Shown here: positions 1 through 64,000 of the stretch, in pieces
Position numbering within the stretch: the first letter of the stretch is position 1
How the letters are laid out: each line of letters opens with the position of its first letter
Assembly (NCBI GenBank): GCA_010405405.1
Contig: MU004235.1
Coordinates: 882,538-946,537 of the forward strand
Source of the DNA: Microthyrium microscopicum
Taxonomy: Eukaryota
Direction of reading: 5' to 3'
DNA: 64,000 nt
Made by a program: the position numbers and the translations under genes
The notes under the pieces: generated by a model
The model's input: the letters and a program-made list of their open reading frames with translations, nothing else
What the model was told of the DNA's origin: nothing
Databases searched by the model: none

Positions 1-3000
1 TTAAAAAAGAAGATCTTAAAACTTATCTTAGAATGTTTCTACTAATATTTTAAAGTCTTTAATCTAAAGCATTTAGATATCCTTACGCCTTATTATAGTA
101 AATACAACTATGCTATTAACCTTATTCCTAACGCTAAAATTCTAAAACGCTAACCTATATTAATATTATTAAAATAAGCCTTAGTTATTAAATAATATAT
201 TAAGAGTCTACTTTAGCGCGGTTTTACTATAGGTTTAAAATCTTAATATACTATACTTATGCTTTACGTAAGTAAGTTAGGAAGAGGCATCTATATTTAT
301 ATTAATTACTATAAGTTAAATAATATTACTATTAAAAATAGTAACGTCCTATTGCTTATTAGTAAGACGCTTATACGCCTTATAAAGGTAAAGTATTACT
401 CTAAGTTTAACGTTATTACTACCTTTAAATATATTTATATTAAACTTAGAGATAAATATAAGATAGTATTCTTAATATACTATAACTTATTTAAGTTTAA
501 AGTACTACCCTTTAGCCTTATAGAGGGACTAGGGATATTTTAAGTATATATTAATTATGTACTAATATAGTTTTTAGATAATTTTATAACTATTTATTTA
601 GATAATATTCTAGTATTTAGTAAGATACTAAAAGAATATAATACCTATATATATTTAGTACTAGATATATTAGAACGTATAAGCTTATTCCTTAATATTA
701 AGAAGTTAGAGTTCGCTATTTAAGAAGTAAAATACCTTAGTCTAATTATTACTATAGAAGGTATTAAGATAGACTTTTTAAAAGTTAATATAGTAGTTAA
801 CTAGGAATAATTAAGCTATCTTAAAGATATTTAGGCGTTTCTTAGATTTACTAACTTCTACTAACGATTTATCTTTAATTACTTTGCTATAGTAGTACCC
901 TTAATAAATCTTACTTAGAAGAATACTCTAGCTATATTCCCCTAGGACCCTAATAGGCTTAAGGAATAAGCTTTTAAAAAGCTAAAAATAGACTTTACTA
1001 GTATATTAATTCTATAATACTTTAATTATATTAAGGAAACTTAGATAGAGATAGATATATTAAATTAGGCTTATGTTACTATATTATTATAGAAAGATAT
1101 AAATAGTAATCTAAGACTAGTTACCTTCCTCTCTAAAAAGATATTACTAGCAGAATATAATTACGATATCTATAATAAAGAACTACTTACTATCATTCGC
1201 GCCTTTAAGGAGTAGGAACCTAAGTTGTTTAGTACTAAAGATATTATAAAGGTATTCTTAGATTATTAGAATCTTTAAACCTTTATAAAGACTAAGAAGC
1301 TTATACGCCATTAAATGTGCTAGGCTAAATTCCTATTATAATTCTACTTTTTAATTAAATATTATTCTAGTAAAGATAATAGTAAAGCTAATACTTTAAT
1401 CTAAAAATTATAAGACGTACTCTAAAGTAATAAAGACCTATAGGTTAAGTAATAGTACTAACTACTCCTATTTCTATATTAATTTAGTACTAAACAAGCT
1501 ATTAAGCTAGCTATAATCCTTATTAACCTAATTACCTTATCCTTTATATAGATAGCTATACTTACGTTAAATAAGTTAGATATTACTATAGTAGGGGAGT
1601 CTAATTTAGAACTTATTATAAAGAGCTCTTAGAATAAAGCTCTAGCTAGTTTAGATAATTTGCTACTAGTTAATACTAAATTCCTAGATTTTAACCTAGA
1701 GTAGTTTATATAGAAAGTAATAAAAGCGAGTAAGGGAGATAAGTTACTAATTACAATTTAACTAGCAAAGGCATAGAAAGACTACTTCTTACTCTTTAGT
1801 ATACTAAATTAAGATTAAATTAAGTTAATAGATTATAAAGCTCTACTAAATAGTACTATCCTCTATTAATAGAAGCTATTTATACTAATAATGTATTTAC
1901 GAAATAAAGTAATAAAATAAGCGTATTAATATAAAGTTATAAGTTATAAAGGAACTATAATAACCTACTACTACCTTTAACGAGATTATTAGTAGCTAAG
2001 AATATTAAAATATATTAAGAAATATATTAAAGGTTATTACTATATTTTTTTAAAACTAGTACGCTAAAAGAAGTAAGGGCTTCTTTACTTATTCCCTCTA
2101 CTAGATTAGGCTTAGTCTAATATCTCTATAGACTTTACTATCTTACTACTACGCTATACCTACTAGGGTATAGTTTACTAGTATATTATAGTTATTATTA
2201 ATTATTTAACGTAATTATAATAGTTTATTATACTTTTAAGTCTTTTAGTAGAAATGATAGTTATAGTATTTATTAATTAAGTATAGAAGCTATATAGTTA
2301 GCTAGACTCTATCCTTTTAGATTAAGGAACTTAATTTATATCTACCTTCTAGAGTTGCTTATATAAACGTATAGGCGTTATATTAAGATTAAGTACTATA
2401 TAGTATCTAGAGTCTAATAGTATTACTAAAATAACTATTACTACTTTAAAATAGTATCTTAAATCCTTTATTAATTAGGATTAGGATAATTAGGTAGCCC
2501 TATTACTATTCGCTAAATTTATAATAAATTCTACTATAAGTGCTACTACTAGTTTTATACCTTTTAAGGCATAAAATAGTTTTCTACTAAAATTAGGACT
2601 TAAGTCTACTTACTATTTACTACCTAAAGCGTTATACGCTTCTATTATAGCGCGTAAAAAAGTTATTACTACTAATTAAGTATAGAATAGTTAAAAGAAG
2701 CTTTATAAGTTCTTAAAGAAGTAATTAGTATAGGCTTAGGCTTAATAAAAGCTCTACGCTAATAAGCATTAATATTTAGTACTAGATCTCTATCTTAGGA
2801 ACTAGGTACGACTTAACGTTTAAAATTATAATATAACTTACTCTTTAAAAACCCTTAATAGCAAAAACGCTAGTCTCTTTAAGGTATTACGCAAAATTAA
2901 TAAAGTAACTTATAAATTAGATCTTCTTAAATTAATAAAGATATACCTAGTGTTCTATGCCTAGCTACTATATCTAATTAATAATAATATATACTTATTA

Positions 3001-3855
3001 TAAGAATTAAACCTACCCCTAGTAGTTATTAGAAAAAAAGAAAGTAAAGAAGAATAGCTTATTAATGCTATTATTAATAGTAAATAGAATAGTAGAAGTA
3101 AGAATAAGGTACTTAAATATAAGATTAAATAAATAGGATTTTATAACAAAACTTAGTAGCCCTAGAAAGATACTATTAATATACCTAATACTATATTAGA
3201 ATTCTATAGGCTTTATCCTTAGAAGCCTAGTCTATACCCTTCTTAGTCTCTACTAGTAAATAAAGTTAAAGAAAAAGATTATAATACTAATAGACTACCT
3301 ATAGATTAAGATTATATAGTATAAAAAACGTTATATTTATTTATTTTTACTAATAGTATTATACCCCTAGTTTAGTTTTTAATTTATGCTACTAAAGAGA
3401 TTATAGAATACTACAAACTAGCTTAAATAGATATTCTCTTTTTTATTAAATAGATTTAGATAGTACTAAGGTAAATAGATAGCATATTACTATATCCCTT
3501 AATAATAATATATATAAAGAAGTTTTATATTTATATAGACTAGCCTAGCCTAGCCTAGATTAGCTTAGACTAGACTAGAATAGATTAGATTAGAATATAG
3601 CCTATAAAGTCTATTTTAGAAGAAGAGAGTTATATAAGGAATCTTTATAGGTTTAGTATTATAGTATTTAGATACTAAGATCTAATCCTATAGATAAAAT
3701 CTCTTTATCTCATTTAGGGTTAGTATATCTAAGGATATCCCAAGCTCCTACTTCTTTACATCCATAGCTATATCTCTAGATCTCTTCTCTCTATACTTAG
3801 ATCCTACAATACTAGCTACTTTCTGCTTGCCTATCGCGCTCATTAGCTCCTTACA
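1..3855 (+). mobile_element. Ty3/Gypsy chromovirus-type LTR retrotransposon, family A, RIP-inactivated; 5' part lies outside the window
   Basis: De-RIP reading gives RT (YLD[D]ILVFS near 595-620), RNase H (NYDIY[D]KELL near 1158), integrase (about 2100-2600) and a chromodomain (about 3050-3230), in Gypsy order. A polypurine tract at about 3619-3630 precedes a 3' LTR ending ...ccttaca. Colinear with the inverted copy at 33139-40850. Confidence 0.95.
3633..3855 (+). repeat. 3' LTR of Gypsy family A (about 223 bp)
   Basis: Matches the reverse complement of 33139-33362 and 40627-40850; follows a PPT; ends in CA. Confidence 0.92.
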
Positions 3856-6800
3856 ACATAAAACTATATTTCTAACTTACTATAAGTTATATAAATTTAA
3901 AGTTATACTCTTTAGCCTTACTAAAGCTCTAAAAACTTTCTAAGCTTATCTTAACTATATTCTAATTAATTACCTAAATAACTTTATTATAAGCTATATA
4001 AACGATCTATTAGTCTTTAGCAATATTAAAGCTAGCTATATTACCTATACCTATCTAGTCTTAGAAGTAATAAATAAAGTAGGACTATACTTAGATATCT
4101 AGAAGTATAAATTTAATACTTAATAAGTTAAATACCTTAGCTTAATTATTACTACTAAAGATATTAAGATAGACCTAAAAAAGGTTTAAAGTATAGTTAA
4201 CTAGTAACATTCCTTTTTAGTAAAAAATATTTAAGCTTTCCTTAGCTTTACTAATTTTTATTACTAATTTATTCTTAAATATTTAAAGACTATAATACTA
4301 CTAATAGTACTTATAAAGAAAGATGCTATAGTAATCTTTCTATAAAACTCTAATAAGCTAGAGGAACGTGCCTTTAAGAAGCTAAAATAAGACTTTACGT
4401 TTACTAAGATATTACGTTACTTTAACTATATAAAAGAAATATAGTTAGAGATAGACGCCTTAAATTAGATTTATATTATAGTCCTCTCTTAAAAAGGTAA
4501 TAATAAAAAGCTTTATTTAGTTATATACCTCTTAAAGAAGATAATCCTAGTAAAATATAATTATAATATTTATAATAAAGAGCTCTTAGTTATTATCTAT
4601 ATATTTAAGAAGTAAGAACTAGAGCTATTTAGCTCTATTAACTCTATTTAAGTATTTTTTAATTACTATAACCTTTAGACGTTTATAATAATAAAACGTC
4701 TCTCTTAATAATAAGCTAGATAAGTTAAATTTCTCTCCTAGTTTTACTTTAAGATAAAGTACTACCTAAGTATAGCTAATAGAAAGGTAGATACCCTTAC
4801 CTATTAATTATAAGATATTCTATAAAGTAATAACGACTCTTACGTCTCTTAATAAATTTAACCTTTACTATTCTTATATTAATTTAATATAGAGTACGTA
4901 GTAAAGCTAGCTATATTACTTATTAAATCTACCTACCTCTTAATACTATACTTAGCTATTATTACTTAAGATAAGTTAGATATTTCTAATCCTATAGGTA
5001 AGCTACTTAATCCTATAGAAGAGTTTTTTAGTAATAATAAGGTGCCTAAGGATAAGCTACTTAATCTCTTAAGAGATAATCTATTCCTAGATTTTAATAG
5101 TAACTAATTCCTATAAAATATTATAGACGTAATAAAGTATAATAAAATAATAATTACTATTTACTACGCTAAAACTAATTACTAGCTTTTCTTACCTTTT
5201 AATACTCTAGAATAAGAGTAGATTAAGCTTAGAGACTACATAGTAGCTACTAATAAGATAATCCTCTATTATAACTAAATCTTTATCTCTTAAAGTAAGC
5301 TTTAGCGTCGTACTATATAGAGTACATATAGCTATAAAGCTATAAGCTATAATAAAGTAATAATAACTTACTACTATCTATAAGAAGATTACTAATAGCC
5401 TAAGATATTATAAGATATTAAAAGCTTTATTAAAGGCTATAAATATATATTTACTAAACTTATTTATTAAAAGAAGTAAGGCTTTCTACGTTAATTTCCT
5501 CTTCTTAAGTACGTATAGTCTAATATCTCTATTAACTTTACTATCTTACTACCTTACTATTTATACTAAAGTATAATCTATTAATATATTATAATAGTTA
5601 TTAACTAATATATATAGACTTAATATTTTATCCTACTACTAAATCTATTTATAAACTTAATAGTATTAGCCTTTATTAACTATATATAGAAGCTTATTAG
5701 CTAGCTATTAATAATTCTTTTAGACTATAGTAACTAATTTATCTCTACGTTTTAAAAGCACTTATATAAACGCGTAGGTATAATACTCTATCTTAGTATA
5801 GTATTTTACTCTAAAACTAATAGTATAATAGAAATCTTAGTTACTATACTTAAGTAGTTCTTACGTACGTTTATTAATTAGGATTAAGATAACTAAATAG
5901 CCTTTCTACTCTTTACTAAATTTATAGTTAATTCTACTATAAATACTATTATAGGAGTTATACTTTTTAAAGCTTAAAATAAATTTAATCTTTATTTAGG
6001 CTTTAAGTCCTTATATTACCTCTTAAAATCTATAAATGCCTCTATAGCTACTAATAAAGAAGCTATTAATATAAATATAATATAGAAAGGTTATACTAAG
6101 ATATATAATTACTTAATAGAGTAATTAATCTAGGTATAAGCTTAGTAAGTAGAATACGCTAACTACTATTACTACGTAGCTCTAGACTTATTATTAGGTA
6201 ACTAGGTTTACTTAAATATATAGAACTACCCTATTTTACGTTTTTTAAAGACTTTAGATAATAAGAATATAGGTCTTTTCTATATAATTAAGAAAATTAA
6301 TATTATTATCTATAAACTTAATCTCCTCTCTTCTATAAAGATATATAATATCTTTTACGCTTAGGTCTTTTATTATATTATAAATAACGCTAAGCTACTT
6401 AAGTATACTAATTTATTACTAGTAGTTATTAGAGAAACTATAAATAATAATAAATAGTTTATTAATACTATTATTAATAGCTACTTTACTAGTTAATATA
6501 AGAAGCTATAATATAAGATTAAGTATACTAATTATAATAAAGCTAAATAGTATAATTAGATAGCTACTAAGAATATATTAGAGCTTATTACTAAGTTTTA
6601 TACTTAGTACCTTAGTAAGCTAGGCCTATATTCTACCTAGATACTACTAATACTAAAGCTTACTAGCAATAATATTAATTATAACTCTAATAGCATTCTT
6701 ATTAATTAAAAGAAGTAAATAATTATACTATTAATTCCTTTATACTAATAGGATTACTAATTACTAGACTACTAAGACTTAAGAATTAGAGTATTCTAAG

Positions 6801-7281
6801 GACATCTTAGGGTTTATTAATACTTCTTAATAGTTGCCTTAGTAGGCTAAAGGTTAAGATACTCTAAATAACTAGTAAGGTTAATATTATACTATAAAAG
6901 GATCAAAATATTATTTATTACTAAAAAGTTTGTTAGATAGGACTAGACTAGACTAGACTAGACTAAACTAGACTAGATTAGAATAGAATAGATTAGGAAA
7001 GTAGTTATAATTAATAATCTATAGCTTAGAGAGCTATACTAAAAAGGGGGGTTATATAATAATTCCTCTTTATAGGCTTTATAGTAGTATTATAAGAGAG
7101 ATCTTATTATAAGATTATATACTAGACTTAAGGAGGTTAGCGTGCCTAAGAATCTACTAAGCAAACTTACATTCCTTATAGATTTATAGCTTTTCTAGAT
7201 CTTCTTCTCTCTCTCTCCTATTTATAGATTCTAGAATATAATCTAATTATCTGCTTGCTCTAAGTCCCGTAGCTCGTTATA
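3856..7281 (+). mobile_element. Ty3/Gypsy LTR retrotransposon, family B (3' half), RIP-inactivated, interrupted within RT by the family A copy
   Basis: Resumes mid-RT right after the A LTR (KT.FLT.Y.LY.FKV..F.LT, then Y[M][D]DLLVFS near 3996), followed by RNase H, integrase and chromodomain, PPT aaaaagggggg at 7041-7051 and a distinct LTR. Confidence 0.92.
7055..7281 (+). repeat. 3' LTR of Gypsy family B (about 227 bp)
   Basis: Follows the PPT; termini tataat...gttata are consistent with RIP-mutated tgtgac...gtcaca. No partner LTR in the window, so the bounds are inferred. Confidence 0.7.
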
Positions 7282-9699
7282 CTAAAAACTTCTATTTCTT
7301 TAGCTATAACGTCTTTTAATACTTTTTTACTACTAATTTATATCCCTAAAAGTAATTTCTAGCTTTTAATATAATTATATAAGCTTTAAGACGTTAATAT
7401 AGAGTATTTTAGACTTCTCTATTTATATTATATAAGGTAAAGTTACGTTTTAGTAGGCCTATATTTCTTAGCTTATATACTAAACTATTATATATACTAT
7501 TTAGCTTATTAATTAGTAGAACTACTAACGCTAGAGGCGTAAGTATTTTTTATAAATACTAATTATTTTATAAAACGTATCTATACTTAAATATCTAAGA
7601 GGCTAGCCTACTATTATAGAGCACTATATTTATAAGAATATAAAAAAAGTAAAAAAATAGTATAAGATTAGTACTAGGATATTTAGTACTATTATATAAT
7701 AATTTTATAGGGCTAAATTATATATAAGTTTGTCTTTCTTTATTAAATTAAGTATAACTAATATAATTAAGTAATAAAATTATAATAAAGAAGGTTTAGT
7801 AAAGTAAGATTTTTTAGTATTAAGTAAGAAAGAGACTATAACTTTAATCTAGCTATTATATCTAAGTAGCGCTAAGCTAGTTTATATAGTAAGTAGTATA
7901 TATATTTAAGTCTTACTAAGTTTCTCTATAGCTATATTAAGAGCTAGGTTAATAAGGAAATAATTTTTTTTTAGCTATTTTATAGAAGAAGGAAAAAATA
8001 TTATCTATAATTATCTAAAAAATTTTACGTAACTTAAAATTATATAGAATTCATAGTAATTATTTAAGCTTATACTATATAGTAGTTTTATACCTACGTA
8101 GTCTTATTATAATAATTTAGTAGTAAGTATTACTTTAGAAATAATATTCTACTACTATAGAGTAAGCCTTCTTAGCTAAAAGGCTCTCTCTATTCCTAAT
8201 TCTATACTCTTTAGTATAGTATACTTTTATATATATAAAATTAATTATAAAGCCTACTATACTATTCCTCTTTAGGGACTATTTAAGAAAATATATATAG
8301 TAAAATACTTTATAGTAAAATACTTAATATTTTATTTATAGCGCGCGCTTTATAGATAACTTATTAAAATATATTAAGGTATCTACCTTTTATAAGGAGA
8401 TACCTTATATAAGAGATTAAGATATTATTTTACTTATTATATAAGGAATTAAGATATTATTTTACTTATTATATATATTTATTTTAGTAAAATAAAAAGA
8501 ATAACTTATAGTTACTTTTTAAAGTACTATTTAATAATTACTTAGCTTTAAGGTAGCTATAACTAGTAGAGATTATTAGTCTAACCTATTTTTATAACTT
8601 AGTCTAGTTTTCTAAATATATAGGTATTAACTAGCTAGAATAGCTATAAAGCTTTTTTATTACTAAGTAGTATTATTTAATACTACGTATTACTTAGATA
8701 AGTAAAGCTTTTTATAATAAAGCTTATTAAGTAGTATATTTATACTAATACTTAGTAAAATTACTATAAAGGTATCTTAGTAGATCTTAATTAATATTAA
8801 GACCCTTTTAGGATAATAATATTATAATAATTTTTATAACTATTTATACTTTAGTATTTATTATTAAAGATATCTTATTATATTTTATTAGTTACCCTTC
8901 TTTAATACGCTTTCTAGAAAAAATTAAAATAATAAGGTATTTTTTATATTAATTTTTTTTTTTAAAAAAAAGTCTTAACGTCTTTAACGTTAATACGTTC
9001 TATATTAATATATTATATTGCGCTAGGTTAATCTATAGCAATATAGGTAGTTTTTAACTATTAATTAATTAGTATTTTAGTTATACTAAATACTATAACT
9101 ACTTATTACTTAGAGATATTATATATAAGATATAAATAATATTACTATCCTTTATTAGTTATAGCCTACTATAGACTACTATCTATAATAGGCTTATTAA
9201 TAACGATTGATTACCTCCTTATTTAGAGATTTTATCTTATAAATAGGCTTACTAGTTATAATAGAGTAATTCTAATATACTTTTTAAGTTTAATTTTATT
9301 CTTTCTTTACCTATTTTACTAACGATACTCTCTTAAAGTTATAGTTCTATATAACTTATTATGCTTATATAGTAGTTATACTCTAGTCTAGGGTATAGTA
9401 ATTAGGTTATTTTATATATTAGAAGAGCTTATATTTTATAATATAGAGGAAAGTTAGTTAAAAACTAGTATATTATTTAAATACTATTTAAACTAAATAT
9501 TAGTAAGTTAGTATTTAGAAGGAAGGTTACCTAAAAACTAAAGCTAACTACTACAATTTTCTATTATAATTTTTATTTAAACTAGGCTCTTTAAAGATTT
9601 TCTAATATTATTATAGCCTTATTATTATTATATATAGAGATAATTCTATACGTTACTCTATATCCTTAAAAAGTATAAGCACTATATTAAGAATAATAT

Positions 9700-12315
9700 A
9701 AATAGTATAAGTAAGTTATAGAATTATTAATCTATATAAACTATAGGTTCTTAATTTTATTAAGAGTATTCCTATCTATAAAAAGTAATTCTACCTTAAT
9801 CTAGTATTAATAAGTATATCTAATATATTAGCCCTAATATATAATAAAGGTTATACTCTTTACTTTAGTATAAAGTATATATCTTTTTTAAGAAGATTAA
9901 GTTTATTAGGTAAAGACTTTAAGTAGCCTTATTAAGATAATTTAACTATATTATTTATTAGNNNNNNNNNNTAGAAATCTTAGTATATATTATTAATCTA
10001 AAGTAGTAAATATTATTATTAAAAGAATATAGATATAGAAGCCTCTAAAAAAATAGAGAAACTTTATTACTTAGTATATAATTAGTAGTATATTATAAGA
10101 AAGGTAAAGATATACTTTCTATTAATATATACTAGATAATATAAATAGATATTAATAAATATTATTATTAGTTTATTAATATATAGAGGTAGGCTAGTTA
10201 ATTACTTCTAAATATCTTTATTTAAGTAGCGTTCTCTTTAAGTTAAAAAGTATTAGTTCTTAGTAAGTAGAAGTAATAATTATAGTATATATCTAAATAC
10301 TAAATAATTAAATAGTAAAAGAGTAGCTTAGAGTTAGCTAATATTTAAAAATATATTACTAGCTATAGTAGTTACTAACTAGTTATTATGCTTATTTATA
10401 AAGAAATATTATAAAATCTAAGTAGTTAAACTTTTAACTTATAAAGCTTATATATTTATCTACTTTGTTACTTAGTAATAATTAATAACTTTAAGAATAA
10501 ACTAAGGATTTATTTAGGATATTTAGAAGTATAGAATAATAAGCTTATATTTTATATATTATAACTAATAGAAATAAAAATATAAAAAGTATATTATAGG
10601 CTATTCTTTACTAGATTTAAGCTTATAATATACGCTTTAGGTAAGTCCTAAATTTACTTTATTATCTACTAATCTACTTTAAGATAGTAGAGATTACTTT
10701 TAGTATCCTTATTTATTTTAGTAATTATTTTTTAATATATTTACTTTTACTTATTATTACTACGCTTAAAATAGTAAAGTAAATATACTACTTTGCCTAT
10801 TCTAAATACTTATTATATATTTAGTTCTTTTATTTTTTTAAGAAGTCTTCTATTTATAGAGATAGTATTATATTAATAAATTAAAGCTAATTATAAACTT
10901 AGATATATATTATAAATATTAATTAGAGTATAGCTAATAGTACTTCTTTTTAGAAAGATAGTTATATTTAATATAATAGTATATCTCTACTAAAGACTTT
11001 ATTATATATATACTAATAAAGTACTAGATCCTTACTTACTATATTATTAATTAAAGTAGTACTTTATATAGAAAAAATATATATTAGTAATAAAATAACT
11101 AATAGGTAAGAATTTATCTACTTCTTTCTACTATTAAAAAGAATACTAACTTAATATTAAACTAATAAAAATTCTAATTTAGGTAAGTATTAGCTCTTTT
11201 AAAGCTATATTAGACCTTAATTATTCTTTTAATTTATTTAAGAGGTAGTTAAGGTCTAATATTAAAAGATAAAAACTTAAAAATACTAGAGGTAGTATAT
11301 ATAAGTTAAATTTAACTCTTTTTTAATATAGTATATCTTTTAGTAGTATATTATTTAAAATAAAGAATAAATTAAAATTATAAGTTAATATAAGTATAAC
11401 TTTTTCTAAGTCTTACTCTATAATTAAAGTTACTACTTTATAAGACATTTTAATATAGAAGTATTTAGCTAAAAAGTCTTTAAAATAAATAAAGCTTATA
11501 TATTCTTAGCTACTCTCTTAGTTTACTAAGAAGTAGTTAAGAATTTATAAGCTTTATTTCGTTCTATATATTATCTTAATAATATTTACTCTAAGGGTTA
11601 TAGATTTAATTAAGTTCTTAATATAATACTAATAACTAAATATAAATTAATATAATATAATATTAAATTAAAGAATCTTATCTAGAGCTTTTCTATAAAG
11701 ATCTTTAGCGCTATATAAATAGTAAAAAGAAATTAAATATTTTTAGAATATATTTAAAAGTAGAGAAGATAAAAATATATATAGATTATAATAGTAATAT
11801 AATAGGCTTATTAATTAAGTTTAGTAACTTAAATTTTTTAAAAGATAAAGATATATTAATATTATTAATACGCTTTTAAAGTAGACTATAAAGATTATAT
11901 AGGTAAATAAAAAGAATTCTTAAAAGTATAAGTAAGACTAAGATAAGCTTTATTTAGATAGATAGTACTAAATAGAAAGAGCATTACTAACTTATTTATA
12001 TTTTAAATAACGCTAAAAAAATTAATATATCTTTAAGAGCTTTAAAAAAGATAAATAAAGTAAAGATTAAGAAAGAATAAAGAGAGAATAAGTAATTAGT
12101 TTAAGAGGTTAACTTTAATAAAGGTTATCCTCTTTATGAGTATAATAATAAGAAGTTATTAAAGTACTATTATAAATTTAATAATAAAGATATAAATAAC
12201 TATATTATATATAAAGAAAAAAATAGAGTTACTTTTAATTAGAAAGTCTTAAAAGTATATAGTCTAGATATTAAAGAACTTATTACTTTTACCTTTAAGT
12301 ACCTAGTAGCCTAAT
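9700..12315 (+). pseudogene. RIP-destroyed, intron-containing gene resembling a Crypton/Ndc10-type tyrosine recombinase
   Basis: Manual de-RIP gives motifs in the expected order: DLRSL.IYLLCH (about 10435), EIKTQK (10570), intron gtaagt...taag at 10641-10683, ARNSK..MPLCPF..L.MYL (10785), LEYSQQ (10925), ISTKDFITHI (10985), HW...D...RIYL (11085). The catalytic residues are not securely recovered. Confidence 0.4.
9962..9971. other. Assembly gap (10 N)
   Basis: Run of N in the sequence. Confidence 1.
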
Positions 12316-13489
12316 AATTAACTTTATTAACTCTTCTTAAGTTATTTCTTACTAACTAATATTATATCTATTTTAAAAAAGACTATAACTCCTTTATAAA
12401 TTAGTAGCCTAAGAAAGTTTATTAAAATTAGAGTTAGAGCTTAATAACTATTATTATATATTCTAGTAAGTAGCTAATAGTATTAGATAGAAATATAACT
12501 AATTTTTTATAAAATTATATTAATACTTAAACCCTAACTTCCTTAACTTCTAGATTTATAGTTTAATATAGCTTTTAATTAATTTAATTTTTAGTTAATA
12601 ATTCTAGTTCTAGTAGTATTTATAGCAATATTATATAAATTCCTTAAGCTTATTTCTTAACTATTTTATCTTTATATTATAGTTTTCTATATTATATTTT
12701 ATAACTTCTACTTAATATATTATATTAATTATTATGCTTACTAACGTTTATTTAGGTTTAACTTATAAGTTAATAAACTACTTAAGAATTCTAAGGATAT
12801 TAGTTTAGTAAAATAAAGATAAAGTATAATAGTTTAATAAGCTAGTTACTTATTATTTTATAGTATATACGTAGCCCTATATAAGGATATATTATTAGAT
12901 TAGTTAGCCTTATTTTAGAAAGGGCTAACGCCCTTACTAAGATTTAGTCCTATTTAAGTTTAAAGTCTATATATTAAAGGGCATAATACTTAAGGCTTAA
13001 AAGAAGATTACTTAGTTACCTTTAAAGAATAATTTTAAGAAACTAGAATTTATTATAGTCTATTTAAGTTATAAGTAGCTTATAGTTTAGTAAGCCTAGT
13101 ATAGGATCTATTTACTAAATATAGCTTAATCTTAGTTATAGCATTACTACTTAGAAGAAACTTTAATTAATACTAACTTACTTTAGTACTAAAGAGTAGC
13201 TAAAGTAATAAAAGCCTATAGTATACCCTATTTATTATAGTTTACTTATTATTAGTCCTATTAGAAATCTCTTATTTTATACTAAATATAGTATATAGTA
13301 CTTAATAATAAAGATTTATAGCGCCTAATCTTTTAGTAAAGTCTTTAAAATAAATAAGTAAAAATCTTTAATTTAAAGAAAGGATCTATATCTATAAAGC
13401 TAAAATAATAAATATCTAAAATTATAGTAAGTATATAGAATATAATAAGTATATATTAATACTACTAAGAAATAAAAAAACTTAATAAA

Positions 13490-15235
13490 TATTACCTTTT
13501 CTTTTTATAAACCTTTTTAGAAACTAGTATTAATTTCTTTACTTTCTTTTACCTAGGTTTAGTTACTAAAGGATTATTTTTAGAAATATAAGGTAATAAT
13601 ATAATACTAGTATTTACTCTTACATATATTACTATTTAAGTTTTACTAGGTAGTATTATAGTAGATAGTTTTCTTTTATAATAATTAACCTTTTTTAAAC
13701 CTAAGGATATTTATCTTAAAGGACTTTTAGCTAGGTTATTAAATACTTTTTATATATCTTAAATATTCTTCTTTATAACCTAGAGTTATTAATTTAGTAT
13801 AAATATATTAGTAGGATTCTCTTTTAAGTACTCTTAGTATTCTTTTAGTATTATCTTAAAGAATAAATTATTATCTTAGAAGTTAGCGTTCTAGTTACTA
13901 CTTTTATTTAAGAAATAAACTAAATTAAGGCTAATAGAGTTAGTATTCTTAGAAGAGTAGTTACTTTTATCCTTATCTTTATTATTTAAACTATTATTAT
14001 TATTAAAATTATTATTATTATTAAAATTATTAATATTATTAATATTATTAATCTTTTTATTATTAATGAGGTTAATTTAGGGAGTAACTAGCGACTTTAT
14101 TTTAAGTATTAATAGTAGAGCTACGGTTTTAGTTTAGTAACCCTTTATCTCTTTCTTAATAGAAGTATCTAGATCTATCTTAATAGAAACCTTTTTCTTT
14201 TTATTAACTTTCTTTAATATAGAAGTACCTAAGCTAGATTTAGTTATTATTTTAATTAGTAATTTTTTAGCTAGAGGTATTAGTAATATTAGTTATAGAA
14301 TAAAGTTATCTACTAATAGTAAGTTACTTACTAGGTATATATAGACTTTTAATAGTAATTTCTTAGTTCTATGCTAACTAGAATATTTATATATATTACG
14401 TATAGACTTATAGTCTACTATATTTTAACTAATATTAATAGGTTTATTCTTTATATTAATCTATATAGCTAAACTTTATTATCTCTTATTAATTTAGTCT
14501 TACGTAATCTAGATACCTTTCTTTAGCTAAATATATTCCTAAATAAACTAATCTCTTATATTAATATAATATAGCTACTTATCTTTATTAAATACGTAAT
14601 AGTTATAAACTATATAGAATTAACCTAGTAAATATATTAATACTTTTATATATACTTTATAAAAAGTACTTTCTACTAATCTAAAGAGTTTTAATAAATA
14701 TTAGAATACTATCTTTATTAATATAGTTATAAGTATTAATAGTAATATAGGCCTACTACTCTATAATAATAGGGTTAGCTCTAGCTTTATTACCTAGCTT
14801 CTTAAAGATAGATGTCTATTAATTATCTTAAGTAAGTACTATAGCGTTTACTATTATTACTTTTACTTATATCTTTATTAAAGTATAGTTAGCTATACTA
14901 GTTAAATATTAAGCTTAGTAACTATAATTCTAGTATACTTTACTTAGTTTTTTATTTAAAAGTTTAAAAGATATAAGATCTTTTACTATTCTTGCCTTAT
15001 AGCTATTAATATACCTTAGTCTAAAAGAGTTTAGAAACTTAGTAAAATTAATAACCTTAGCCCTAAGTAGAACTATAAAGCTAGTTAATAGAGCTTAACT
15101 ATTTAATAGAGCTTAAGTAGTAAAAATAGTAAGCAGAGTACTATATTATATATATATATTACCTATTAGTTTTATATAATTAATAGCTAGTTCTTTTATT
15201 AAGGATTTAGTATAGTATTTATTAACTTAAGCTAT
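13490..15235 (-). pseudogene. RIP-destroyed ORF of unknown function with an acidic low-complexity tract, directly downstream of the IS3EU-like transposase
   Basis: Long minus-strand frames interrupted only by TAA/TAG; aat-rich run at 13980-14070 de-RIPs to a D-rich tract; probable short intron near 14625-14655. Bounds approximate. Confidence 0.5.
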
Positions 15236-15448
15236 AATAAGAGTTTTATAAAGATTTTAAGAATTATTAAAATTATTAAATATCTAAATTTATTATAAGT
15301 AAATACTATATAGGTTTTATTTACTTAATATAAGCTATTAACTTAGAAAAGGTAATTAAGATAATATATTAAGAAAAAATATAATAAACTAAAATATATA
15401 TAAATAAAGAACTAATTAAAATATAAAATAGGCTCTATATATAAACTA

Positions 15449-17152
15449 CTACTTATCTTGTTTACTTTTATAGGTCTCTAAGTCCTTATTACTCTCCTAG
15501 TTTAAGTTACCTTTTATCTTTATCTTTAGTATATCTCTAGCTATAATAGCTACATAAGTTAAATTAGTATCTACTTATTCTTATCTTTTAATAAATATAC
15601 TTATTAGACTTAATATTAGTTATACTTTAGAGTTAATATATTTCTATAAAGCTACTCTTAATTATAAATACTCTTCTCTAAAAAGGATATCTTTATTAAG
15701 CTTATTCTTATACTAATTAGAGCAATTAAAGCTAAATCTTTACTAAAGAAGTATACTATAAATAAAGTTTAGTATCTCTTATAGTAGGTAACTATTTTTA
15801 TTCTAAGCTTTAACTTATTTACGTTTACTATAAATATAAGTAAAATTAGTGTAAAATATGTAATTCTTATAGCTAAAGAGTAAATAAAAATATAGAAACT
15901 AAGGCTTATTAGTAACTATACTAGGTTAGTTTTTTTAAATATAAATATAATAGCTATTCTAAGTATCTACGTAAGATTAAATCTCTTAAAGAATAATTAA
16001 TAAATATATTACGTAGATTATAATCTAATTAGTAAGACTATCTTTACTAAAGGCTTCTTCTATTTAAAATGCTTATAAATATATCTATTTTCTAATTAGT
16101 AGTTATTTCTAAAGTCTTAAAGTTAACTTACTCTTTATTTAAATATAGCTTCTTTAGATAACTATCTCTACTATGCTTTAATTTACTAATTAAATATACT
16201 TATTCTATAGATATAGGTCTAGTTAAACTAGATTTAAGGGTATATTCTTTATAAAAATTTATATTAAGTAGTAGCTAATATAACTATTTCTTTATCCTAA
16301 TTAGAATAAATAAAGTATAGTATTATCTCTTCTTACTTAAGGTAATTAAGATATTAATAAAGTACGCTAATACTTATTAAGTTTAAGATACTAGTATATA
16401 TTTAAAGTATATTTCTAAGTACTATTAGTATATTTAAAAAACTAATTAAAGGATACCTAAGTATATTATTACCTTAAGTACCTATTAATATAGGTATAAA
16501 TCTTAATACTATATAGTTTAAGCTTATTATACTTATTAATAAACTATATAAAATTTAGTCTTAGAATAATATACTCTCTTTAATAGCAAAATAAATTTAT
16601 TAAGTATAGTATATAATCTTCTAAATTAAGCTTAAGGCTAATTACTATAAGGCGCTTTTAGGAAATAATATAGCCTTAAATATAGAAGTAGTATACTAGT
16701 AAATAATAATCTAAACTATTAATATTATCTCTTACTTATTCTAGTTAAATAATTTTATAATCTTAGATATATTATACTTTAGCTTATTATAGTATATTAT
16801 TTATATAGTATTAATAAAGCCTAAGACTATAGTAATAATAATAAAGTATTTATCTTTTAAAAAAGTAGCTCTTTAACTATAGAGCTATTAATATTTTATA
16901 GTCTATTACTTCTTTCTTATAGTAAAAGAATATAATTTTATCTTCTAAATTACTAGTTAAAGGTATAAGTTTATTCTAGTAGGCTTTTATAACTTTTTAA
17001 GATTTAAATATAGTTTATAAGGTACGTTTACTAACTAAGACGTTATATTTTTAATATAATATTATAATAATTTACTAATATATTTCCTCTTTTTTTATTA
17101 TAATTTATAGTTCTTCTTAGTATAGATCTAGATTAATTAAAAAAGGTACTAT
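15449..17152 (-). pseudogene. IS3EU-type DDE transposase (Clr5-like N-terminus plus integrase core), RIP-inactivated
   Basis: De-RIP reading: N-terminal IDLDPYREEL...VSVSKRTL; EYIVPGPNFIWSIDGHDKLKPYGIEIY.CIDGYSR at about 16578-16472; FIRSDRGKET near 16310-16285. Confidence 0.8.
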
Positions 17153-18527
17153 ATTAATAACGTAATAAAAGAAGAAAAAAAGATAGTAGTAAGGTAAAAG
17201 AAGAAAGAAAGATAATAACTAAACTAATATAGATAGATTTATATATCTTATATATATAATATCTATATAGAAAATTAACTTATTACTAACTACTCTTCTA
17301 TACTAAAGCCTTAAAGTCTATAATAACCTTAAAATATAAACCTTAGAGTTTATAATAAACCCTAAACTATTTATATTTATATTTTATTACTTATAAATTA
17401 TTATTTAAGATACTTAAGCCCTTTTCTTATACTACCCTAAAGAATAAAATATCTTAAAATAGGGCTATTTAGTAATTATAATTATAATTTATATTTTTTA
17501 AACTCTAGTTTAGGGTTTTTAGATTTTTAGTTTTTGGTTTTCCTTAATGTTGCTAGGTAGGCCATAATGCGCTTCTATACGCCACTATATCCAGCCTTGC
17601 AATAATAGCGTGCCAGCCTCGTAACCTCACAAGCTAGAATATCAAGTATGAATTTATTGTTTTAAGTAAGTAATTCATTTTTTGGATATATTATGAGCAC
17701 ACAACATAATCTACTCATACTTGCTGAAAACTAAGATCCAATAGGAAATATCATAGTTGGTGGGAGACGAGGACCTCGAGTCCATCGAAACCACTCCTCT
17801 AACTTATTCCAAACTCCAAAGTCTCAAAGGGGGTTCCTTCAATTACTGTATACATCTCTACGCTACTACATAACGTTACCTGTTAGAACATCTCTCCTCA
17901 AAATAATCAAACCTGTCCGCCCCATCGAGTGCTAAACAAAAACATACACATAAAGAGCCGCCAATCTCAAACGCTAACCCACCAGTCATGGCAAACCGCC
18001 CGGGTATCTCATATGTAATCATACCATGTCGCATGCGATCAAAAAAATGGGTGGAAAACTTGATAATACAAAAAATCAGGCGAATATCCCAGTGAGCTGG
18101 GTCAATGCAAATCATGACGTGTGATATCATTTGCTCTCGTTCTGATCATCGTAATTTCGTTAATAAAGAGACAGCCCATATGCCAGTTCCCGGCCCATAA
18201 ACAAGCTTCAAGGTCCCAGCAATGGTGGACGCTTTAAGTACGTGTTGGGCTAACAAAACATACACTAAAGCGGTGGGGAGTAGAGGAGTTGTGGAAAGTA
18301 AAGTGATAGTGGTGGGTGATGTGAGGAGGGAAGGAGGGGAAACATGACATGATGAGATGATGGTGAAATGCCGAAAAGGGGTGGTGCATGGTGTTTGAGG
18401 ATGATAGAGGTCCAACGCCGCTCGTCAGTACAATGAAAATCTGTCCTCGTTGAAGGACACAAGAAGTTCCTTAGCCCGACAGTGGTGATAAGTTTACTTC
18501 TTAACCATCTAGACAAGATGTATACAG

Positions 18528-20145
18528 CTAGTATCCTTCCTCGCCGGCCCGACAGACCTTGACATCCTTTACCCACTCGGATTGAAGGACTTGATGTGCT
18601 GTTAGGCGACGATTGGGGTTGGGATCGAGCACCGAGTAGATGACATTGCGGCATTGACGCTAAAGTGTGTTAGTTTCTGGTTCATATACGAGGAAGGGGG
18701 CGACTTACACGACGTAGAATTTCTATGGGTCGGAACCCACTCTCCTCCCGGCGATCCTCAAGGTATCGAGTAAAGAATTCATCTTCTCCTTTTTGCGCGA
18801 CGCGCCAAAGGTGACGACCAGTGCGCATGGCCATGTAAATGACACCGCAGGCCCATACGTCAACAGCGCGAGGGTCAAACTCCTTGTCAACGTACTCTTC
18901 TGGGGCAATGTATGGAGCAGAGCCACATAGACCGGCAGTCATATGCGCTTCCTTCTCCCAGGCCATACGGAAACATTCGCCATTGCCAAAGTCGGTGATC
19001 TTAAGAGCGCCGTTGCAGGTGAGAAGAAGATTCTCTGGTTTGAGGTCGCGATGAGCTACACCCATCTCATGCATGTACTCGACACCACGCATGAGCTGCT
19101 TGAAGTAGCAATCTGCTTCAATGACTTCGAGATTACCGGCAGCCAAGATAAGGGTGTATAGATCACCACCAGCGCAGAATTCCATGACTTCGCAATAATC
19201 GCCTTTGTCGTCTTGAAGAAGATCAAGAGTTTGAATGACATTTGGATGCTGCATGGATGATGATAGGCAAAACTCCGAGGTCAAGCGCTTTTGATATTTC
19301 TTGGCCGATTCACTTGGGCGCTTGTGGAACTCCTTGACCGCATAGAGCAGTTCTTTACGAGGATCCTTCGCATCTTGCTTATGAGCAACACGAACGATGC
19401 CAAATGCACCATGTCCAACGATCTCTTGGCATTTTCCGTATTTTTCAACCAAGGACATTGAATGGTTCGGACCACCCTTGAGATCCGCTGAAGCCTTGGC
19501 CTCCGTCTTTTTCTGGATAACCCAATCGTGCATTAAAGTGAGCGGTTGCTCCTCTGTGCCTTCCTTTTTGCTCCACAAGCTTCGAACCATATCCTTGATC
19601 TTCTGATGACGTTTGGCGACTTTGAGATAATGTCCATGGGTTCCATCGTCGTTCATATAGAAGCGTTTTGGAGCCCCATGATCATCGGTCGGGAGCTTTT
19701 TGTCGGCGACTTTGTCAGAAGCCGAGCCATTGATGGTGGTGAGGCCAGTCGATGGTCCTTTAGTGGTGGTAGTGGAACTCGAACTGCTGGCAACACCGGT
19801 TTCGGGAACCTTGGAGCTGGCGGGAGCCTCTTGGATGGTATCGGGGACCTTATCGCGATTTTCTTTGACTTCAGGTGTATCGCGACGAAAGATGCCACTT
19901 ATCCGAGAGGTCATAGTAGGCTTCTTGGAGGCAGACGGACGTTTTGCGCTTCCATTTGTGAGGCCATTTGGAGGAGAAGTAGGTGTTATTGTGGATACCG
20001 ATCCATTGACCGGGGTCCTATCCTGTGGGGCTCCATTTTGACCGTTTTGAGATTTGAGCGATGATGCAGATGATTCGGGAGGGGACTGCTTTGGACGCGA
20101 AGCCAGCGAGCTGGACTGGGGTTGAGGGTCTGAAGTGGCCGACAT
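18528..20145 (-). CDS. hal4: HAL-family Ser/Thr protein kinase (Hal4/Sat4-like); exons 20145-18709 and 18659-18528
   Basis: Kinase motifs GHGAFG, YAVKEF, RLTSEFCLSSSMQHPN, HRDLKPEN, DFGNGECFRMAWE. A GT-AG intron at 18708-18660 with a CTAAC branch site restores the C-terminus ending CRAGEEGY*. Confidence 0.95.
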
Positions 20146-23100
20146 GTCTAGGCTGATGTACGGTCGATCTTGATAGGAGCTTTGCGGGGACTCGGTGATT
20201 TATTGAGGGTTGGAGGGACAGCACACGCTTGCAATGGTTGAAGATGATGTTGGCGGCAAGACGCGCGATACTCTGGGCCTACGCCCGAGCAACTAATGTT
20301 ATTGTTGGCACGGAATGGTGAAGGCTGAGCGTCGCGCACGATGCTCAGTGAAAGTTTATTGAGGTTTGAGGTGAGGAGAGGGAAGCGGTGGAGAGGGGCG
20401 AGGAGCAGGGCAAATATAAATAATAAGACTTTTGTAAGCGGGCGCACAGTGGGCAGGGAGTGGCAGAAGGGCGTGGACGGTTGCGGTGTAGTTTTCGTGA
20501 AATTAGAGAGATTTGTCAGGCAATGTGCAGAACTCAGTACTCAGTAGTCTAGAGTAGAGTAGAGCCTAGTAAAGGTGAAGATTGGAGGTGCAGTCAAAAG
20601 CGGCAGCAGCGATGATGACCGACGTGCAGCACAGGATTCCGCCGTGTTTTGCTGCACTGCAAAAGCCTGTACGGTATGGCAAGCGGTTTGGTAAGAACCA
20701 GACCAGAGCGCGCAAGACCAGAGTTCTGGCTGCCAGCGGAACGTGGTTCAATTTACTAGGTCCCAATGGTTTCAGTGGGAAATAATGATGCTGATGAGGA
20801 ATCAGGATCGATGTCAATTAATGAAAGGTGGAATGGAATAATGGCCTGAAGAAGTGGTGTGTCTCGTGTCTCGACCGCCGCTTTCTCTCTTGCTGAAGCT
20901 GATTCTTGCATGTGGTAAGAAGATTTGAAGGTCTGCTGCTCCCTCTGCTCTAATTCTTGTCCGATCGGACTAGCAAAATGCTCTAGGGTAAAGAAGGGTT
21001 TTGCGACAGCGAGGCTGTGCTGCAGCTGGACTGGCTTGGATTGCAAACGAACCACACCCTTTTCAGATGGAATCTACTAATGCCAACTGCCGAGGAGTAG
21101 GGAGGTAGCCCGAATGGATTTGGAGTGATAGTGGGGCCTGAATTTCTCGTTGGCAATTAGAAGGATGAAAGTGATATCTGCAAAATCATTTTATGCGAAC
21201 AAGGCAAAAGGAGTACAATGTACAACTGCTAGTATTCACTGTAACCGCTGGTACACTACGACCAAGCAAGTGCCGCTCTACAGATATGGTTCCTGAACCA
21301 GAACACAAGATGAGGCTAAAGGTTGGTCAAGGTAAACGCTTGGCTCTAGTACTCTACCAAGAAAAGTCCCTGCCAAGCTTTGATGCCCAGACAATTACTC
21401 GGAATATGAACGTCCTTCGACTTCATCCCTTTAGTCATTTTTTCAACGGCAGTACAACATTACCTCTAAAGCCCTATGATGGATCAGGTTAATCGAAAAT
21501 AGCAATAAGAACGGATTCAGTAGGATCTGGATGTGGAACTTATGAAGAGATAGCGAAATGTCGGCAGAGTTCCACCCTTCTAACGGTACCAGCAATCCAA
21601 CAACTCCTACTCAGGTACATCGCCACGTTTCCATTCACAATGAGAGTTTGCAGTAGTGGCATCTACTTACACCTGTTCCATACATGTGCTCATCAGACCA
21701 TATAGGGCTACGATCCTCTCCATCAATAGCAACGATAATCCTCCAGCGTTATGTTACTTTGTCCATCCATATCAGTCCCAGCGGCAAACGAACTAAGTTA
21801 CCATGACCAACCAGTATCCGTCCCCAGTCTCTACATGCTGTTCCTTGTCTTTACTTTAGCGACTTGTTCCTCCCAGCCTATGAGGCTACTTGAAAATTCG
21901 GGGATCCTACTTGTCAAAAGCCTCAAGCTTTTACGCCCCATGTATGAGTTCAAGGGACCGCATGTGGGGCTGTACTCTATCTCTCATGTCTGGAGAAAGA
22001 CAGCTTTTCATTATTCTTTCCGAATGTTCGGCTATCCACTAGCTCGACTAGCACACGGCGGTCCACACGGAAAAACAAGCTCGGCCACGCGATCCACGAG
22101 TTCTAGAACCATGGGAATAACTACCAAAACGGAGTCGTGTGCGGGGAAGTAGGGGAACACCGGTAGCCAGCTGAAGCTCAACACCAAGTCTGTAAGTTGA
22201 GATATCACGCAAGGTCTGTCGTGGCAGCATTGGCAGTACTGATAAGTATATCAGCTTCCGGTATGTGTTTTTTCATATATCAAAGTAGAGGCCATCCTCA
22301 TCCTCTTCAGTAGCTCTGTAGTGCATGTTTCCGATGCACCTACCGATCAGCATAGCTCTAAAATGCTTGATAGACGGCATCATTGTCTGCAATATTCAGT
22401 TCTTCTTTCATGAATAGACATAGAGGCTTTGCAATCTTCAATCAGACTGTTAGATGCTTTACGCATGGAAAGTTTTATGGCGCTTCAAGTCTGGACTGTC
22501 CTCAAACGCACCAAGGCTGTGAAGCCTGTATCGGACCCAGACTACTTCCCATACTTACAAATTCTCCGCTTCATTATGCAATTCCATCTCCAGGGTATAG
22601 GTACTCTAGACTCTACTCCGTTGTCAACTTGAAGAACAAAAATTCCTAATCAGGCTCGCCCTTTTTTACAACTTGACATCATCATCATACCAAACTAACT
22701 CGACATTGTAAAATATTCACGCGGCATATATCAAAGCGCCAATTTCCAAATCAACTCTTATCAGCCTTTGCCCCTTTTTGCCGCACCATACAGTACGCAA
22801 TATATGTAGCCTTCTGGTCGTTGTTCATTGGTCAATATGCAGAACTCCCCTACCAGAACTGCACAGATTGCATCGGTAGTCTCTCTCCTTCCAAAACCTA
22901 CCACAATCGAACCGCGTGTCTTACTCACAATGCCTTGAGAAAAGCTCATCGCAGCTACATAGTGGTGCCCTAGATCCCGTGCAATCAATTTGGTTACCGT
23001 AGTATCCCACTCTACTTCCCGTCAATGAGTGTAGTCGGGTCCGGGACGTCGCGACGGCTCGCTAGGGCCCTCGCCCAGGTTCCCAAGGTAGGTATCCAAG

Positions 23101-23819
23101 GTACCGTGAGCTTTCTTATATTGATATTTTATATTTGCGCCAACGAAAGCGTGAACGCTGTACCTATGCGCTTCTTCAGCTATACAGCTTACATCCCACT
23201 CATCTCCCCCTCTACCGTATATCGTATACTGTATATCAGTGAGCACTGTCAAGCACCGGTTTTGAAGGGACTCCTCGTCTTTGTATCCTCGTCGACAGAG
23301 TTTCGTTGTCTTATGTTCGACAGAGCGTGTTCTAGGGATTGAAGCAGACTGTAATCGTTGTCGATAGCGTTCTTAGGAAGAGCTTTATGATATTGTACTC
23401 TCACTATCCGATGGTACAGTACTAGGCATGCTAGAAATCGCAGCTGACTTGGGAGATAATCTATTACTCGGATTCGCATGATCGTCCAGTTGCTTGTGGC
23501 CAATCCCAGCCTGATAGCTCAACCGACTTCCCGGTCCTCTATTTGAATATCACCGCTTTCAGGACTTTCTATATTCCCTATATTCTGCAATTGGATGGTA
23601 CGTTGCGACAAGCATCTATCTAGATTTCCATGGCACTTCTATTCATTTATAGTGGTTCTTGTACACATGGTCGTACTAGGTTTTACCAGTTTGCTGGAGT
23701 CCAATGCTTTCGGTAATGAAGAAGATGTTCCCGCGTTCTCGAAATGTTGTTCATAATCGCTCTTTGAATCCTTAGACGTGTTACCACTCAACCTTGGAAG
23801 TCACTCATTGTCCGCTATC

Positions 23820-25237
23820 ATGAAGGCCCCAGTGACTATTTTTCTCGCGACCGCTACTTTGGCGGCAGGCGCTACCATCCAGCGAAGACAAGGCCTTGCG
23901 CAACTGGCTAAGGAGGTACCATCTCTCACTCCAATTGTGATAGATGCGCAGCCACAAGTTCGCAAAAACGCCACAAGAAAACTGCTGCGATTCGGTCCTT
24001 TCAAACTTCCCGCCAACAAGGTGACTTCCGATACTCCACTTTGAAGAGACCGGCAGTCTAACATACTTATGTAGGGAGATGCCGTCGCCCCAAAGCCCGG
24101 CATGGATGCTGGACACAGCCATGGTGGAGCTCCCAAGAGCCAGGAATTGGGCTCGCTTCTAAAAGAGCAAAAGCCAATGGATCCAAACGGCTTCATAACT
24201 ACAAAACGTGTAATTGGAGGTTTCTGCAGTGACTGTACAGTTCTTGCTGGCAAAACGACTACTGTTTTCGAGAATGGAGACCATGCAACTGTAGCAAAAG
24301 GCGTGTACCTTCATCACGCGCTCGCTATTGATGCGACAAAGGCAAATCCAACATATCTTCCTGGCTGCCCCAAAGATGCCGCAGTTTCAAAGGGAGGTGC
24401 TGCGTTCTCGCCGTTCTTGGGTGGAGCTGTTGATGAGTTCACTCAGTATTATACGACTCCTGATGGCAAGTTCAACTCGGGTTATTACATTGGGAACAAC
24501 AGTGAGTCAAATGTTCTTTTATTGTTAACAGTCGATGTCTAACCTGTTATACCTAGCCTTCCTACTTCAAACCGAGATTGTAAATTATCAACCTACGGAG
24601 CAGAACGTGTACGTTCAAGTGGACATTGAATACCTTCCTGGAAAAGTTGGCATTGATGCCTCGCAGAGCACGTTGGCTTCAACGGGTGAGTTGAGTCTGC
24701 TACCCAAAGCGTCGCATCACTGACAAATATCAGCTTGTGACAACGCTCTACAAGTCTTTAAACCAAAGAAAGGAGAGAAGGGCGAAATAGTAAGCAGTGA
24801 CTATGTCGTTCCGAGATCAGGCTCTCTCCTTTCCATTCGAGGCCGTAAGTATCAGCTTGCCACGTCCCAGCCGACTTCCAAGCATGCTGATATTCATAGA
24901 TATGCATGACGGAGGCAGTGCGGTCAAGGTCAAGGTCAACGGCAAAGAAGTCTGCTCTTCAAATGCCATCTACGGAGGAACCGGTGCAACACTCATCGTC
25001 GATGGCAAGGAATGGCAGACGATTACCAAGATGACGGAATGTCCTGGGCCTGTTCCAATCAAGAAAGATGATAAGATACAAGTCATCGCCGCATTCGATA
25101 CTATCGCTCATCCCCCGTGAGTCTCCTCTGTTCAAGTCCCTGAAAGACCAGATGCTAATTCTACCAGGCGTGAGTCGCATGGCGAGGAACAAGAGGGAAT
25201 GGGCATCATCACTTTCGTATTTGTACCAGAAACATGA
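23820..25237 (+). CDS. Secreted protein resembling the stress-up-regulated Nod19 / PHM-like copper monooxygenase fold; 6 exons (23820-24020, 24075-24501, 24557-24685, 24734-24844, 24900-25116, 25168-25237)
   Basis: Signal peptide MKAPVTIFLATATLAAGA. Five GT-AG introns join a continuous frame containing C-x2-C, YLHH, GHMHDGG and a C-terminal MGI. Confidence 0.8.
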
Positions 25238-26057
25238 ACGGATACGAATGATGCGAACGAGGTTGAACAAAGTCCCGCCAACAGGTTGCAAATCCATGAG
25301 ACGTAGAGTTTATATTGCCTATGTTGCATAAACTTGATAAGTGAGCCGATACTGGACTTCATTGTTGAAATCGCACATGTAAAAGCATTTCGTACGCCCC
25401 CCAAACCATCACAACAATCTCACATCAACTCCATTCCACAAGACCCACCAGACGCCTACGCAGTATCTACTGTACTGTACCTAGCTCTATACTTTCTGCA
25501 TGTCCCATTGGCCAAAGTCTAAAGCTCCCCTACCGCAGGTATTGCATCGGAAGTCCAGGCTTCATACATATGCAATGCACGCTTTGATATTCTGAAAACA
25601 CCAGCACATGTGTTTGCGTGTGTGTTTCCTCTCAATGATGACCCGGAGCCAACCTGACGGGTCCGCGTGTATCGAGCTGTTGGGTGTAAATAAATGCCGC
25701 AAAATGTGTTCACCGCGGGCCTGGCCGGGACATGAAAGCCCTTGTCAATCAACGGTAGGAAGATGATGGAATCCGTTTGATATGGCAATTTTGGTATGGT
25801 GATTGGGTTTGTGCGATTAGGGAGATTGCGAGATATGTTCGCGATCTGGTATTTTGGGTTGGATTTGTAAGGTTGTACCTTTGTGCTGTCAATACTAGAA
25901 ACTTGCTGTGAGGTTGATATCAGTCTTGCCGTGTATTAGTGGTATGCCTATGATAAACAAGCGTATTATGTTGCACTAGTTCAAACACATCACGGTAACT
26001 GCTAGTATCTCGCATTGAAATGATGGGCAATCAGTTCCGCTTCAAGTGACTACAACC

Positions 26058-28520
26058 TCATTCGACCCCGGCAGCCTGCGAACTCGCTTGGCCCTCTTCA
26101 TCTTCCTCAGCAGCATCCTCTGCCTCCGCCTGCTCCACCCTCTCTCTGCCCATCGCCTTAGCCACATCCACCAGCTTCTTCTTCTCCCCTTCACCCTTTC
26201 CCATTCCCGCCTCCACCAGTTTCGCCAGCCCTGCTGGACGACTAAAATCCGTAATGTCTTTATGCTCGCGCAGATGCTTAGTGTTCTCGACGCGCTTGGT
26301 GAGAAAGAGCGTAGGCCGGTGATGTTGTTTTTCAGCAAGGATGCGCTGGATCTCTTCCTCGTATGCTTTTTCATAGACGTTCATATCAGCCGCGCCAGGA
26401 CTTTCGCTAACAATGGGCCCGAGGCCGGGATCGGGTGGAGGTGCATCGCAGTGTGGACCGATGAGGAGGAAGAGTTGATCTTCGAGGGGGTCGTGGGCTT
26501 GACCTTTGCCAGTTTCCGAGCGGGGAGATATTGCGCCTGTTGGGTCGTCTGATGAGTTTGCTGAAAGACTGGGTCGCTCTTGTGGAGGGGGTAATGTTTG
26601 TTTTTGTTTTTGTTGTTGGTGTTGGTGTTCGGGTGGTAGTGTTTCTTTAGATTCAGGACTTTCTATGGCATCAGTATCTGACATGTCTACATCTTCGTTG
26701 ATTGGCTCGTATTCATGCTTTAAGGTCATTTCTTCTTTAATGTCGATATCTCTGTGTATGCCTTTGGTTGCTAGTGGACCTTCGACCGGATGTCGATTAG
26801 ATAGGCTGTCAGAATGTGTCCGTTTCTCTAGTTGCCGTGGTGGTTGCACTATCTTGTTGCCGAATATCCCTTGGACTAGACTGGGCGTTTTGTGAAGAAG
26901 CCTTTTGAATTTGCTTGCCGCTTTCATCTGACAACGTTAAGATAGGAACGTTGTACAGTTATAAGCTGCTACGTACCACAGTAATCATTCGCCTCAGGGG
27001 TTCCGTAATGGCAGCTGCAACCTCCTGGTCAGTCGGAGGCTCAATGATGTTCATGATGTTTTCTTCTTTCGGGAGAAGCTCATCAGTGCCATCTTTTGTA
27101 ACCCAGGGATGTGCCTATTGCTGTTATTACCATCTTTTCGCCGCATAGGTAGCACACATACCCTTATCCCGTCCATATCAATTCTTTTTGCCGGATTTTT
27201 TTCCAGCAAACGTAGAAAAAGATGCTTGAGCTGCGGATCAATATCGCCTGGTACATTCACAGCGTCGTCCTTGATCGATTCGAAGAGATCGAGCATTCCT
27301 GTCTTTTCAAACGGAATATGACCGAATACAAGACAGTACAACGTGACGCCCATGGACCATATGTCGACGGCTCGACCAGAAACTTCACCATGCTTTGCTA
27401 CACAAAGCTCGGGTGGCATAAAAGCTGGACTTCCTGCAGATTTGGTTGTTGTCATCTCAGAATCTTTAGAGAACATCTCTGAAACTCCAAAGTCGACTAT
27501 CTTAACCACATCATCTTGGGTGACTAGGCAGTTGTCGGGTTTTATATCTCTGTGAATAATGCCTTGAGCATGCACTGCCAGAGAGTTAGTTCATGACAAC
27601 AGGCCAGGGTAACAAACAGGCTGTACAATATTCCAGGCCTAGAATCATATCTCGTAACCAGTGTCGACACTGCTCCAAGCTATAAGGTTGTGCAGGCTCT
27701 CCAAGACCAACTTTCATCACGACACCTTTTTTGCACATCTCCAACACCATGTAGAGCGAGTCCTCGTGAGGATCATCAAGCACCTCAATCAATGATACCA
27801 CATTGGGATGATCCAGCTTCTTCATGATAGCAATCTCCTCTTTGATAAGATCAAGCGAGCTTGCGGCGCCGGGCTCTGGTGACATGGACTGACGATGCAT
27901 CGGCTCATTGAAATTACCATCTGTTCCTCCATGCTGTTTACGATACCTGGATCTTCTATACCCAAATTTCGACTGTCGCAGTAGGTTCGATTGGGCTCGT
28001 TTTCGTAATCGCGACTTGGAGAATTCTTTGACGGCCTAAGTGTTTGTCAGAAGCATACCCTAAATTTCGCATTGTGGCTTATCTCATACATATTCCCTTC
28101 CAAATTGATCCACTGCCAGATGAACGGAACCAAACGATCCTCTCCCAATTTCTTGTTGTATGAGGTACTGATTTATACGGTGTTCAGCGGGGCCATCATC
28201 TTCGCTGTTGCTGTATTTGGATTGGGCATTGAGGGTTGTCTACCCGATGATAGGTAAGGTCAGCTATACTCCAGACATTACGTGCGATACAACAGACTTT
28301 GACAGGTTTCCTAGGATTGGTAGATCGTTTTTCGTGATGTCGTGAGGGACTTTGGTATTCGGGCGCAGAGCTAGATTAAGGCAGTTGGCGGTTAGTTCCG
28401 TGTCAATCGCTGAGCGGGGAACTGCAGCATGACCTACATATGCCTAACGGTGGAAGGTTTGAAGTCTGGATTGTTACGGAGGGCAGAGATATGATCCTCA
28501 TGGCTGTTGGAGGCCGACAT
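26058..28520 (-). CDS. cmkC: Calcium/calmodulin-dependent protein kinase kinase (CaMKK), multi-exon
   Basis: HRINQYLIQQEIGRGSFGSVHLAVDQFGREY|AVKEFSKSRLRKRAQSNLL, IIHRDIKPDN, DFGVSEMF, KSAGSPAFMPPE across GT-AG introns. The start codon and first exons are less certain, and the symbol is by resemblance to the Aspergillus CaMKK. Confidence 0.9.
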
Positions 28521-28803
28521 TGGGAATTGCGGCGTAGTGGAAGATGGCGCACAGCGGTTTGCGATTGCGATTGAGGATAGAGGAATTGGAGGGGTTGATA
28601 GAGTATGAGAGATTAGAGCAGTGACGAAATAGTTGACTGGGGATACACAGGGGATCAAAGTTATATTATAAACGGTGGGGATGTGGTCTCCCGTGTCAGA
28701 GGTTGTGGATATTCTGATCAATTTAAACAGTAGAAGCCGTTGGAGAAATGCATTGTTAGCGAAGGGTCTTCGACATGTATGGCTAGAGCTCAGTACTACT
28801 GTA

Positions 28804-28880
28804 CCTCTGCTGCGCGTTCTGTGGTTATACAGGGCAAAATCTGGCCTGTTGATTCAGCTGCAGATCTAGGATCCTGATTA
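28804..28880 (+). repeat. Left terminal inverted repeat of the Tc1-like element
   Basis: cctctgctgcgcgttctgtgg...; the outer 56 bp are identical to the right TIR, near identity runs to about 77 bp, and weaker similarity continues to about 28925. Confidence 0.95.
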
Positions 28881-29059
28881 GGGGAGACCCTAGACTAGAG
28901 GAGTATACTATAGTACAAATTTATATAGTAGCATACTTAGCAGTTCTACATATTACCATAGATAATATATCTTAATATCTAACTTCATAACATTCTTAGT
29001 ATTATTTAAATCCTTAGATCTTGCTCGTTTTAACTAATCTCGTTATCCCGTCTCTTCTT

Positions 29060-30106
29060 ATAATAAATTTAGGTAAGCACCTTACTAAATTCAAATACTA
29101 GCAGGTATAAGATATAATATTATAAGAATACTCTCTTTATAAGATCGCTAAAGCCCTTAAATATTCTTAAACTATTATATAATATTAGCGTAAGAAGCTT
29201 AAAATAACTACTTTATTTAATACTATTAGTATTATTTAATGACGTCCCTTAATTAATTCATTAAAAACTATTGCTTTAGTAGAATATCTTCTATCTAAAT
29301 CTAATTCTATATAATTCGAAATAGCTAATTACTTAACGAACCTATTTAATATAAAGGTTAGCTAAGATTAGGTCTACTACGCGCTAAAGCGTATAAAATA
29401 GACTAAAAAGAGGGTAAGAAATTACTATTATTACTATAGCTTTACTTAATTAATTCTTATTATATTAACTTTAAAATAGTATTATAATATTACTCTTTAA
29501 TAGTCCTTATATCTCTATTAAGAATTCTATATAAAAATAAATAATTACTATCTAGATTAAATTATTTATATTAATAAATATAGTGCAAGGATAAGCTTAT
29601 TAGCCTATAGAATAGAATAGAGCTTAAAAGGTATAGAATACGCTATATTCTTACTACTTTAAAGCTCTAAGAAGTAGAATATACTACTAGTATATACTAT
29701 ATAAGGGATTTTAGTAGTAGATCTATATTAATATAATATAGATAGTAAGGAATTTACCTACTAGTATAAATATAATCTAATTCTAGAGTATTCTACGTTT
29801 TCTGCCCTAAGGAATTCTATTATTATAATAGATAATACGCAGTTCCATTAGGCTATAGATCTAAAGCCTCTTTTTAAGAGTTATAGCATTTAATTAGAGT
29901 TCCTACTACCCTACAGCCTTAATTTTAATCCTATTAAGCAACTATTTAGTAATTTAAAGAAGTAGATTAGATTAAATAATAAGTATTATAAAGAAAGACG
30001 ATAGGAAGAGTAGCTATTTAAGGAGTATCTACGTTTAAGCCTAAGAGAGCTTAATACTAGCTAGTGCGCAATAAAACACTTTCGTAAAAGTAAATTTAAC
30101 ATTTAA
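29060..30106 (+). pseudogene. Tc1/IS630-like DD34E transposase, RIP-inactivated, one intron (about 29414-29479)
   Basis: N-terminal HTH-like segment (EIAEALECSRTTV), YI[D][E] near 29570, MDN.QFH at 29831, FL[P]PYS[P][D]FNPI[E] ending 29938; 34 residues between the second D and the E. Confidence 0.9.
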
Positions 30107-30441
30107 TACTTTATAGTATTTATAGATATCTATCTTATTTAATTTAACTCTCTTCTATATATCTTTTACTATCCTTTTTAGCCTTATTATACTATTCCTT
30201 AACCTAAACGATAAAATACTTTATAGCGTTAATTTTAATATTAGGGTTAATAATAGTAAAGATCCTAATATCTTCCTCTATAGCTACTTAACTAATTCTT
30301 ATATACTTACTTTAATAAACACTTAAAATTAACTTTACTTACTTAAACTAAGATATTTTAATATCTAGACGACTAGATAACTACTCCTTAAATATTACTA
30401 GCTCTTTATCTAGATTAAAAATAATTAAATCTAAGGCTACT

Positions 30442-30801
30442 TATTAAAGATTAGGGTTATAGAGTAGGTAAGAAGGTTATAAGATACTTAATAGATTAGG
30501 TATATAGAAATAGAGATAAGAGTAATTACTAAGGAACTATAAGGAGATTCCTTAGCCTTTATCTTATTACCTAGGAACCTCTAAGGTTCCTCTCTAAGCT
30601 AGAATAGTCTATCTATAAGCTAAGGTACCTTAGAGGTACGTTTAGCTACTAATTATAATAGTTAGGAACCTATTAGTTCTCTTAACTATAAAATATACTA
30701 AAGCTAAAGAAGTAGCTTTATTAGCTTCTAATAGCTATTAAGCTAAGGTACTTAGGCTATAATACCTATCTTAGAGAGTCTATTAGGTTTAATTCCTAAT
30801 A
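30442..30801 (-). repeat. 3' LTR, Gypsy family C
   Basis: Direct repeat of 46535-46894, differing by transitions; PPT adjacent at about 30802-30811. Confidence 0.95.
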
Positions 30802-31501
30802 TTATCTCCTTAATAAGGACCTAAACGTCCTTATAGGTCTCTAAAGGATTAACTACGTTTTAATAGTACTAATATGCTTTAGAATATATTATATTATAAT
30901 AGTATAAACTACTTAGCTACTATCTAGCTAGCTAGATAATAATCTTAGTAAATTCTAGCAAATTTATTATTAGTTTTAAACGTTACTTAAAGGAGTACTC
31001 CTTAAATAATAATTTATAAAGCTAAACGTTACTATTAGGTACTTATTTAGATTTATTTAGGTTTATTAAGGACTTAGGTATTTTTAAGTTTCCTTAGGCT
31101 ATTACCTTAAGCCTATCTAATCCGTAGGTTATTACCTACTAAGGGCGACTTCCTTCTTTAGAATCTTTACCTATAGTAAAAATTAATATTAGAGCTTTCC
31201 TTAATAAGAAGTACTTAATAAAGTAAGTATTTACTCTTTATTAATCTAATTAAGTAGGAGAGTATTAAATAAGGTATATTTAATCTTATAATTACGTACT
31301 TCTTCTAATTCTTTTTTATCCTACTTTTATAGAATTAAGGTATATACCTAAGTAAACTCTAGCTAATTAAGTAAAGCTAATCTTTATAAATAGGGCTATA
31401 ATATAAGAATAAGTCTTAGTTAGTAGTCTTAATATTTTACTAGTAGCTTCTTTATAAATCTACTTAATATACTTTATATCCTTTTGTACTTATTCTCTCT
31501 A

Positions 31502-33137
31502 ATAGCTACTATAAAAGATAAAGTAAGAGCTAATAAGGCTCTAAATAGACCTAGTTTATCTCTATCTAATATCTCTAAGGTCTCTAAGGATACTTTTAAG
31601 GTCTCTAAGAATACTATTACTTTGCTAAAGACTCTAATTGCTAGTATTATAAAACTAGCTAATTCTACTAATACTAATACTACTAAAAAGGTAACTAATA
31701 AGGTTAAATTTATTAATAGTACCTAAATTAATGCTAATAATAATTGTATTAAATTATTAAGTTTAGGCTACTCCTCTTTAGAGCCTTCTAAATTTAAGGA
31801 AATTAAAAAGGATACTACCTAGGCTAAGAAGAAGAGAAAGGCTCCTAAGTATAACTATAATAGTAAATCTAAACCTTCTTAGCCTAACATAAAGTAAATA
31901 TATAATAATAGTATTATATATACTAATAAGGCTTAGGCTTAGTTTAAATTGTACTAGACCTCTTTTATTTATAACGTATTAATTAATTATAGTTAGTTAA
32001 GTAGTAAATATCTTCTATATAACTCTAATAATAATAAGATAAAACTATCTAACGTAGATAAGTCTATTCTATATAAGAATAAGACTAAGTTAATTATTAA
32101 ATAGTTTCTTATACTTAATCTATATTAGTAATATACTAAAGTATATACTAAGACCTTTCTATATACTAATCTAAAGGATTAGTGCTATATAGCTTCTAAG
32201 GATTATATATTAGCCTTTAAGGTTTAAGATAGTTACTACTATATAACTTATAAGACTACTAAGTCCTATTAGTAGTATTTTAAGGTAAGTTATTCCTAAT
32301 TAATTTAATTTAAATCTAATTATTACTAATTATTTTTTAGGTTATTCCTTATAAGAAGAGTATTACTAAGGACCTTCTTTAGAAGCGTTATAATATAATA
32401 AAGGTCTATATACTTTATTAGTAAACCTATAATAGTAATCTAAGTAAGTATAATATAGGTTAGCTCCTTTATATTAAAAAAGTAGTTTATATTACTAATA
32501 AGGACGTTATAAAGACTATCTAGATATAAGTAAACTCTTTTATTATACTTAGGTTTAAACTAATATAAATAAGTATATCTATATTAATACTATAAATAAT
32601 ATCTTTTCTCTATATTCTAGTATTACTAAGAGTAAATATAATAGTATCTATATAATACTAGTATATTATAGAAATAGTAAAAAGGTCTTTATAATTAAGA
32701 AGGCTACCTATTACTCTAAAGTAGCTTTACTTAAAGCTATTATTAGTATTACTTATATTAAGCGCTATAATAACCTCTATGCTTATTATTATAGATTTAA
32801 ATTACTTATAAATAGTAGCTAGGAGGGTATAAGTACTTTAATTATATTACTTAAATTCTAACTAACTCTATTCTAAGTTATAAGTACTTTATTACGTTAA
32901 ATTAGTAATCTTACTAACGTCGTAAAGATACTTACTTCTTAATAAGCTAATAGCGCTAAAAAGAAGGAGAAGGCTTCTAATATAAGTTAGTTTATAACTC
33001 TTTAGAGCTAGATTAATAAGTATAAGCTTAGAATAAATAAGTAGATAGTTCTTTGTTGCTATTTAGTTATAATGAGTTAGATTAATTCTAAGGATAATAA
33101 TTTAGAGTTTAAAGAGTTTAAAGAGTCTAAAGAGTAG
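31502..33137 (+). pseudogene. Antisense, intron-containing extra gene inside Gypsy family C; unknown product
   Basis: Plus-strand frame from ATA (RIP-mutated ATG) at 31502, with only TAA/TAG interruptions; intron gtaagt...ctaat...tag at 32285-32340; acidic end (de-RIP DDDSESEESEESEE*). Confidence 0.7.
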
Positions 33138-33138
33138 A

Positions 33139-33362
33139 TGTAAGGAGCTAACAGGCACAATTAGGTAAGCAGAAAGTAGCTAGTATTATAGGATCTAAGT
33201 ACAAAGAGAAGAGATCTAGAAATATAGCTATAGATATAAAGAAGTAGGAGCCTAGGATATCCTTAGATATACTAACCCTAAATAGGATAAAGAAATCTTA
33301 TCTATAGGATTAGATCTTAGCATCTAAATACTATAATACTAAACCTATAAGGATTTCTTATA
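33139..33362 (-). repeat. 3' LTR, Gypsy family A
   Basis: Direct repeat of 40627-40850; PPT adjacent at about 33365-33377. Confidence 0.95.
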
Positions 33363-36300
33363 TAACTCTCCTCCTCTAAAATAAACCTTATAAGCTATAT
33401 CCTAATCTAATTTATTCTAGTCTAGTCTAAGCTAATCTAGGCTAGGCTAGGCTAGTCTATATAAATACAAAACTTCTTTATATATATTACTACTAAGGAA
33501 TATAGTAATATGCTATCTACTTACCTTAGTACTATCTAAATTTATTTAATAAAAAAAAGAATATCTATTTAAGTTAGTTTATAGTATTCTATAATCCCTT
33601 TAGTAGTATAAATTAAAAACTAAACTAGGGTATAATACTACTAATAAAAATAAATAAATATAATACTTTTTATACTATATAATCTTAATTTATAGGTAGT
33701 CTATTAGCATCATAATCTTCTTCTTTAACTTTATTTATTAGTAAAAACTAAGAAAGGTATAGACTAAGCTTCTAAAGATAAAGCCTATAGAATTCTAATA
33801 TAGTATTAAATATATTAATAATATCCTTCTAGGACTACTAAGTTTTATTATAAAATCCTATCTATTTAATTTTATATTTAAGCACTTTATTCTTACTTCT
33901 ACTATCCTATTTACTATTAATAATAGTATTAATAAGCTATTCTTCTTTACCTTCTTTTTTATTAATAACTACTAGAAGTAAGTTTAATTCCTATAATAAG
34001 TATATATTATTATTAATTAGATATAGTAGCTAGACATAGAATACTAAGTATATCTTTATTAATTTAAAAAGATCTAATTTATAAGTTACTCTATTAATTT
34101 TGCACAATACCTTAAAGGGACTAGTACTTTTACTATTAAGTATTTTTAAAAGATAAGTTATATTATAATTTTAAACGTTAAGTTATACCTAGTCTCTAGA
34201 ATAGAGATCTAGTACTAGACGTTAATACTTATTAATATAGAGCTTTTATTAAGCCTAAGCCTATACTAATTACTCTTTTAAGAACTTATAAAGCTTCTCT
34301 TAACTATTCTATACTTAATTAGTAGTAATAACTTCTTTACGCACTATAATAGAAGCATATAACGCTTTAGGTAGTAAATAGTAAGTAGACTTAAGTCCTA
34401 ATTTTAGTAGAAAACTATTTTATGCCTTAAAAAGTATAAAACTAGTAGTAGTACTTATAGTAAAATTTACTACAAATTTAATAAATAGTAATAGGGCTAC
34501 CTAATTATTCTAATCCTAATTAATAAAGAATCTAAGATACTATTTTAAGGTAGTAATAGTTATTTTAATAATACTATTAGACTCTAGATACTATATAGTA
34601 CTTAATCTTAATATAATGCCTATACATTCACATAGGCAACCCTAAAAGGTAAATATAAATTAAGTTCCCTAATCTAAAAGGATAGAGTCTAGCTAACTAT
34701 ATAGCTTCTATACTTAATTAATAAATACTATAACTATTATTTCTACTAAAAGACTTAGGAGGATAATAAACTATTATAATTATATTAAATAATTAATAAT
34801 AACTATAATATACTAGTAAACTATACCCTAATAGGTATAGCATAGTAATAAGATAGCAAAGTCTATAAAGATATTAAACTAGGCCTAATCTAGTAAAGAA
34901 AATAAGCAAAGAAGCCTTTACTTTTTTTAGCGTACTAGCTTTAAAAAGATATAGTAATAACCTTTAATATATTTCTTAATATATTCTAACATTCTTAGCT
35001 ACTAGTAATCTTATTAAAGGTAGTAGTAGGTTATTATAGTTCCTCTATAGCTTATAACTTTATATTAATACGCCTATTTTATTACTTTATTTTATAAATA
35101 TATTATTAGTATAAATAACTTTTATTAATAAAGGATAGTACTATTTAGCAAAGCCTTATAATCTATTAATTTAATTTAATCTTAATCTAGCACTCTAAAG
35201 GGCAAGAAGTAGTCTTTCTATGCCTTTACTAGTTAAATTATAATTAGTAACTTATCTTTCTTACTTACCTTTATTACTTCCTATATAAACTACTCTAAGT
35301 TAAAATCTAGGGATTTAGTATTAACTAGTAGTAAATTATCTAAACTAGCTAGAGCTCTATTTTAAGAGCTCCTTATAATAGGTTCTAAATTAGACTCTCC
35401 TACTATAGTAATATTTAGCTTATCTAACGTAAGCATAGCTATCTATATAAAAAATAAGGTAATTAGGTTAATAAGGATTATAGCTAGCTTAATAGCTTAT
35501 TTAGTGCTAAATTAATACAAAAATAGAAGTAGTTAATACTATTACTTAACCTATAAGTCTTTATTACTTTATAGTACGTCTTATAATCTTTAGGTTAAAG
35601 TATTAGCTTTACTATTATCCTTACTAAGGTGGTATTTAATTAAAAAGTAGAATTATAATAGAAATTTAGCCTAGCGTATTTAATAGCATATAAGCTTCTT
35701 AGTCTTTATAAAGGTTTAAAAATTCTAATAATCTAAGAACACTTTTATAATATCTTTAGTACTAAATAACTTAGGTTCTTACTCTTTAAAGGCGTAGATA
35801 ATAGCAAGTAGTTCTTTATTATAAATATTATAATTATATTTCACTAGTAATATTTTCTTAGAGAGAAAAGTAACTAGTCTTAGATTACTATTTATATCTT
35901 TTTATAATAATATAGTAGTATAAGCCTAATCTAATACGTCTATTTCTATCTAAGTTTCCTTAGTATAATTAAAGTATTATAGAATTAGTATACTAGTAAA
36001 GTCTACTTTTAGCTTCTTAAAAGCTTATTCCTTAGGCCTATTAGGGTTCTAGGGAAATATAGTTAAAGTATTCTTCTAAGTAAAATTTATTAATAGTGTA
36101 GCTATAGTAGAGTAATTAAAGATAAATCATTAGTAGAAGTTAGTAAATCTAAGGAATACTTATATATCTTTAAGATAACTTAGTTATTCCTAGTTAACTA
36201 TAGTATTAACCTTTAAAAAGTCTATCTTAATACTTTCTATAGTAATAATTAGACTAAGGTATTTTACCTCTTAGATAGTAAACTCTAACTTCTTAATATT

Positions 36301-39300
36301 AAGAAATAAGCCTATACGTTCTAATACGTCTAGTACTAAATATATATAGGTATTATATTCTTCTAGTATCTTACTAAATACTAGAATATTATCTAAATAA
36401 ATAGTTATAAAATTATCTAAAAACTATATTAGTATATAATTAATATACGCTTAAAATGTCCCTAGTCCCCTTATAAGGCTAAAGGGTAGTACTTTAAACT
36501 TAAATAGGCTATAGTATATTAAGAATGCTATTTTATATTTATCTCTAAGTTTAATATAAATGCATTTAAAAGTAATAATAACGTTAAACTTAGAGTAATA
36601 CTTTACCTTTATAAAGTATATAAGCGTCTTACTAATAAGTAGTAGAATGTTACTATTTTTAATAGTAATATTATTTAACCTATAGTAATTAATATAGACA
36701 TAGATGCCTCTTTCTAGCTTACTTACGTAAAATATAGATATAGTATATTAAGATTTTAAACCTATAGCAAAACTGTGCTAAAGTAGACTCTTAATATATT
36801 ATTTAATAACTAAGGCTTATTTTAGTAATATTAATACAAATTAGCGTTTTAGAATTTTAACGTTAAGGACAAAGTTAATAGTATAGTTATATTTACTATA
36901 ATAAGACGTAAGGATATTTAAACGCTTTAAATTAAAGACTTTAAAATATTAGTAAAAATATTTTAGAATAAGTTTTAAAATCTCTTCTTTTAATAAGTAA
37001 GAGTAATCTTACTTATTTTACTATTTAAGATAATCTTCCTCTAATATAGCATATATAGTAAGGTTTATAGTAAATCTATTATTATTATCTTTATTATTAT
37101 TAGAAGGTTTCTTTTCTTTTTTATTATTAAAATCTTTAGACTAGAATATATTAACTATAGCGTCTTTACGCTTTATTAGTTTCTTAAACGCTACTATAGA
37201 TATAAAAGCAATATCTAATTCTTTAAGTAATTCTAAGTTTATAGATTATCCTTTTAGGTCTATAGTAATTAGGCGTTATAATATAATATAATTTATAATA
37301 TATCTTATATTATAGAAGGTTAATATTCTTAAACCTCTATATAGGTCAACTTTATATTAATCTAGCTAGGGTACTCTTAGGATTAGATCATAAGAAGCTA
37401 CTTTTATAACAAAATAGCTAATCTACTTAACGTAGCATCTAATATGTAGGTTAAGGATAATAGCTTTATTAACTATAGATACTAACTTACTATTAGTAAG
37501 TATTACTAAGTATAAATATATAAGTTAAAAAGTAGGAATACTATATTATTAAAGATAATAAGGGTTAATAATTCCTATTACGCTACTATTAGTATTAATT
37601 AAAATACTAGTATTAGAGTAAGTTAAATGCTATAGCATAAATACTAAGCTAATAGTAGTCTATTATAATCTAATAATAAGATCTTTCTTTTTAATATCTT
37701 AAGACTATACTACTAGTATAATAGAGGCTAGTAAAATATAGATAGCGTATAAATATACTAAGAAGATACGTCTCTTATAAATAGCATCTTTATACTTAAG
37801 GCGCTAAATATACTAGTAAAGGTAGCTAAGTATTTTCTTAGTCTTTTCTTAAGCTTTTTCTTTAATATTCTTATAGTCTTCTTCTACTTAATAAAATATC
37901 TCCTTAGCTTTCTTAGTATTTTAGTACTATTCCTTATTATATTAATAGAATATTTCCTTTACGCGCTTAGTTATAGCATTAAAAGCGCGTTTCTTTCTTT
38001 TATTATATACTTTAGTCTTATTTAGCTCCTCTTTACAACTTAGTAAAGGAGCGTCTAGTTTAAAGACTAATAATTATTATCCTTAATAATATCCTCTATA
38101 GAGGATTACTATTCTTTTTAAACTTTTATAAATATTATTACTAAAGGTATAACTAAGGCTTTAATCTTATTATTAGATAAAGGTTCCTAATCTTTATATA
38201 GAGTAGTCTTATTAAAGTAGTAGTAACCCTTTTAACTATAATAAACGTAACGTTTGTCTATTTTTAAGGCGTTAAAGACGTCTATAGAATAGTTAACATT
38301 ACTAGCTTTATTATTTTAGGCCCCCTTATTAGTAGACTAATTATTATTATAGCTATAAGAGTTATTATTTATAGTAATAAGCTTATAGTTAATTTAGTAT
38401 ATAACTAAGTAAAGTTAAGTATAAAATATAACAAAGCTACTAAAATACTAGCCTACTAGTAAGTCTATAAACTTATAGTTAATAAGATCTTATAATTTAA
38501 TAATCTTCTTATACTTAAATAGTTCTATATCTACTAAATTTATTAAAAAGTAGCTAATAAAGGCTTAAAGACTTTCTATATCTTTTATCTTAGTATTTAA
38601 GAACTTTAGCTATACCTTAGTATCTTTAAAAGCGTTCTTAGAGTAATAATATCTATCTAGGTTTACCTATATCTTTTCTATAGTATAATAAGGGTCCTTT
38701 AACTTATAACCTTTATATATAACTATAATACTATAGGCAAGGCTAGTATAATAGATATAGATAAACTTAATTTTCTTCTTCTTAGTAGAGACGTAAAGGT
38801 ATATATTCTTATTAAGAAATATATCTAATATTTTCTCCTTCTACTATTTATAGTACGTAAGTTTACCTTTAAAATTACTAGGTTCTTTAAACTTTATAAG
38901 TATTACTAGAGAGCTACTATTAGCTATTAATAATAGCAAGATATAACGTATTTTTTAAGCTTAGAGCTATAGATATAAAACTACTAAATATATTACTTAT
39001 AGTATAAAGCGACCTAATAAAAAGTTATCCTCTAAATCCTTTAGATTAATATAGGCTTAATTTAAATTTATCTAAAGTTTATCCTTAAGCTCTTAGATTT
39101 AGTAGTAAAGGTTAATAACTAACTCACAATACTATAAATTAGTATTACGTTTCTTTACTAGTTTAGTAAGAGCTACCTATTTATTTAAATAAGTAATAGT
39201 TAGTACTAGCTTATAGTTATAGCAAATTTAACTAGTAAGCGCTTTAAGATTTATTATTATTTACTAATAAGTAGCTACCTCTTCCTATAGTACTTCTACT

Positions 39301-40626
39301 AATTTACTTAGTTAACCTATTTCTATATTAGCATCTATAAGTTCTCCTATTAGCTAATCTTAAAGTTTTTAAGTAGACTAGTAATATAATACTATAGTTT
39401 AATTAATTACTAATATAGTATATAGTTATTTAAAGAATTAATCTTCTTCTATAAACTTAATATATTAGTCTAGATGCTTACTATTAGATATTAATATATA
39501 ATGTTTCTAAAGAGTAGTAAAATTATTAGGATTATCTTAAAGAACTATTAATATTTACTTCTCTACCTTTAGTCTTACTCTATATAATACCTATATAAAT
39601 AAAGGCTTTATGCTAGTAAGTAATATAACTTTACTATTAAGGTTTACTAGTTCTAAGGGTAAGTAAGGTAAGAACGACATAAGAACGTTATAAGGTTCTT
39701 TTTTATATACTAGTAATTCTAACTAATAGTAGATATTAATAAGTAATCTTACTTCTAACGCGCTTTTATCTAGACTACTAACAATAGTACTAGAAGTTAC
39801 TACTTCTTTACTTTTTAATCCTAGCTCTTTTATTATGCTTGCTAGCATAATAAATGCTATAATTAATAATCTAGCAATGATCTTATAAGGTTATTAAATA
39901 TTAATACTAACTTAAGTATTTTAATAAAGAAATTCCTTATCTTTATTATCTAAAGCTACTTTAGGTAATAGAGGTAACTTTTTAATAGACTTAACTACTA
40001 AGATACTCTCTTGCTATAGCGTTAACATAACAATAGACTATTAATTAGTTCCTACATCTAGGACAACTAGCTTCTTAGCAAAATAGCTATCTCTACTATA
40101 GTAAGATAAAACTAAATAGCTTTAAATACTAACGCTACTATACTTATAGGCAATATAAGAGTTACTTAATGCTAGTTTAAGACTAGAAATAAGTAGCGCC
40201 TTACTTATAGTAATATATAGCTAAAATAATACGATATTTCTTAATAAATTAGAACTAATTTAATAGAATAATAGATATAGATTTAATAAGGAATAAGGTA
40301 AGAGTATTTATAGTTAGTAAAAAAGAAGTAGTATAAACGCCTTTATGGATTTAAGAAGAATACTATAAGGCAAAGCTTAGGCTTCTAAGTAGTCTTTATT
40401 CTAGCAAATAATGCTAAATTTATATTACTCTAGTTAATATTTATAAATTTACTAGTACCTTTAGTAACGCTAATCCTAATTAAGGATAGTATTACTAAAT
40501 ACTAATTAGTTAGATCTATAGTATAACTATAATTAAGATAGGAATTAATAAACGCTTCTACGCGTTTATTAATAATGCGTAAATTTATATATAGAGTATA
40601 AATTTAGTATAGAGGTACTTAGATTA

Positions 40627-40850
40627 TATAAGGAGCTAATAGGCACGATTAAGTGAATAGAAAGTAGCTAGTATTATAGGATCTAAGTACGGAGAGAAGA
40701 GATCTAGAAATATAGTTATAGATACAAAGAAGTAGGAGCCTAGGATATCCTTAGATACACTAATCCTAAATAGGATAAAGAGATCTTATCTATAGGATTA
40801 GATCTTAGCATCTAAATACTATAATACTAAACCTATAAGGATTCCTCATA
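40627..40850 (-). repeat. 5' LTR, Gypsy family A
   Basis: Direct repeat of 33139-33362; followed by TSD gtaga. Confidence 0.95.
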
Positions 40851-43800
40851 GTAGATGTAGTATTTAGTAGATATATCTAGCATTAGATTAATATATCTAG
40901 TATCTAATAAGTAAGGTTAATTATATTTTAGGTTTATTATAAGCTATTTATTAGTACTTAGTAGCTATTAGGTTCTATTTAAATTAATTTATATAAATAG
41001 TATAAGATAGTTTCTTCTAATAAAATACTTTCTTAAATTTCTAAGTCCTTTCTTATAAACCTAAATAGTACTTAAGGGTATATTCCTATAAACTTAAAAT
41101 TATTATTTTAAGGTATTTAAAGGGTACTCCTTTAAGGGTTAATAAGTAAAGCTAAAGTAATACTAATAGTTTTAAGTTTAGGTTTAAAATTAATTCTATA
41201 TCTAGTTCTAAATTTTCTTTAAGTCTTTTCTATTTAGACTATATTTATATATATATCTATAGGAACCTATTTGTTTTAAGGTATTATAATAGTACTATTT
41301 AGGTACTATTTAGTTTTATCTAAATAGGCTTATCTTAATTATAAGTAAAGTAAATCGTTATTATATATCTATATACGCTATAAAGTAACTATGCTTTTAT
41401 ACTTATTTTCTTTATAAAAAGAGGCTTATCTTAAGTCTTATTATAACTATTTTAGTCTACTTAGCCCTCTCTTAGCTAGTATAGGTTTAGTAAGTACTAA
41501 AGGCTTCTTTAGATATCTCTTTAGCTTCTTAGGCTCTAGATAAGGTTTATCTAAGTTAAGTTATTCTAATTTATATTTAGTTACTTCTATTAGAGCTAAT
41601 TTAGCTAAGGAGATACTCTTTTTCTTTAACTTCTCTTAGTAGCGCTTTAGTATAACTAAGGAGAAGTTACTAGTAAGTTTCTAGCTTACTTTAAACGTAA
41701 GGTAGTTCTTCTACTTTACTTTATAGTAATAGGTACTATCTTTATTAACCTTATATCTAATTACGCCTTTAACCTTATAGTAGTTAATTTCTTTAGGGTT
41801 TAAGGTTTTCTAAAGTAAGACTATTTACTATAAGAAGCATATATTAAGTATATATTATTATAATAAAGAGATATAGAAGACGTTATAAACTAGAGCGCTC
41901 TTAGGTAGGTTAATATAGTATATATTATAATTAATAACCTTTATTACTTTAAAAAAGCCTATATACTTAATATCTAGTTTCTTTTTAGACTTAGCTATTC
42001 TAATATTCTTTATATTAAATAGAACTTAGTTATTTACTTTTAAGGTAACGTCCTTATAGCCTTTATTATAGTATTTAGCTTATAAGGTTTAAATATTCTC
42101 TAAATAAGCCTAAAAGGCTTTTTAAAGGAATAGAATATATTCTACTAGTTTCTTTATATTAGGAGTAGTACCTATTAGGTACTCTTTAAGTACTTCTAGT
42201 ATATATAAGTATCTACCTATATATATTATAAATAAAGTAATACTAGTTAAGCTATATATACTATTATTATATATAAACTTAGTAAGATTAAGCTTTTTAG
42301 CCTAATTATCTTACTTCTAGCTATAGTAAATATATAGATAGTACTTAATTTCTTAGTTTTAACGCTCTATTTACTTATTTATCTAGAGTTAGAACGTAGT
42401 AGATAGCTTCTATTAGATTTCTAAATAGTAAAGAAATATATTCTAGAACTTAGAGATAAATATAGAGCTTCTATTAGATATAATTATATTTAGTATGCTA
42501 TAAAGTTATACTACCTTACGTAAGAAGAGCTTAATAAGATTATTTACGTTTATATCTTTATAATAAGGTACGTAATAAGCTATTTTAATTAGTTTATAGA
42601 TAACTACTATAATAGAGTTATATAGCTACCTTTAAAAGATACTTAAAAATAAGTTAATAATAAAATTAACTATAATATCTTCCTAGGAGACTATTAGTAC
42701 TAGTAGGGATAAAAGGAGCCTATTTTAGCCTTATTTAATAGACGTATTTTATTTATACTCTAAATAGACTACGTAGTACTCTTAGATATCCTTATTAATA
42801 TTATTCTAAGTATAATAGCGTTAAATTTTTTCTAACGTCTTATGTTAGCCTTTATAGCCTTTTTCTAAAGAGTTATTATAGAAACATTAAAGAACTTAGA
42901 CTTTATTATTCTTTATAGTAACCTTTATTTATAAATAGGTCTATTTATCTTTTATTAGCTTAATAAGGAAGCTATTAGATACGTTTAACGTAGTAATAAT
43001 GTTTACTTCCTAAGAATTATTTCTTAAGTACTATAATAAGGTACTAATAGATATAACTAAGGCGTTAATAAACCTAACTAAGTCTTTATTAGGCTTAGGG
43101 GCCTTAAATAGTTATAGTTTATCTTAAATAAGGTTTAATAAAGCATTTATAATTCTTTTCTATTTTGTATTGCTTAAGAAGATATAGTCTAGTCTTTATA
43201 AGAGTCTATCTATAAGGTTTATCTTCCTTAGATAGTACTTAACGTTAAACTTAAACTTAGTAAGAAAATCTACCTATTTTATATATATAGTAAAAATATT
43301 TTAGAACGTATTAAGTAAATAGAGGTTTATATAATTTATTAGGACTAAGAACTTTAGAATACTATATAGGTACTTATAAAAGATCTTTATAGAGTTAATA
43401 ATAGCTAGGAACTTTTACTATAGGGTCCTATAGTAACTCTTAGGTCCTAATAGCTTTCTTAAGTAGAACGCTATAGGTTACTATTAGCTCTCTTAGCCTA
43501 GCTTAGTTTACTTCTAACTTAAAATGCTATAAATTACTTACCTAAAGGCGTCTATCTTTAGATAAGTCTCTAATATAAGATTATAGTAAGTAAGGATTAA
43601 TATACGTATAAAAGTAGCTTTTAGGTTATTAAAGAATTAAATAGCTTTAAGAGGAAGGTTAATAGAAACTAATTCCTTATTACGTAGCTATTAGCTTTTT
43701 AGGGCCTACCCTAGAAGCTTCTTAATTAAAGAATTTAATAAGGAAGTAATATAAGAGAAGTTAGTAATAAAACGTTAATAGTAGTTTATAAAGCTAATAA

Positions 43801-46534
43801 ACTTTCTTACTTAGTATATATTTTATAGTATTAGCTAATCTATAACTATTATAATCTATTCTAGTTCTATTATAGTACTATTTAAAGTTATAATATACCT
43901 AAGGTACTTAGTTTAGTCTATATAGAAGCTATACTTTAATAGCTTAGCGTATAACTTAAACTTAATAAGTCTTTTAAGTATCTTCTTTATATATTTAATA
44001 TAATCTTCTTTATTCTTAAAGAAGATAAGAATATTATTAAGGTAGATAATATAAGTTACGTTAATAAGGCTATATAGAGCTTAGTTAATATATACTTAGA
44101 AAGTAGTAAAAGCGTTAATAAGTCTAAAGAGCATTACTTAGTACTTAAAAGACCTATATTTAGTTTAGAATACTATCTTTTACTTATTACTAGTATAAAT
44201 ATAAATATAATAGTATACTTTATAAAGGTCTAGGCTTATAAAGAGCTTAGCTCTTAATAGTTAGTCTAATAACTTTTTAATTAGTAGTAAAGTATAATAG
44301 TCCTTAACTATAATATTATTTAAGCCTCTATAGTTTATATATAGACGTAAGGTACTATCCTTCTTCTTTATAAAGATAATTAAGGCTTTAGTAAGAGACT
44401 AAGATTTATAAATAAATCTCCTCTTAAGATTTCTCTTAAGGTATTTGCATAGAATGACTAGTTTTACTTTTAATAGGCTATAAATAAGCTAATAAAGTAT
44501 ACTTATACCTAGCTTAAGGTTAATAGCTAGGTTCTATAAACTATATTTTACTAAATCCTATACTTTATCTTTACTAAAAGCTTTTATAAGCTCTTTATAG
44601 TAATATAGTAAGTCTTATAGGCTAATATAGTCTAATAAACCTACTAGATACTTAAAGAGCTAAGTAGATTTATCTTAACTTAATTAGAGTAACTCTTCTA
44701 AGAAGATAAAGCTAATTTTACTATAATAGTTATTTTTTAGATAAATAAAAGATAAAGTCTTAGCCTTAAAGTCTAGTAAAGAGTTCTAGTTCTTAAGCTA
44801 GGGTATCTTTATAATAATTATATAGTATAGTAAGTTTATAATATAAAATAATACTTTATTAGTCTTTAAGATTTTATTAAAGTTAATTACTATAACTTTA
44901 GTAGTTACTACCTTATAGATAGCTATAGGCATACTATTTAGGTACTTAGCTAACTTTTTTAGAAGATAATATATCTTTAATTAAAGCTTCTTAGCTAAGG
45001 CGTAGTCTATAATATTAAAATAGGCTCTACTATCTATTATTATACTCTATAATGTATAATCTTAGTTTACTTAATTCTAAGTAGTCCCTTATAGGATAAT
45101 TTAGTATAATTTCTTTAATTAGTATACCTTCTTATCTAGAATCCTTTTATTTTTTACTACTTCTAGAACTTAAGTAATAATAACCTTATAGAAGTTACTA
45201 AGAAGGTTAAGGACTAGATTATTCGTAATAGAAGTTATAAGATCCTAGTTAGCTACTTTATAGCTTAGTCTTTTTCTTTAATTCTTTTTAGCTTTAGGTT
45301 AGGGTAGTTATAGGCTATATAGCCTACTTTAGTATAGTTCTAGCACTTGCCTTTACTAGGGTTACTAAGGAATAGCTATTTAACTTTAGGCATTATATTA
45401 CTCTTTAGTTTATTTAGCTTTAAAGCCTTATTAGAAAGGCTTAGTCTAGACTTTTTTAACTTATTTCTCTAGTAATCTTATTAAGTCTTATCCTCTAGAT
45501 TTATAGATATTAAACGCTATTTAGAGAATTTACTATCCTTAGTATCTTTCTTAAGAGTAGTTAGTATCTTCTAGTTACTAATAGATCTTAAGTACTTTAA
45601 AATATATTAAGATAAGACTTCTTTAGCTATCTTAACTATATAGTCTAAGTTAAAGATTATATTATTTCTAAGGCGAGTAGATAGTTTATTACTAAAGAAT
45701 AATAAGTAAATTAATATATTATTAATTTTATACTTATAAAAGAAAGGCATAAGCTTATTAAAGTATTCTTAGGAAGTCTTTTCCTCTATTATAGTAGTTA
45801 AGAGGCTCTAAAAGGCTTTATAACGCCTCTTAATAAGTAAACTAAGGAGTTTAAAGGCCTACTATTCTATAAAGGCCTATATAGATTTATATTAGTCTAG
45901 TTTAGCTAGCTAGGTTTAAAAATTAACGTAATTATCCTAGGTTAGTTATATAACCTCTTTATTAAGATAATTATAGGCTTAAAGAATTACTAGGTATAGG
46001 TCCTCTTTATATTTCTTTATAGTAAGTATATTAGTTATATTAAAGACTTAATCCTTATACTCTTATAGACTTTTAGCTTTATATATTTATAGTTTATTAC
46101 TATTATAAGCTAATTTAGAGCTATTATATTTAATATAGGCTAAAATAGCTAGGCTAGCGTTATATTAACCTTATTTATTAATCTATTTAACTAAGTAGAG
46201 TTCTCTATATTTATAGGCTACTTTTATTGCTTTAAGTTATTTAATTTTAAGCATATTATATATTTACTATATTTTAGCTTATAGTTATTTTAGCGTCTCT
46301 TTTATATTTACTACTAGTTCTAAATAGGCTTATTCTATATTAATAGAGTTGTCTATAGAGCTACTTAGTCCTACTAGGGTTAGTATAGCTATATCTAGTA
46401 TAACTAAATTTAGTCTAGCTAGTTTTACTCTAGGGGCCTTATTCTTAGGTTTTATTAGTTTATTACTTATAACTAATTGTAGTATTTTAAAGGAAAAGCT
46501 TTATAGGTACTTTATTAGTAAGAAGTAATTATAA

Positions 46535-46894
46535 TATTAGAGATTAGGATTATAGAGTAAATAAGAAGGTTATAAGATACTTAATAAATTAAGTATATAG
46601 AAATAGGAATAAGAGTAATTACTAAGAAACTATAAAGGGATTCCTTAGCCTTTATCTTATTACCTAGGAACTTCTAAGGTTCTTTTCTAAGCTAGAATAG
46701 TCTATTTATAAGCTAAGGTACTTTAGAGGTACGCTTAGCTACTAATTATAATAATTAGGAACCTATTAGTTCTCTTAACTATAGAATATATTAAAGCTAA
46801 AGAAGTAGCTCTACTAGCTTCTAATAGCTATTAGGCTAAGGTACTTAGGCCATAATGCCTATCTTAGAGAGTCTATTAGGTTTAATTCCTAATA
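46535..46894 (-). repeat. 5' LTR, Gypsy family C
   Basis: Direct repeat of 30442-30801; followed by TSD ctact. Confidence 0.95.
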
Positions 46895-47522
46895 CTACTA
46901 GTAGTAGAGGGCTACTAGTAGGAATTTTAACGTTTAAGGTTACTATAGTATCTACTACTAGCACTTTACTACTAGTAGCTATAGTGGCCTAAATATCTAC
47001 TAGCGTAAAGCTAAAATATAGATTATTACTATTAAAGTGCCCTAAATTATTAGAATTATTCTTATCTCTACTACTATGCTTACTCCTAGAATAAGTATTC
47101 TTATTAAACTATTTACTAGTAGTAAAGCTAAAGATATCTATTAGAATCTTATCTAGAGGCTATAAATTAAAAGCTTCGTAAAGGGCTATAAGTCTAATAA
47201 TCTTACTCTAATAGCGTAGTACTAAAAGTTAAATTACTATATATTTCTTACTTATTCTAAGGATATAATAATGCCCTTAAACCTTTAAAGAGGGACATAA
47301 CTCTTTATAGTAGCTATATTTATTAAAAAGAGTAGCATAAGTATTAGTATAATTATAAGTTTAATTCTCTTTAATAATAGTATTAATTAGAGTAGTATCT
47401 ATATCCTTCTATTATTCCTAAAGTTCTTCTACTATTACTAATAATTTAGGGCCTTCTTTAGCTTTATTTACTAACTATAATATCTCTTACTCTAGCATTA
47501 CTTATTTAATTATTTTAGAAAA

Positions 47523-47724
47523 TGTTAGGGACTTATAGGCGCAAGAGTATAAGCTAATAGTAGATATAATTTAAGAAAACTAATACGAAGAATCTAAGAG
47601 AGAGGGTAGGGAATAGTTATAGGTAAGCTATACTAGATAATCCTTAGGCGCTAAGCCCTTAGCATTATATAATAGAGGATACTAATAATATTATAATAGA
47701 ATTAATAGTAGTAGATTTATAATA
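47523..47724 (-). repeat. 3' LTR, Gypsy family D
   Basis: Direct repeat of 54731-54932; begins tgtt. Confidence 0.94.
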
Positions 47725-50700
47725 ATACTCTCTTCTCTAAGATTAGTGCTCCTAAGCTAAAAACTTATAAAAGGATAAGATTTATAATTAAGTTATACGG
47801 TCTTATAATTCTAATGCTTTTAGGGTATAAAATATAAAATATAAAAAGTAAAGATAATATTCTTCCTTTATATATAACTACTATATGTACTTATTCCTTA
47901 TGCTACCCTTTAGCTTGCTAAAGCAATTATTAAGAGGTATTAATAAACCTTAAAATATCTTTAGAATACTCTAGTTTATAAACTAAGTATTAAGGTACGC
48001 ATAGTAGTATTCTTTACTATTTTAGGAAAAGTTTATCTAAATTATACTCCTTCTTTTTTTTCTTTTAAGGGTCTATAAACGTAGGATATAGCCCTAGTTT
48101 ATTAGGGTTCTAGTTATAGTACTTAGTAATAAGCTTTAGATAGAAGTTAAGATTTAACTATAGTTACTAATTAAGATTATAGTTTTAGTCGTCCTATCTT
48201 ATAAACTAGACTTTATACTATAAAACCTTCTTCTTACTAAAGCCTTTTATAATACCTATCTTACTATTAATAACGTAGTTAACTACCTATTTTTACTCTA
48301 TATTATTATCTATATTTATAATTATAAAGAAGTTATCTAATTTTTAAAGTATAGTAGTATATTTAAGAATAAAGTAGAGTAGCTAAGTATAGAAGATAAG
48401 GTAAATCTTTATCTTCTTTAGTAGTTCTAGCTTATAAGTAAGAATATTAATCTTCTTAATAATCTTAAAGAGTTCTATAGATTTATTATTAAGGAATTTT
48501 AATAGTTAGAAAGATTTATAATAATAAGCATTAAGGCGTACTTAATTACCTAGTTTAAGGTCTAGTACTAGTTAATAAGTCTTATTAGCCTATTCTTTTA
48601 TAAAAGTAGTAGACTATAAGATTTATTCTTAGAGATACTTATAAAGGTTAGTATAGGTATAGAAATATTAGTTAGTAAGTTGCTATTTAGTTTAGGTTAG
48701 CTTAGTTCTTAAGTAGGCTTTTAGAGGTATTAGTTCTAATCCTAATTAAGGAAAATAACTATTAAGTACGTAGAAGGGACTTATCTTAGTAGAGGCGTAG
48801 ATAGCGTAGTTAGCTTTAAACTTAGTAAATAGTAGTAGTTCTACCTAGTTATTCTATTACTAGTTAATAAAGTATCTAAGGTAAGCTTTTAGTACTATAA
48901 CTAATATTTCTATAATGCTATTACTTTATAGGTACTAAGTAGTAGTTAGGTAGATAATAATACTAATACGTTTATAGAGGCGTTACTAAAATATAGACGT
49001 AAATTATAAATTATAGTTAGAGAGAATAAAGTTAAGCTATCTAGTATATTTCTAGATTTAGTTAAGAAATATAAGAACTATTATCTATACGCTTAAGTTA
49101 GGAAGGGGTATAAATTATTAGGTACGTATTAGCTTATCTATAATAACTATAATATAATAGTAAATAGTTCTAAGGTAAATATAAAGTAGTAAAGTAACTA
49201 TAAAGTTAATAGAGATATTAGACTAGGCGTAGTTAGATAGTAGGAATAACTAGAAAAGACCTTACTTCTTTTATTTAACTAGCTTAGAAAATGCATACTT
49301 ATATATTTTTATATAGTACTTTATATCTTTAGCTATATAAAGCTAATAGTAGAATTAATAAAGGCGCTAGTATATAGAAGCTATACTATTATAACCTATT
49401 ACCTTATAATTATATATATATTTAATAGCGTAGTATTAGAAACGTTCTATAGAGATAAGGAGTTATTATTTATACTAAATAGTATTATTAGTAAGTACTT
49501 AATAATTACTAAGTTTAATTAAGTCTTTTTCTAAGGTACTATATAGTAGGTAATATAACTATATAGCTTTAGAGTTGTAGATTACTTAGATAAGCTTATT
49601 TAATTAGCTAGCCTTAATAATATCTTTTTATAATATCTTTAGGTTAGTTAGCATACTATCTATCCTAGGGTAATTAATTAGCTTACCTAAGATTAGAGTA
49701 GAACTCTCTATAATTAGTTAATTAATTAGCTTACCTTCTATAGTTAGTACGTTAACTTTATTAGTAATAATTATAGCAAGTTTAATTATTATAAGTTATT
49801 TACTATTAATAAGAAGGATAGTAATTTTAATAGTATATTAAGTATTATAAGAGTAAGAAATCTTATAGTAGATATTAAAGTTATAAAGAGAAAGAATTAA
49901 TTATATTTATTAGGCAATCTATAGATTATTATTAAATTTTAGAAAATCTTATAATCTTTAAGTTAGTATATCTACTTTTACGTTAAAGGAATTATTATAA
50001 TATTTAATCTTAAACTAGAATTAGAAGAGGAACTCTACTTATTAAGCTTAATAGTGAAATAGCTTTTTAGTTAATATAAAAGTACGTAAGTTAAGGTAAT
50101 TAGTAAAAACTTATATAGAGTTAAAAATTAAAAATAATTTAGGTTTCTATTCCTTAAATACCTATATAATTATAAGTAGCTCTTTATTATAAATATTATA
50201 ATTATACTTTACTAAGGTTATCTTTTTAGAAAGGAAAGCTACTAGATAAAGCTTACTATTTATACCTTTCTAAGAAAGAATAGCTACTACTACCTAGTCT
50301 AAAGTATTAATTTTAACTTAAGTCTTAGTATTAGGATTAAAGTAATAAAGAATTAAAGTAGTAGTAAAGGCCTTCTTTAAGGCATTAAAAGCTTATTCTT
50401 TAGGTCTAGTCTTACTCTATAGGAAGTATAAGGAAGTATTCTTTTTAGTTAGCGTAATAAGTAGTATAATAATTTTTAAGTATTCTTTAATAAAATAATA
50501 ATAGAAGTTTATAAAGCTAAGAAATATTTAGATATCCTTTAGAGAAGTAGAGTAGTACTAGTTAAGTATAGCATTAACCTTCTTCTTATCTATTTAAATC
50601 CTATTAAGTATAATAATAATACTAAGATATTTAACTAATTAAGTTATAAACTTAGATTTAGAAATATCTAGGTAGAGTCTAGCTTTTTTAAGCTTATTAA

Positions 50701-53700
50701 GAATTAAGTAGATATAAGTAATATACTTCTCTTTAATCTTACTCTAAATAAGGACGTTATTAAGGTAGACTATAATAAAGTTATTAAGGTATTTACGTAC
50801 TATGCTATTAATATAAGATTAAAAGCTTCCTAATAATTTTATTATACTAAATAGTATTACTAAGGTTTTAAAGAGTTTATAGCGTATTAAGAATATAGTC
50901 TTATACTTATTTTTTTTATAAATTTAGATATTATTAAAAATAGTAATAATATTAAATTATAAAAAGAATTTTACCTTATAGATCTTTATTAAAGTTTCTA
51001 TTAAGAGTAAGGGTATATTTTAGTTAGTTAGTATAATCTTATTAAGTCTATAGTAATTAACGTAGATATAAATACTATTACCTAGTTTACTAATATATAA
51101 TATAAGTATAGCGTAATAGGAGGTACTTAGTTAAATAAAGCTTTTTCTAAATATATTCTTAATATATTTCTTAATAACTTATACTTATTAGTAAAATATA
51201 CTATAAGATTTACGTATAAGTACTTTTATATTTAGGTTAGTAGTAATAGTATAGTTAAAGCCTAGTTAGTATAGTAGTAGCTTATTAACTTAGTAAAGAT
51301 TAAATAAGAGAATATAGTAATAGAACTCTAATAGTATTAACTTTAGTAATTCTTTTTATATTAATAAATTATAGTTAAGCTTCTTATGCTATTTAGTATA
51401 GTTTTTAGTAAAGATTATAATAATGCTAATAACGTTTCACTAAGGGATAGGGTTAGGGTCTTCTTTCTCTTCTAAGGTATTAAAGTCTTCTTAGTAGAGA
51501 GCTATAAAGTAGTAATCTTTGTGTTATATTATAGCTATAAAGACTTATAGTAATACTATATAGATATTAGGAGTTCCTTTTTATTATTTATTTATAACTA
51601 CTTAACCCTTATAGTTAATACTAGTAGTTATTAGGTAATAAGAAGCTATATAGTATTTTATATAATGCTTAGAGTAGAAGCCTAATATATATTAGCTTCC
51701 TTAGAGTATAACTTTATACTTATTTACCTATAGGTTGCTAAGGATTATATTATAGTTAGTAATTTCTATTATAAAGCAAAGAATCTATTTAAGGTAGATA
51801 CTAATATATAATATAATAGCTACTATATAGGTTATCTTTATAATAGCGTAGTTATTAGCTATTTTAACGTAATAGAGTTAGGTTATCTCTACTAATAAAA
51901 TATTATAAATTTAGAGGTAATAAGGGTTAATAATACTAAAGATACTACTACTTATATTAATTAGAACTTTTGTTTTAGCGTATACGTTATTATTAATAAG
52001 AATATTACTAGCGATACTCTATTATTAGCCTATTTTTAAAATAGAATATTTTAGTAATTAGTTAATAGGGATATAGGCTATTAATATATATATAATGGCT
52101 ATGCCTATAAAGTTACTTTTAGTTTTAGAGTTACTTAGGTAGTTAATAATAGCCTCTATCTAACGTTTTTATTATTTATTATATGCTTCTATTTTATTTA
52201 GCTTCTTTATATAGCGTTACGAAGAAGCGTCTAGTTTCCTTAGTCTTAGTAATAATAATTACTATATATTAATAAGTAATTATTTAGTAGAGTTAGGTTT
52301 TATACTTAAGTATTATTTTATTACGAATAAATACTAGTAAGTTTAGTAGTAATATTAGAATTAGAAAGGGCTAGCTTATCTTTATACTTTAAATTCTTAT
52401 CTTTATAGTTATAACCTCGTTCATTATATTAGGTATAGTAGTAGTCTTATATAAGATATTAATATAGAGTAGTCTTATAACGTAGTATATAATTAATTTA
52501 GTTATTAGTTTAGTTACTATTATTATTATTCTAATTACTAAATAGCTTATTATTATTATTAGTCTTACGTTTAAGGTTTTAGTTAATAACTTATAATTTA
52601 TTAATATACTTAGTAATAGTAGTAGCTTTTAAAAGAAATAGATACTATATAATTTCTTTAATAATTATATATTTAAAGTAAGTAATCTTATTTACTTTTA
52701 TAAGGCTAGCATTAGTAATTTTGCTATTAAACTTAGTAATATATAAAGTAAGCTTCTTAGTCTTCTTTATTTAGTTTAAGGAATTTTATAACTAGGTAAT
52801 AGCATCTTTATAAGTATTATATTTTTAGGTATATTAATCTAGATCTTTTTAAAACTCTATTATATTAGAGTATAAGTTTAGTAATTTATATTAAGTATAG
52901 TCTTTAATAAACCTAAGGATAATATTAAGAGTCTTATTACGTACCTAAATAGTAGCGTCTAGTTTTATAGGGAATAAGGCTTACTTATTATAAAGATAGT
53001 CTTTAACGTAGAGCTTCTATATAAGGTATTACTTAGAATTATAACTAGAGTATTTACTTAGATTACTCTATTTATATTTTTTGCTTTTACTACTAGCTAA
53101 GGATCTAGATACTACTAGAGTTAGGCTATTAGTTTAAATATAAGGGATTTATTAATAAAGAGGAGGTATTACTTATTCGTTATTAGAGTTAAGTTAGTAG
53201 ATATTCTCTTTAGACTTATATATAAATTAACTAAGCTAGTTCTTAAGATCTTTATTCTAAAGGTAAAAAGCTATAATCTTATTATGCTTCTTAATATAGA
53301 AAGTACGTAGTTATTTAATATTATTAAGTGCTTTATTAAGTTCTTATTAATTTGTATTATAAGTATTCTCTAGATAGAGGACGCGTTTATTATTCTTACG
53401 ATTAGCTTTAATTACGCAGTTAAGTTATTAATAAAGTTAATTTGCTTTCTTATATTATTTATTAGCTATAGCTATAGTATTATTAAGTTTTTTAGTTATA
53501 TCTTTAATCTCCTATTTATAGTATTAACTTACGTTTATTATATTATTTAGCTAGGCGTAGGTTTCTTAAGTATAGAGATTAGCTACTTATATTAATTTAA
53601 TATAGCTATATAGCTATTTAAACTAAAGTTCTAGTAATATTATAATACTATAAAGGAAACCTTTATAAATCTTAATAACTTCTAAGTATAAATTGCTCTA

Positions 53701-54730
53701 AGTATAATATATAAGTATAGGGTCTAGAGAAACGCTCTTAATAATACTATTTAGAGGAATAGTTTCTTAAGCTTAGAAGGTAACTTCTTTATAAAGGAGT
53801 TATATAGAGGATACTTAAGTCTCTTTATTAGGAGTAATTAACTAGTAGGTAATAAAATAAGAGAATATTTAGTAGTTTAATAGTAACTCTTTAATCTAGG
53901 CTTAGTTTACTAGTTAAAGAGTAGTAATTAGAAGATCTATAGAAGATGTCTTTTCTTTACCTTTAGTTTAGAATTATAACTAGTTATAAATATAGCTACT
54001 CTTAGTAATTTCTAGGATATTAAATAGTAAAGGTACTTTAATAATAAAATTACAATAAGAGTATAAAGAATTATAGCGTAAAAAGTAACTATAAAGTAGT
54101 TTTATAGTAGCGTTTTCTTTGTTACTATTAATCTAGATATAAGGTTATATAATTATAAACTAAGTAGTATTCTAAGTCTCTAATTATTATTACTTATAAA
54201 GATAGAATATAGAGTAAGTCTTATAAGCCTTAATAGTATCTTCTATAGTAAGATAAGGGTTTAATACTAAGTAAGTATAAGTAATAGGTATAAGCGCTAA
54301 GAAGTTTTAAGATAAAGTATAGATAGGTTATAAAGGTATAATAAGTAATTTAAAGAAAAGAGTAGGTAGTCTAATTTGTTATAGTTTATCTTTAAGGCTT
54401 ATTATAGTATAGCAAGATAAGTAAAGTCTTATTATAGGTATAGTAGTAGAGAGAAGTAGTAGTAGTAAAAGATTATTAACTTATAAGTCTAGTAGAGTAG
54501 AAGTTCTAAGTTAATTAAGGTCCTTTAATCCCTTTAATTAAACACTAGGAGTCTAAGCTTCTAATAAGATTAAGGATTAGGAATTTATATATTTACTACG
54601 CTAGTAGGTTAAATCTACTAAGATCTAAAAATAGGATTCTATATTTATATAAGTAGACATATTAAATCTTTAGATTTTAATATACTAAAAATTAGAATTA
54701 TTTTTTAAATAGTATAAGGTATTAGTTTTA

Positions 54731-54932
54731 TATTAGGAACCTATAGGCGCAAGAGTATAAGCTAATAGTAGATATAATTTAAGAAAACTAATATAAAGAA
54801 TCTAAGAGAGAGAGTAGGGAATAGTTATAGGTAAGCTACGCTAAATAATCCTTAGGCGCTAAGCCCTTAGCATTACGTAATAGGGGATGCCAATAATGTT
54901 ACAATAGGATTAATAGTAGTAGATTTATAATA
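54731..54932 (-). repeat. 5' LTR, Gypsy family D
   Basis: Direct repeat of 47523-47724. Confidence 0.94.
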
Positions 54933-55931
54933 GAAGATATCTCTAAAAAGATATTAAAGTATTTCTTAATCTTTACTAGTTAGTATTTAATATTTAGCCC
55001 CTCTTCCTTAAATATAAATAGCATTATAGGATTTTTAGTAGTTCTATTAATAGGAAGCTAAAGATAGGTCTAAATTAACGTTATAGAGCCTATTAGATAA
55101 CGTTATTCTCTAGCTTAAGTAGCTTTTTATTAAAGAGCTTCTTTCTAACTATTAGCAAGGGTAGTATATACTTCTAAAGTAGTTTTATTTAGTTATACTT
55201 TATTTCCTTTCTTCTTAATATTATATTTTACTATCTTATAGTAAATAATTAGTAATAGCTTACTATTAATTTAAATAGGCCTATTTAAACTACCCTCTAG
55301 TTATAATAGTAGTACTAGGATCTAAGATTCTATTAACTTATTAAATCTAGGCTATTAAGATCTCTAGCTAGCGTTTACCCTATTATCTATCTTTTCTATA
55401 TAGCTAATTAAAGAGCTAAGAATCATCGTTAAAGAGCTAGGATTTTGGCTTTATATTTAGCTCTTCGTAAGTATCTAGAAGATACAAAGATCTTAAGATA
55501 CTATAAGAGCTATTCCTAGAAGAATAGTATTATTTTAGCTTATTTTACCTATAATTTAGATAGGTATATTTGCTATTATCTTAAGTATTAATATTCTAAT
55601 CTTCTTTCTATAGGTAGAGCGTTAAGTAGCGTTAGGATTAATTTCTACTAATATAAAACATTTATTTAATATAATTATAAAGAATAACGACAATAAGGGT
55701 ATTTACTAATAATTTAATAGGAATATAGCTCTTTTAGGCTTTTAAACGACATAAAGATTAATTAATTATAATATATCCTTAGCGAGGAATTCCTACTCTA
55801 AAATCTATATTTTTAGCCTATCTTTAGATTACTAGGAAATACTATAAAACTAGCATTGCTTTATAGCTACCAATAGTCTAATCATATATAAATCTACATA
55901 CTAACGCACTCCTTAATCCCGTTATACGATC

Positions 55932-56007
55932 CAATCAGATCCTAGATCTGTAGCTGAATCAACAGGCCAGATTTTGCCCTGTATAACCACAGAACGCGCA
56001 GCAGAGG
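55932..56007 (-). repeat. Right terminal inverted repeat of the Tc1-like element
   Basis: Reverse complement of 28804-28880; followed by TA. Confidence 0.95.
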
Positions 56008-56578
56008 TACTTGAAATGCAGGCAAGCAGTGGTAGTGGCAGGTTGCATGGTCCAAAAGTCTCGACTTCCCTTCCTTTCCCTACTAATCCTGTGGAGAAGC
56101 AGTGGCAGAGCAAGAGATGGTCATGCTAATGGTCAAATGGTCTTGATAATTCAGCCTTGAATCAAATAGTTGCATTGGGAACCCCTCTTGAGTCTGCCTT
56201 TCTGCAAGCGCATCAAGACTAGAGCAGCTTTAATGCTTTGAATACTCTGCACGTAAAAGGCAACTCTCGTGGTCCGCATCGTCGTTTATAGCCAATTGGG
56301 AAGTCACTGGGGGTTGGTGATTTCAGGAGAGATGGATTAATATTGAACTGAACTGAAATCTAAAGGGGTCGCGAGATACAGCTGATGGAATAAATAGAGG
56401 CACGGAGTAGAGAAAAGAAGGGATGGCTGCTGCCACTGCGGAGCTGTGCTGGGAGCGTTTGTCCACATGTCGCTTAAGCCTTCCTATTTGGGGTCCAGCG
56501 AACTCAACACCAAAGCGCTCCAGATATTGCTATCGGTCTGTCTAGTCCACAACCATGATCTGATGATTAGTGTCGCCA

Positions 56579-57174
56579 ATGGTTGTCTACTCTTTTCACA
56601 TATTTGATCGCCATGGCAAGTCAACCTCAATAAAATTTGGTTCCAGGTTTGCTAACCATCAATAGCCGAGTGCATCTACTCCAAGCGATGGCATCAAGCT
56701 CCTGGCTTCTCCTCCATGAAATCAGATCGTCCCAGGTCTGGAGAAATCCTTGCTGCCAACGGCGATGCTCCAGCCAACAAAACACTATCTAGAGAAGATG
56801 ATGCCAAGCTCATTTTCGGTGTCGTCTTCTCTCTACGGAATATGGCATCGCGATTAGGCGGAGACGACAATAGGTACCTTTCTACCTCCTTTCTTACAGA
56901 CGATGCCTGACAATTCTTTAGTTTCTTGTGCTATCGCACCAAAGAATACAAACTGCACTATTACGAGACCCTTACACGCATGAAATTCGTCATGATCACC
57001 GATACCAAGACCAATAACCTACAATTGATTCTCCATCAAATATGGGCAACACTATACGTGGAATACGTCGTGAAGAATCCTCTTTCTCCGGCTGAACATG
57101 CCGGGGGTGTGGGTGTAGCTAATGAGCTGTTTGAGTCTGCTTTGGAACGATTTGTAACGACAATGCTGGTGTGA
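56579..57174 (+). CDS. BET5: TRAPP complex subunit Bet5/TRAPPC1 (sybindin family); exons 56579-56615, 56666-56873, 56922-57174
   Basis: MVVYSFHIFDRHAECIYSKRW, DDAKLIFGVVFSLRNM, YRTKEYKLHYYET, LYVEYVVKNPLSP; the first intron is GC-AG. Confidence 0.93.
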
Positions 57175-57567
57175 TGCCTCATGGCGGCGACTTATACCAG
57201 AGACAAACATCGGCTGGGATCAAGGAAACAGCAACGGGCCACAAGTGCTCAGATACGAGTCTACTCGTCTGGAGGGGAAAACAAGGTCATGTCGGCACAA
57301 CATCGCCCACCTGGGAAAGTTTTGGCTGGCGCAGCCACCGCTGACCTCCTCTCCAACCCATGGAGCATGCGGCACTGGGCGTTGAAGAAATAAAGACCTA
57401 GGGCGGAATGGTGACAGGTGGCAGACTGGAAAAACTGTCTTCGCCGGAGCAATACAAAAATGGCATGACATTTCATCAGTTTTTATCTACATCGGTGTAT
57501 CTGCTTTGCCCGTGTGGGGCATTCCATCTAATATTGCTACAGAAAATGACCAGACATCTTTACTCCT

Positions 57568-58328
57568 CTAGCAACCAATCTGCTTATCATCTCCAACGAT
57601 AGCTTCAATGTACCCAGGCGGAGGGTTGTGAAGCAGCACGTGGAAATGCTCAATTGCATGCACGCTCTTCAAGCTTCTCCAGTTCTTGAACCAAATAACC
57701 TATGCATATTGTCAGTAAGTCACTCCGGAAAAAAAGCCCTTCTTGAAAGCGCTAACCTCCCCCGCAGGCATTTCCGGAAACTTGTCGGCAACAAACTCCT
57801 CAATGACCCTGCTTGACCTTGCACTAATACTTCCAGTCACTGGATCATCAGGCAGGCTAGACTTTGTCCACACCACCAGATGCTCTATTCCGTCCGCAAA
57901 ACCATACGGCCAATCATTCACAAGAATTTTCCAATCTTCCGGACTCGACAAGTCTTGTCCTATGGGCGTAAGATCTTTCCAACGAAGTCTGTGTTCCAGT
58001 ATGTACTTCATCGGTGAGCCGTATTTATGCGAGATCTGCTCCACAAAGCCACGATACTGACGCAGCTCCGTGGGTGGTCTTCGAAAGCGGTCGATGCGGT
58101 TCGTCCCTATCGCTGGACGTTAGCATACGCTGAAATTTTAGTGTTGCTGGGAATACTACGAATCAACTCAGTCGCCTCATCCCACGTAATGGGCTCATAG
58201 TCAGCATCCCAGGTACCAATGAGCCTCTTGTCCTTGTCGCTCAGATTCTGGAGGAACGAGGGACATTCTTTGCTGCGCTGATCGGAAGGGATGTTGAAGT
58301 GCCAGTATGGCAGCTCCCCATGTGGCAT
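57568..58328 (-). CDS. Gig1-like (N-acetylglucosamine-induced protein, DUF3605); exons 58328-58160, 58106-57757, 57699-57568
   Basis: TNRIDRFRRPPTELRQY, KILVNDWPYG...IEHLVVWTK, WFKNWRSLKSVHAIEHFHVLL; two GT-AG introns keep the frame. Confidence 0.88.
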
Positions 58329-59176
58329 CTTCTGTGAGTTTCGAAAGCGAGATGCTGCTATCACGATGGAGCAAGAAATTTGGCGAACGAGGTAAAGAAG
58401 TCATATTGCATTTTGCACTCAATACCAGTGCTGAAATCATTGGCTGAAATTGCCTTGTTTCCAGTCACTTGGCGGCTGACTTACTGTTTGTACATCGTGC
58501 CTTCCGGCTGGTAAGGTTCCAGCCTGCACTTTACGACATCTGGAGGCATATGTTTTACGATCGGTCTTACTCAACAATGGCAAACGTGGTTGCTTTTTAA
58601 GCTCGCTGGAAGCTTTCAACAAGATTCTAATGATGCAGTCAGATCGTTATCTTTAGTCGAAGAAGCAGGTAAACTGATGAAACTCCAATATCTGTCTGAC
58701 TGAAGAGGTTGAGGTTTGGGGCTAAATCAGCTCTAGACAGCAAAGTACTTGGTTCGTAGAGACACATAGGTCGACGCCATTACGGGTTGAGAATGAGCTC
58801 CTATCTCCATCAGATGGGAATGCTGAAATGCATTCAGATAAGCTAAAACAATTTCTTTCTTTCTCTGAGAATCATGAGAAGAAAAATAGCAGTCTTTCCA
58901 CTATAAGATATTCTGGTCGTCAATAGGGGCCAACTTAGCTAATCGGATGCTGCACGTGGCTCCAAAGCTCGACCCGCTTCCGCTTTATGTCTAACCTCCC
59001 TGCATTCTTTAATATTGAGAGCTCTTCCTGAGCCGTATACATGAAGTTTTCTCAAACTACATGGCTCAAACCTATATGGTCCACATCAGGATGATATTCT
59101 CAAGCTTCAAGTGCTAAAATTTCGAGCGCATCTACACCCCTCGCCAACGTCGTTGGAAACAGCTTTGTTGATCAGT

Positions 59177-60715
59177 ATGGGCATCAAACGAGTCCCATGT
59201 ATTACGACTGCAGTCGCCTTGGTTTGTTCGCTGTTATTCTTCGGCTTCCTATGGGACACAAGTAGTCGTCTCTCTACGGGTCCCAAGTACGCACCTCCCA
59301 GCACCGAGCTTCCATATGGCCTAGCAACAATTGCAACGAGCTGGACATCGTGGTTCTCACCAGGAGCTTGGACAGGACAAAATATCGCAGCGAAAAACGG
59401 AGGCAAGATTGATTCCACATGGAACATCTTATATCACCTTGGCGGCGTGGGACCATGGATTCAAAAGATTGACGATGTAATCACGAATGATGTTGGTCCT
59501 CCAGATGGATGTACAGTCCAGCAAGTGCATATGCTTTCAAGACATGGCGAAAGATACCCCACAGTGAGCGCGGGCGCCCGGATACTCGATCTCGTTGGAC
59601 GCTTAAACAGCTCGACTCTTTTGCATAAAGGCAGTTTTGGTTTTCTCAGCGATTGGTCGTTCTTTATAGAAGATCCGGAGACCCAGTTCGAACAACTCAC
59701 AAGTACTGGTCCTTACTCTGGTACTTTGGAGACGTTCTCGACTGGAGTCAAGTTCAGAACTCGGTATCCGCATCTCATACCTAAGAATCGTTCCAGGAAA
59801 TTCAAGCTATGGGCTAGCCAGTCGGATCGAGTCATTGCAACAGCGAAATATTTCGCCACTGGCATGTTTGGCCTGCCCCTGGAAGACTATGCTACCGTAG
59901 AAGTCATCCCGGAAACCCTTGAACGTGGCGCCAACACTTTAACACCATCCGACGGCTGTGGACGATATCGTCAAGACGAGGAATTTGGGCACAATTATGC
60001 AGAAAGCAAACTCGCGGAATTCCAGAAGTTCTATCTTATCCCCATCAGAGAGAGGCTTTTGAATGAGCTTGGGGCTCATGTCGATTTGTCAACTGAGAAC
60101 ATCTATTCCATGCACGAGTTGTGCGGCTTTGAGACAACGGCACGAGGCCGGAGTCCTTGGTGTGATGTGTTCACCGAATCAGAATGGCAATCTTTTGAAT
60201 ACGCAAGAGATATGTATCATTCGTATCGGAGTGGCCCCGACAACAAATACAGTCCTGTTCTAGGCATTCCGTGGCTCAACGCTACCTCCAAGCTTCTGGA
60301 AGCTGGACCAGCTACTGGCTCATTTTTCTTCAGCTTTTCGCACGATAGCGATATAATACCGACATATGCAATGCTGGGACTGTTCAATGATGATCAACCA
60401 CTGCCAACTGACCGGATTTTGGAGGATCGAAGGTGGCGAACTTCGCAGGTTGTGCCCATGGGAGGAAGATTGGTGATTGAGAGCCTTGTCTGCCAAAGTG
60501 GTCCTCAAACTGAAAAGAAGCAATATGTTCGCTTGAATGTGAATGATGGTATGGTTGCGATGCCCGGGTGCACTGGAGGACCCGGTAAGAGCTGTCCACT
60601 GAATGAGTTCCTCGAACTTATACGATCCAAACTTTCGAAAGCTGGTGATTTCAAGAAGACTTGTGGTTTGCCGGACGATGCACCCGACCATATCTCATTC
60701 TTACAGCAGGATTAG
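59177..60715 (+). CDS. Histidine acid phosphatase / phytase family protein
   Basis: RHGERYP and SFSHD catalytic motifs; N-terminal hydrophobic anchor; intronless. The first in-frame ATG is at 59177. Confidence 0.93.
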   Translation: MGIKRVPCITTAVALVCSLLFFGFLWDTSSRLSTGPKYAPPSTELPYGLATIATSWTSWFSPGAWTGQNIAAKNGGKIDSTWNILYHLGGVGPWIQKIDDVITNDVGPPDGCTVQQVHMLSRHGERYPTVSAGARILDLVGRLNSSTLLHKGSFGFLSDWSFFIEDPETQFEQLTSTGPYSGTLETFSTGVKFRTRYPHLIPKNRSRKFKLWASQSDRVIATAKYFATGMFGLPLEDYATVEVIPETLERGANTLTPSDGCGRYRQDEEFGHNYAESKLAEFQKFYLIPIRERLLNELGAHVDLSTENIYSMHELCGFETTARGRSPWCDVFTESEWQSFEYARDMYHSYRSGPDNKYSPVLGIPWLNATSKLLEAGPATGSFFFSFSHDSDIIPTYAMLGLFNDDQPLPTDRILEDRRWRTSQVVPMGGRLVIESLVCQSGPQTEKKQYVRLNVNDGMVAMPGCTGGPGKSCPLNEFLELIRSKLSKAGDFKKTCGLPDDAPDHISFLQQD

Positions 60716-61186
60716 TTACATTATACGCTTTTATAGCTCCTCAAAGACTGGGAGCTCTGGGTACTGTTCAATAATGAATTATGAGCGATGTATTAATAGA
60801 AGATTGTCCCAGGTTTTCAAACTAGCTTATGCTGATGCACTGCTATCGTGGATATAATATACCACTATTAGCGCCACTAGGTACTCCTATTTCCAGCCGA
60901 ATTGTGAGAAAAAAGGTATATCAGGGCCTTATTGACAATATAGAGGGCCAAAGTAGAGTATACAGACTCTACGATCCTGGGGGCTATCCCATCAATACTT
61001 TACCCTAGTTGATCGCAATTTGGGAATAGCTACCTGCTGTGTACCCTTATGCGTAAATAGGACTGGTCGCCTCCACGGGAATGTCAACGATTAGATCTAA
61101 ATGAAATGTCAATCCTAAATTTGTCCCTCAGATCTAAGCGACAATCTTGAACTCATTGTGCGTGTAACCACCAAAAGTCATCCACC

Positions 61187-62896
61187 ATGGAGCCACATCT
61201 GCGCATACCGTCCATGGAGAAGAAGAATCGCCTCACTTTGCACGAGGACATACGCGCTCAAGGTGATGTAGCCACAGCAGAGAGACAAGAAGTCATTGAT
61301 GAGCACTCAAAGCGCATTCTACTCAAAATGGACACCAGGTACAAACATTGCGTAGTTTCCTGATTTTTCTTAACTTTTGTAGGATATTACCTGTTCTCAT
61401 GGTCCTTTTTATATGTTCGTTCATTGATCGATCGAATGTCGGTAATGCGAAAATTATCGGGCTCGAAAAGTCTCTTGACATGAGTTCCCATCAATATGCG
61501 GTCGGCCTTTGTGTATTTTATGCCACATACATTGCTAGGTATAATATTCATCTTCCTTTTGCTGAGCCAGTTCTGATACCGCTATAAGCGAGATACCTAG
61601 CAACCTCGTCCTGAAACGAATGACTCCAAAAGTATGGCTTCCACTACTCACTGCCATATGGGGCATGCTCACCATGTGTCTTGGCTTCATCCACAACTTT
61701 GCTTCATTCGTCGCAGTGCGCGCTCTTTTGGGTCTCGCTGAAGGCGGGTTGTTGCCAGGTATGATTTTGTATCTATCTGGTTTCTACAGACGAGGAGAGT
61801 TGGCTTTCCGCATTGGTATCATGTATACTGCCGTGGCGTTATCTGGTGCTTTTGGGGGATTGCTTGCGCGCGCGCTCTCCTCGATTGGGCCACGGGGTGG
61901 GCTGGAAGGCTGGCGGTGGATTTTCATCATTGAGGGATTGGCGACGATTGTATGCGGTGCCGTGGCGACAATGTGTCTGCCGAATGGGATTGAAAGCGCG
62001 AGATTCCTTAATCCGGAGGAGAAGGAGACTGCGCGAGAGCGGTTGTTGGCTGATACGCCTGTTGGAATTGATGGTCAACAAATGCAAGTTCTGATCCTCA
62101 ATTTTCGATATTTACCTGGTTTGCTAACATTATTTTGATTAAGATCGGAGCACGATCAGTCGTTCACTTGGTCTGAAGTCCGTCGCGGTGTATTCAACCT
62201 CCAAGTCTGGCTATCATCCATCGCCTATCTCTGTATCAACATCGGTCTCTACTCCTTCAGTCTCTTCGTACCCACTATCATAAACAATCTAGGCTTCGCC
62301 AAAGATCCCAATGAAGCACAGCTATGGACAGTCATACCTTATGCTGTTGCCTCTGTTGGCATTGTGTTCTTTGCCTTTCTGTCTGATAGACTGCGCGTGC
62401 GAGGAACGCTCATGTTATTCACACTCCCTCTCGCCATCCTAGGCTACGGCGTGATATCTGTGAGCTCAAATGCTCGGATACAATACGGCATGACATTCCT
62501 CATGGGGACGGGTATATATTCGTCAGTTCCGCCGCTGCTCTCTTGGAACAGCAACAATAGCGCTGGCCATTATAAGCGTGCGACAACTAGTGCGCTTCAG
62601 CTTGGGGTAGCCAACTGTGGTGGTTTTGTGGCCAGCTTTTTGTATGAGAAGCGGGAGAGTCCACTATTTCATCGCAGTCACTCGGTTGTGCTTGGATCGC
62701 TATGCGCAGCCTGGGTTTTGTAAGTACTTCTAATCACGATCTCGAATAGAATATTGGTCGATACTGACTGTTGAATAGCATTTTCGGCAACGTGGCCTGG
62801 TGTTGGAAGATCAATCGTGACAAAGCTAGAGGGAAGTATGCCGAGTTTGCAGGATCAGGAGACGATCGAGATCCGAAATTTAGAATGATACTATAA
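61187..62896 (+). CDS. MFS transporter, anion:cation symporter (allantoate/nicotinate permease) family, multi-exon
   Basis: KMDTRILP, FIDRSNVGNAKI, EIPSNLVLK, LEGWRWIFIIEG, NNSAGHYKRAT, GDDRDPKF; four GT-AG introns. Confidence 0.92.
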
Positions 62897-63154
62897 TATA
62901 CATGGTTTTCAGAGGTACTATGATATTATTAGACTTTTAATAGCTCAACAGATGCTGCTCTAATGTTTGTATGTTGAATGCCACGTCTTTTCCATGCTTC
63001 ACAATGCTTTGCGAAATCTATCATGAAGAGTTGAACCACACGTTCGAACAATCTCTATCTCATAGCAATCCTGTCTAAACCTACAACTGATACCAACAAA
63101 GCCCCGTTACTCCGTGACATGCATTACAACGTTGGCGAATACCAAAAAACCCAG

Positions 63155-64000
63155 TTAGCCTGTAGTTGCGTTTGATGAGTTGGTAAATGCGAGTGGTTTG
63201 CCAGTCAGCGCTTCTACAGAGACTGGCGGTGCGTGGAAATGTGCCGGCGATGTCTCGTCCGGCGTGATGGGCTTCATCTGTATCTGCGAGGAAGGTTTAT
63301 GCTCCGGGACGGGTGAGCCGTCTGCAGCGGGTGTGGGTGGTTTGTAGAGGAAGTTAGCGATGGACGATTGTGGGACCGACGACTTAGTCGACTCTATTGA
63401 GCCGTTAGTTGAGCCTAACGCAGTGTTCTTGACAGGCGAATCCACTTCCATAGCACCTGCATCTGTTGGACGGTGCATAGGGCGCGCGGGTGACTGATGG
63501 GGCGTGGGGTTGAGGCGCTCGGGTAGCTTGAGAGTGTTGCGGCTGCCGTAGTGGAGCTTGACAACGAGGCTGGAAGGTTCGGCGTCGTCGTCAGAGGAGA
63601 TGCTCTCTTCTTCTTCGTCGTCGTCAACGGCCTTGTCGTCGAGCTCTTCGTCGCCGTCCCAGTCCTCGCCGGAGGACAGAGCGTCTTCTTCATCGTCCAT
63701 TTCATCGACTTCATTATAGCCGGCAATACGTTCACGACCGGTTGTATACTCACTTAGACCGCTTCGGCCTGCTGCGCGAGTTGGACGTCCACCATTTAGG
63801 CCGCGAGGTTCCTCGGAGCCATCGGAGCGTTCAAAGTTATCGGTGGCAGGGGAGGCGCGACTATTGTCTCCACTATCGCCATACATGTTACCAAACCGCG
63901 GACGAGTCTGCCGACCGCTGGCAGTGGTAGTTGGCTCAGTGGAGAGACCAGTCACAGTTCCGGCGGCGCGGGCAGATCGGCGCGGCTGCTCGGGGTTTTC
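63155..64000 (-). CDS. 3' part of a gene running off the window; acidic, low-complexity C-terminus, possibly a nuclear chromatin-associated protein
   Basis: Open frame from the window edge to the stop at 63155 with a D/E-rich tract. No domain is visible here, so the product is a guess. Confidence 0.7.
   Translation of the reverse strand, partial: ENPEQPRRSARAAGTVTGLSTEPTTTASGRQTRPRFGNMYGDSGDNSRASPATDNFERSDGSEEPRGLNGGRPTRAAGRSGLSEYTTGRERIAGYNEVDEMDDEEDALSSGEDWDGDEELDDKAVDDDEEEESISSDDDAEPSSLVVKLHYGSRNTLKLPERLNPTPHQSPARPMHRPTDAGAMEVDSPVKNTALGSTNGSIESTKSSVPQSSIANFLYKPPTPAADGSPVPEHKPSSQIQMKPITPDETSPAHFHAPPVSVEALTGKPLAFTNSSNATTG

Follow-up and report, generated by a model that had tools for sequence, protein, structure and literature searches.

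The closest described systems are the IS3EU/GingerRoot transposons, including the TET+ families of rusts. According to the available text of PMC10045372 and PMC12730594, rust IS3EU families have TAYGG..CCRTA ends with a TSD of usually 6 bp, and the TET+ families carry an alpha-kinase as second protein. In the pairs compared in the available part of PMC12730594, the shared gene was at most about 80% identical, and passive passenger transfer was inferred there. Styx/REP9 of Zymoseptoria (PMC8232023, PMC10853768, as far as their available text goes) is a large IS3EU-related ascomycete element with a 6-bp TSD, co-opted extra sequence, RIP-killed copies and TIR groups read as independent transposition.

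The window analysed here, a stretch of 64,000 nucleotides, carries the relic of a single IS3EU DNA transposon from Microthyrium microscopicum, about 11.1 kb long and killed by RIP. It shares with the families of PMC10045372 and PMC12730594, as described in the text available, the TA..TA termini, TIRs longer than 30 bp, the TAYGG start, the 6-bp TSD, the order of the DDE motifs and extra sequence beside the transposase. It differs from them in that no TET/JBP or alpha-kinase was detected, one related family of this genome has 5-bp TSDs and three start with TATGA, and an apparently non-coding interior of about 6 kb is near-identical in five co-resident families. Styx, by its description in the same partial sources, is set apart by a length of 7.9 kb, four transcribed ORFs, DUF3716 genes, activity and TIR groups split by species, and interior exchange between co-resident families is not reported in that text. 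DUF3716 had no match in the read-through frames of the interior and arms, in a Pfam search of low sensitivity.

Near-identical interiors moved by distantly related enzymes are also known from the swapping of cargo and captain in Starships (bioRxiv 10.1101/2023.11.22.568313 and PMC12134995, available portions), which differ in having a tyrosine-recombinase captain and adaptive genes, while the present element is of 11 kb, of DDE/TIR type and without identified useful cargo. A Starship identity was rejected for the window element, with its DDE transposase, TIRs and TSD and no recombinase match. Part of the interior recurs in a repeat which resembles the TLH RecQ subtelomeres of PMC1635262 in its place at chromosome ends, its tandem arrays and its telomere-ward helicase relic; the window element differs in being non-telomeric and without helicase. 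The available part of PMC1635262 describes no TIR-transposon interior common to a telomeric repeat and dispersed transposons. No report matching interior exchange among DNA-transposon families was found in a literature search that had most subscription papers and Repbase outside its range.

Boundaries and state of the window element

The features were as follows, in window positions unless a contig is named.

G000:C6:873,645-874,436 (window -8,892 to -8,101): left arm of 792 bp, beginning with a TACGG TIR after the TSD CGCCAC
1..7281, plus strand: distal portion of a nested pair of LTR retroelements ("Gypsy B" and a second one inside), together 15.4 kb long, with a TSD on both sides
7282..13151: shared interior, near-identical across five families, running about 600 bp further into the left arm
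7282..11400: section of the interior that recurs, there without the transposase arm, in a subtelomeric TLH-like repeat; no clear reading frame
9962..9971: assembly gap (N run), standing for 40 bp in 5/5 copies checked, with both sides colinear
11207..11262: palindrome 1, with 22-bp arms (transition-blind) and a 12-nt loop; it recurs in the subtelomeric unit
11487..11559: palindrome 2, a near-perfect 73-bp hairpin just past the end of the telomere-shared part
11643..12326, plus strand: RIP-broken frame, whose only match is host protein P0001
about 14,460-13,500, minus strand: second arm frame, low in stops, with an N/D-rich repeat
15724..17302, minus strand: RIP-broken IS3EU-type DDE transposase reading inward, recognised by its motif chain against a published alignment
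17500..17579, minus strand: right TIR of about 60-80 bp, starting TA(T/C)(A/G)G
17580..17585, plus strand: TSD CGCCAC of 6 bp, identical at the left end

The sequence-only reading had proposed one large IS3EU-type element with its other end left of base 1 and no left TIR within the window. Both points held, with the left TIR located 8.9 kb left of base 1 beside the identical TSD; the left end reads TACGG and the right end is the RIP form of the same. The right end, earlier placed at 17,566, lies at 17,579, and the supposed flank atgcgc falls within the TIR. The alternative of a nest of several DNA elements fails, and so does that of a misjoin at 9962, where the gap hides 40 bp between colinear sides. 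The element sits between host genes, and the nested LTR pair landed 0.8 kb from its left end. The relic is indeed cut by an LTR element, which interrupts it at 7,281 and splits it from the left arm, with the 5-bp TSD CTAAA flanking the insertion on both sides. The right TIR type of the window element was also seen on MITEs of about 600 bp elsewhere in the genome. A 17-kb element on contig C7 with the same type of TIRs was rejected, being a MITE swollen by LTR insertions.

RIP was uniform across 7,282-17,500, as had been noticed earlier over 10 kb, with GC of 0.19, TpA/ApT of 1.6 and (CA+TG)/(AC+GT) of 0.04, compared with 0.47, 0.65 and 1.27 in the right flank. All copies of the element in the genome are dead and RIP-saturated, so the mapping of ORFs by fixed stops was uninformative.

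Transposase arm and contents of the interior

A transposase gene at the right end reading inward had been proposed, and a minus frame from about 17,300 to 15,720 bore the IS3EU core motifs of the published alignment in order, starting at 16,546 (WxxD), 16,489 (IDxxSR), 16,308 (RxDxGxE) and 16,191 (NQRIExxW). An intron-like insert of about 50 nt (about 16,420-16,471) was missing from families s1-s3. The ordered, RIP-aware chain was found once in each of the 11/11 elements scanned and in 0/40 shuffles, and in three further family members. Identity as a putative IS3EU transposase is thus supported by the termini together with this motif chain. Pfam gave no family in nine stop-masked arm frames or in the 12 members of the transposase alignment, 479 candidates from a search with the transposase core included no homolog, and a PDB profile search gave only proteasome matches (E 0.12). 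The rva_4 family had 0 candidates in the genome. A further, weakly transposase-like locus (C11:869,592, 36%), which would have been the sixth, was rejected; it had no motif chain and no interior match nearby. The acidic ORF reported earlier is the second arm frame, in which conservation with other families was undetectable.

The interior would carry no recognisable cargo gene, as far as its RIP-altered sequence can be read, and is apparently non-coding. Its left 4.7 kb contained tandem repeats and palindromes and was non-coding by the tests run. The plus frame had a coding-like signal and had been called a recombinase-like gene, yet it matched only P0001, through a 170-bp tract (12,115-12,284) of the intact host gene. 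A second tract of about 41 bp, in a different frame, lies at about 11,855-11,895 (projected from copy L009), so about 210 bp in total was copied from this gene; searching at the DNA level with the least-mutated copy of the interior revealed no additional host donor. One sub-threshold Pfam match, DUF2812 (E 0.06), came up among the interior frames of copy L006. For the minus-strand relic suggested at 12500-13330, the GTAAGT donor does occur at 13,181, on the minus strand as proposed, but no clear frame accompanies it, and none was seen leftward of about 7635, where another minus-strand frame had been suggested. Of the proposed multi-gene cargo, only the two short host-gene fragments were identified beyond the transposase and second frame. 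DNA-methyltransferase cargo was also rejected, as the host methyltransferases matched not the element but the C14 unit at its telomere-side end, along with 29 aa at the C11 tip.

Palindrome 1 was seen in the window and in 5/5 copies checked, with 0/15 shuffles. Palindrome 2 folds at -23.3 kcal/mol (z -8.4, 0/200 shuffles), and a third folded hairpin (z -1.6), excised off-register, was excluded from the count.

Five families and one interior

There were 15 complete elements in the genome, 11.1-11.7 kb in length, belonging to five families with 6, 5, 2, 1 and 1 complete copies. The window element is the sole full-length copy of family W, and the others were named s1, s2, s3 and s5. TIRs and TSDs matched at both ends in 15/15, and 15/15 started and ended with TA; the start was the variant TATGA in s1-s3 and TACGG in s5 and the window copy. 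The TSD was 6 bp in eight elements (one with a C-to-T change), 5 bp in six and 7 bp in one, with one family producing the 5-bp form.

The TIR and the transposase arm, of 4.4-4.9 kb, are particular to each family. The transposase cores were 68-74% identical between families with 14-22% transversions, whereas the interior of about 6 kb, carried by all 15, showed 0.09-0.30% transversions. The window copy shares its interior with s1 up to 13,151, with s3 up to 12,974, and with s2 up to 12,377 and again over 12,719-12,791, so that s2 retains a diverged homologous stretch holding one converted patch. The breakpoints were staggered, at about 181, 240 and 295 on the left and about 6,360, 6,550 and 6,730 on the right (L006 coordinates), and the sequence flanking them was still about 75% alike between families. 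Multi-site transversion tracts crossed family limits: s2 copy L011 and s5 agreed at five sites, three s2 copies and the telomeric units at three, and W and s5 at four plus an insertion. RIP cannot make such tracts. The two s3 copies had different interior haplotypes. No copy with its own pre-exchange interior, or without an interior, was found in any family, so the donor and order of exchange are unrooted; no look-alikes were found in the other genomes searched.

The part recurring in the TLH-like repeats was 4.7 kb, behind a TIR remnant. Telomere repeats were present at 2/13 regions examined. A chain of what we take to be RecQ-type helicase motifs was found in 3/3 TLH units and 1/12 shuffles, and not in the window element; helicase motifs were visible in the TLH-like unit, and Pfam gave no family for six unit frames and P0001.

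Origin of the shared interior and its meaning

We favour, with a probability of about 70%, the reading that the window holds one dead IS3EU copy of a group in which repeated ectopic recombination or gene conversion made the interior uniform while ends and enzyme stayed family-specific, and whose telomeric copy derived from the transposon. The route would probably be break repair templated by a non-cognate copy, the tracts running out in diverged yet homologous flanks, a mechanism drawn from one RIP-saturated genome. A recombinant is mobile only if its left TIR fits its transposase arm, hence the ends and enzyme would stay together and the passive middle be pooled. A copy with an s1-type TIR may have landed on the upstream side of a telomere-linked helicase gene and lost its arm; carried along as the subtelomeric repeat spread, the armless copy would later have returned short tracts to the transposons. 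That the two palindromes were the break sites is speculative.

It is doubtful, on the other hand, that the 4.7-kb tract was native upstream of the TLH unit, was mobilised as cargo by an adjacent IS3EU left end with an IS3EU arm, and then spread to the other families. The tract, non-coding with tandem repeats and palindromes, is like the helicase-associated repeats of Magnaporthe in the available text of PMC1635262, and palindrome 1 is also in the telomeric unit. Given this likeness, transfer from the transposon to the telomeric repeat is only a tentative direction. The telomeric copies look more diverse (0.38% against 0.1-0.3% in transposon copies), but the group averages are approximate and this value is inflated by a mis-grouped member, C27, whose behaviour is that of an s1 fragment. 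Against such a capture, the telomeric unit bears an s1-type TIR remnant exactly where the shared tract starts (86% over 58 bp). It also has the sequence of element positions about 194-290, old IS3EU DNA in which the families have diverged. The elements, for their part, all lack the helicase and the 470 bp that lie proximal to the tract.

Selection for a functional multi-gene cargo, including a recombinase, could account for an interior present in all 15 elements, and the coding-like plus frame would agree with it; RIP hides genes well, and the transposase too escaped Pfam. This seems improbable, however, as the left 4.7 kb had no standout frame even in the least-mutated copy, Pfam was blank at cut-off in 12/12 frames of L006, 1.84 billion proteins searched by profile yielded a single match, the host-gene fragment, and neither the host DNA methyltransferases nor the TLH protein matched the interior. 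That a mobile element in its own right, or a targeted insert, nested independently near the left TIR of each family is very improbable. Near-identity across divergent hosts would be expected of a young nested element, and the interior does occur outside IS3EU elements, but the families' breakpoints lie 60-370 bp apart and pass gradually into sequence that is homologous yet diverged, with no TIR, LTR or TSD seen at them, no free-standing copy in 33/33 and 32/32 candidates scored and no mobilising enzyme found. The interior and transposase arm do differ in distribution, as the sequence-only reading would have expected of separate elements, but the interior lacks termini of its own.

The biological weight is limited, because every copy is dead and none was seen to carry a useful cargo gene. 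The exchange of an interior among families, which its near-identity suggests was recent, would still be a route for passenger DNA between transposase lineages at near-zero divergence with visible conversion tracts, beyond the passive transfer inferred in the available part of PMC12730594. The shared tract connects the dispersed transposons with subtelomeric helicase repeats as well, and a library with families defined by whole-element identity would merge these five or split each in two. As a tentative generalisation, possible rather than probable, co-resident TIR-transposon families that differ in their TIRs and transposases may have in common an interior that is open to exchange, is renewed by break repair triggered at palindromes and has a link to telomeric helicase repeats. 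If true, this would be a eukaryotic TIR-transposon counterpart of Starship and composite-transposon module swapping; the common interior would expose even single-copy families to RIP, and anything that one family captures, such as the host-gene fragment here, could reach all families.

Extent and class of the window element

RIP saturation was observed from window 7,282 to ~17,500 (contig C6, 882,538-946,537, of the 37-Mb genome), with GC of 0.19 and (CA+TG)/(AC+GT) of 0.04, and an abrupt change back to gene-like DNA was found right of ~17,500. Other copies extended ~800 bp further left than the position equivalent to window 7,282, and the left arm of the window copy was found upstream of the window (C6:873,645-874,436), cut off from the rest where two nested LTR elements had inserted (15.4 kb in all; 5-bp TSD, CTAAA). 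The TIR began with TACGGAAGCGCAT, the right end lay at 17,579, and CGCCAC was duplicated at both sides, giving a net length of ~11.1 kb. This confirmed the sequence-only reading of a single IS3EU element whose other end lies left of base 1; the "atgcgc" taken there for the flank belongs to the TIR. The feared misjoin at the 9,962 gap was dismissed, as copies ran across the N gap, which was 40 bp long in all five copies checked. The stretch is a real, single IS3EU relic. The element lies 363 bp upstream of a host ORF of 977 codons, and the right-hand neighbouring ORFs are kinases by their motifs.

Stop-masked translations had no match in Pfam, PDB or homolog searches, which is explained by RIP, so the IS3EU label stands without a database match. 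With C-to-T and G-to-A changes allowed, the aligned transposase relics agreed position by position with the IS3EU sequences aligned by Kojima and Bao (PMC10045372). TA..TA termini and a 6-bp TSD are defining features of IS3EU. Each of 11 scanned elements contained, exactly once, a chain of four motifs ordered and spaced as published, against 0 of 40 shuffles. By this chain, the TA..TA termini and the 6-bp TSD, the element is classed as IS3EU. An intron-like insert (window 16,420-16,471) within the catalytic core of the window-family transposase was absent from families s1-s3.

A second, 27-kb RIP block in the window was flanked by 73-bp inverted repeats (28,801-28,873 and 55,938-56,010; 99% complementary), and is another TIR element enlarged by LTR insertions.

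Other frames and host-gene tracts

The acidic ORF proposed earlier corresponds to a second low-stop frame at ~14,460-13,500. The plus-strand frame read as recombinase-like had one match among 1.84 billion proteins, P0001, encoded by an intact gene in the same genome. Aligned without gaps to this gene, a 170-bp tract showed 56 changes in the RIP direction, 2 transitions the other way and 4 transversions, and a second tract of 41 bp from the gene lay upstream in a different frame. Since P0002, a homolog of P0001, has the cysteine motif overlapped by the 41-bp tract, capture from the host gene into the element seems the likelier direction.

Short low-complexity matches (60-120 bp) linked window ~13,970-14,070 and 12,140-12,220 to a small recurring set of AT-rich loci (C14:1,118 kb, C10:1,688 kb, C6:2,474 kb, C3:2,872 kb), several of them close to contig ends; transition-blind seeds gave no support for homology at the one locus tested.

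Five families, one interior and a contig-end repeat

A query of 7,282-17,600, with 39 of 65 candidates scored, recovered 11 copies that each matched 5,680 or more of the first 5,884 bases (87-90% identity), through the N gap. The right 4.4 kb had no close copy in the genome among all 32 candidates scored, except short matches at the TIR and interior junction; its best other matches (66-81%) were colinear within the interior-bearing copies. The window arm (family W), unique in the assembly yet fully RIPed, suggests lost sibling copies.

Fifteen complete elements had matched TIRs and TSDs at both ends, and the ten uninterrupted ones were 11.2-11.7 kb long. By TIR and arm they fell into s1 (6), s2 (5), s3 (2), s5 (1) and W (1, the window copy). 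TSDs were 6 bp in eight, 5 bp in six, including all five s2 copies, and 7 bp in one. When the genome was searched for the transposase (18/18 candidates scored), the matches were these 15 and a single weak outlier, a sixth IS3EU-like relic (C11:869,592-870,155; 36%), where neither the motif chain nor a nearby interior match was found. MITEs of ~550-620 bp were bounded by W and s2 TIRs. The window TIR pattern (17,556-17,579) had 28 matches genome-wide against 0 for the reversed pattern; many formed pairs bounding MITEs of ~600 bp that carry few mutations and have 6-bp TSDs, and a 100-bp TIR-TIR mini element of this type was seen on C7.

Between families the transposase core (~560 bp) showed 68-74% identity and 14-22% transversions; the interior showed 0.09-0.30% transversions, compared over positions 450-1,400 and 2,100-4,600 of the s3 copy L005 with the repeat-variable 1,400-2,100 left out. 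Transversions are the fair yardstick here, since the changes made by RIP are all transitions. All five s2 arms carried the interior. Its breakpoints were staggered at both sides and passed gradually into sequence still ~75% alike.

About 4.7 kb of the interior, without the arm, was also present in a ~14.7-kb repeat:
Contig ends: C11 (both ends), C14, C16, C6, C4
Partial: C3, C12, C20
Internal: one on C4

The contig-end repeats were mostly oriented toward the end, with telomere repeats in 2 of 13 regions examined. The shared tract started with an s1-type TIR remnant and was flanked by a 48-bp direct repeat; two palindromes lay at its right border (window 11,207-11,262 and 11,487-11,559). Telomeric copies formed their own clade at ~0.8% transversions from the transposon copies, an average that includes one mis-grouped s1 fragment (C27). 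Distal to the tract lay a RecQ-type helicase relic, with a chain of helicase motifs in 3/3 units and 1/12 shuffles. The setting resembles the telomere-linked helicase (TLH) subtelomeres of Magnaporthe (PMC1635262).

At C12:1-7,217, the proximal part of the subtelomeric unit was present as three tandem copies of ~2.9 kb, all with the same sharp proximal boundary. A host C5 DNA-methyltransferase gene had a nearly full-length copy, killed by RIP (C14:1,137,950-1,140,025), at the telomere-side end of a TLH unit, 48% identical over 693 aa to the intact gene (C3:734 kb, 710 aa). The element itself had no match to methyltransferase or TLH.

Possible origin of the common interior

Known IS3EU elements with extra genes include Styx/REP9 (PMC8232023, PMC10853768) and the rust TET+ families (PMC12730594); the paper on the rust families infers that genes passed passively from one transposon family to another, the pairs compared being at most ~80% identical. 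Cargo or captain swapping has been reported for Starships (bioRxiv 10.1101/2023.11.22.568313, PMC12134995). Among the published papers searched, none was found to report co-resident TIR families with a common near-identical multi-kilobase interior, common also to a subtelomeric repeat.

Whole 11-kb units were inserted by cut and paste and killed by RIP, and the interior was decoupled from the ends. Common breakpoints within a family indicate that each composite formed once and was then transposed. Mosaics within families point to later conversion. Tracts cut across families: in s2, L011 was like s5 at five sites (4,639-4,691) and L007, L008 and L010 were like the telomeric copies at 3,093-3,157; in s3, L004 was like s1 and L005 like s2 and s5; W was like s5 at four sites plus a 5-bp insertion. 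The TLH tract probably came from an s1-type copy, the reverse course being somewhat less probable, and breaks may have been triggered by the palindromes. TIR-transposase specificity is established. We infer that the interior was kept alike by ectopic conversion from one family to another, and that only products with a cognate TIR-transposase pair could spread.

Follow-up and report, generated by a model that had tools for sequence, protein, structure and literature searches.

The AT-rich locus described here raises the question of what kind of genetic unit underlies a large block in the genome of Microthyrium microscopicum, and whether a second reading frame in this block is a genuine part of that unit. 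In the window, i.e. the whole stretch of 64,000 nucleotides that was analysed, the GC content drops from about 0.47 to 0.21-0.27 between 29 and 56 kb, and the block is bordered by ordinary fungal genes, namely kinases to its left and, to its right, genes for a histidine phosphatase and an MFS transporter. Its ends are formed by 70-bp inverted repeats that are identical in 69 of 70 bases, with TA on the outside of each (28802-28803 and 56008-56009), in agreement with an earlier note on this DNA that had claimed matching terminal inverted repeats (TIRs) 27 kb apart with TA flanks. The join of 28804-30441, 46900-47522 and 54938-56007 amounts to 3,331 bp, so that the coordinates and the length of about 3331 bp that the note had given after removal of the insertions proved exact; the three pieces are colinear with adjoining segments of copies that occur without interruption at other places in the 37-Mb genome, and their junctions consist of 5-bp target duplications (CTACT/CTACT and GAAAA/GAAGA). 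The further claim that the whole 27-kb island is one element holds for the outer bounds, whereas the element proper makes up just 12% of the 27.2-kb block. It is practically certain that the block represents one dead 3.3-kb cut-and-paste transposon enlarged by three inner retrotransposons, with the following features:

28802..28803, no strand: left TA target-site duplication; TA stands beside every full copy examined
28804..28873, plus strand: left TIR, 70 bp, starting CCTCTG, 69/70 identical to the right one
29066..30106, plus strand: RIP-inactivated DDE_3 transposase; start uncertain, at about 29045-29069
29414..29479, plus strand: probable 66-bp transposase intron, GTAAG...TAG after a KKR motif
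30144..30441, minus strand: ORF2 3' piece, helical C-terminal domain; stop at 30144-30146, alternative at 30135-30137
30442..46899, no strand: LTR retroelement A plus duplicated CTACT; 360-bp LTRs at 30442-30801 and 46535-46894; contains element B
33139..40850, no strand: LTR retroelement B, nested in A; LTRs of about 225 bp (33139/40626), GTAGA duplication
46900..47522, minus strand: ORF2 middle piece; motif C-x4-C-P-x7-C-x8-H-x10-W at 47312-47208, partly inferred through RIP
47523..54937, no strand: LTR retroelement C plus duplicated GAAAA/GAAGA; 202-bp LTRs (47523/54731)
54938..55672, minus strand: ORF2 5' piece, basic N-terminus; start codon position 55672
55938..56007, minus strand: right TIR
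56008..56009, no strand: right TA target-site duplication

Each of the three LTR pairs inside the block is accompanied by a 5-bp duplication, and all differences between paired LTRs are transitions (58/58 over the three pairs, 25/25 in retroelement A). The insertions had been called Gypsy elements; their LTR pairs and 5-bp duplications identify them as LTR retroelements, and the Gypsy assignment corresponds to a single weak RVT_1 match, obtained with just one of three insert pieces tested and falling short of the cut-off (E 0.002). Retroelement B matches window positions 1-3833 in inverted orientation at 91-93%. Positions 1-17500 constitute a second AT-rich RIP block that includes a diverged repeat at 3.4-kb spacing. 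The RIP indices of the element are typical (TpA/ApT 1.55-1.65), and both of its genes, the transposase gene and ORF2, are wrecked by RIP, which acted after at least insertion C, because the duplication of C differs by one G-to-A change. The proposed history begins with the insertion of a 3.3-kb IS630-Tc1-mariner (ITm) element into a TA that separates two host genes. This element would later have received three LTR retroelements, two in ORF2 (A and C) and one within A (B), and RIP would then have killed the whole assembly. With respect to the left neighbour, a spliced contig from a presumed-RNA sequencing run (window 27800-28830) represents a minus-strand kinase gene with three CT..AC joints. 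It extends upstream to 28830, within the left TIR, and roughly 285 bp separate the element from the probable start codon; the element may thus lie in, or supply, the leader of the kinase gene, contigs being unable to show a start. The transposase region was barely covered by the same run, which is uninformative on expression.

The plus-strand frame matches the DDE_3 family PF13358 with 32.9 bits (cut-off 28.6, E 6.9e-8). Its catalytic positions in the window copy are 29573 (D, reads N), 29831 (D) and 29936 (E, reads K), with 34 residues from the second D to the E position. The first D is present in four and the second D in five of eight copies, and the E codon is AAG in all eight; the DD34E transposase of the earlier note accordingly stands as far as the DDE_3 match and the 34-residue spacing are concerned, while we infer the glutamate itself from an AAG that is compatible with RIP. 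Transversion-variable columns are distributed 33/18/65 over the three codon positions. The stretch at 29414-29479, with identical donor and acceptor in eight copies, is probably an intron, since related families change frame at that place. A search for homologues of the transposase, blunted by RIP damage, yielded only three matches, all distant and without context. The TA duplication, the TIRs and the DDE_3 transposase assign the element to the IS630-Tc1-mariner superfamily, within which it departs from the canonical one-gene Tc1/mariner design (a single ORF, 1.3-2.4 kb).

ORF2 lies on the minus strand and extends over 551 codons, starting at 55672 and ending with the stop at 30144-30146; it is convergent with the transposase gene. 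The stop codons of both genes (30144-30146 and 30104-30106) are separated by 37 bp, precisely as previously claimed; that of ORF2 is possibly RIP-made, and the next stop common to all eight copies (30135-30137) would reduce the gap to 28 bp. The start codon is ATG in two of the eight copies and ATA in six. The description of ORF2 as RIP-mutated and split into three was likewise correct, with 42 stops in the window copy and three pieces between the LTR insertions. Transversion columns and indel phase are signals that RIP cannot mimic. Small indels are multiples of three in 8/8 cases within ORF2 and in 0/11 gap entries outside both ORFs, and the transversion-variable columns number 78/60/118 by codon position (551 each, p 3e-5). 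The synonymous share amounts to 0.36 both for the frame of ORF2 and for its antisense mirror, as compared with 0.12-0.17 for the four remaining frames; substitutions are most conservative in the ORF2 frame, the mirror frame having much worse scores (-1.24 versus -0.28). The constraint on ORF2 is weaker than that on the transposase, for which the synonymous share is 0.57. Each of the Cys3-His ligands of ORF2 is directly visible in 0-2 of the eight close copies, the remainder being RIP-compatible. An N-terminal pattern, R-x-x-L-x-[DE]-[IL]-x-x-N, is present in the close and the distant 3.3-kb copies, and this pattern may resemble a destruction box.

Eight close copies, including that in the window, carry TIRs and TA flanks at different sites and can be divided into four subfamilies that are 3.6-8.9% apart by transversions. 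The differences between the window copy and the C7 copy are all transitions, and regional differences among the copies suggest recombination between subfamilies. Three distant 3.3-kb elements have related ends and have kept the layout, with identities of about 45% in the transposase and 27-29% in ORF2. TA is found on both sides of the window copy and of ten other full copies. In a genome-wide census, the end motif was matched 71 times, as against three times for a reversed control. Some of these matches remain unpaired; the others make up 11 pairs of full-size length, 18 short ones (190-292 bp), single pairs spanning 1,031 bp and 45 kb, and a spurious pairing. ORF2 is present in all 11 full-size elements with this end type, and the 71 matches include no pair spaced 1.3-2.4 kb apart, the length of a transposase-only element. 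All 15 ORF2 matches detected in the genome by a protein search scoring best candidates only lie within these 11 elements, with no host copy among them, and ORF2 has neither termini nor a target-site duplication of its own, its sole breaks being the LTR insertions. An intact copy of the element was not found in the genome.

The short TIR pairs of the census are miniatures (18 of 190-292 bp, at L039:562-849 and 17 further sites, and a single one of 1,031 bp; L055) that have only the ends in common with full elements, about 140 bp per end in the case of L039; their GC content is normal, and they seem to have escaped RIP. The ORF2 of another copy is interrupted by a small TRIM-like LTR element, a 1,062-bp insertion (L035:2982-4043) with a GC content of 43%, direct repeats of 207 bp and a 5-bp duplication. 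The 45-kb pair delimits an AT-rich block (C5:1034991-1079956) with an identical 20-bp end motif and TA flanks. In the outer 5.5 kb read on each side, similarity to the element was detected only at the ends, and none of the listed DDE_3 matches falls in this block; it may be a further TIR element of the clan that insertions have enlarged.

The genome contains 24 other DDE_3 matches, 20 of which were examined. Fourteen are close to this transposase, and all 14 are accompanied by a convergent ORF2; they comprise a 4.0-kb family with CAGTG ends (nine loci) and a 3.7-kb family with CACCC/CACTG ends (five loci), and TIR pairs were found for 11 of the 14. The other six loci, which resemble this transposase weakly or not at all, gave no ORF2 match. 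Among them, L162, L167 and L168 lie in GC-normal DNA and show weak transposase similarity; they represent older relics or another lineage. Altogether, all 25 copies with a closely related transposase, which represent three end types, have kept ORF2, and the proposal of a two-gene Tc1-like family is supported by the 11 copies and the 14 close relatives with other ends, all positive evidence on this family coming from one genome. Profiles of the 3.3-kb and 4.0-kb ORF2, built from RIP-aware readings, matched each other reciprocally in 7/7 and 8/8 copies, in the right frame only and with E values of 1e-5 to 7e-10, no reversed control falling below E 0.4; unreconstructed profiles gave E 2e-9 and 5e-7 for two of nine copies. 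Both families share the Cys3-His motif. The 4.0-kb ORF2 shows transversion columns of 76/51/115 (p 2.5e-6) and in-frame gaps only. The 3.7-kb ORF2 is tied to the others by the motif spacing, which across families is C-x4-C-P-x6/7-C-x6/8-H-x10-W, and by weak scores (E 6e-4 for one copy, E 0.5-1), and its alignment contains frame-breaking gaps. Trees of the transposase (22 rows) and of ORF2 (18 rows) recovered the identical three family clades with unresolved deeper forks; both consist of copies from this genome only, and three groups are too few to show co-divergence. The least RIP-damaged two-gene element found, a member of the 4.0-kb family (L169:1985-5976, GC 0.36), carries the most readable ORF2 in the genome.

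Database searches were conducted with queries that had suffered from RIP. ORF2 gave no homologue outside this genome among 1.84 billion representatives (HMMER), a weak test in view of the RIP damage, and none in a set of 5.8 billion sequences, neither with an alignment query nor with the least damaged 4.0-kb copy, both likewise RIP-blunted. The equally blunted comparison with Pfam assigned no family (best E 0.025-0.09, short of the cut-off), nine RIP-damaged readings did not match PF08946, and phage records gave no match. Scans for the TIR pattern returned 10 viral and 94 metagenome matches, all of them single and none resembling either ORF. Structure predictions, with pLDDT values of 36 and 52, were uninformative, and fold searches returned background only. 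A SAM-like tail considered for ORF2 found no support in them (pLDDT 52, pTM 0.32, best Z 6.1 to unrelated helical chains).

A second gene facing the transposase is unusual for a normally one-gene class, yet a precedent has been published. The available text of PMC4188875 describes canonical Tc1/mariner elements as having a single ORF and a length of 1.3-2.4 kb; a two-ORF element is nevertheless in print (PMC3538342), a point absent from the earlier note, as is the intron-like stretch of the transposase. According to the accessible part of that paper (Manning et al. 2013), a 3.4-kb Tc1/Mariner element of Pyrenophora tritici-repentis has a second ORF in 46 copies, interpreted as gene capture ("Osmo-CC transduplication") on a PF08946 match, and a similar ORF pair was noted in Alternaria. 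Like ours, the Pyrenophora element has TIRs, is of about this length and in many of its copies contains a complete second ORF. In a comparison made by description, it differs in the PF08946 match, which our ORF2 did not show (a weak test), and our ORF2 is constrained and common to families with different ends. With canonical Tc1/mariner the element shares the TA duplication, the TIRs, the DDE_3 match, the 34-residue spacing up to the presumed E position and miniature derivatives, and it differs in its 3.3-kb length, the second convergent gene and ends starting CCTCTG or TCTCTG. Dici1 and Dici2 of Diutina catenulata, as far as described in the available text of PMC13469147, contain three CDSs with a central transposase of 473-477 aa and a transposase relic as CDS3. 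They, too, are fungal ITm elements, of the DD34E type, that duplicate TA, have further coding sequences under selection and are accompanied by MITEs, but they have three CDSs, CAGTCGGT ends and a yeast host, in contrast to two ORFs and an ORF2 without a DDE_3 match here. The ciliate TBE and Tec elements are DD34E elements with extra genes, including a zinc-finger ORF in TBE (available part of PMC7325037); they have three ORFs and ciliate hosts, and the likeness is by description only. The available portions of PMC5751038, PMC2836289, PMC3441728, PMC4210507 and PMC4112212 contain nothing on a second ORF. Apart from the 2013 report, our search of the freely accessible literature (Repbase and subscription journals excluded) turned up no publication describing a convergent accessory gene family as a conserved feature of fungal Tc1 elements.

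With a probability of roughly 0.9, the comparison of copies identifies ORF2 as a selected, old and co-inherited gene and not as a one-off capture. That it is non-coding and merely looks open, or that the antisense frame is the true one, is scarcely credible: the 42 stops of the window copy and the tie of the mirror frame on synonymous share are points in favour, but the indel phase, the ATG in two of eight copies, the substitution scores and the cross-family homology in one frame only contradict it. Hardly more plausible is a degenerate second transposase, for which CDS3 of the Dici elements provides a precedent (available text of PMC13469147), as ORF2 has no DDE or helix-turn-helix match whereas the equally damaged ORF1 matches DDE_3, and the transposase profile did not match the ORF2 regions. 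Passively carried host cargo acquired by transduplication would correspond to the wording used for the Pyrenophora element in the available part of PMC3538342 and to the faster divergence of ORF2 relative to the transposase; this explanation is improbable in the face of frame and codon constraint between subfamilies, retention in all 25 close copies with three end types, and 15 ORF2 matches that include no host copy.

A separate matter is whose fitness a selected ORF2 would serve, on which purifying selection is silent. ORF2 might benefit the host or be an independent selfish factor, e.g. of a meiotic-drive or incompatibility type, that rides the transposon. The miniatures, which have no ORF2 of their own, did move; a helper could, however, have acted on them in trans. 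We consider this rather unlikely, since the fixed convergent position with a gap of less than 40 bp and the retention of ORF2 in all three end-type families suit an element-level role, and ORF2 matched no Pfam family (a weak test). A helper function for the element is the role that we favour for ORF2, as a probable one.

The element moved as a unit, both of its genes are under coding constraint, and they are inherited together; movement of the unit by the transposase follows from the separate TA flanks of the copies. The DD34E transposase, made from the left end, would have recognised the TIRs and carried the whole unit into TA sites, and would also have mobilised the 190-292-bp miniatures with matching ends; both activities are established for this superfamily. 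ORF2 would have been read from the right end toward the transposase to give a protein of about 550 residues, held under purifying selection through splits deep enough to alter the TIR sequence. This product was most likely zinc-binding (Cys3-His) and nuclear, and as a helper it might have assisted transposition as a cofactor or protected the element from silencing by the host. MuDR (mudrA/mudrB) and PIF/Harbinger elements combine a transposase with a helper gene, the MuDR genes being convergent; they belong to other superfamilies with other target duplications, and the analogy is functional only. As a tentative generalization, somewhat short of an even chance, an ITm lineage of filamentous fungi may be widespread and obligately two-gene, with a so far undescribed Cys3-His protein family that has accompanied the transposases from before the divergence of the ends and serves as a transposition cofactor or in anti-silencing.

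Retention of a second gene under selection across families with different ends implies a helper function that has so far gone unrecognised, and the "gene capture" reported from fungi may be reinterpreted as a possible core part of the element. The finding also accounts for a class of large RIP-blackened blocks, in which a small element has served as a site of nested insertions. Should the helper counteract silencing, it would offer a handle on transposon survival under fungal genome defence, and if the two-gene lineage is real, its Cys3-His family would play among ITm elements the part that the helper genes play in MuDR and Harbinger.

Follow-up and report, generated by a model that had tools for sequence, protein, structure and literature searches.

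Architecture of the element and its setting

The window, that is, the whole 64,000-nt stretch of DNA analysed here, consists of gene-rich stretches with ~47% G+C that alternate with blocks in which this value drops to 17-27%. The blocks low in G+C bear the marks of repeat-induced point mutation (RIP), with a CpA/TpG depletion index of 0.01-0.17 in the 18 loci fetched; RIP suggests that the fungus is a filamentous ascomycete. The window contains a copy of a retrotransposon, hereafter family C, whose gag-pol lies on the minus strand with its domains in the order typical of Gypsy elements (Table 1). Its LTRs are 92.8% alike, and over the 363 columns compared they differ by 26 transitions and no transversions. 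In pol, RNase H and SH3_Tf2-1 exceed the Pfam cut-off, Integrase_H2C2 stays under it, and the RT profile finds the RT of Ty3 with an E value of 1.9e-23. Two LTRs with a target-site duplication, the order RT-RNase H-integrase and a Ty3-related RT place the element in Ty3/Gypsy. Chromodomain-like residues can be read by eye at the end of the integrase, with no Pfam match in the RIP-damaged copy; family C is probably a fungal Gypsy of the chromovirus type with a putative chromodomain.

Downstream of pol, the element has an extra region of ~2.9 kb that reaches to the 3' LTR, larger than the 2.5 kb of a preliminary description of this locus. It is split in two parts (30802-33137 and 40856-41402) because a 7.7-kb element is nested within it, where the antisense frame discussed below ends; this site is empty in the other copies of family C. 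Once the nested element is subtracted, family C measures 8.7 kb, and five uninterrupted copies span 8708-8739 bp. A second copy of the nested element, 91% alike and in the opposite orientation, occupies positions 1-3855 of the window.

Table 1. Features of the family C element, with positions in the window
Feature	Position	Strand	Evidence and remarks
3' LTR	30442-30801	-	360 bp; 5-bp target duplication at outer ends
Polypurine tract (PPT) beside 3' LTR	30802-30813	-	Pyrimidine run on the plus strand; C/T variation among copies
Non-coding spacer (antisense-gene promoter and leader presumed here)	30814-31400	+	No frame consistently favoured
Possible leader intron, 105 nt	31401-31505	+	Donor G in 13/16 rows; branch-like site; AG end
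First coding exon, ~260 codons	31506-32284	+	Holds a low-complexity N-terminal part, the basic motif and the putative cysteine cluster; stop pattern and codon model
In-frame 21-nt indel	31583-31603	+	One unit of a 7-residue repeat; marks two subfamilies
KKKRK basic motif, candidate nuclear localisation signal	31826-31840	+	Variable among copies
Putative RIP-eroded six-cysteine cluster, spacing x2-x16-x18-x2-x8	32123-32278	+	Two of six Cys seen directly, four inferred; pattern test
Intron 1, 56 nt, phase 0	32285-32340	+	GT..AG; branch-like site; two codons past last cysteine
Coding exon 2	32341-32525	+	Codon model, copy alignment
Intron 2, 47 nt, phase 2	32526-32572	+	Donor G in 4/15 and acceptor G in 8/15 aligned rows
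Coding exon 3	32573-32828	+	Stop pattern, codon model
Intron 3, 48 nt, phase 0	32829-32876	+	Acceptor G in 7/14 rows; branch-like site; donor inferred, G in no row
Last exon, basic stretch and acidic tail	32877-33137	+	Weakest coding signal; 9/21 subfamily transversions
Nested LTR element, another family	33138-40850	.	LTRs 33138-33362 and 40626-40850; 5-bp duplication
Non-coding spacer, pol end to antisense-gene end	40856-41402	.	Codon model, copy alignment
Second PPT-like motif near pol end	41403-41414	-	Six C/T-variable columns, 41407-41412
pol (protease, RT, RNase H, integrase, chromodomain-like end)	41415-45300	-	RIP-destroyed; ends approximate
gag and leader	45301-46534	-	Approximate; second minus-strand frame favoured by codon model
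5' LTR	46535-46894	-	Paired with 3' LTR

Copies of family C in the genome

A DNA search of the 37-Mb, 58-contig genome returned 20 long matches, corresponding to 18 elements after two split copies were joined. The extra region is present in all 18. Gathering the copies through the LTR, as had been suggested at the outset, led to the same set: of 39 matches, 35 are close and all of these could be assigned to the 18 elements by coordinate pairing, and the rest are two matches at 81-82% identity and two short fragments. The extra region is 85-92% identical among copies and the differences are almost all transitions. There is no intact copy, as every one in the genome has been killed by RIP; in the small-share DNA run X5, further RIP-type variants appeared, at low depth only. 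The idea that the extra segment is an insertion independent of the element was rejected: it has no termini of its own, it occurs in all copies, and the sole nested element belongs to a separate family.

Two of the copies, L039 and L040 (G000:C3:2540488-2559448), are 10.2 kb apart and identical over the extra region, either from a recent duplication or as an assembly duplicate, and L040 was left out of the counts.

Other elements of the genome offer terms of comparison. An undamaged Gypsy with identical 226-bp LTRs (L073:596-8260, G000:C2) lacks an extra 3' region, so that the antisense gene is not common to all the Gypsy families of this genome. An undamaged RT-bearing element (L076-L077, G000:C2:940000-951000) has frames of 1379, 1267 and 246 codons and internal tandem repeats, and gave no match to the pol of family C.

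A spliced gene on the antisense strand

Family C carries the remains of a real spliced gene, antisense to gag-pol. The plus-strand frame reported earlier between pol and the 3' LTR is real, and stops are depleted in it: those fixed in all copies amount to 24 of 491 codons, and the five other frames together have 288 in 2449 (Fisher p 1.7e-6, an optimistic value because the gene frame was chosen after inspection). As a control, pol has 83 such stops among the 1233 codons of its own frame and 127-178 of 1233 in the others. No stop common to all copies occurs at 31433-31819. A codon model trained on the RIP-damaged pol, which recovered 8 of 10 held-out pol windows, picks the gene frame in 15 of 19 windows of 90 nt from position 31435 on. 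The frame that it follows shifts twice, both times at GT-AG introns, and in the window spanning intron 1 it picks the post-intron frame; it fails over the window of intron 3 and over two of the three windows of the last exon.

The 56-nt intron 1 had already been recognised and its boundaries and branch-like site stand; its removal alone leaves the frame broken, as intron 2 was missed and has to be removed as well. This second intron accounts for the change of frame after exon 2, and the open spliced frame holds once it is added. The copy in the window has lost both of its boundary G's, which other copies retain. The further intron suspected near 32826-32877 finds its best placement as intron 3. 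In total, the product is encoded by ~490 codons in four coding exons, separated by three coding introns of phases 0-2-0; neither the start codon nor the true stop has a fixed position that the damaged copies reveal. The KKKRK motif and the acidic tail of the preliminary description were both located, the latter in less damaged copies. Upstream, family C has a possible leader intron, and leader introns can be seen by eye in the intact relatives L083, L086 and L097, which are presented below.

The 21-nt indel, in frame, is the sole indel shared among copies of the region, and the unit is absent from L041, L042, L043, L044, L046 and L048. A one-base deletion at KKKRK in L041 and L042 and a 57-nt deletion in one copy represent later damage.

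Could AT-rich DNA damaged by RIP simply have been read as a gene? Stops are everywhere and the signal of the last exon is weak, as such an artefact would have it. Against it stand the depletion of stops, the codon model, the in-frame indel, the existence of relatives and the fact that introns account for both frame changes, so that this explanation is largely refuted and scarcely credible. An env-like reading of the extra gene was also rejected, as the gene is antisense and spliced.

A probable cysteine cluster and the intact relatives

Direct searches with the exons of family C, in which stops were read as X, gave no matches among 1.84 billion representative sequences, none scored out of 8000 in a word-index search, two at chance level in Pfam, and nothing in the PDB sequences or in viral contigs. 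These blank results weigh little because pol, queried likewise, gave no matches either, RIP blinding the search. Without composition correction, HMM scans yielded nothing but noise.

Non-RIPed relatives, whose search had been proposed from the start, were instead reached through the RT. From 197 relatives ranked by RIP compatibility, an alignment led to 80 metagenome and 7 viral-collection loci. Candidates were damaged in silico and 97 loci were ranked by their score against the pol of family C, relatedness meaning here the position in this ranking and not in a tree. The top three are L086, L097 and L083, and in each the stretch from pol to the 3' LTR contains an antisense gene of 259-286 codons, open and spliced. 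In all three genes six cysteines form a cluster, an intron of phase 0 follows two codons past the last of them, and the series of intron phases is 0-2-0; the cluster and this first intron recur in L084 and L085. When 55 pol ends with room downstream were scanned, many of them in loci damaged by RIP, the cluster was found antisense in six (L084, L085, L086, L094, L097 and L124) and in sense in one; L083 was missed here because its contig is permuted.

In family C this cluster had escaped the first reading of the locus, as RIP turned its cysteines largely into tyrosines. A Cys codon survives at 32183 in 2 of 15 copies, and another, which precedes the first donor by three codons, at 32276 in one copy out of 14; the four other places are Tyr codons in all copies. 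Unseen cysteines are to be expected, since only 66 of 507 TpA columns retain CpA or TpG in any copy. With ranges set when the target was already known, the pattern of cluster plus donor occurs at one of 84 donor-like sites in the RIP DNA of the window, namely at intron 1, and at none of 169 in 20 other RIP loci. Where pol ends, family C and the three closest relatives also have a second PPT-like motif in common. The two copies lie at 5660 and 7580 in L086, at 3341 and 5212 in L097 and at 6167 and 947 in L083. [quoted passage not shown]

Alignment methods do not join the genes. Comparing family C with the antisense gene of the relatives by tblastn gave no matches, either raw or after in-silico damage, and HH-align gave a probability of 0.04%. 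A profile of the damaged relatives, run on five copies, ranked the cluster first in one, second in three and third in one, and the rivals ahead of it were mostly a Tyr-rich part of the RT. This lack of alignable similarity, the frequency of Tyr in RIP-damaged frames and an N-terminal part far longer in family C than in L083-L086 and L097 would be expected of a real gene unrelated to the six-cysteine family, with tyrosines and phases agreeing by chance. Such a coincidence appears very improbable given that the pattern is found at one of 253 donor-like sites, and that this one is intron 1, with a Cys codon exactly three codons before the donor and with both the phases and the doubled PPT matching the three closest relatives. 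On the evidence of layout and pattern, the family C gene is likely to be homologous to the six-cysteine antisense genes of the intact relatives.

As for the nature of the domain, Zn(II)2Cys6 clusters follow the spacing Cx2Cx6Cx5-12Cx2Cx6-8C. Both Zn(II)2Cys6 (PF00172) and DUF3716 (PF12511) have six cysteines in two halves, each led by CxxC, and so would the putative cluster of family C; its loops, in contrast, are much longer than in the canonical arrangement, and neither family C nor L083-L086 and L097 has a Pfam match to these families. Sub-threshold matches appear in more distant elements, to Zn_clus in L094 (E 0.026) and L124 (E 0.12) and to DUF3716 in L075. Among structural resources, the ESM Atlas returned only scores < 0.8 for the natural first exons of L086 and L097, a PDB search with the cluster of the relatives gave 0 matches, and the AlphaFold model of their exon, from a five-exon alignment, had a pLDDT of 39.6 and was unusable. 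The protein is probably zinc-binding and nuclear, judging from the putative cluster and the basic motif; the preliminary description had proposed a nuclear accessory protein encoded by the element, and of this, the encoding by the element stands and "nuclear" derives from these two features only.

Further antisense genes were noticed along the way. A lightly RIP-damaged Gypsy (L078:2612-4600, G000:C5) has a spliced one with a long low-complexity N-terminal part, a Cys cluster and a phase-0 intron two codons past the last cysteine place. In L075 (G000:C6:2133902-2141488), a Gypsy of a different family that is un-RIPed and has identical LTRs of 162 bp, the extra region contains the Cys-rich antisense frame with the weak DUF3716 match (E 0.033) and a short TCAA-type repeat. 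Two more distant Gypsy elements (L094:12324-12725 and L124:2839-3411, both minus) contain antisense genes with the canonical Zn2Cys6 spacing and a coiled-coil-like stretch.

Divergence between subfamilies

The 21-nt indel divides the copies into groups of 10 and 6 elements. Transversions that distinguish them are not products of RIP, which cannot yield transversions, and they are confined to the exons: 21 of them, in 15 clusters, fall in 1458 exon columns, and none in 6416 columns elsewhere (151 of intron, 1251 of spacer and 5014 of gag-pol; excluding the pol-side row L047 from the final count left the result unchanged). The 701 columns of 30805-31505 also have none. At the cluster level the enrichment in exons has a p of 4e-5 against non-coding DNA alone, that is, 1402 columns without transversions. 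The changes are spread over all four exons, and the Tyr/Cys places of the cluster show no difference between the subfamilies. Codon positions 1-2 hold 16 of the 21 transversions, with ~14 expected for unconstrained change; in pol, five of the six subfamily-linked transitions are at position 3.

How should this pattern be read? Divergence restricted to the exons, next to a conserved pol, is consistent with an accessory protein under diversifying selection. It may also stem from a recombination tract that covers the antisense gene only, as the absence of transversions from 151 intron columns has a p of only 0.11. The gene might even be a captured host gene carried as a passenger without function for the element, its divergence reflecting relaxed constraint or such a tract; an intron-bearing structure is host-like, and positions 1-2 are hit about as in neutral change. 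Yet neutral decay should also have struck the non-coding columns, and intact open genes with the same layout occupy the same site in five relatives. In addition, there is no host copy: protein searches of the fungus's own genome with the antisense gene gave family C places only (18/18 matches each). A mere passenger is accordingly judged quite improbable. The concentration of amino-acid change in the antisense gene, and not in pol or the spacers, is a hint of conflict with the host.

A proposed mechanism

Introns on the antisense strand are absent from the strand that is packaged, and for that reason they escape splicing during replication and are kept; those of family C have persisted because they are antisense to the genomic RNA. 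The promoter that drives the spliced antisense message would lie within the 3' LTR or close to it. The product of this message, ~490 residues long, would start with a flexible N-terminal part, followed by the basic motif and by a zinc-binding cluster of six cysteines, and would end with a C-terminal part encoded by three exons. From its basic motif and the presumed zinc cluster, this protein would be expected to enter the nucleus, where it may recognise its own element and keep it transcribed against host silencing, as an activator or as an anti-silencing factor. This self-activating role, in which the protein binds its own element to sustain expression, is put forward tentatively, with slightly less than even confidence.

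Indirect backing for it comes from the canonical Zn2Cys6 spacing and sub-threshold Zn_clus matches of more distant elements, from repeated motifs in two intact relatives, and from an analogy with the plant protein VANC, discussed below. Short motifs repeated in non-coding DNA, counted post hoc, number 9 in 1202 nt of L086 versus 2 in 3885 nt of its pol, and 5 in 1017 nt of L083 versus 1 in 3181 nt of pol; in L097 the signal is weak (3 versus 0), and in family C it does not exceed the control (5.4 versus a control maximum of 5.4).

The same gene could serve other ends. Its protein might block a host defence protein acting in RNA silencing, heterochromatin or particle restriction, the cysteines forming a structural zinc fold. 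Changes scattered over all four exons that spare the Tyr/Cys places of the cluster, loops longer than those of DNA-binding Zn2Cys6 domains and the lack of a repeated motif above control in family C all suit this proposal; the basic motif beside the cluster, the canonical spacing in L094 and L124 and the repeated motifs of L086 and L083 speak against it, and it is regarded as somewhat unlikely. Another option is that the gene limits its own element, with the antisense RNA that overlaps the genomic RNA, or the protein, damping transposition as a form of copy-number control. A transcript running from pol to the 3' LTR would indeed pair with the genomic RNA, as proposed for plant antisense frames in PMC7264820. 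Control by RNA alone leaves the kept frame, the cysteine cluster, the intron phases and the divergence at the protein level unexplained, and self-limitation seems rather improbable.

Returning to self-activation, its broadest version would be that a clade of fungal Gypsy elements encodes a spliced antisense zinc-cluster protein that recognises the repeated motifs of its own element and lifts silencing, the two alleles of family C being a record of the arms race. Taken as a whole this is speculative and unlikely; if true, it would be the retrotransposon counterpart of a plant system, VANC.

VANC belongs to the VANDAL transposons of Arabidopsis, and PMC5735166 reports binding and anti-silencing for it, with target motifs repeated in VANDAL transposons. 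As described there, it resembles the family C gene in being an element-encoded, intron-containing and fast-changing accessory gene; short non-coding repeats like its targets are seen in the two intact relatives L086 and L083 and not above control in family C. VANC differs in that it comes from a plant DNA transposon, and its likeness to family C concerns the way in which the two would work.

Relation to known antisense genes

Extra genes running backwards in LTR retrotransposons are already known, and that of family C is one more. Its coding frame runs against gag-pol in the interval from pol to the 3' LTR and is present in 18/18 elements, which makes it an antisense aORF of the aORF-3R type. 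Plant examples are gene23 of maize Grande, rice RIRE2, Silene Retand and bean PvRetro13 (PMC7264820). They share with family C position, orientation, presence in all copies and a proposed nuclear regulatory role. The plant frames have no host homologue; for family C its own genome is blank and public searches are weakened by RIP. In contrast, the plant frames belong to other Gypsy lineages and another kingdom, and the domains named for them are SMC-like and transposase-28, with no cysteine cluster (PMC7264820).

The preliminary description considered such genes to be known mainly from plants. They are not restricted to plants, as there is a fungal precedent, brtn of the Botrytis element Boty, an additional antisense gene situated after pol and before the 3' LTR (doi 10.1016/j.virol.2011.06.020, as cited in PMC7264820, PMC8365987 and PMC4227169). 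According to these citing accounts, Boty is, like family C, a fungal Gypsy of the chromodomain type with its extra antisense gene in the same place. Compared by description only, family C differs in its ~490 codons, three coding introns and putative six-cysteine cluster. The passages available of 10.1101/2022.03.07.483234 do not mention brtn, and the words antisense, intron and zinc are absent from the text of PMC3248453. The literature searched, which takes in few subscription papers and not the one on brtn, describes no antisense gene with a cysteine cluster in a fungal Gypsy. What is new here is the link to an intact gene family with six cysteines and three introns, together with the divergence restricted to exons.

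What antisense extra genes do in LTR retrotransposons has yet to be settled (PMC7264820). One such gene is now tied to a recognisable family, with its six-cysteine cluster and fixed intron signature, and because intact natural members exist in public environmental contigs, the protein by itself can be assayed for its localisation, its binding of zinc and its targets in DNA. For annotators, the RIP-damaged 3' regions of fungal Gypsy elements can hide spliced genes whose cysteines are read as tyrosines.

Other features of the window

Between RIP blocks, at 17600-28900, lies an 11-kb gene island with ~48% G+C. It includes two kinase-like genes, named by eye from their motifs, at 18682-20199 and ~27050-28250, both on the minus strand. 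A near-perfect inverted match of 73 nt (28801-28873 and 55938-56010) marks the edges of an AT-rich block.
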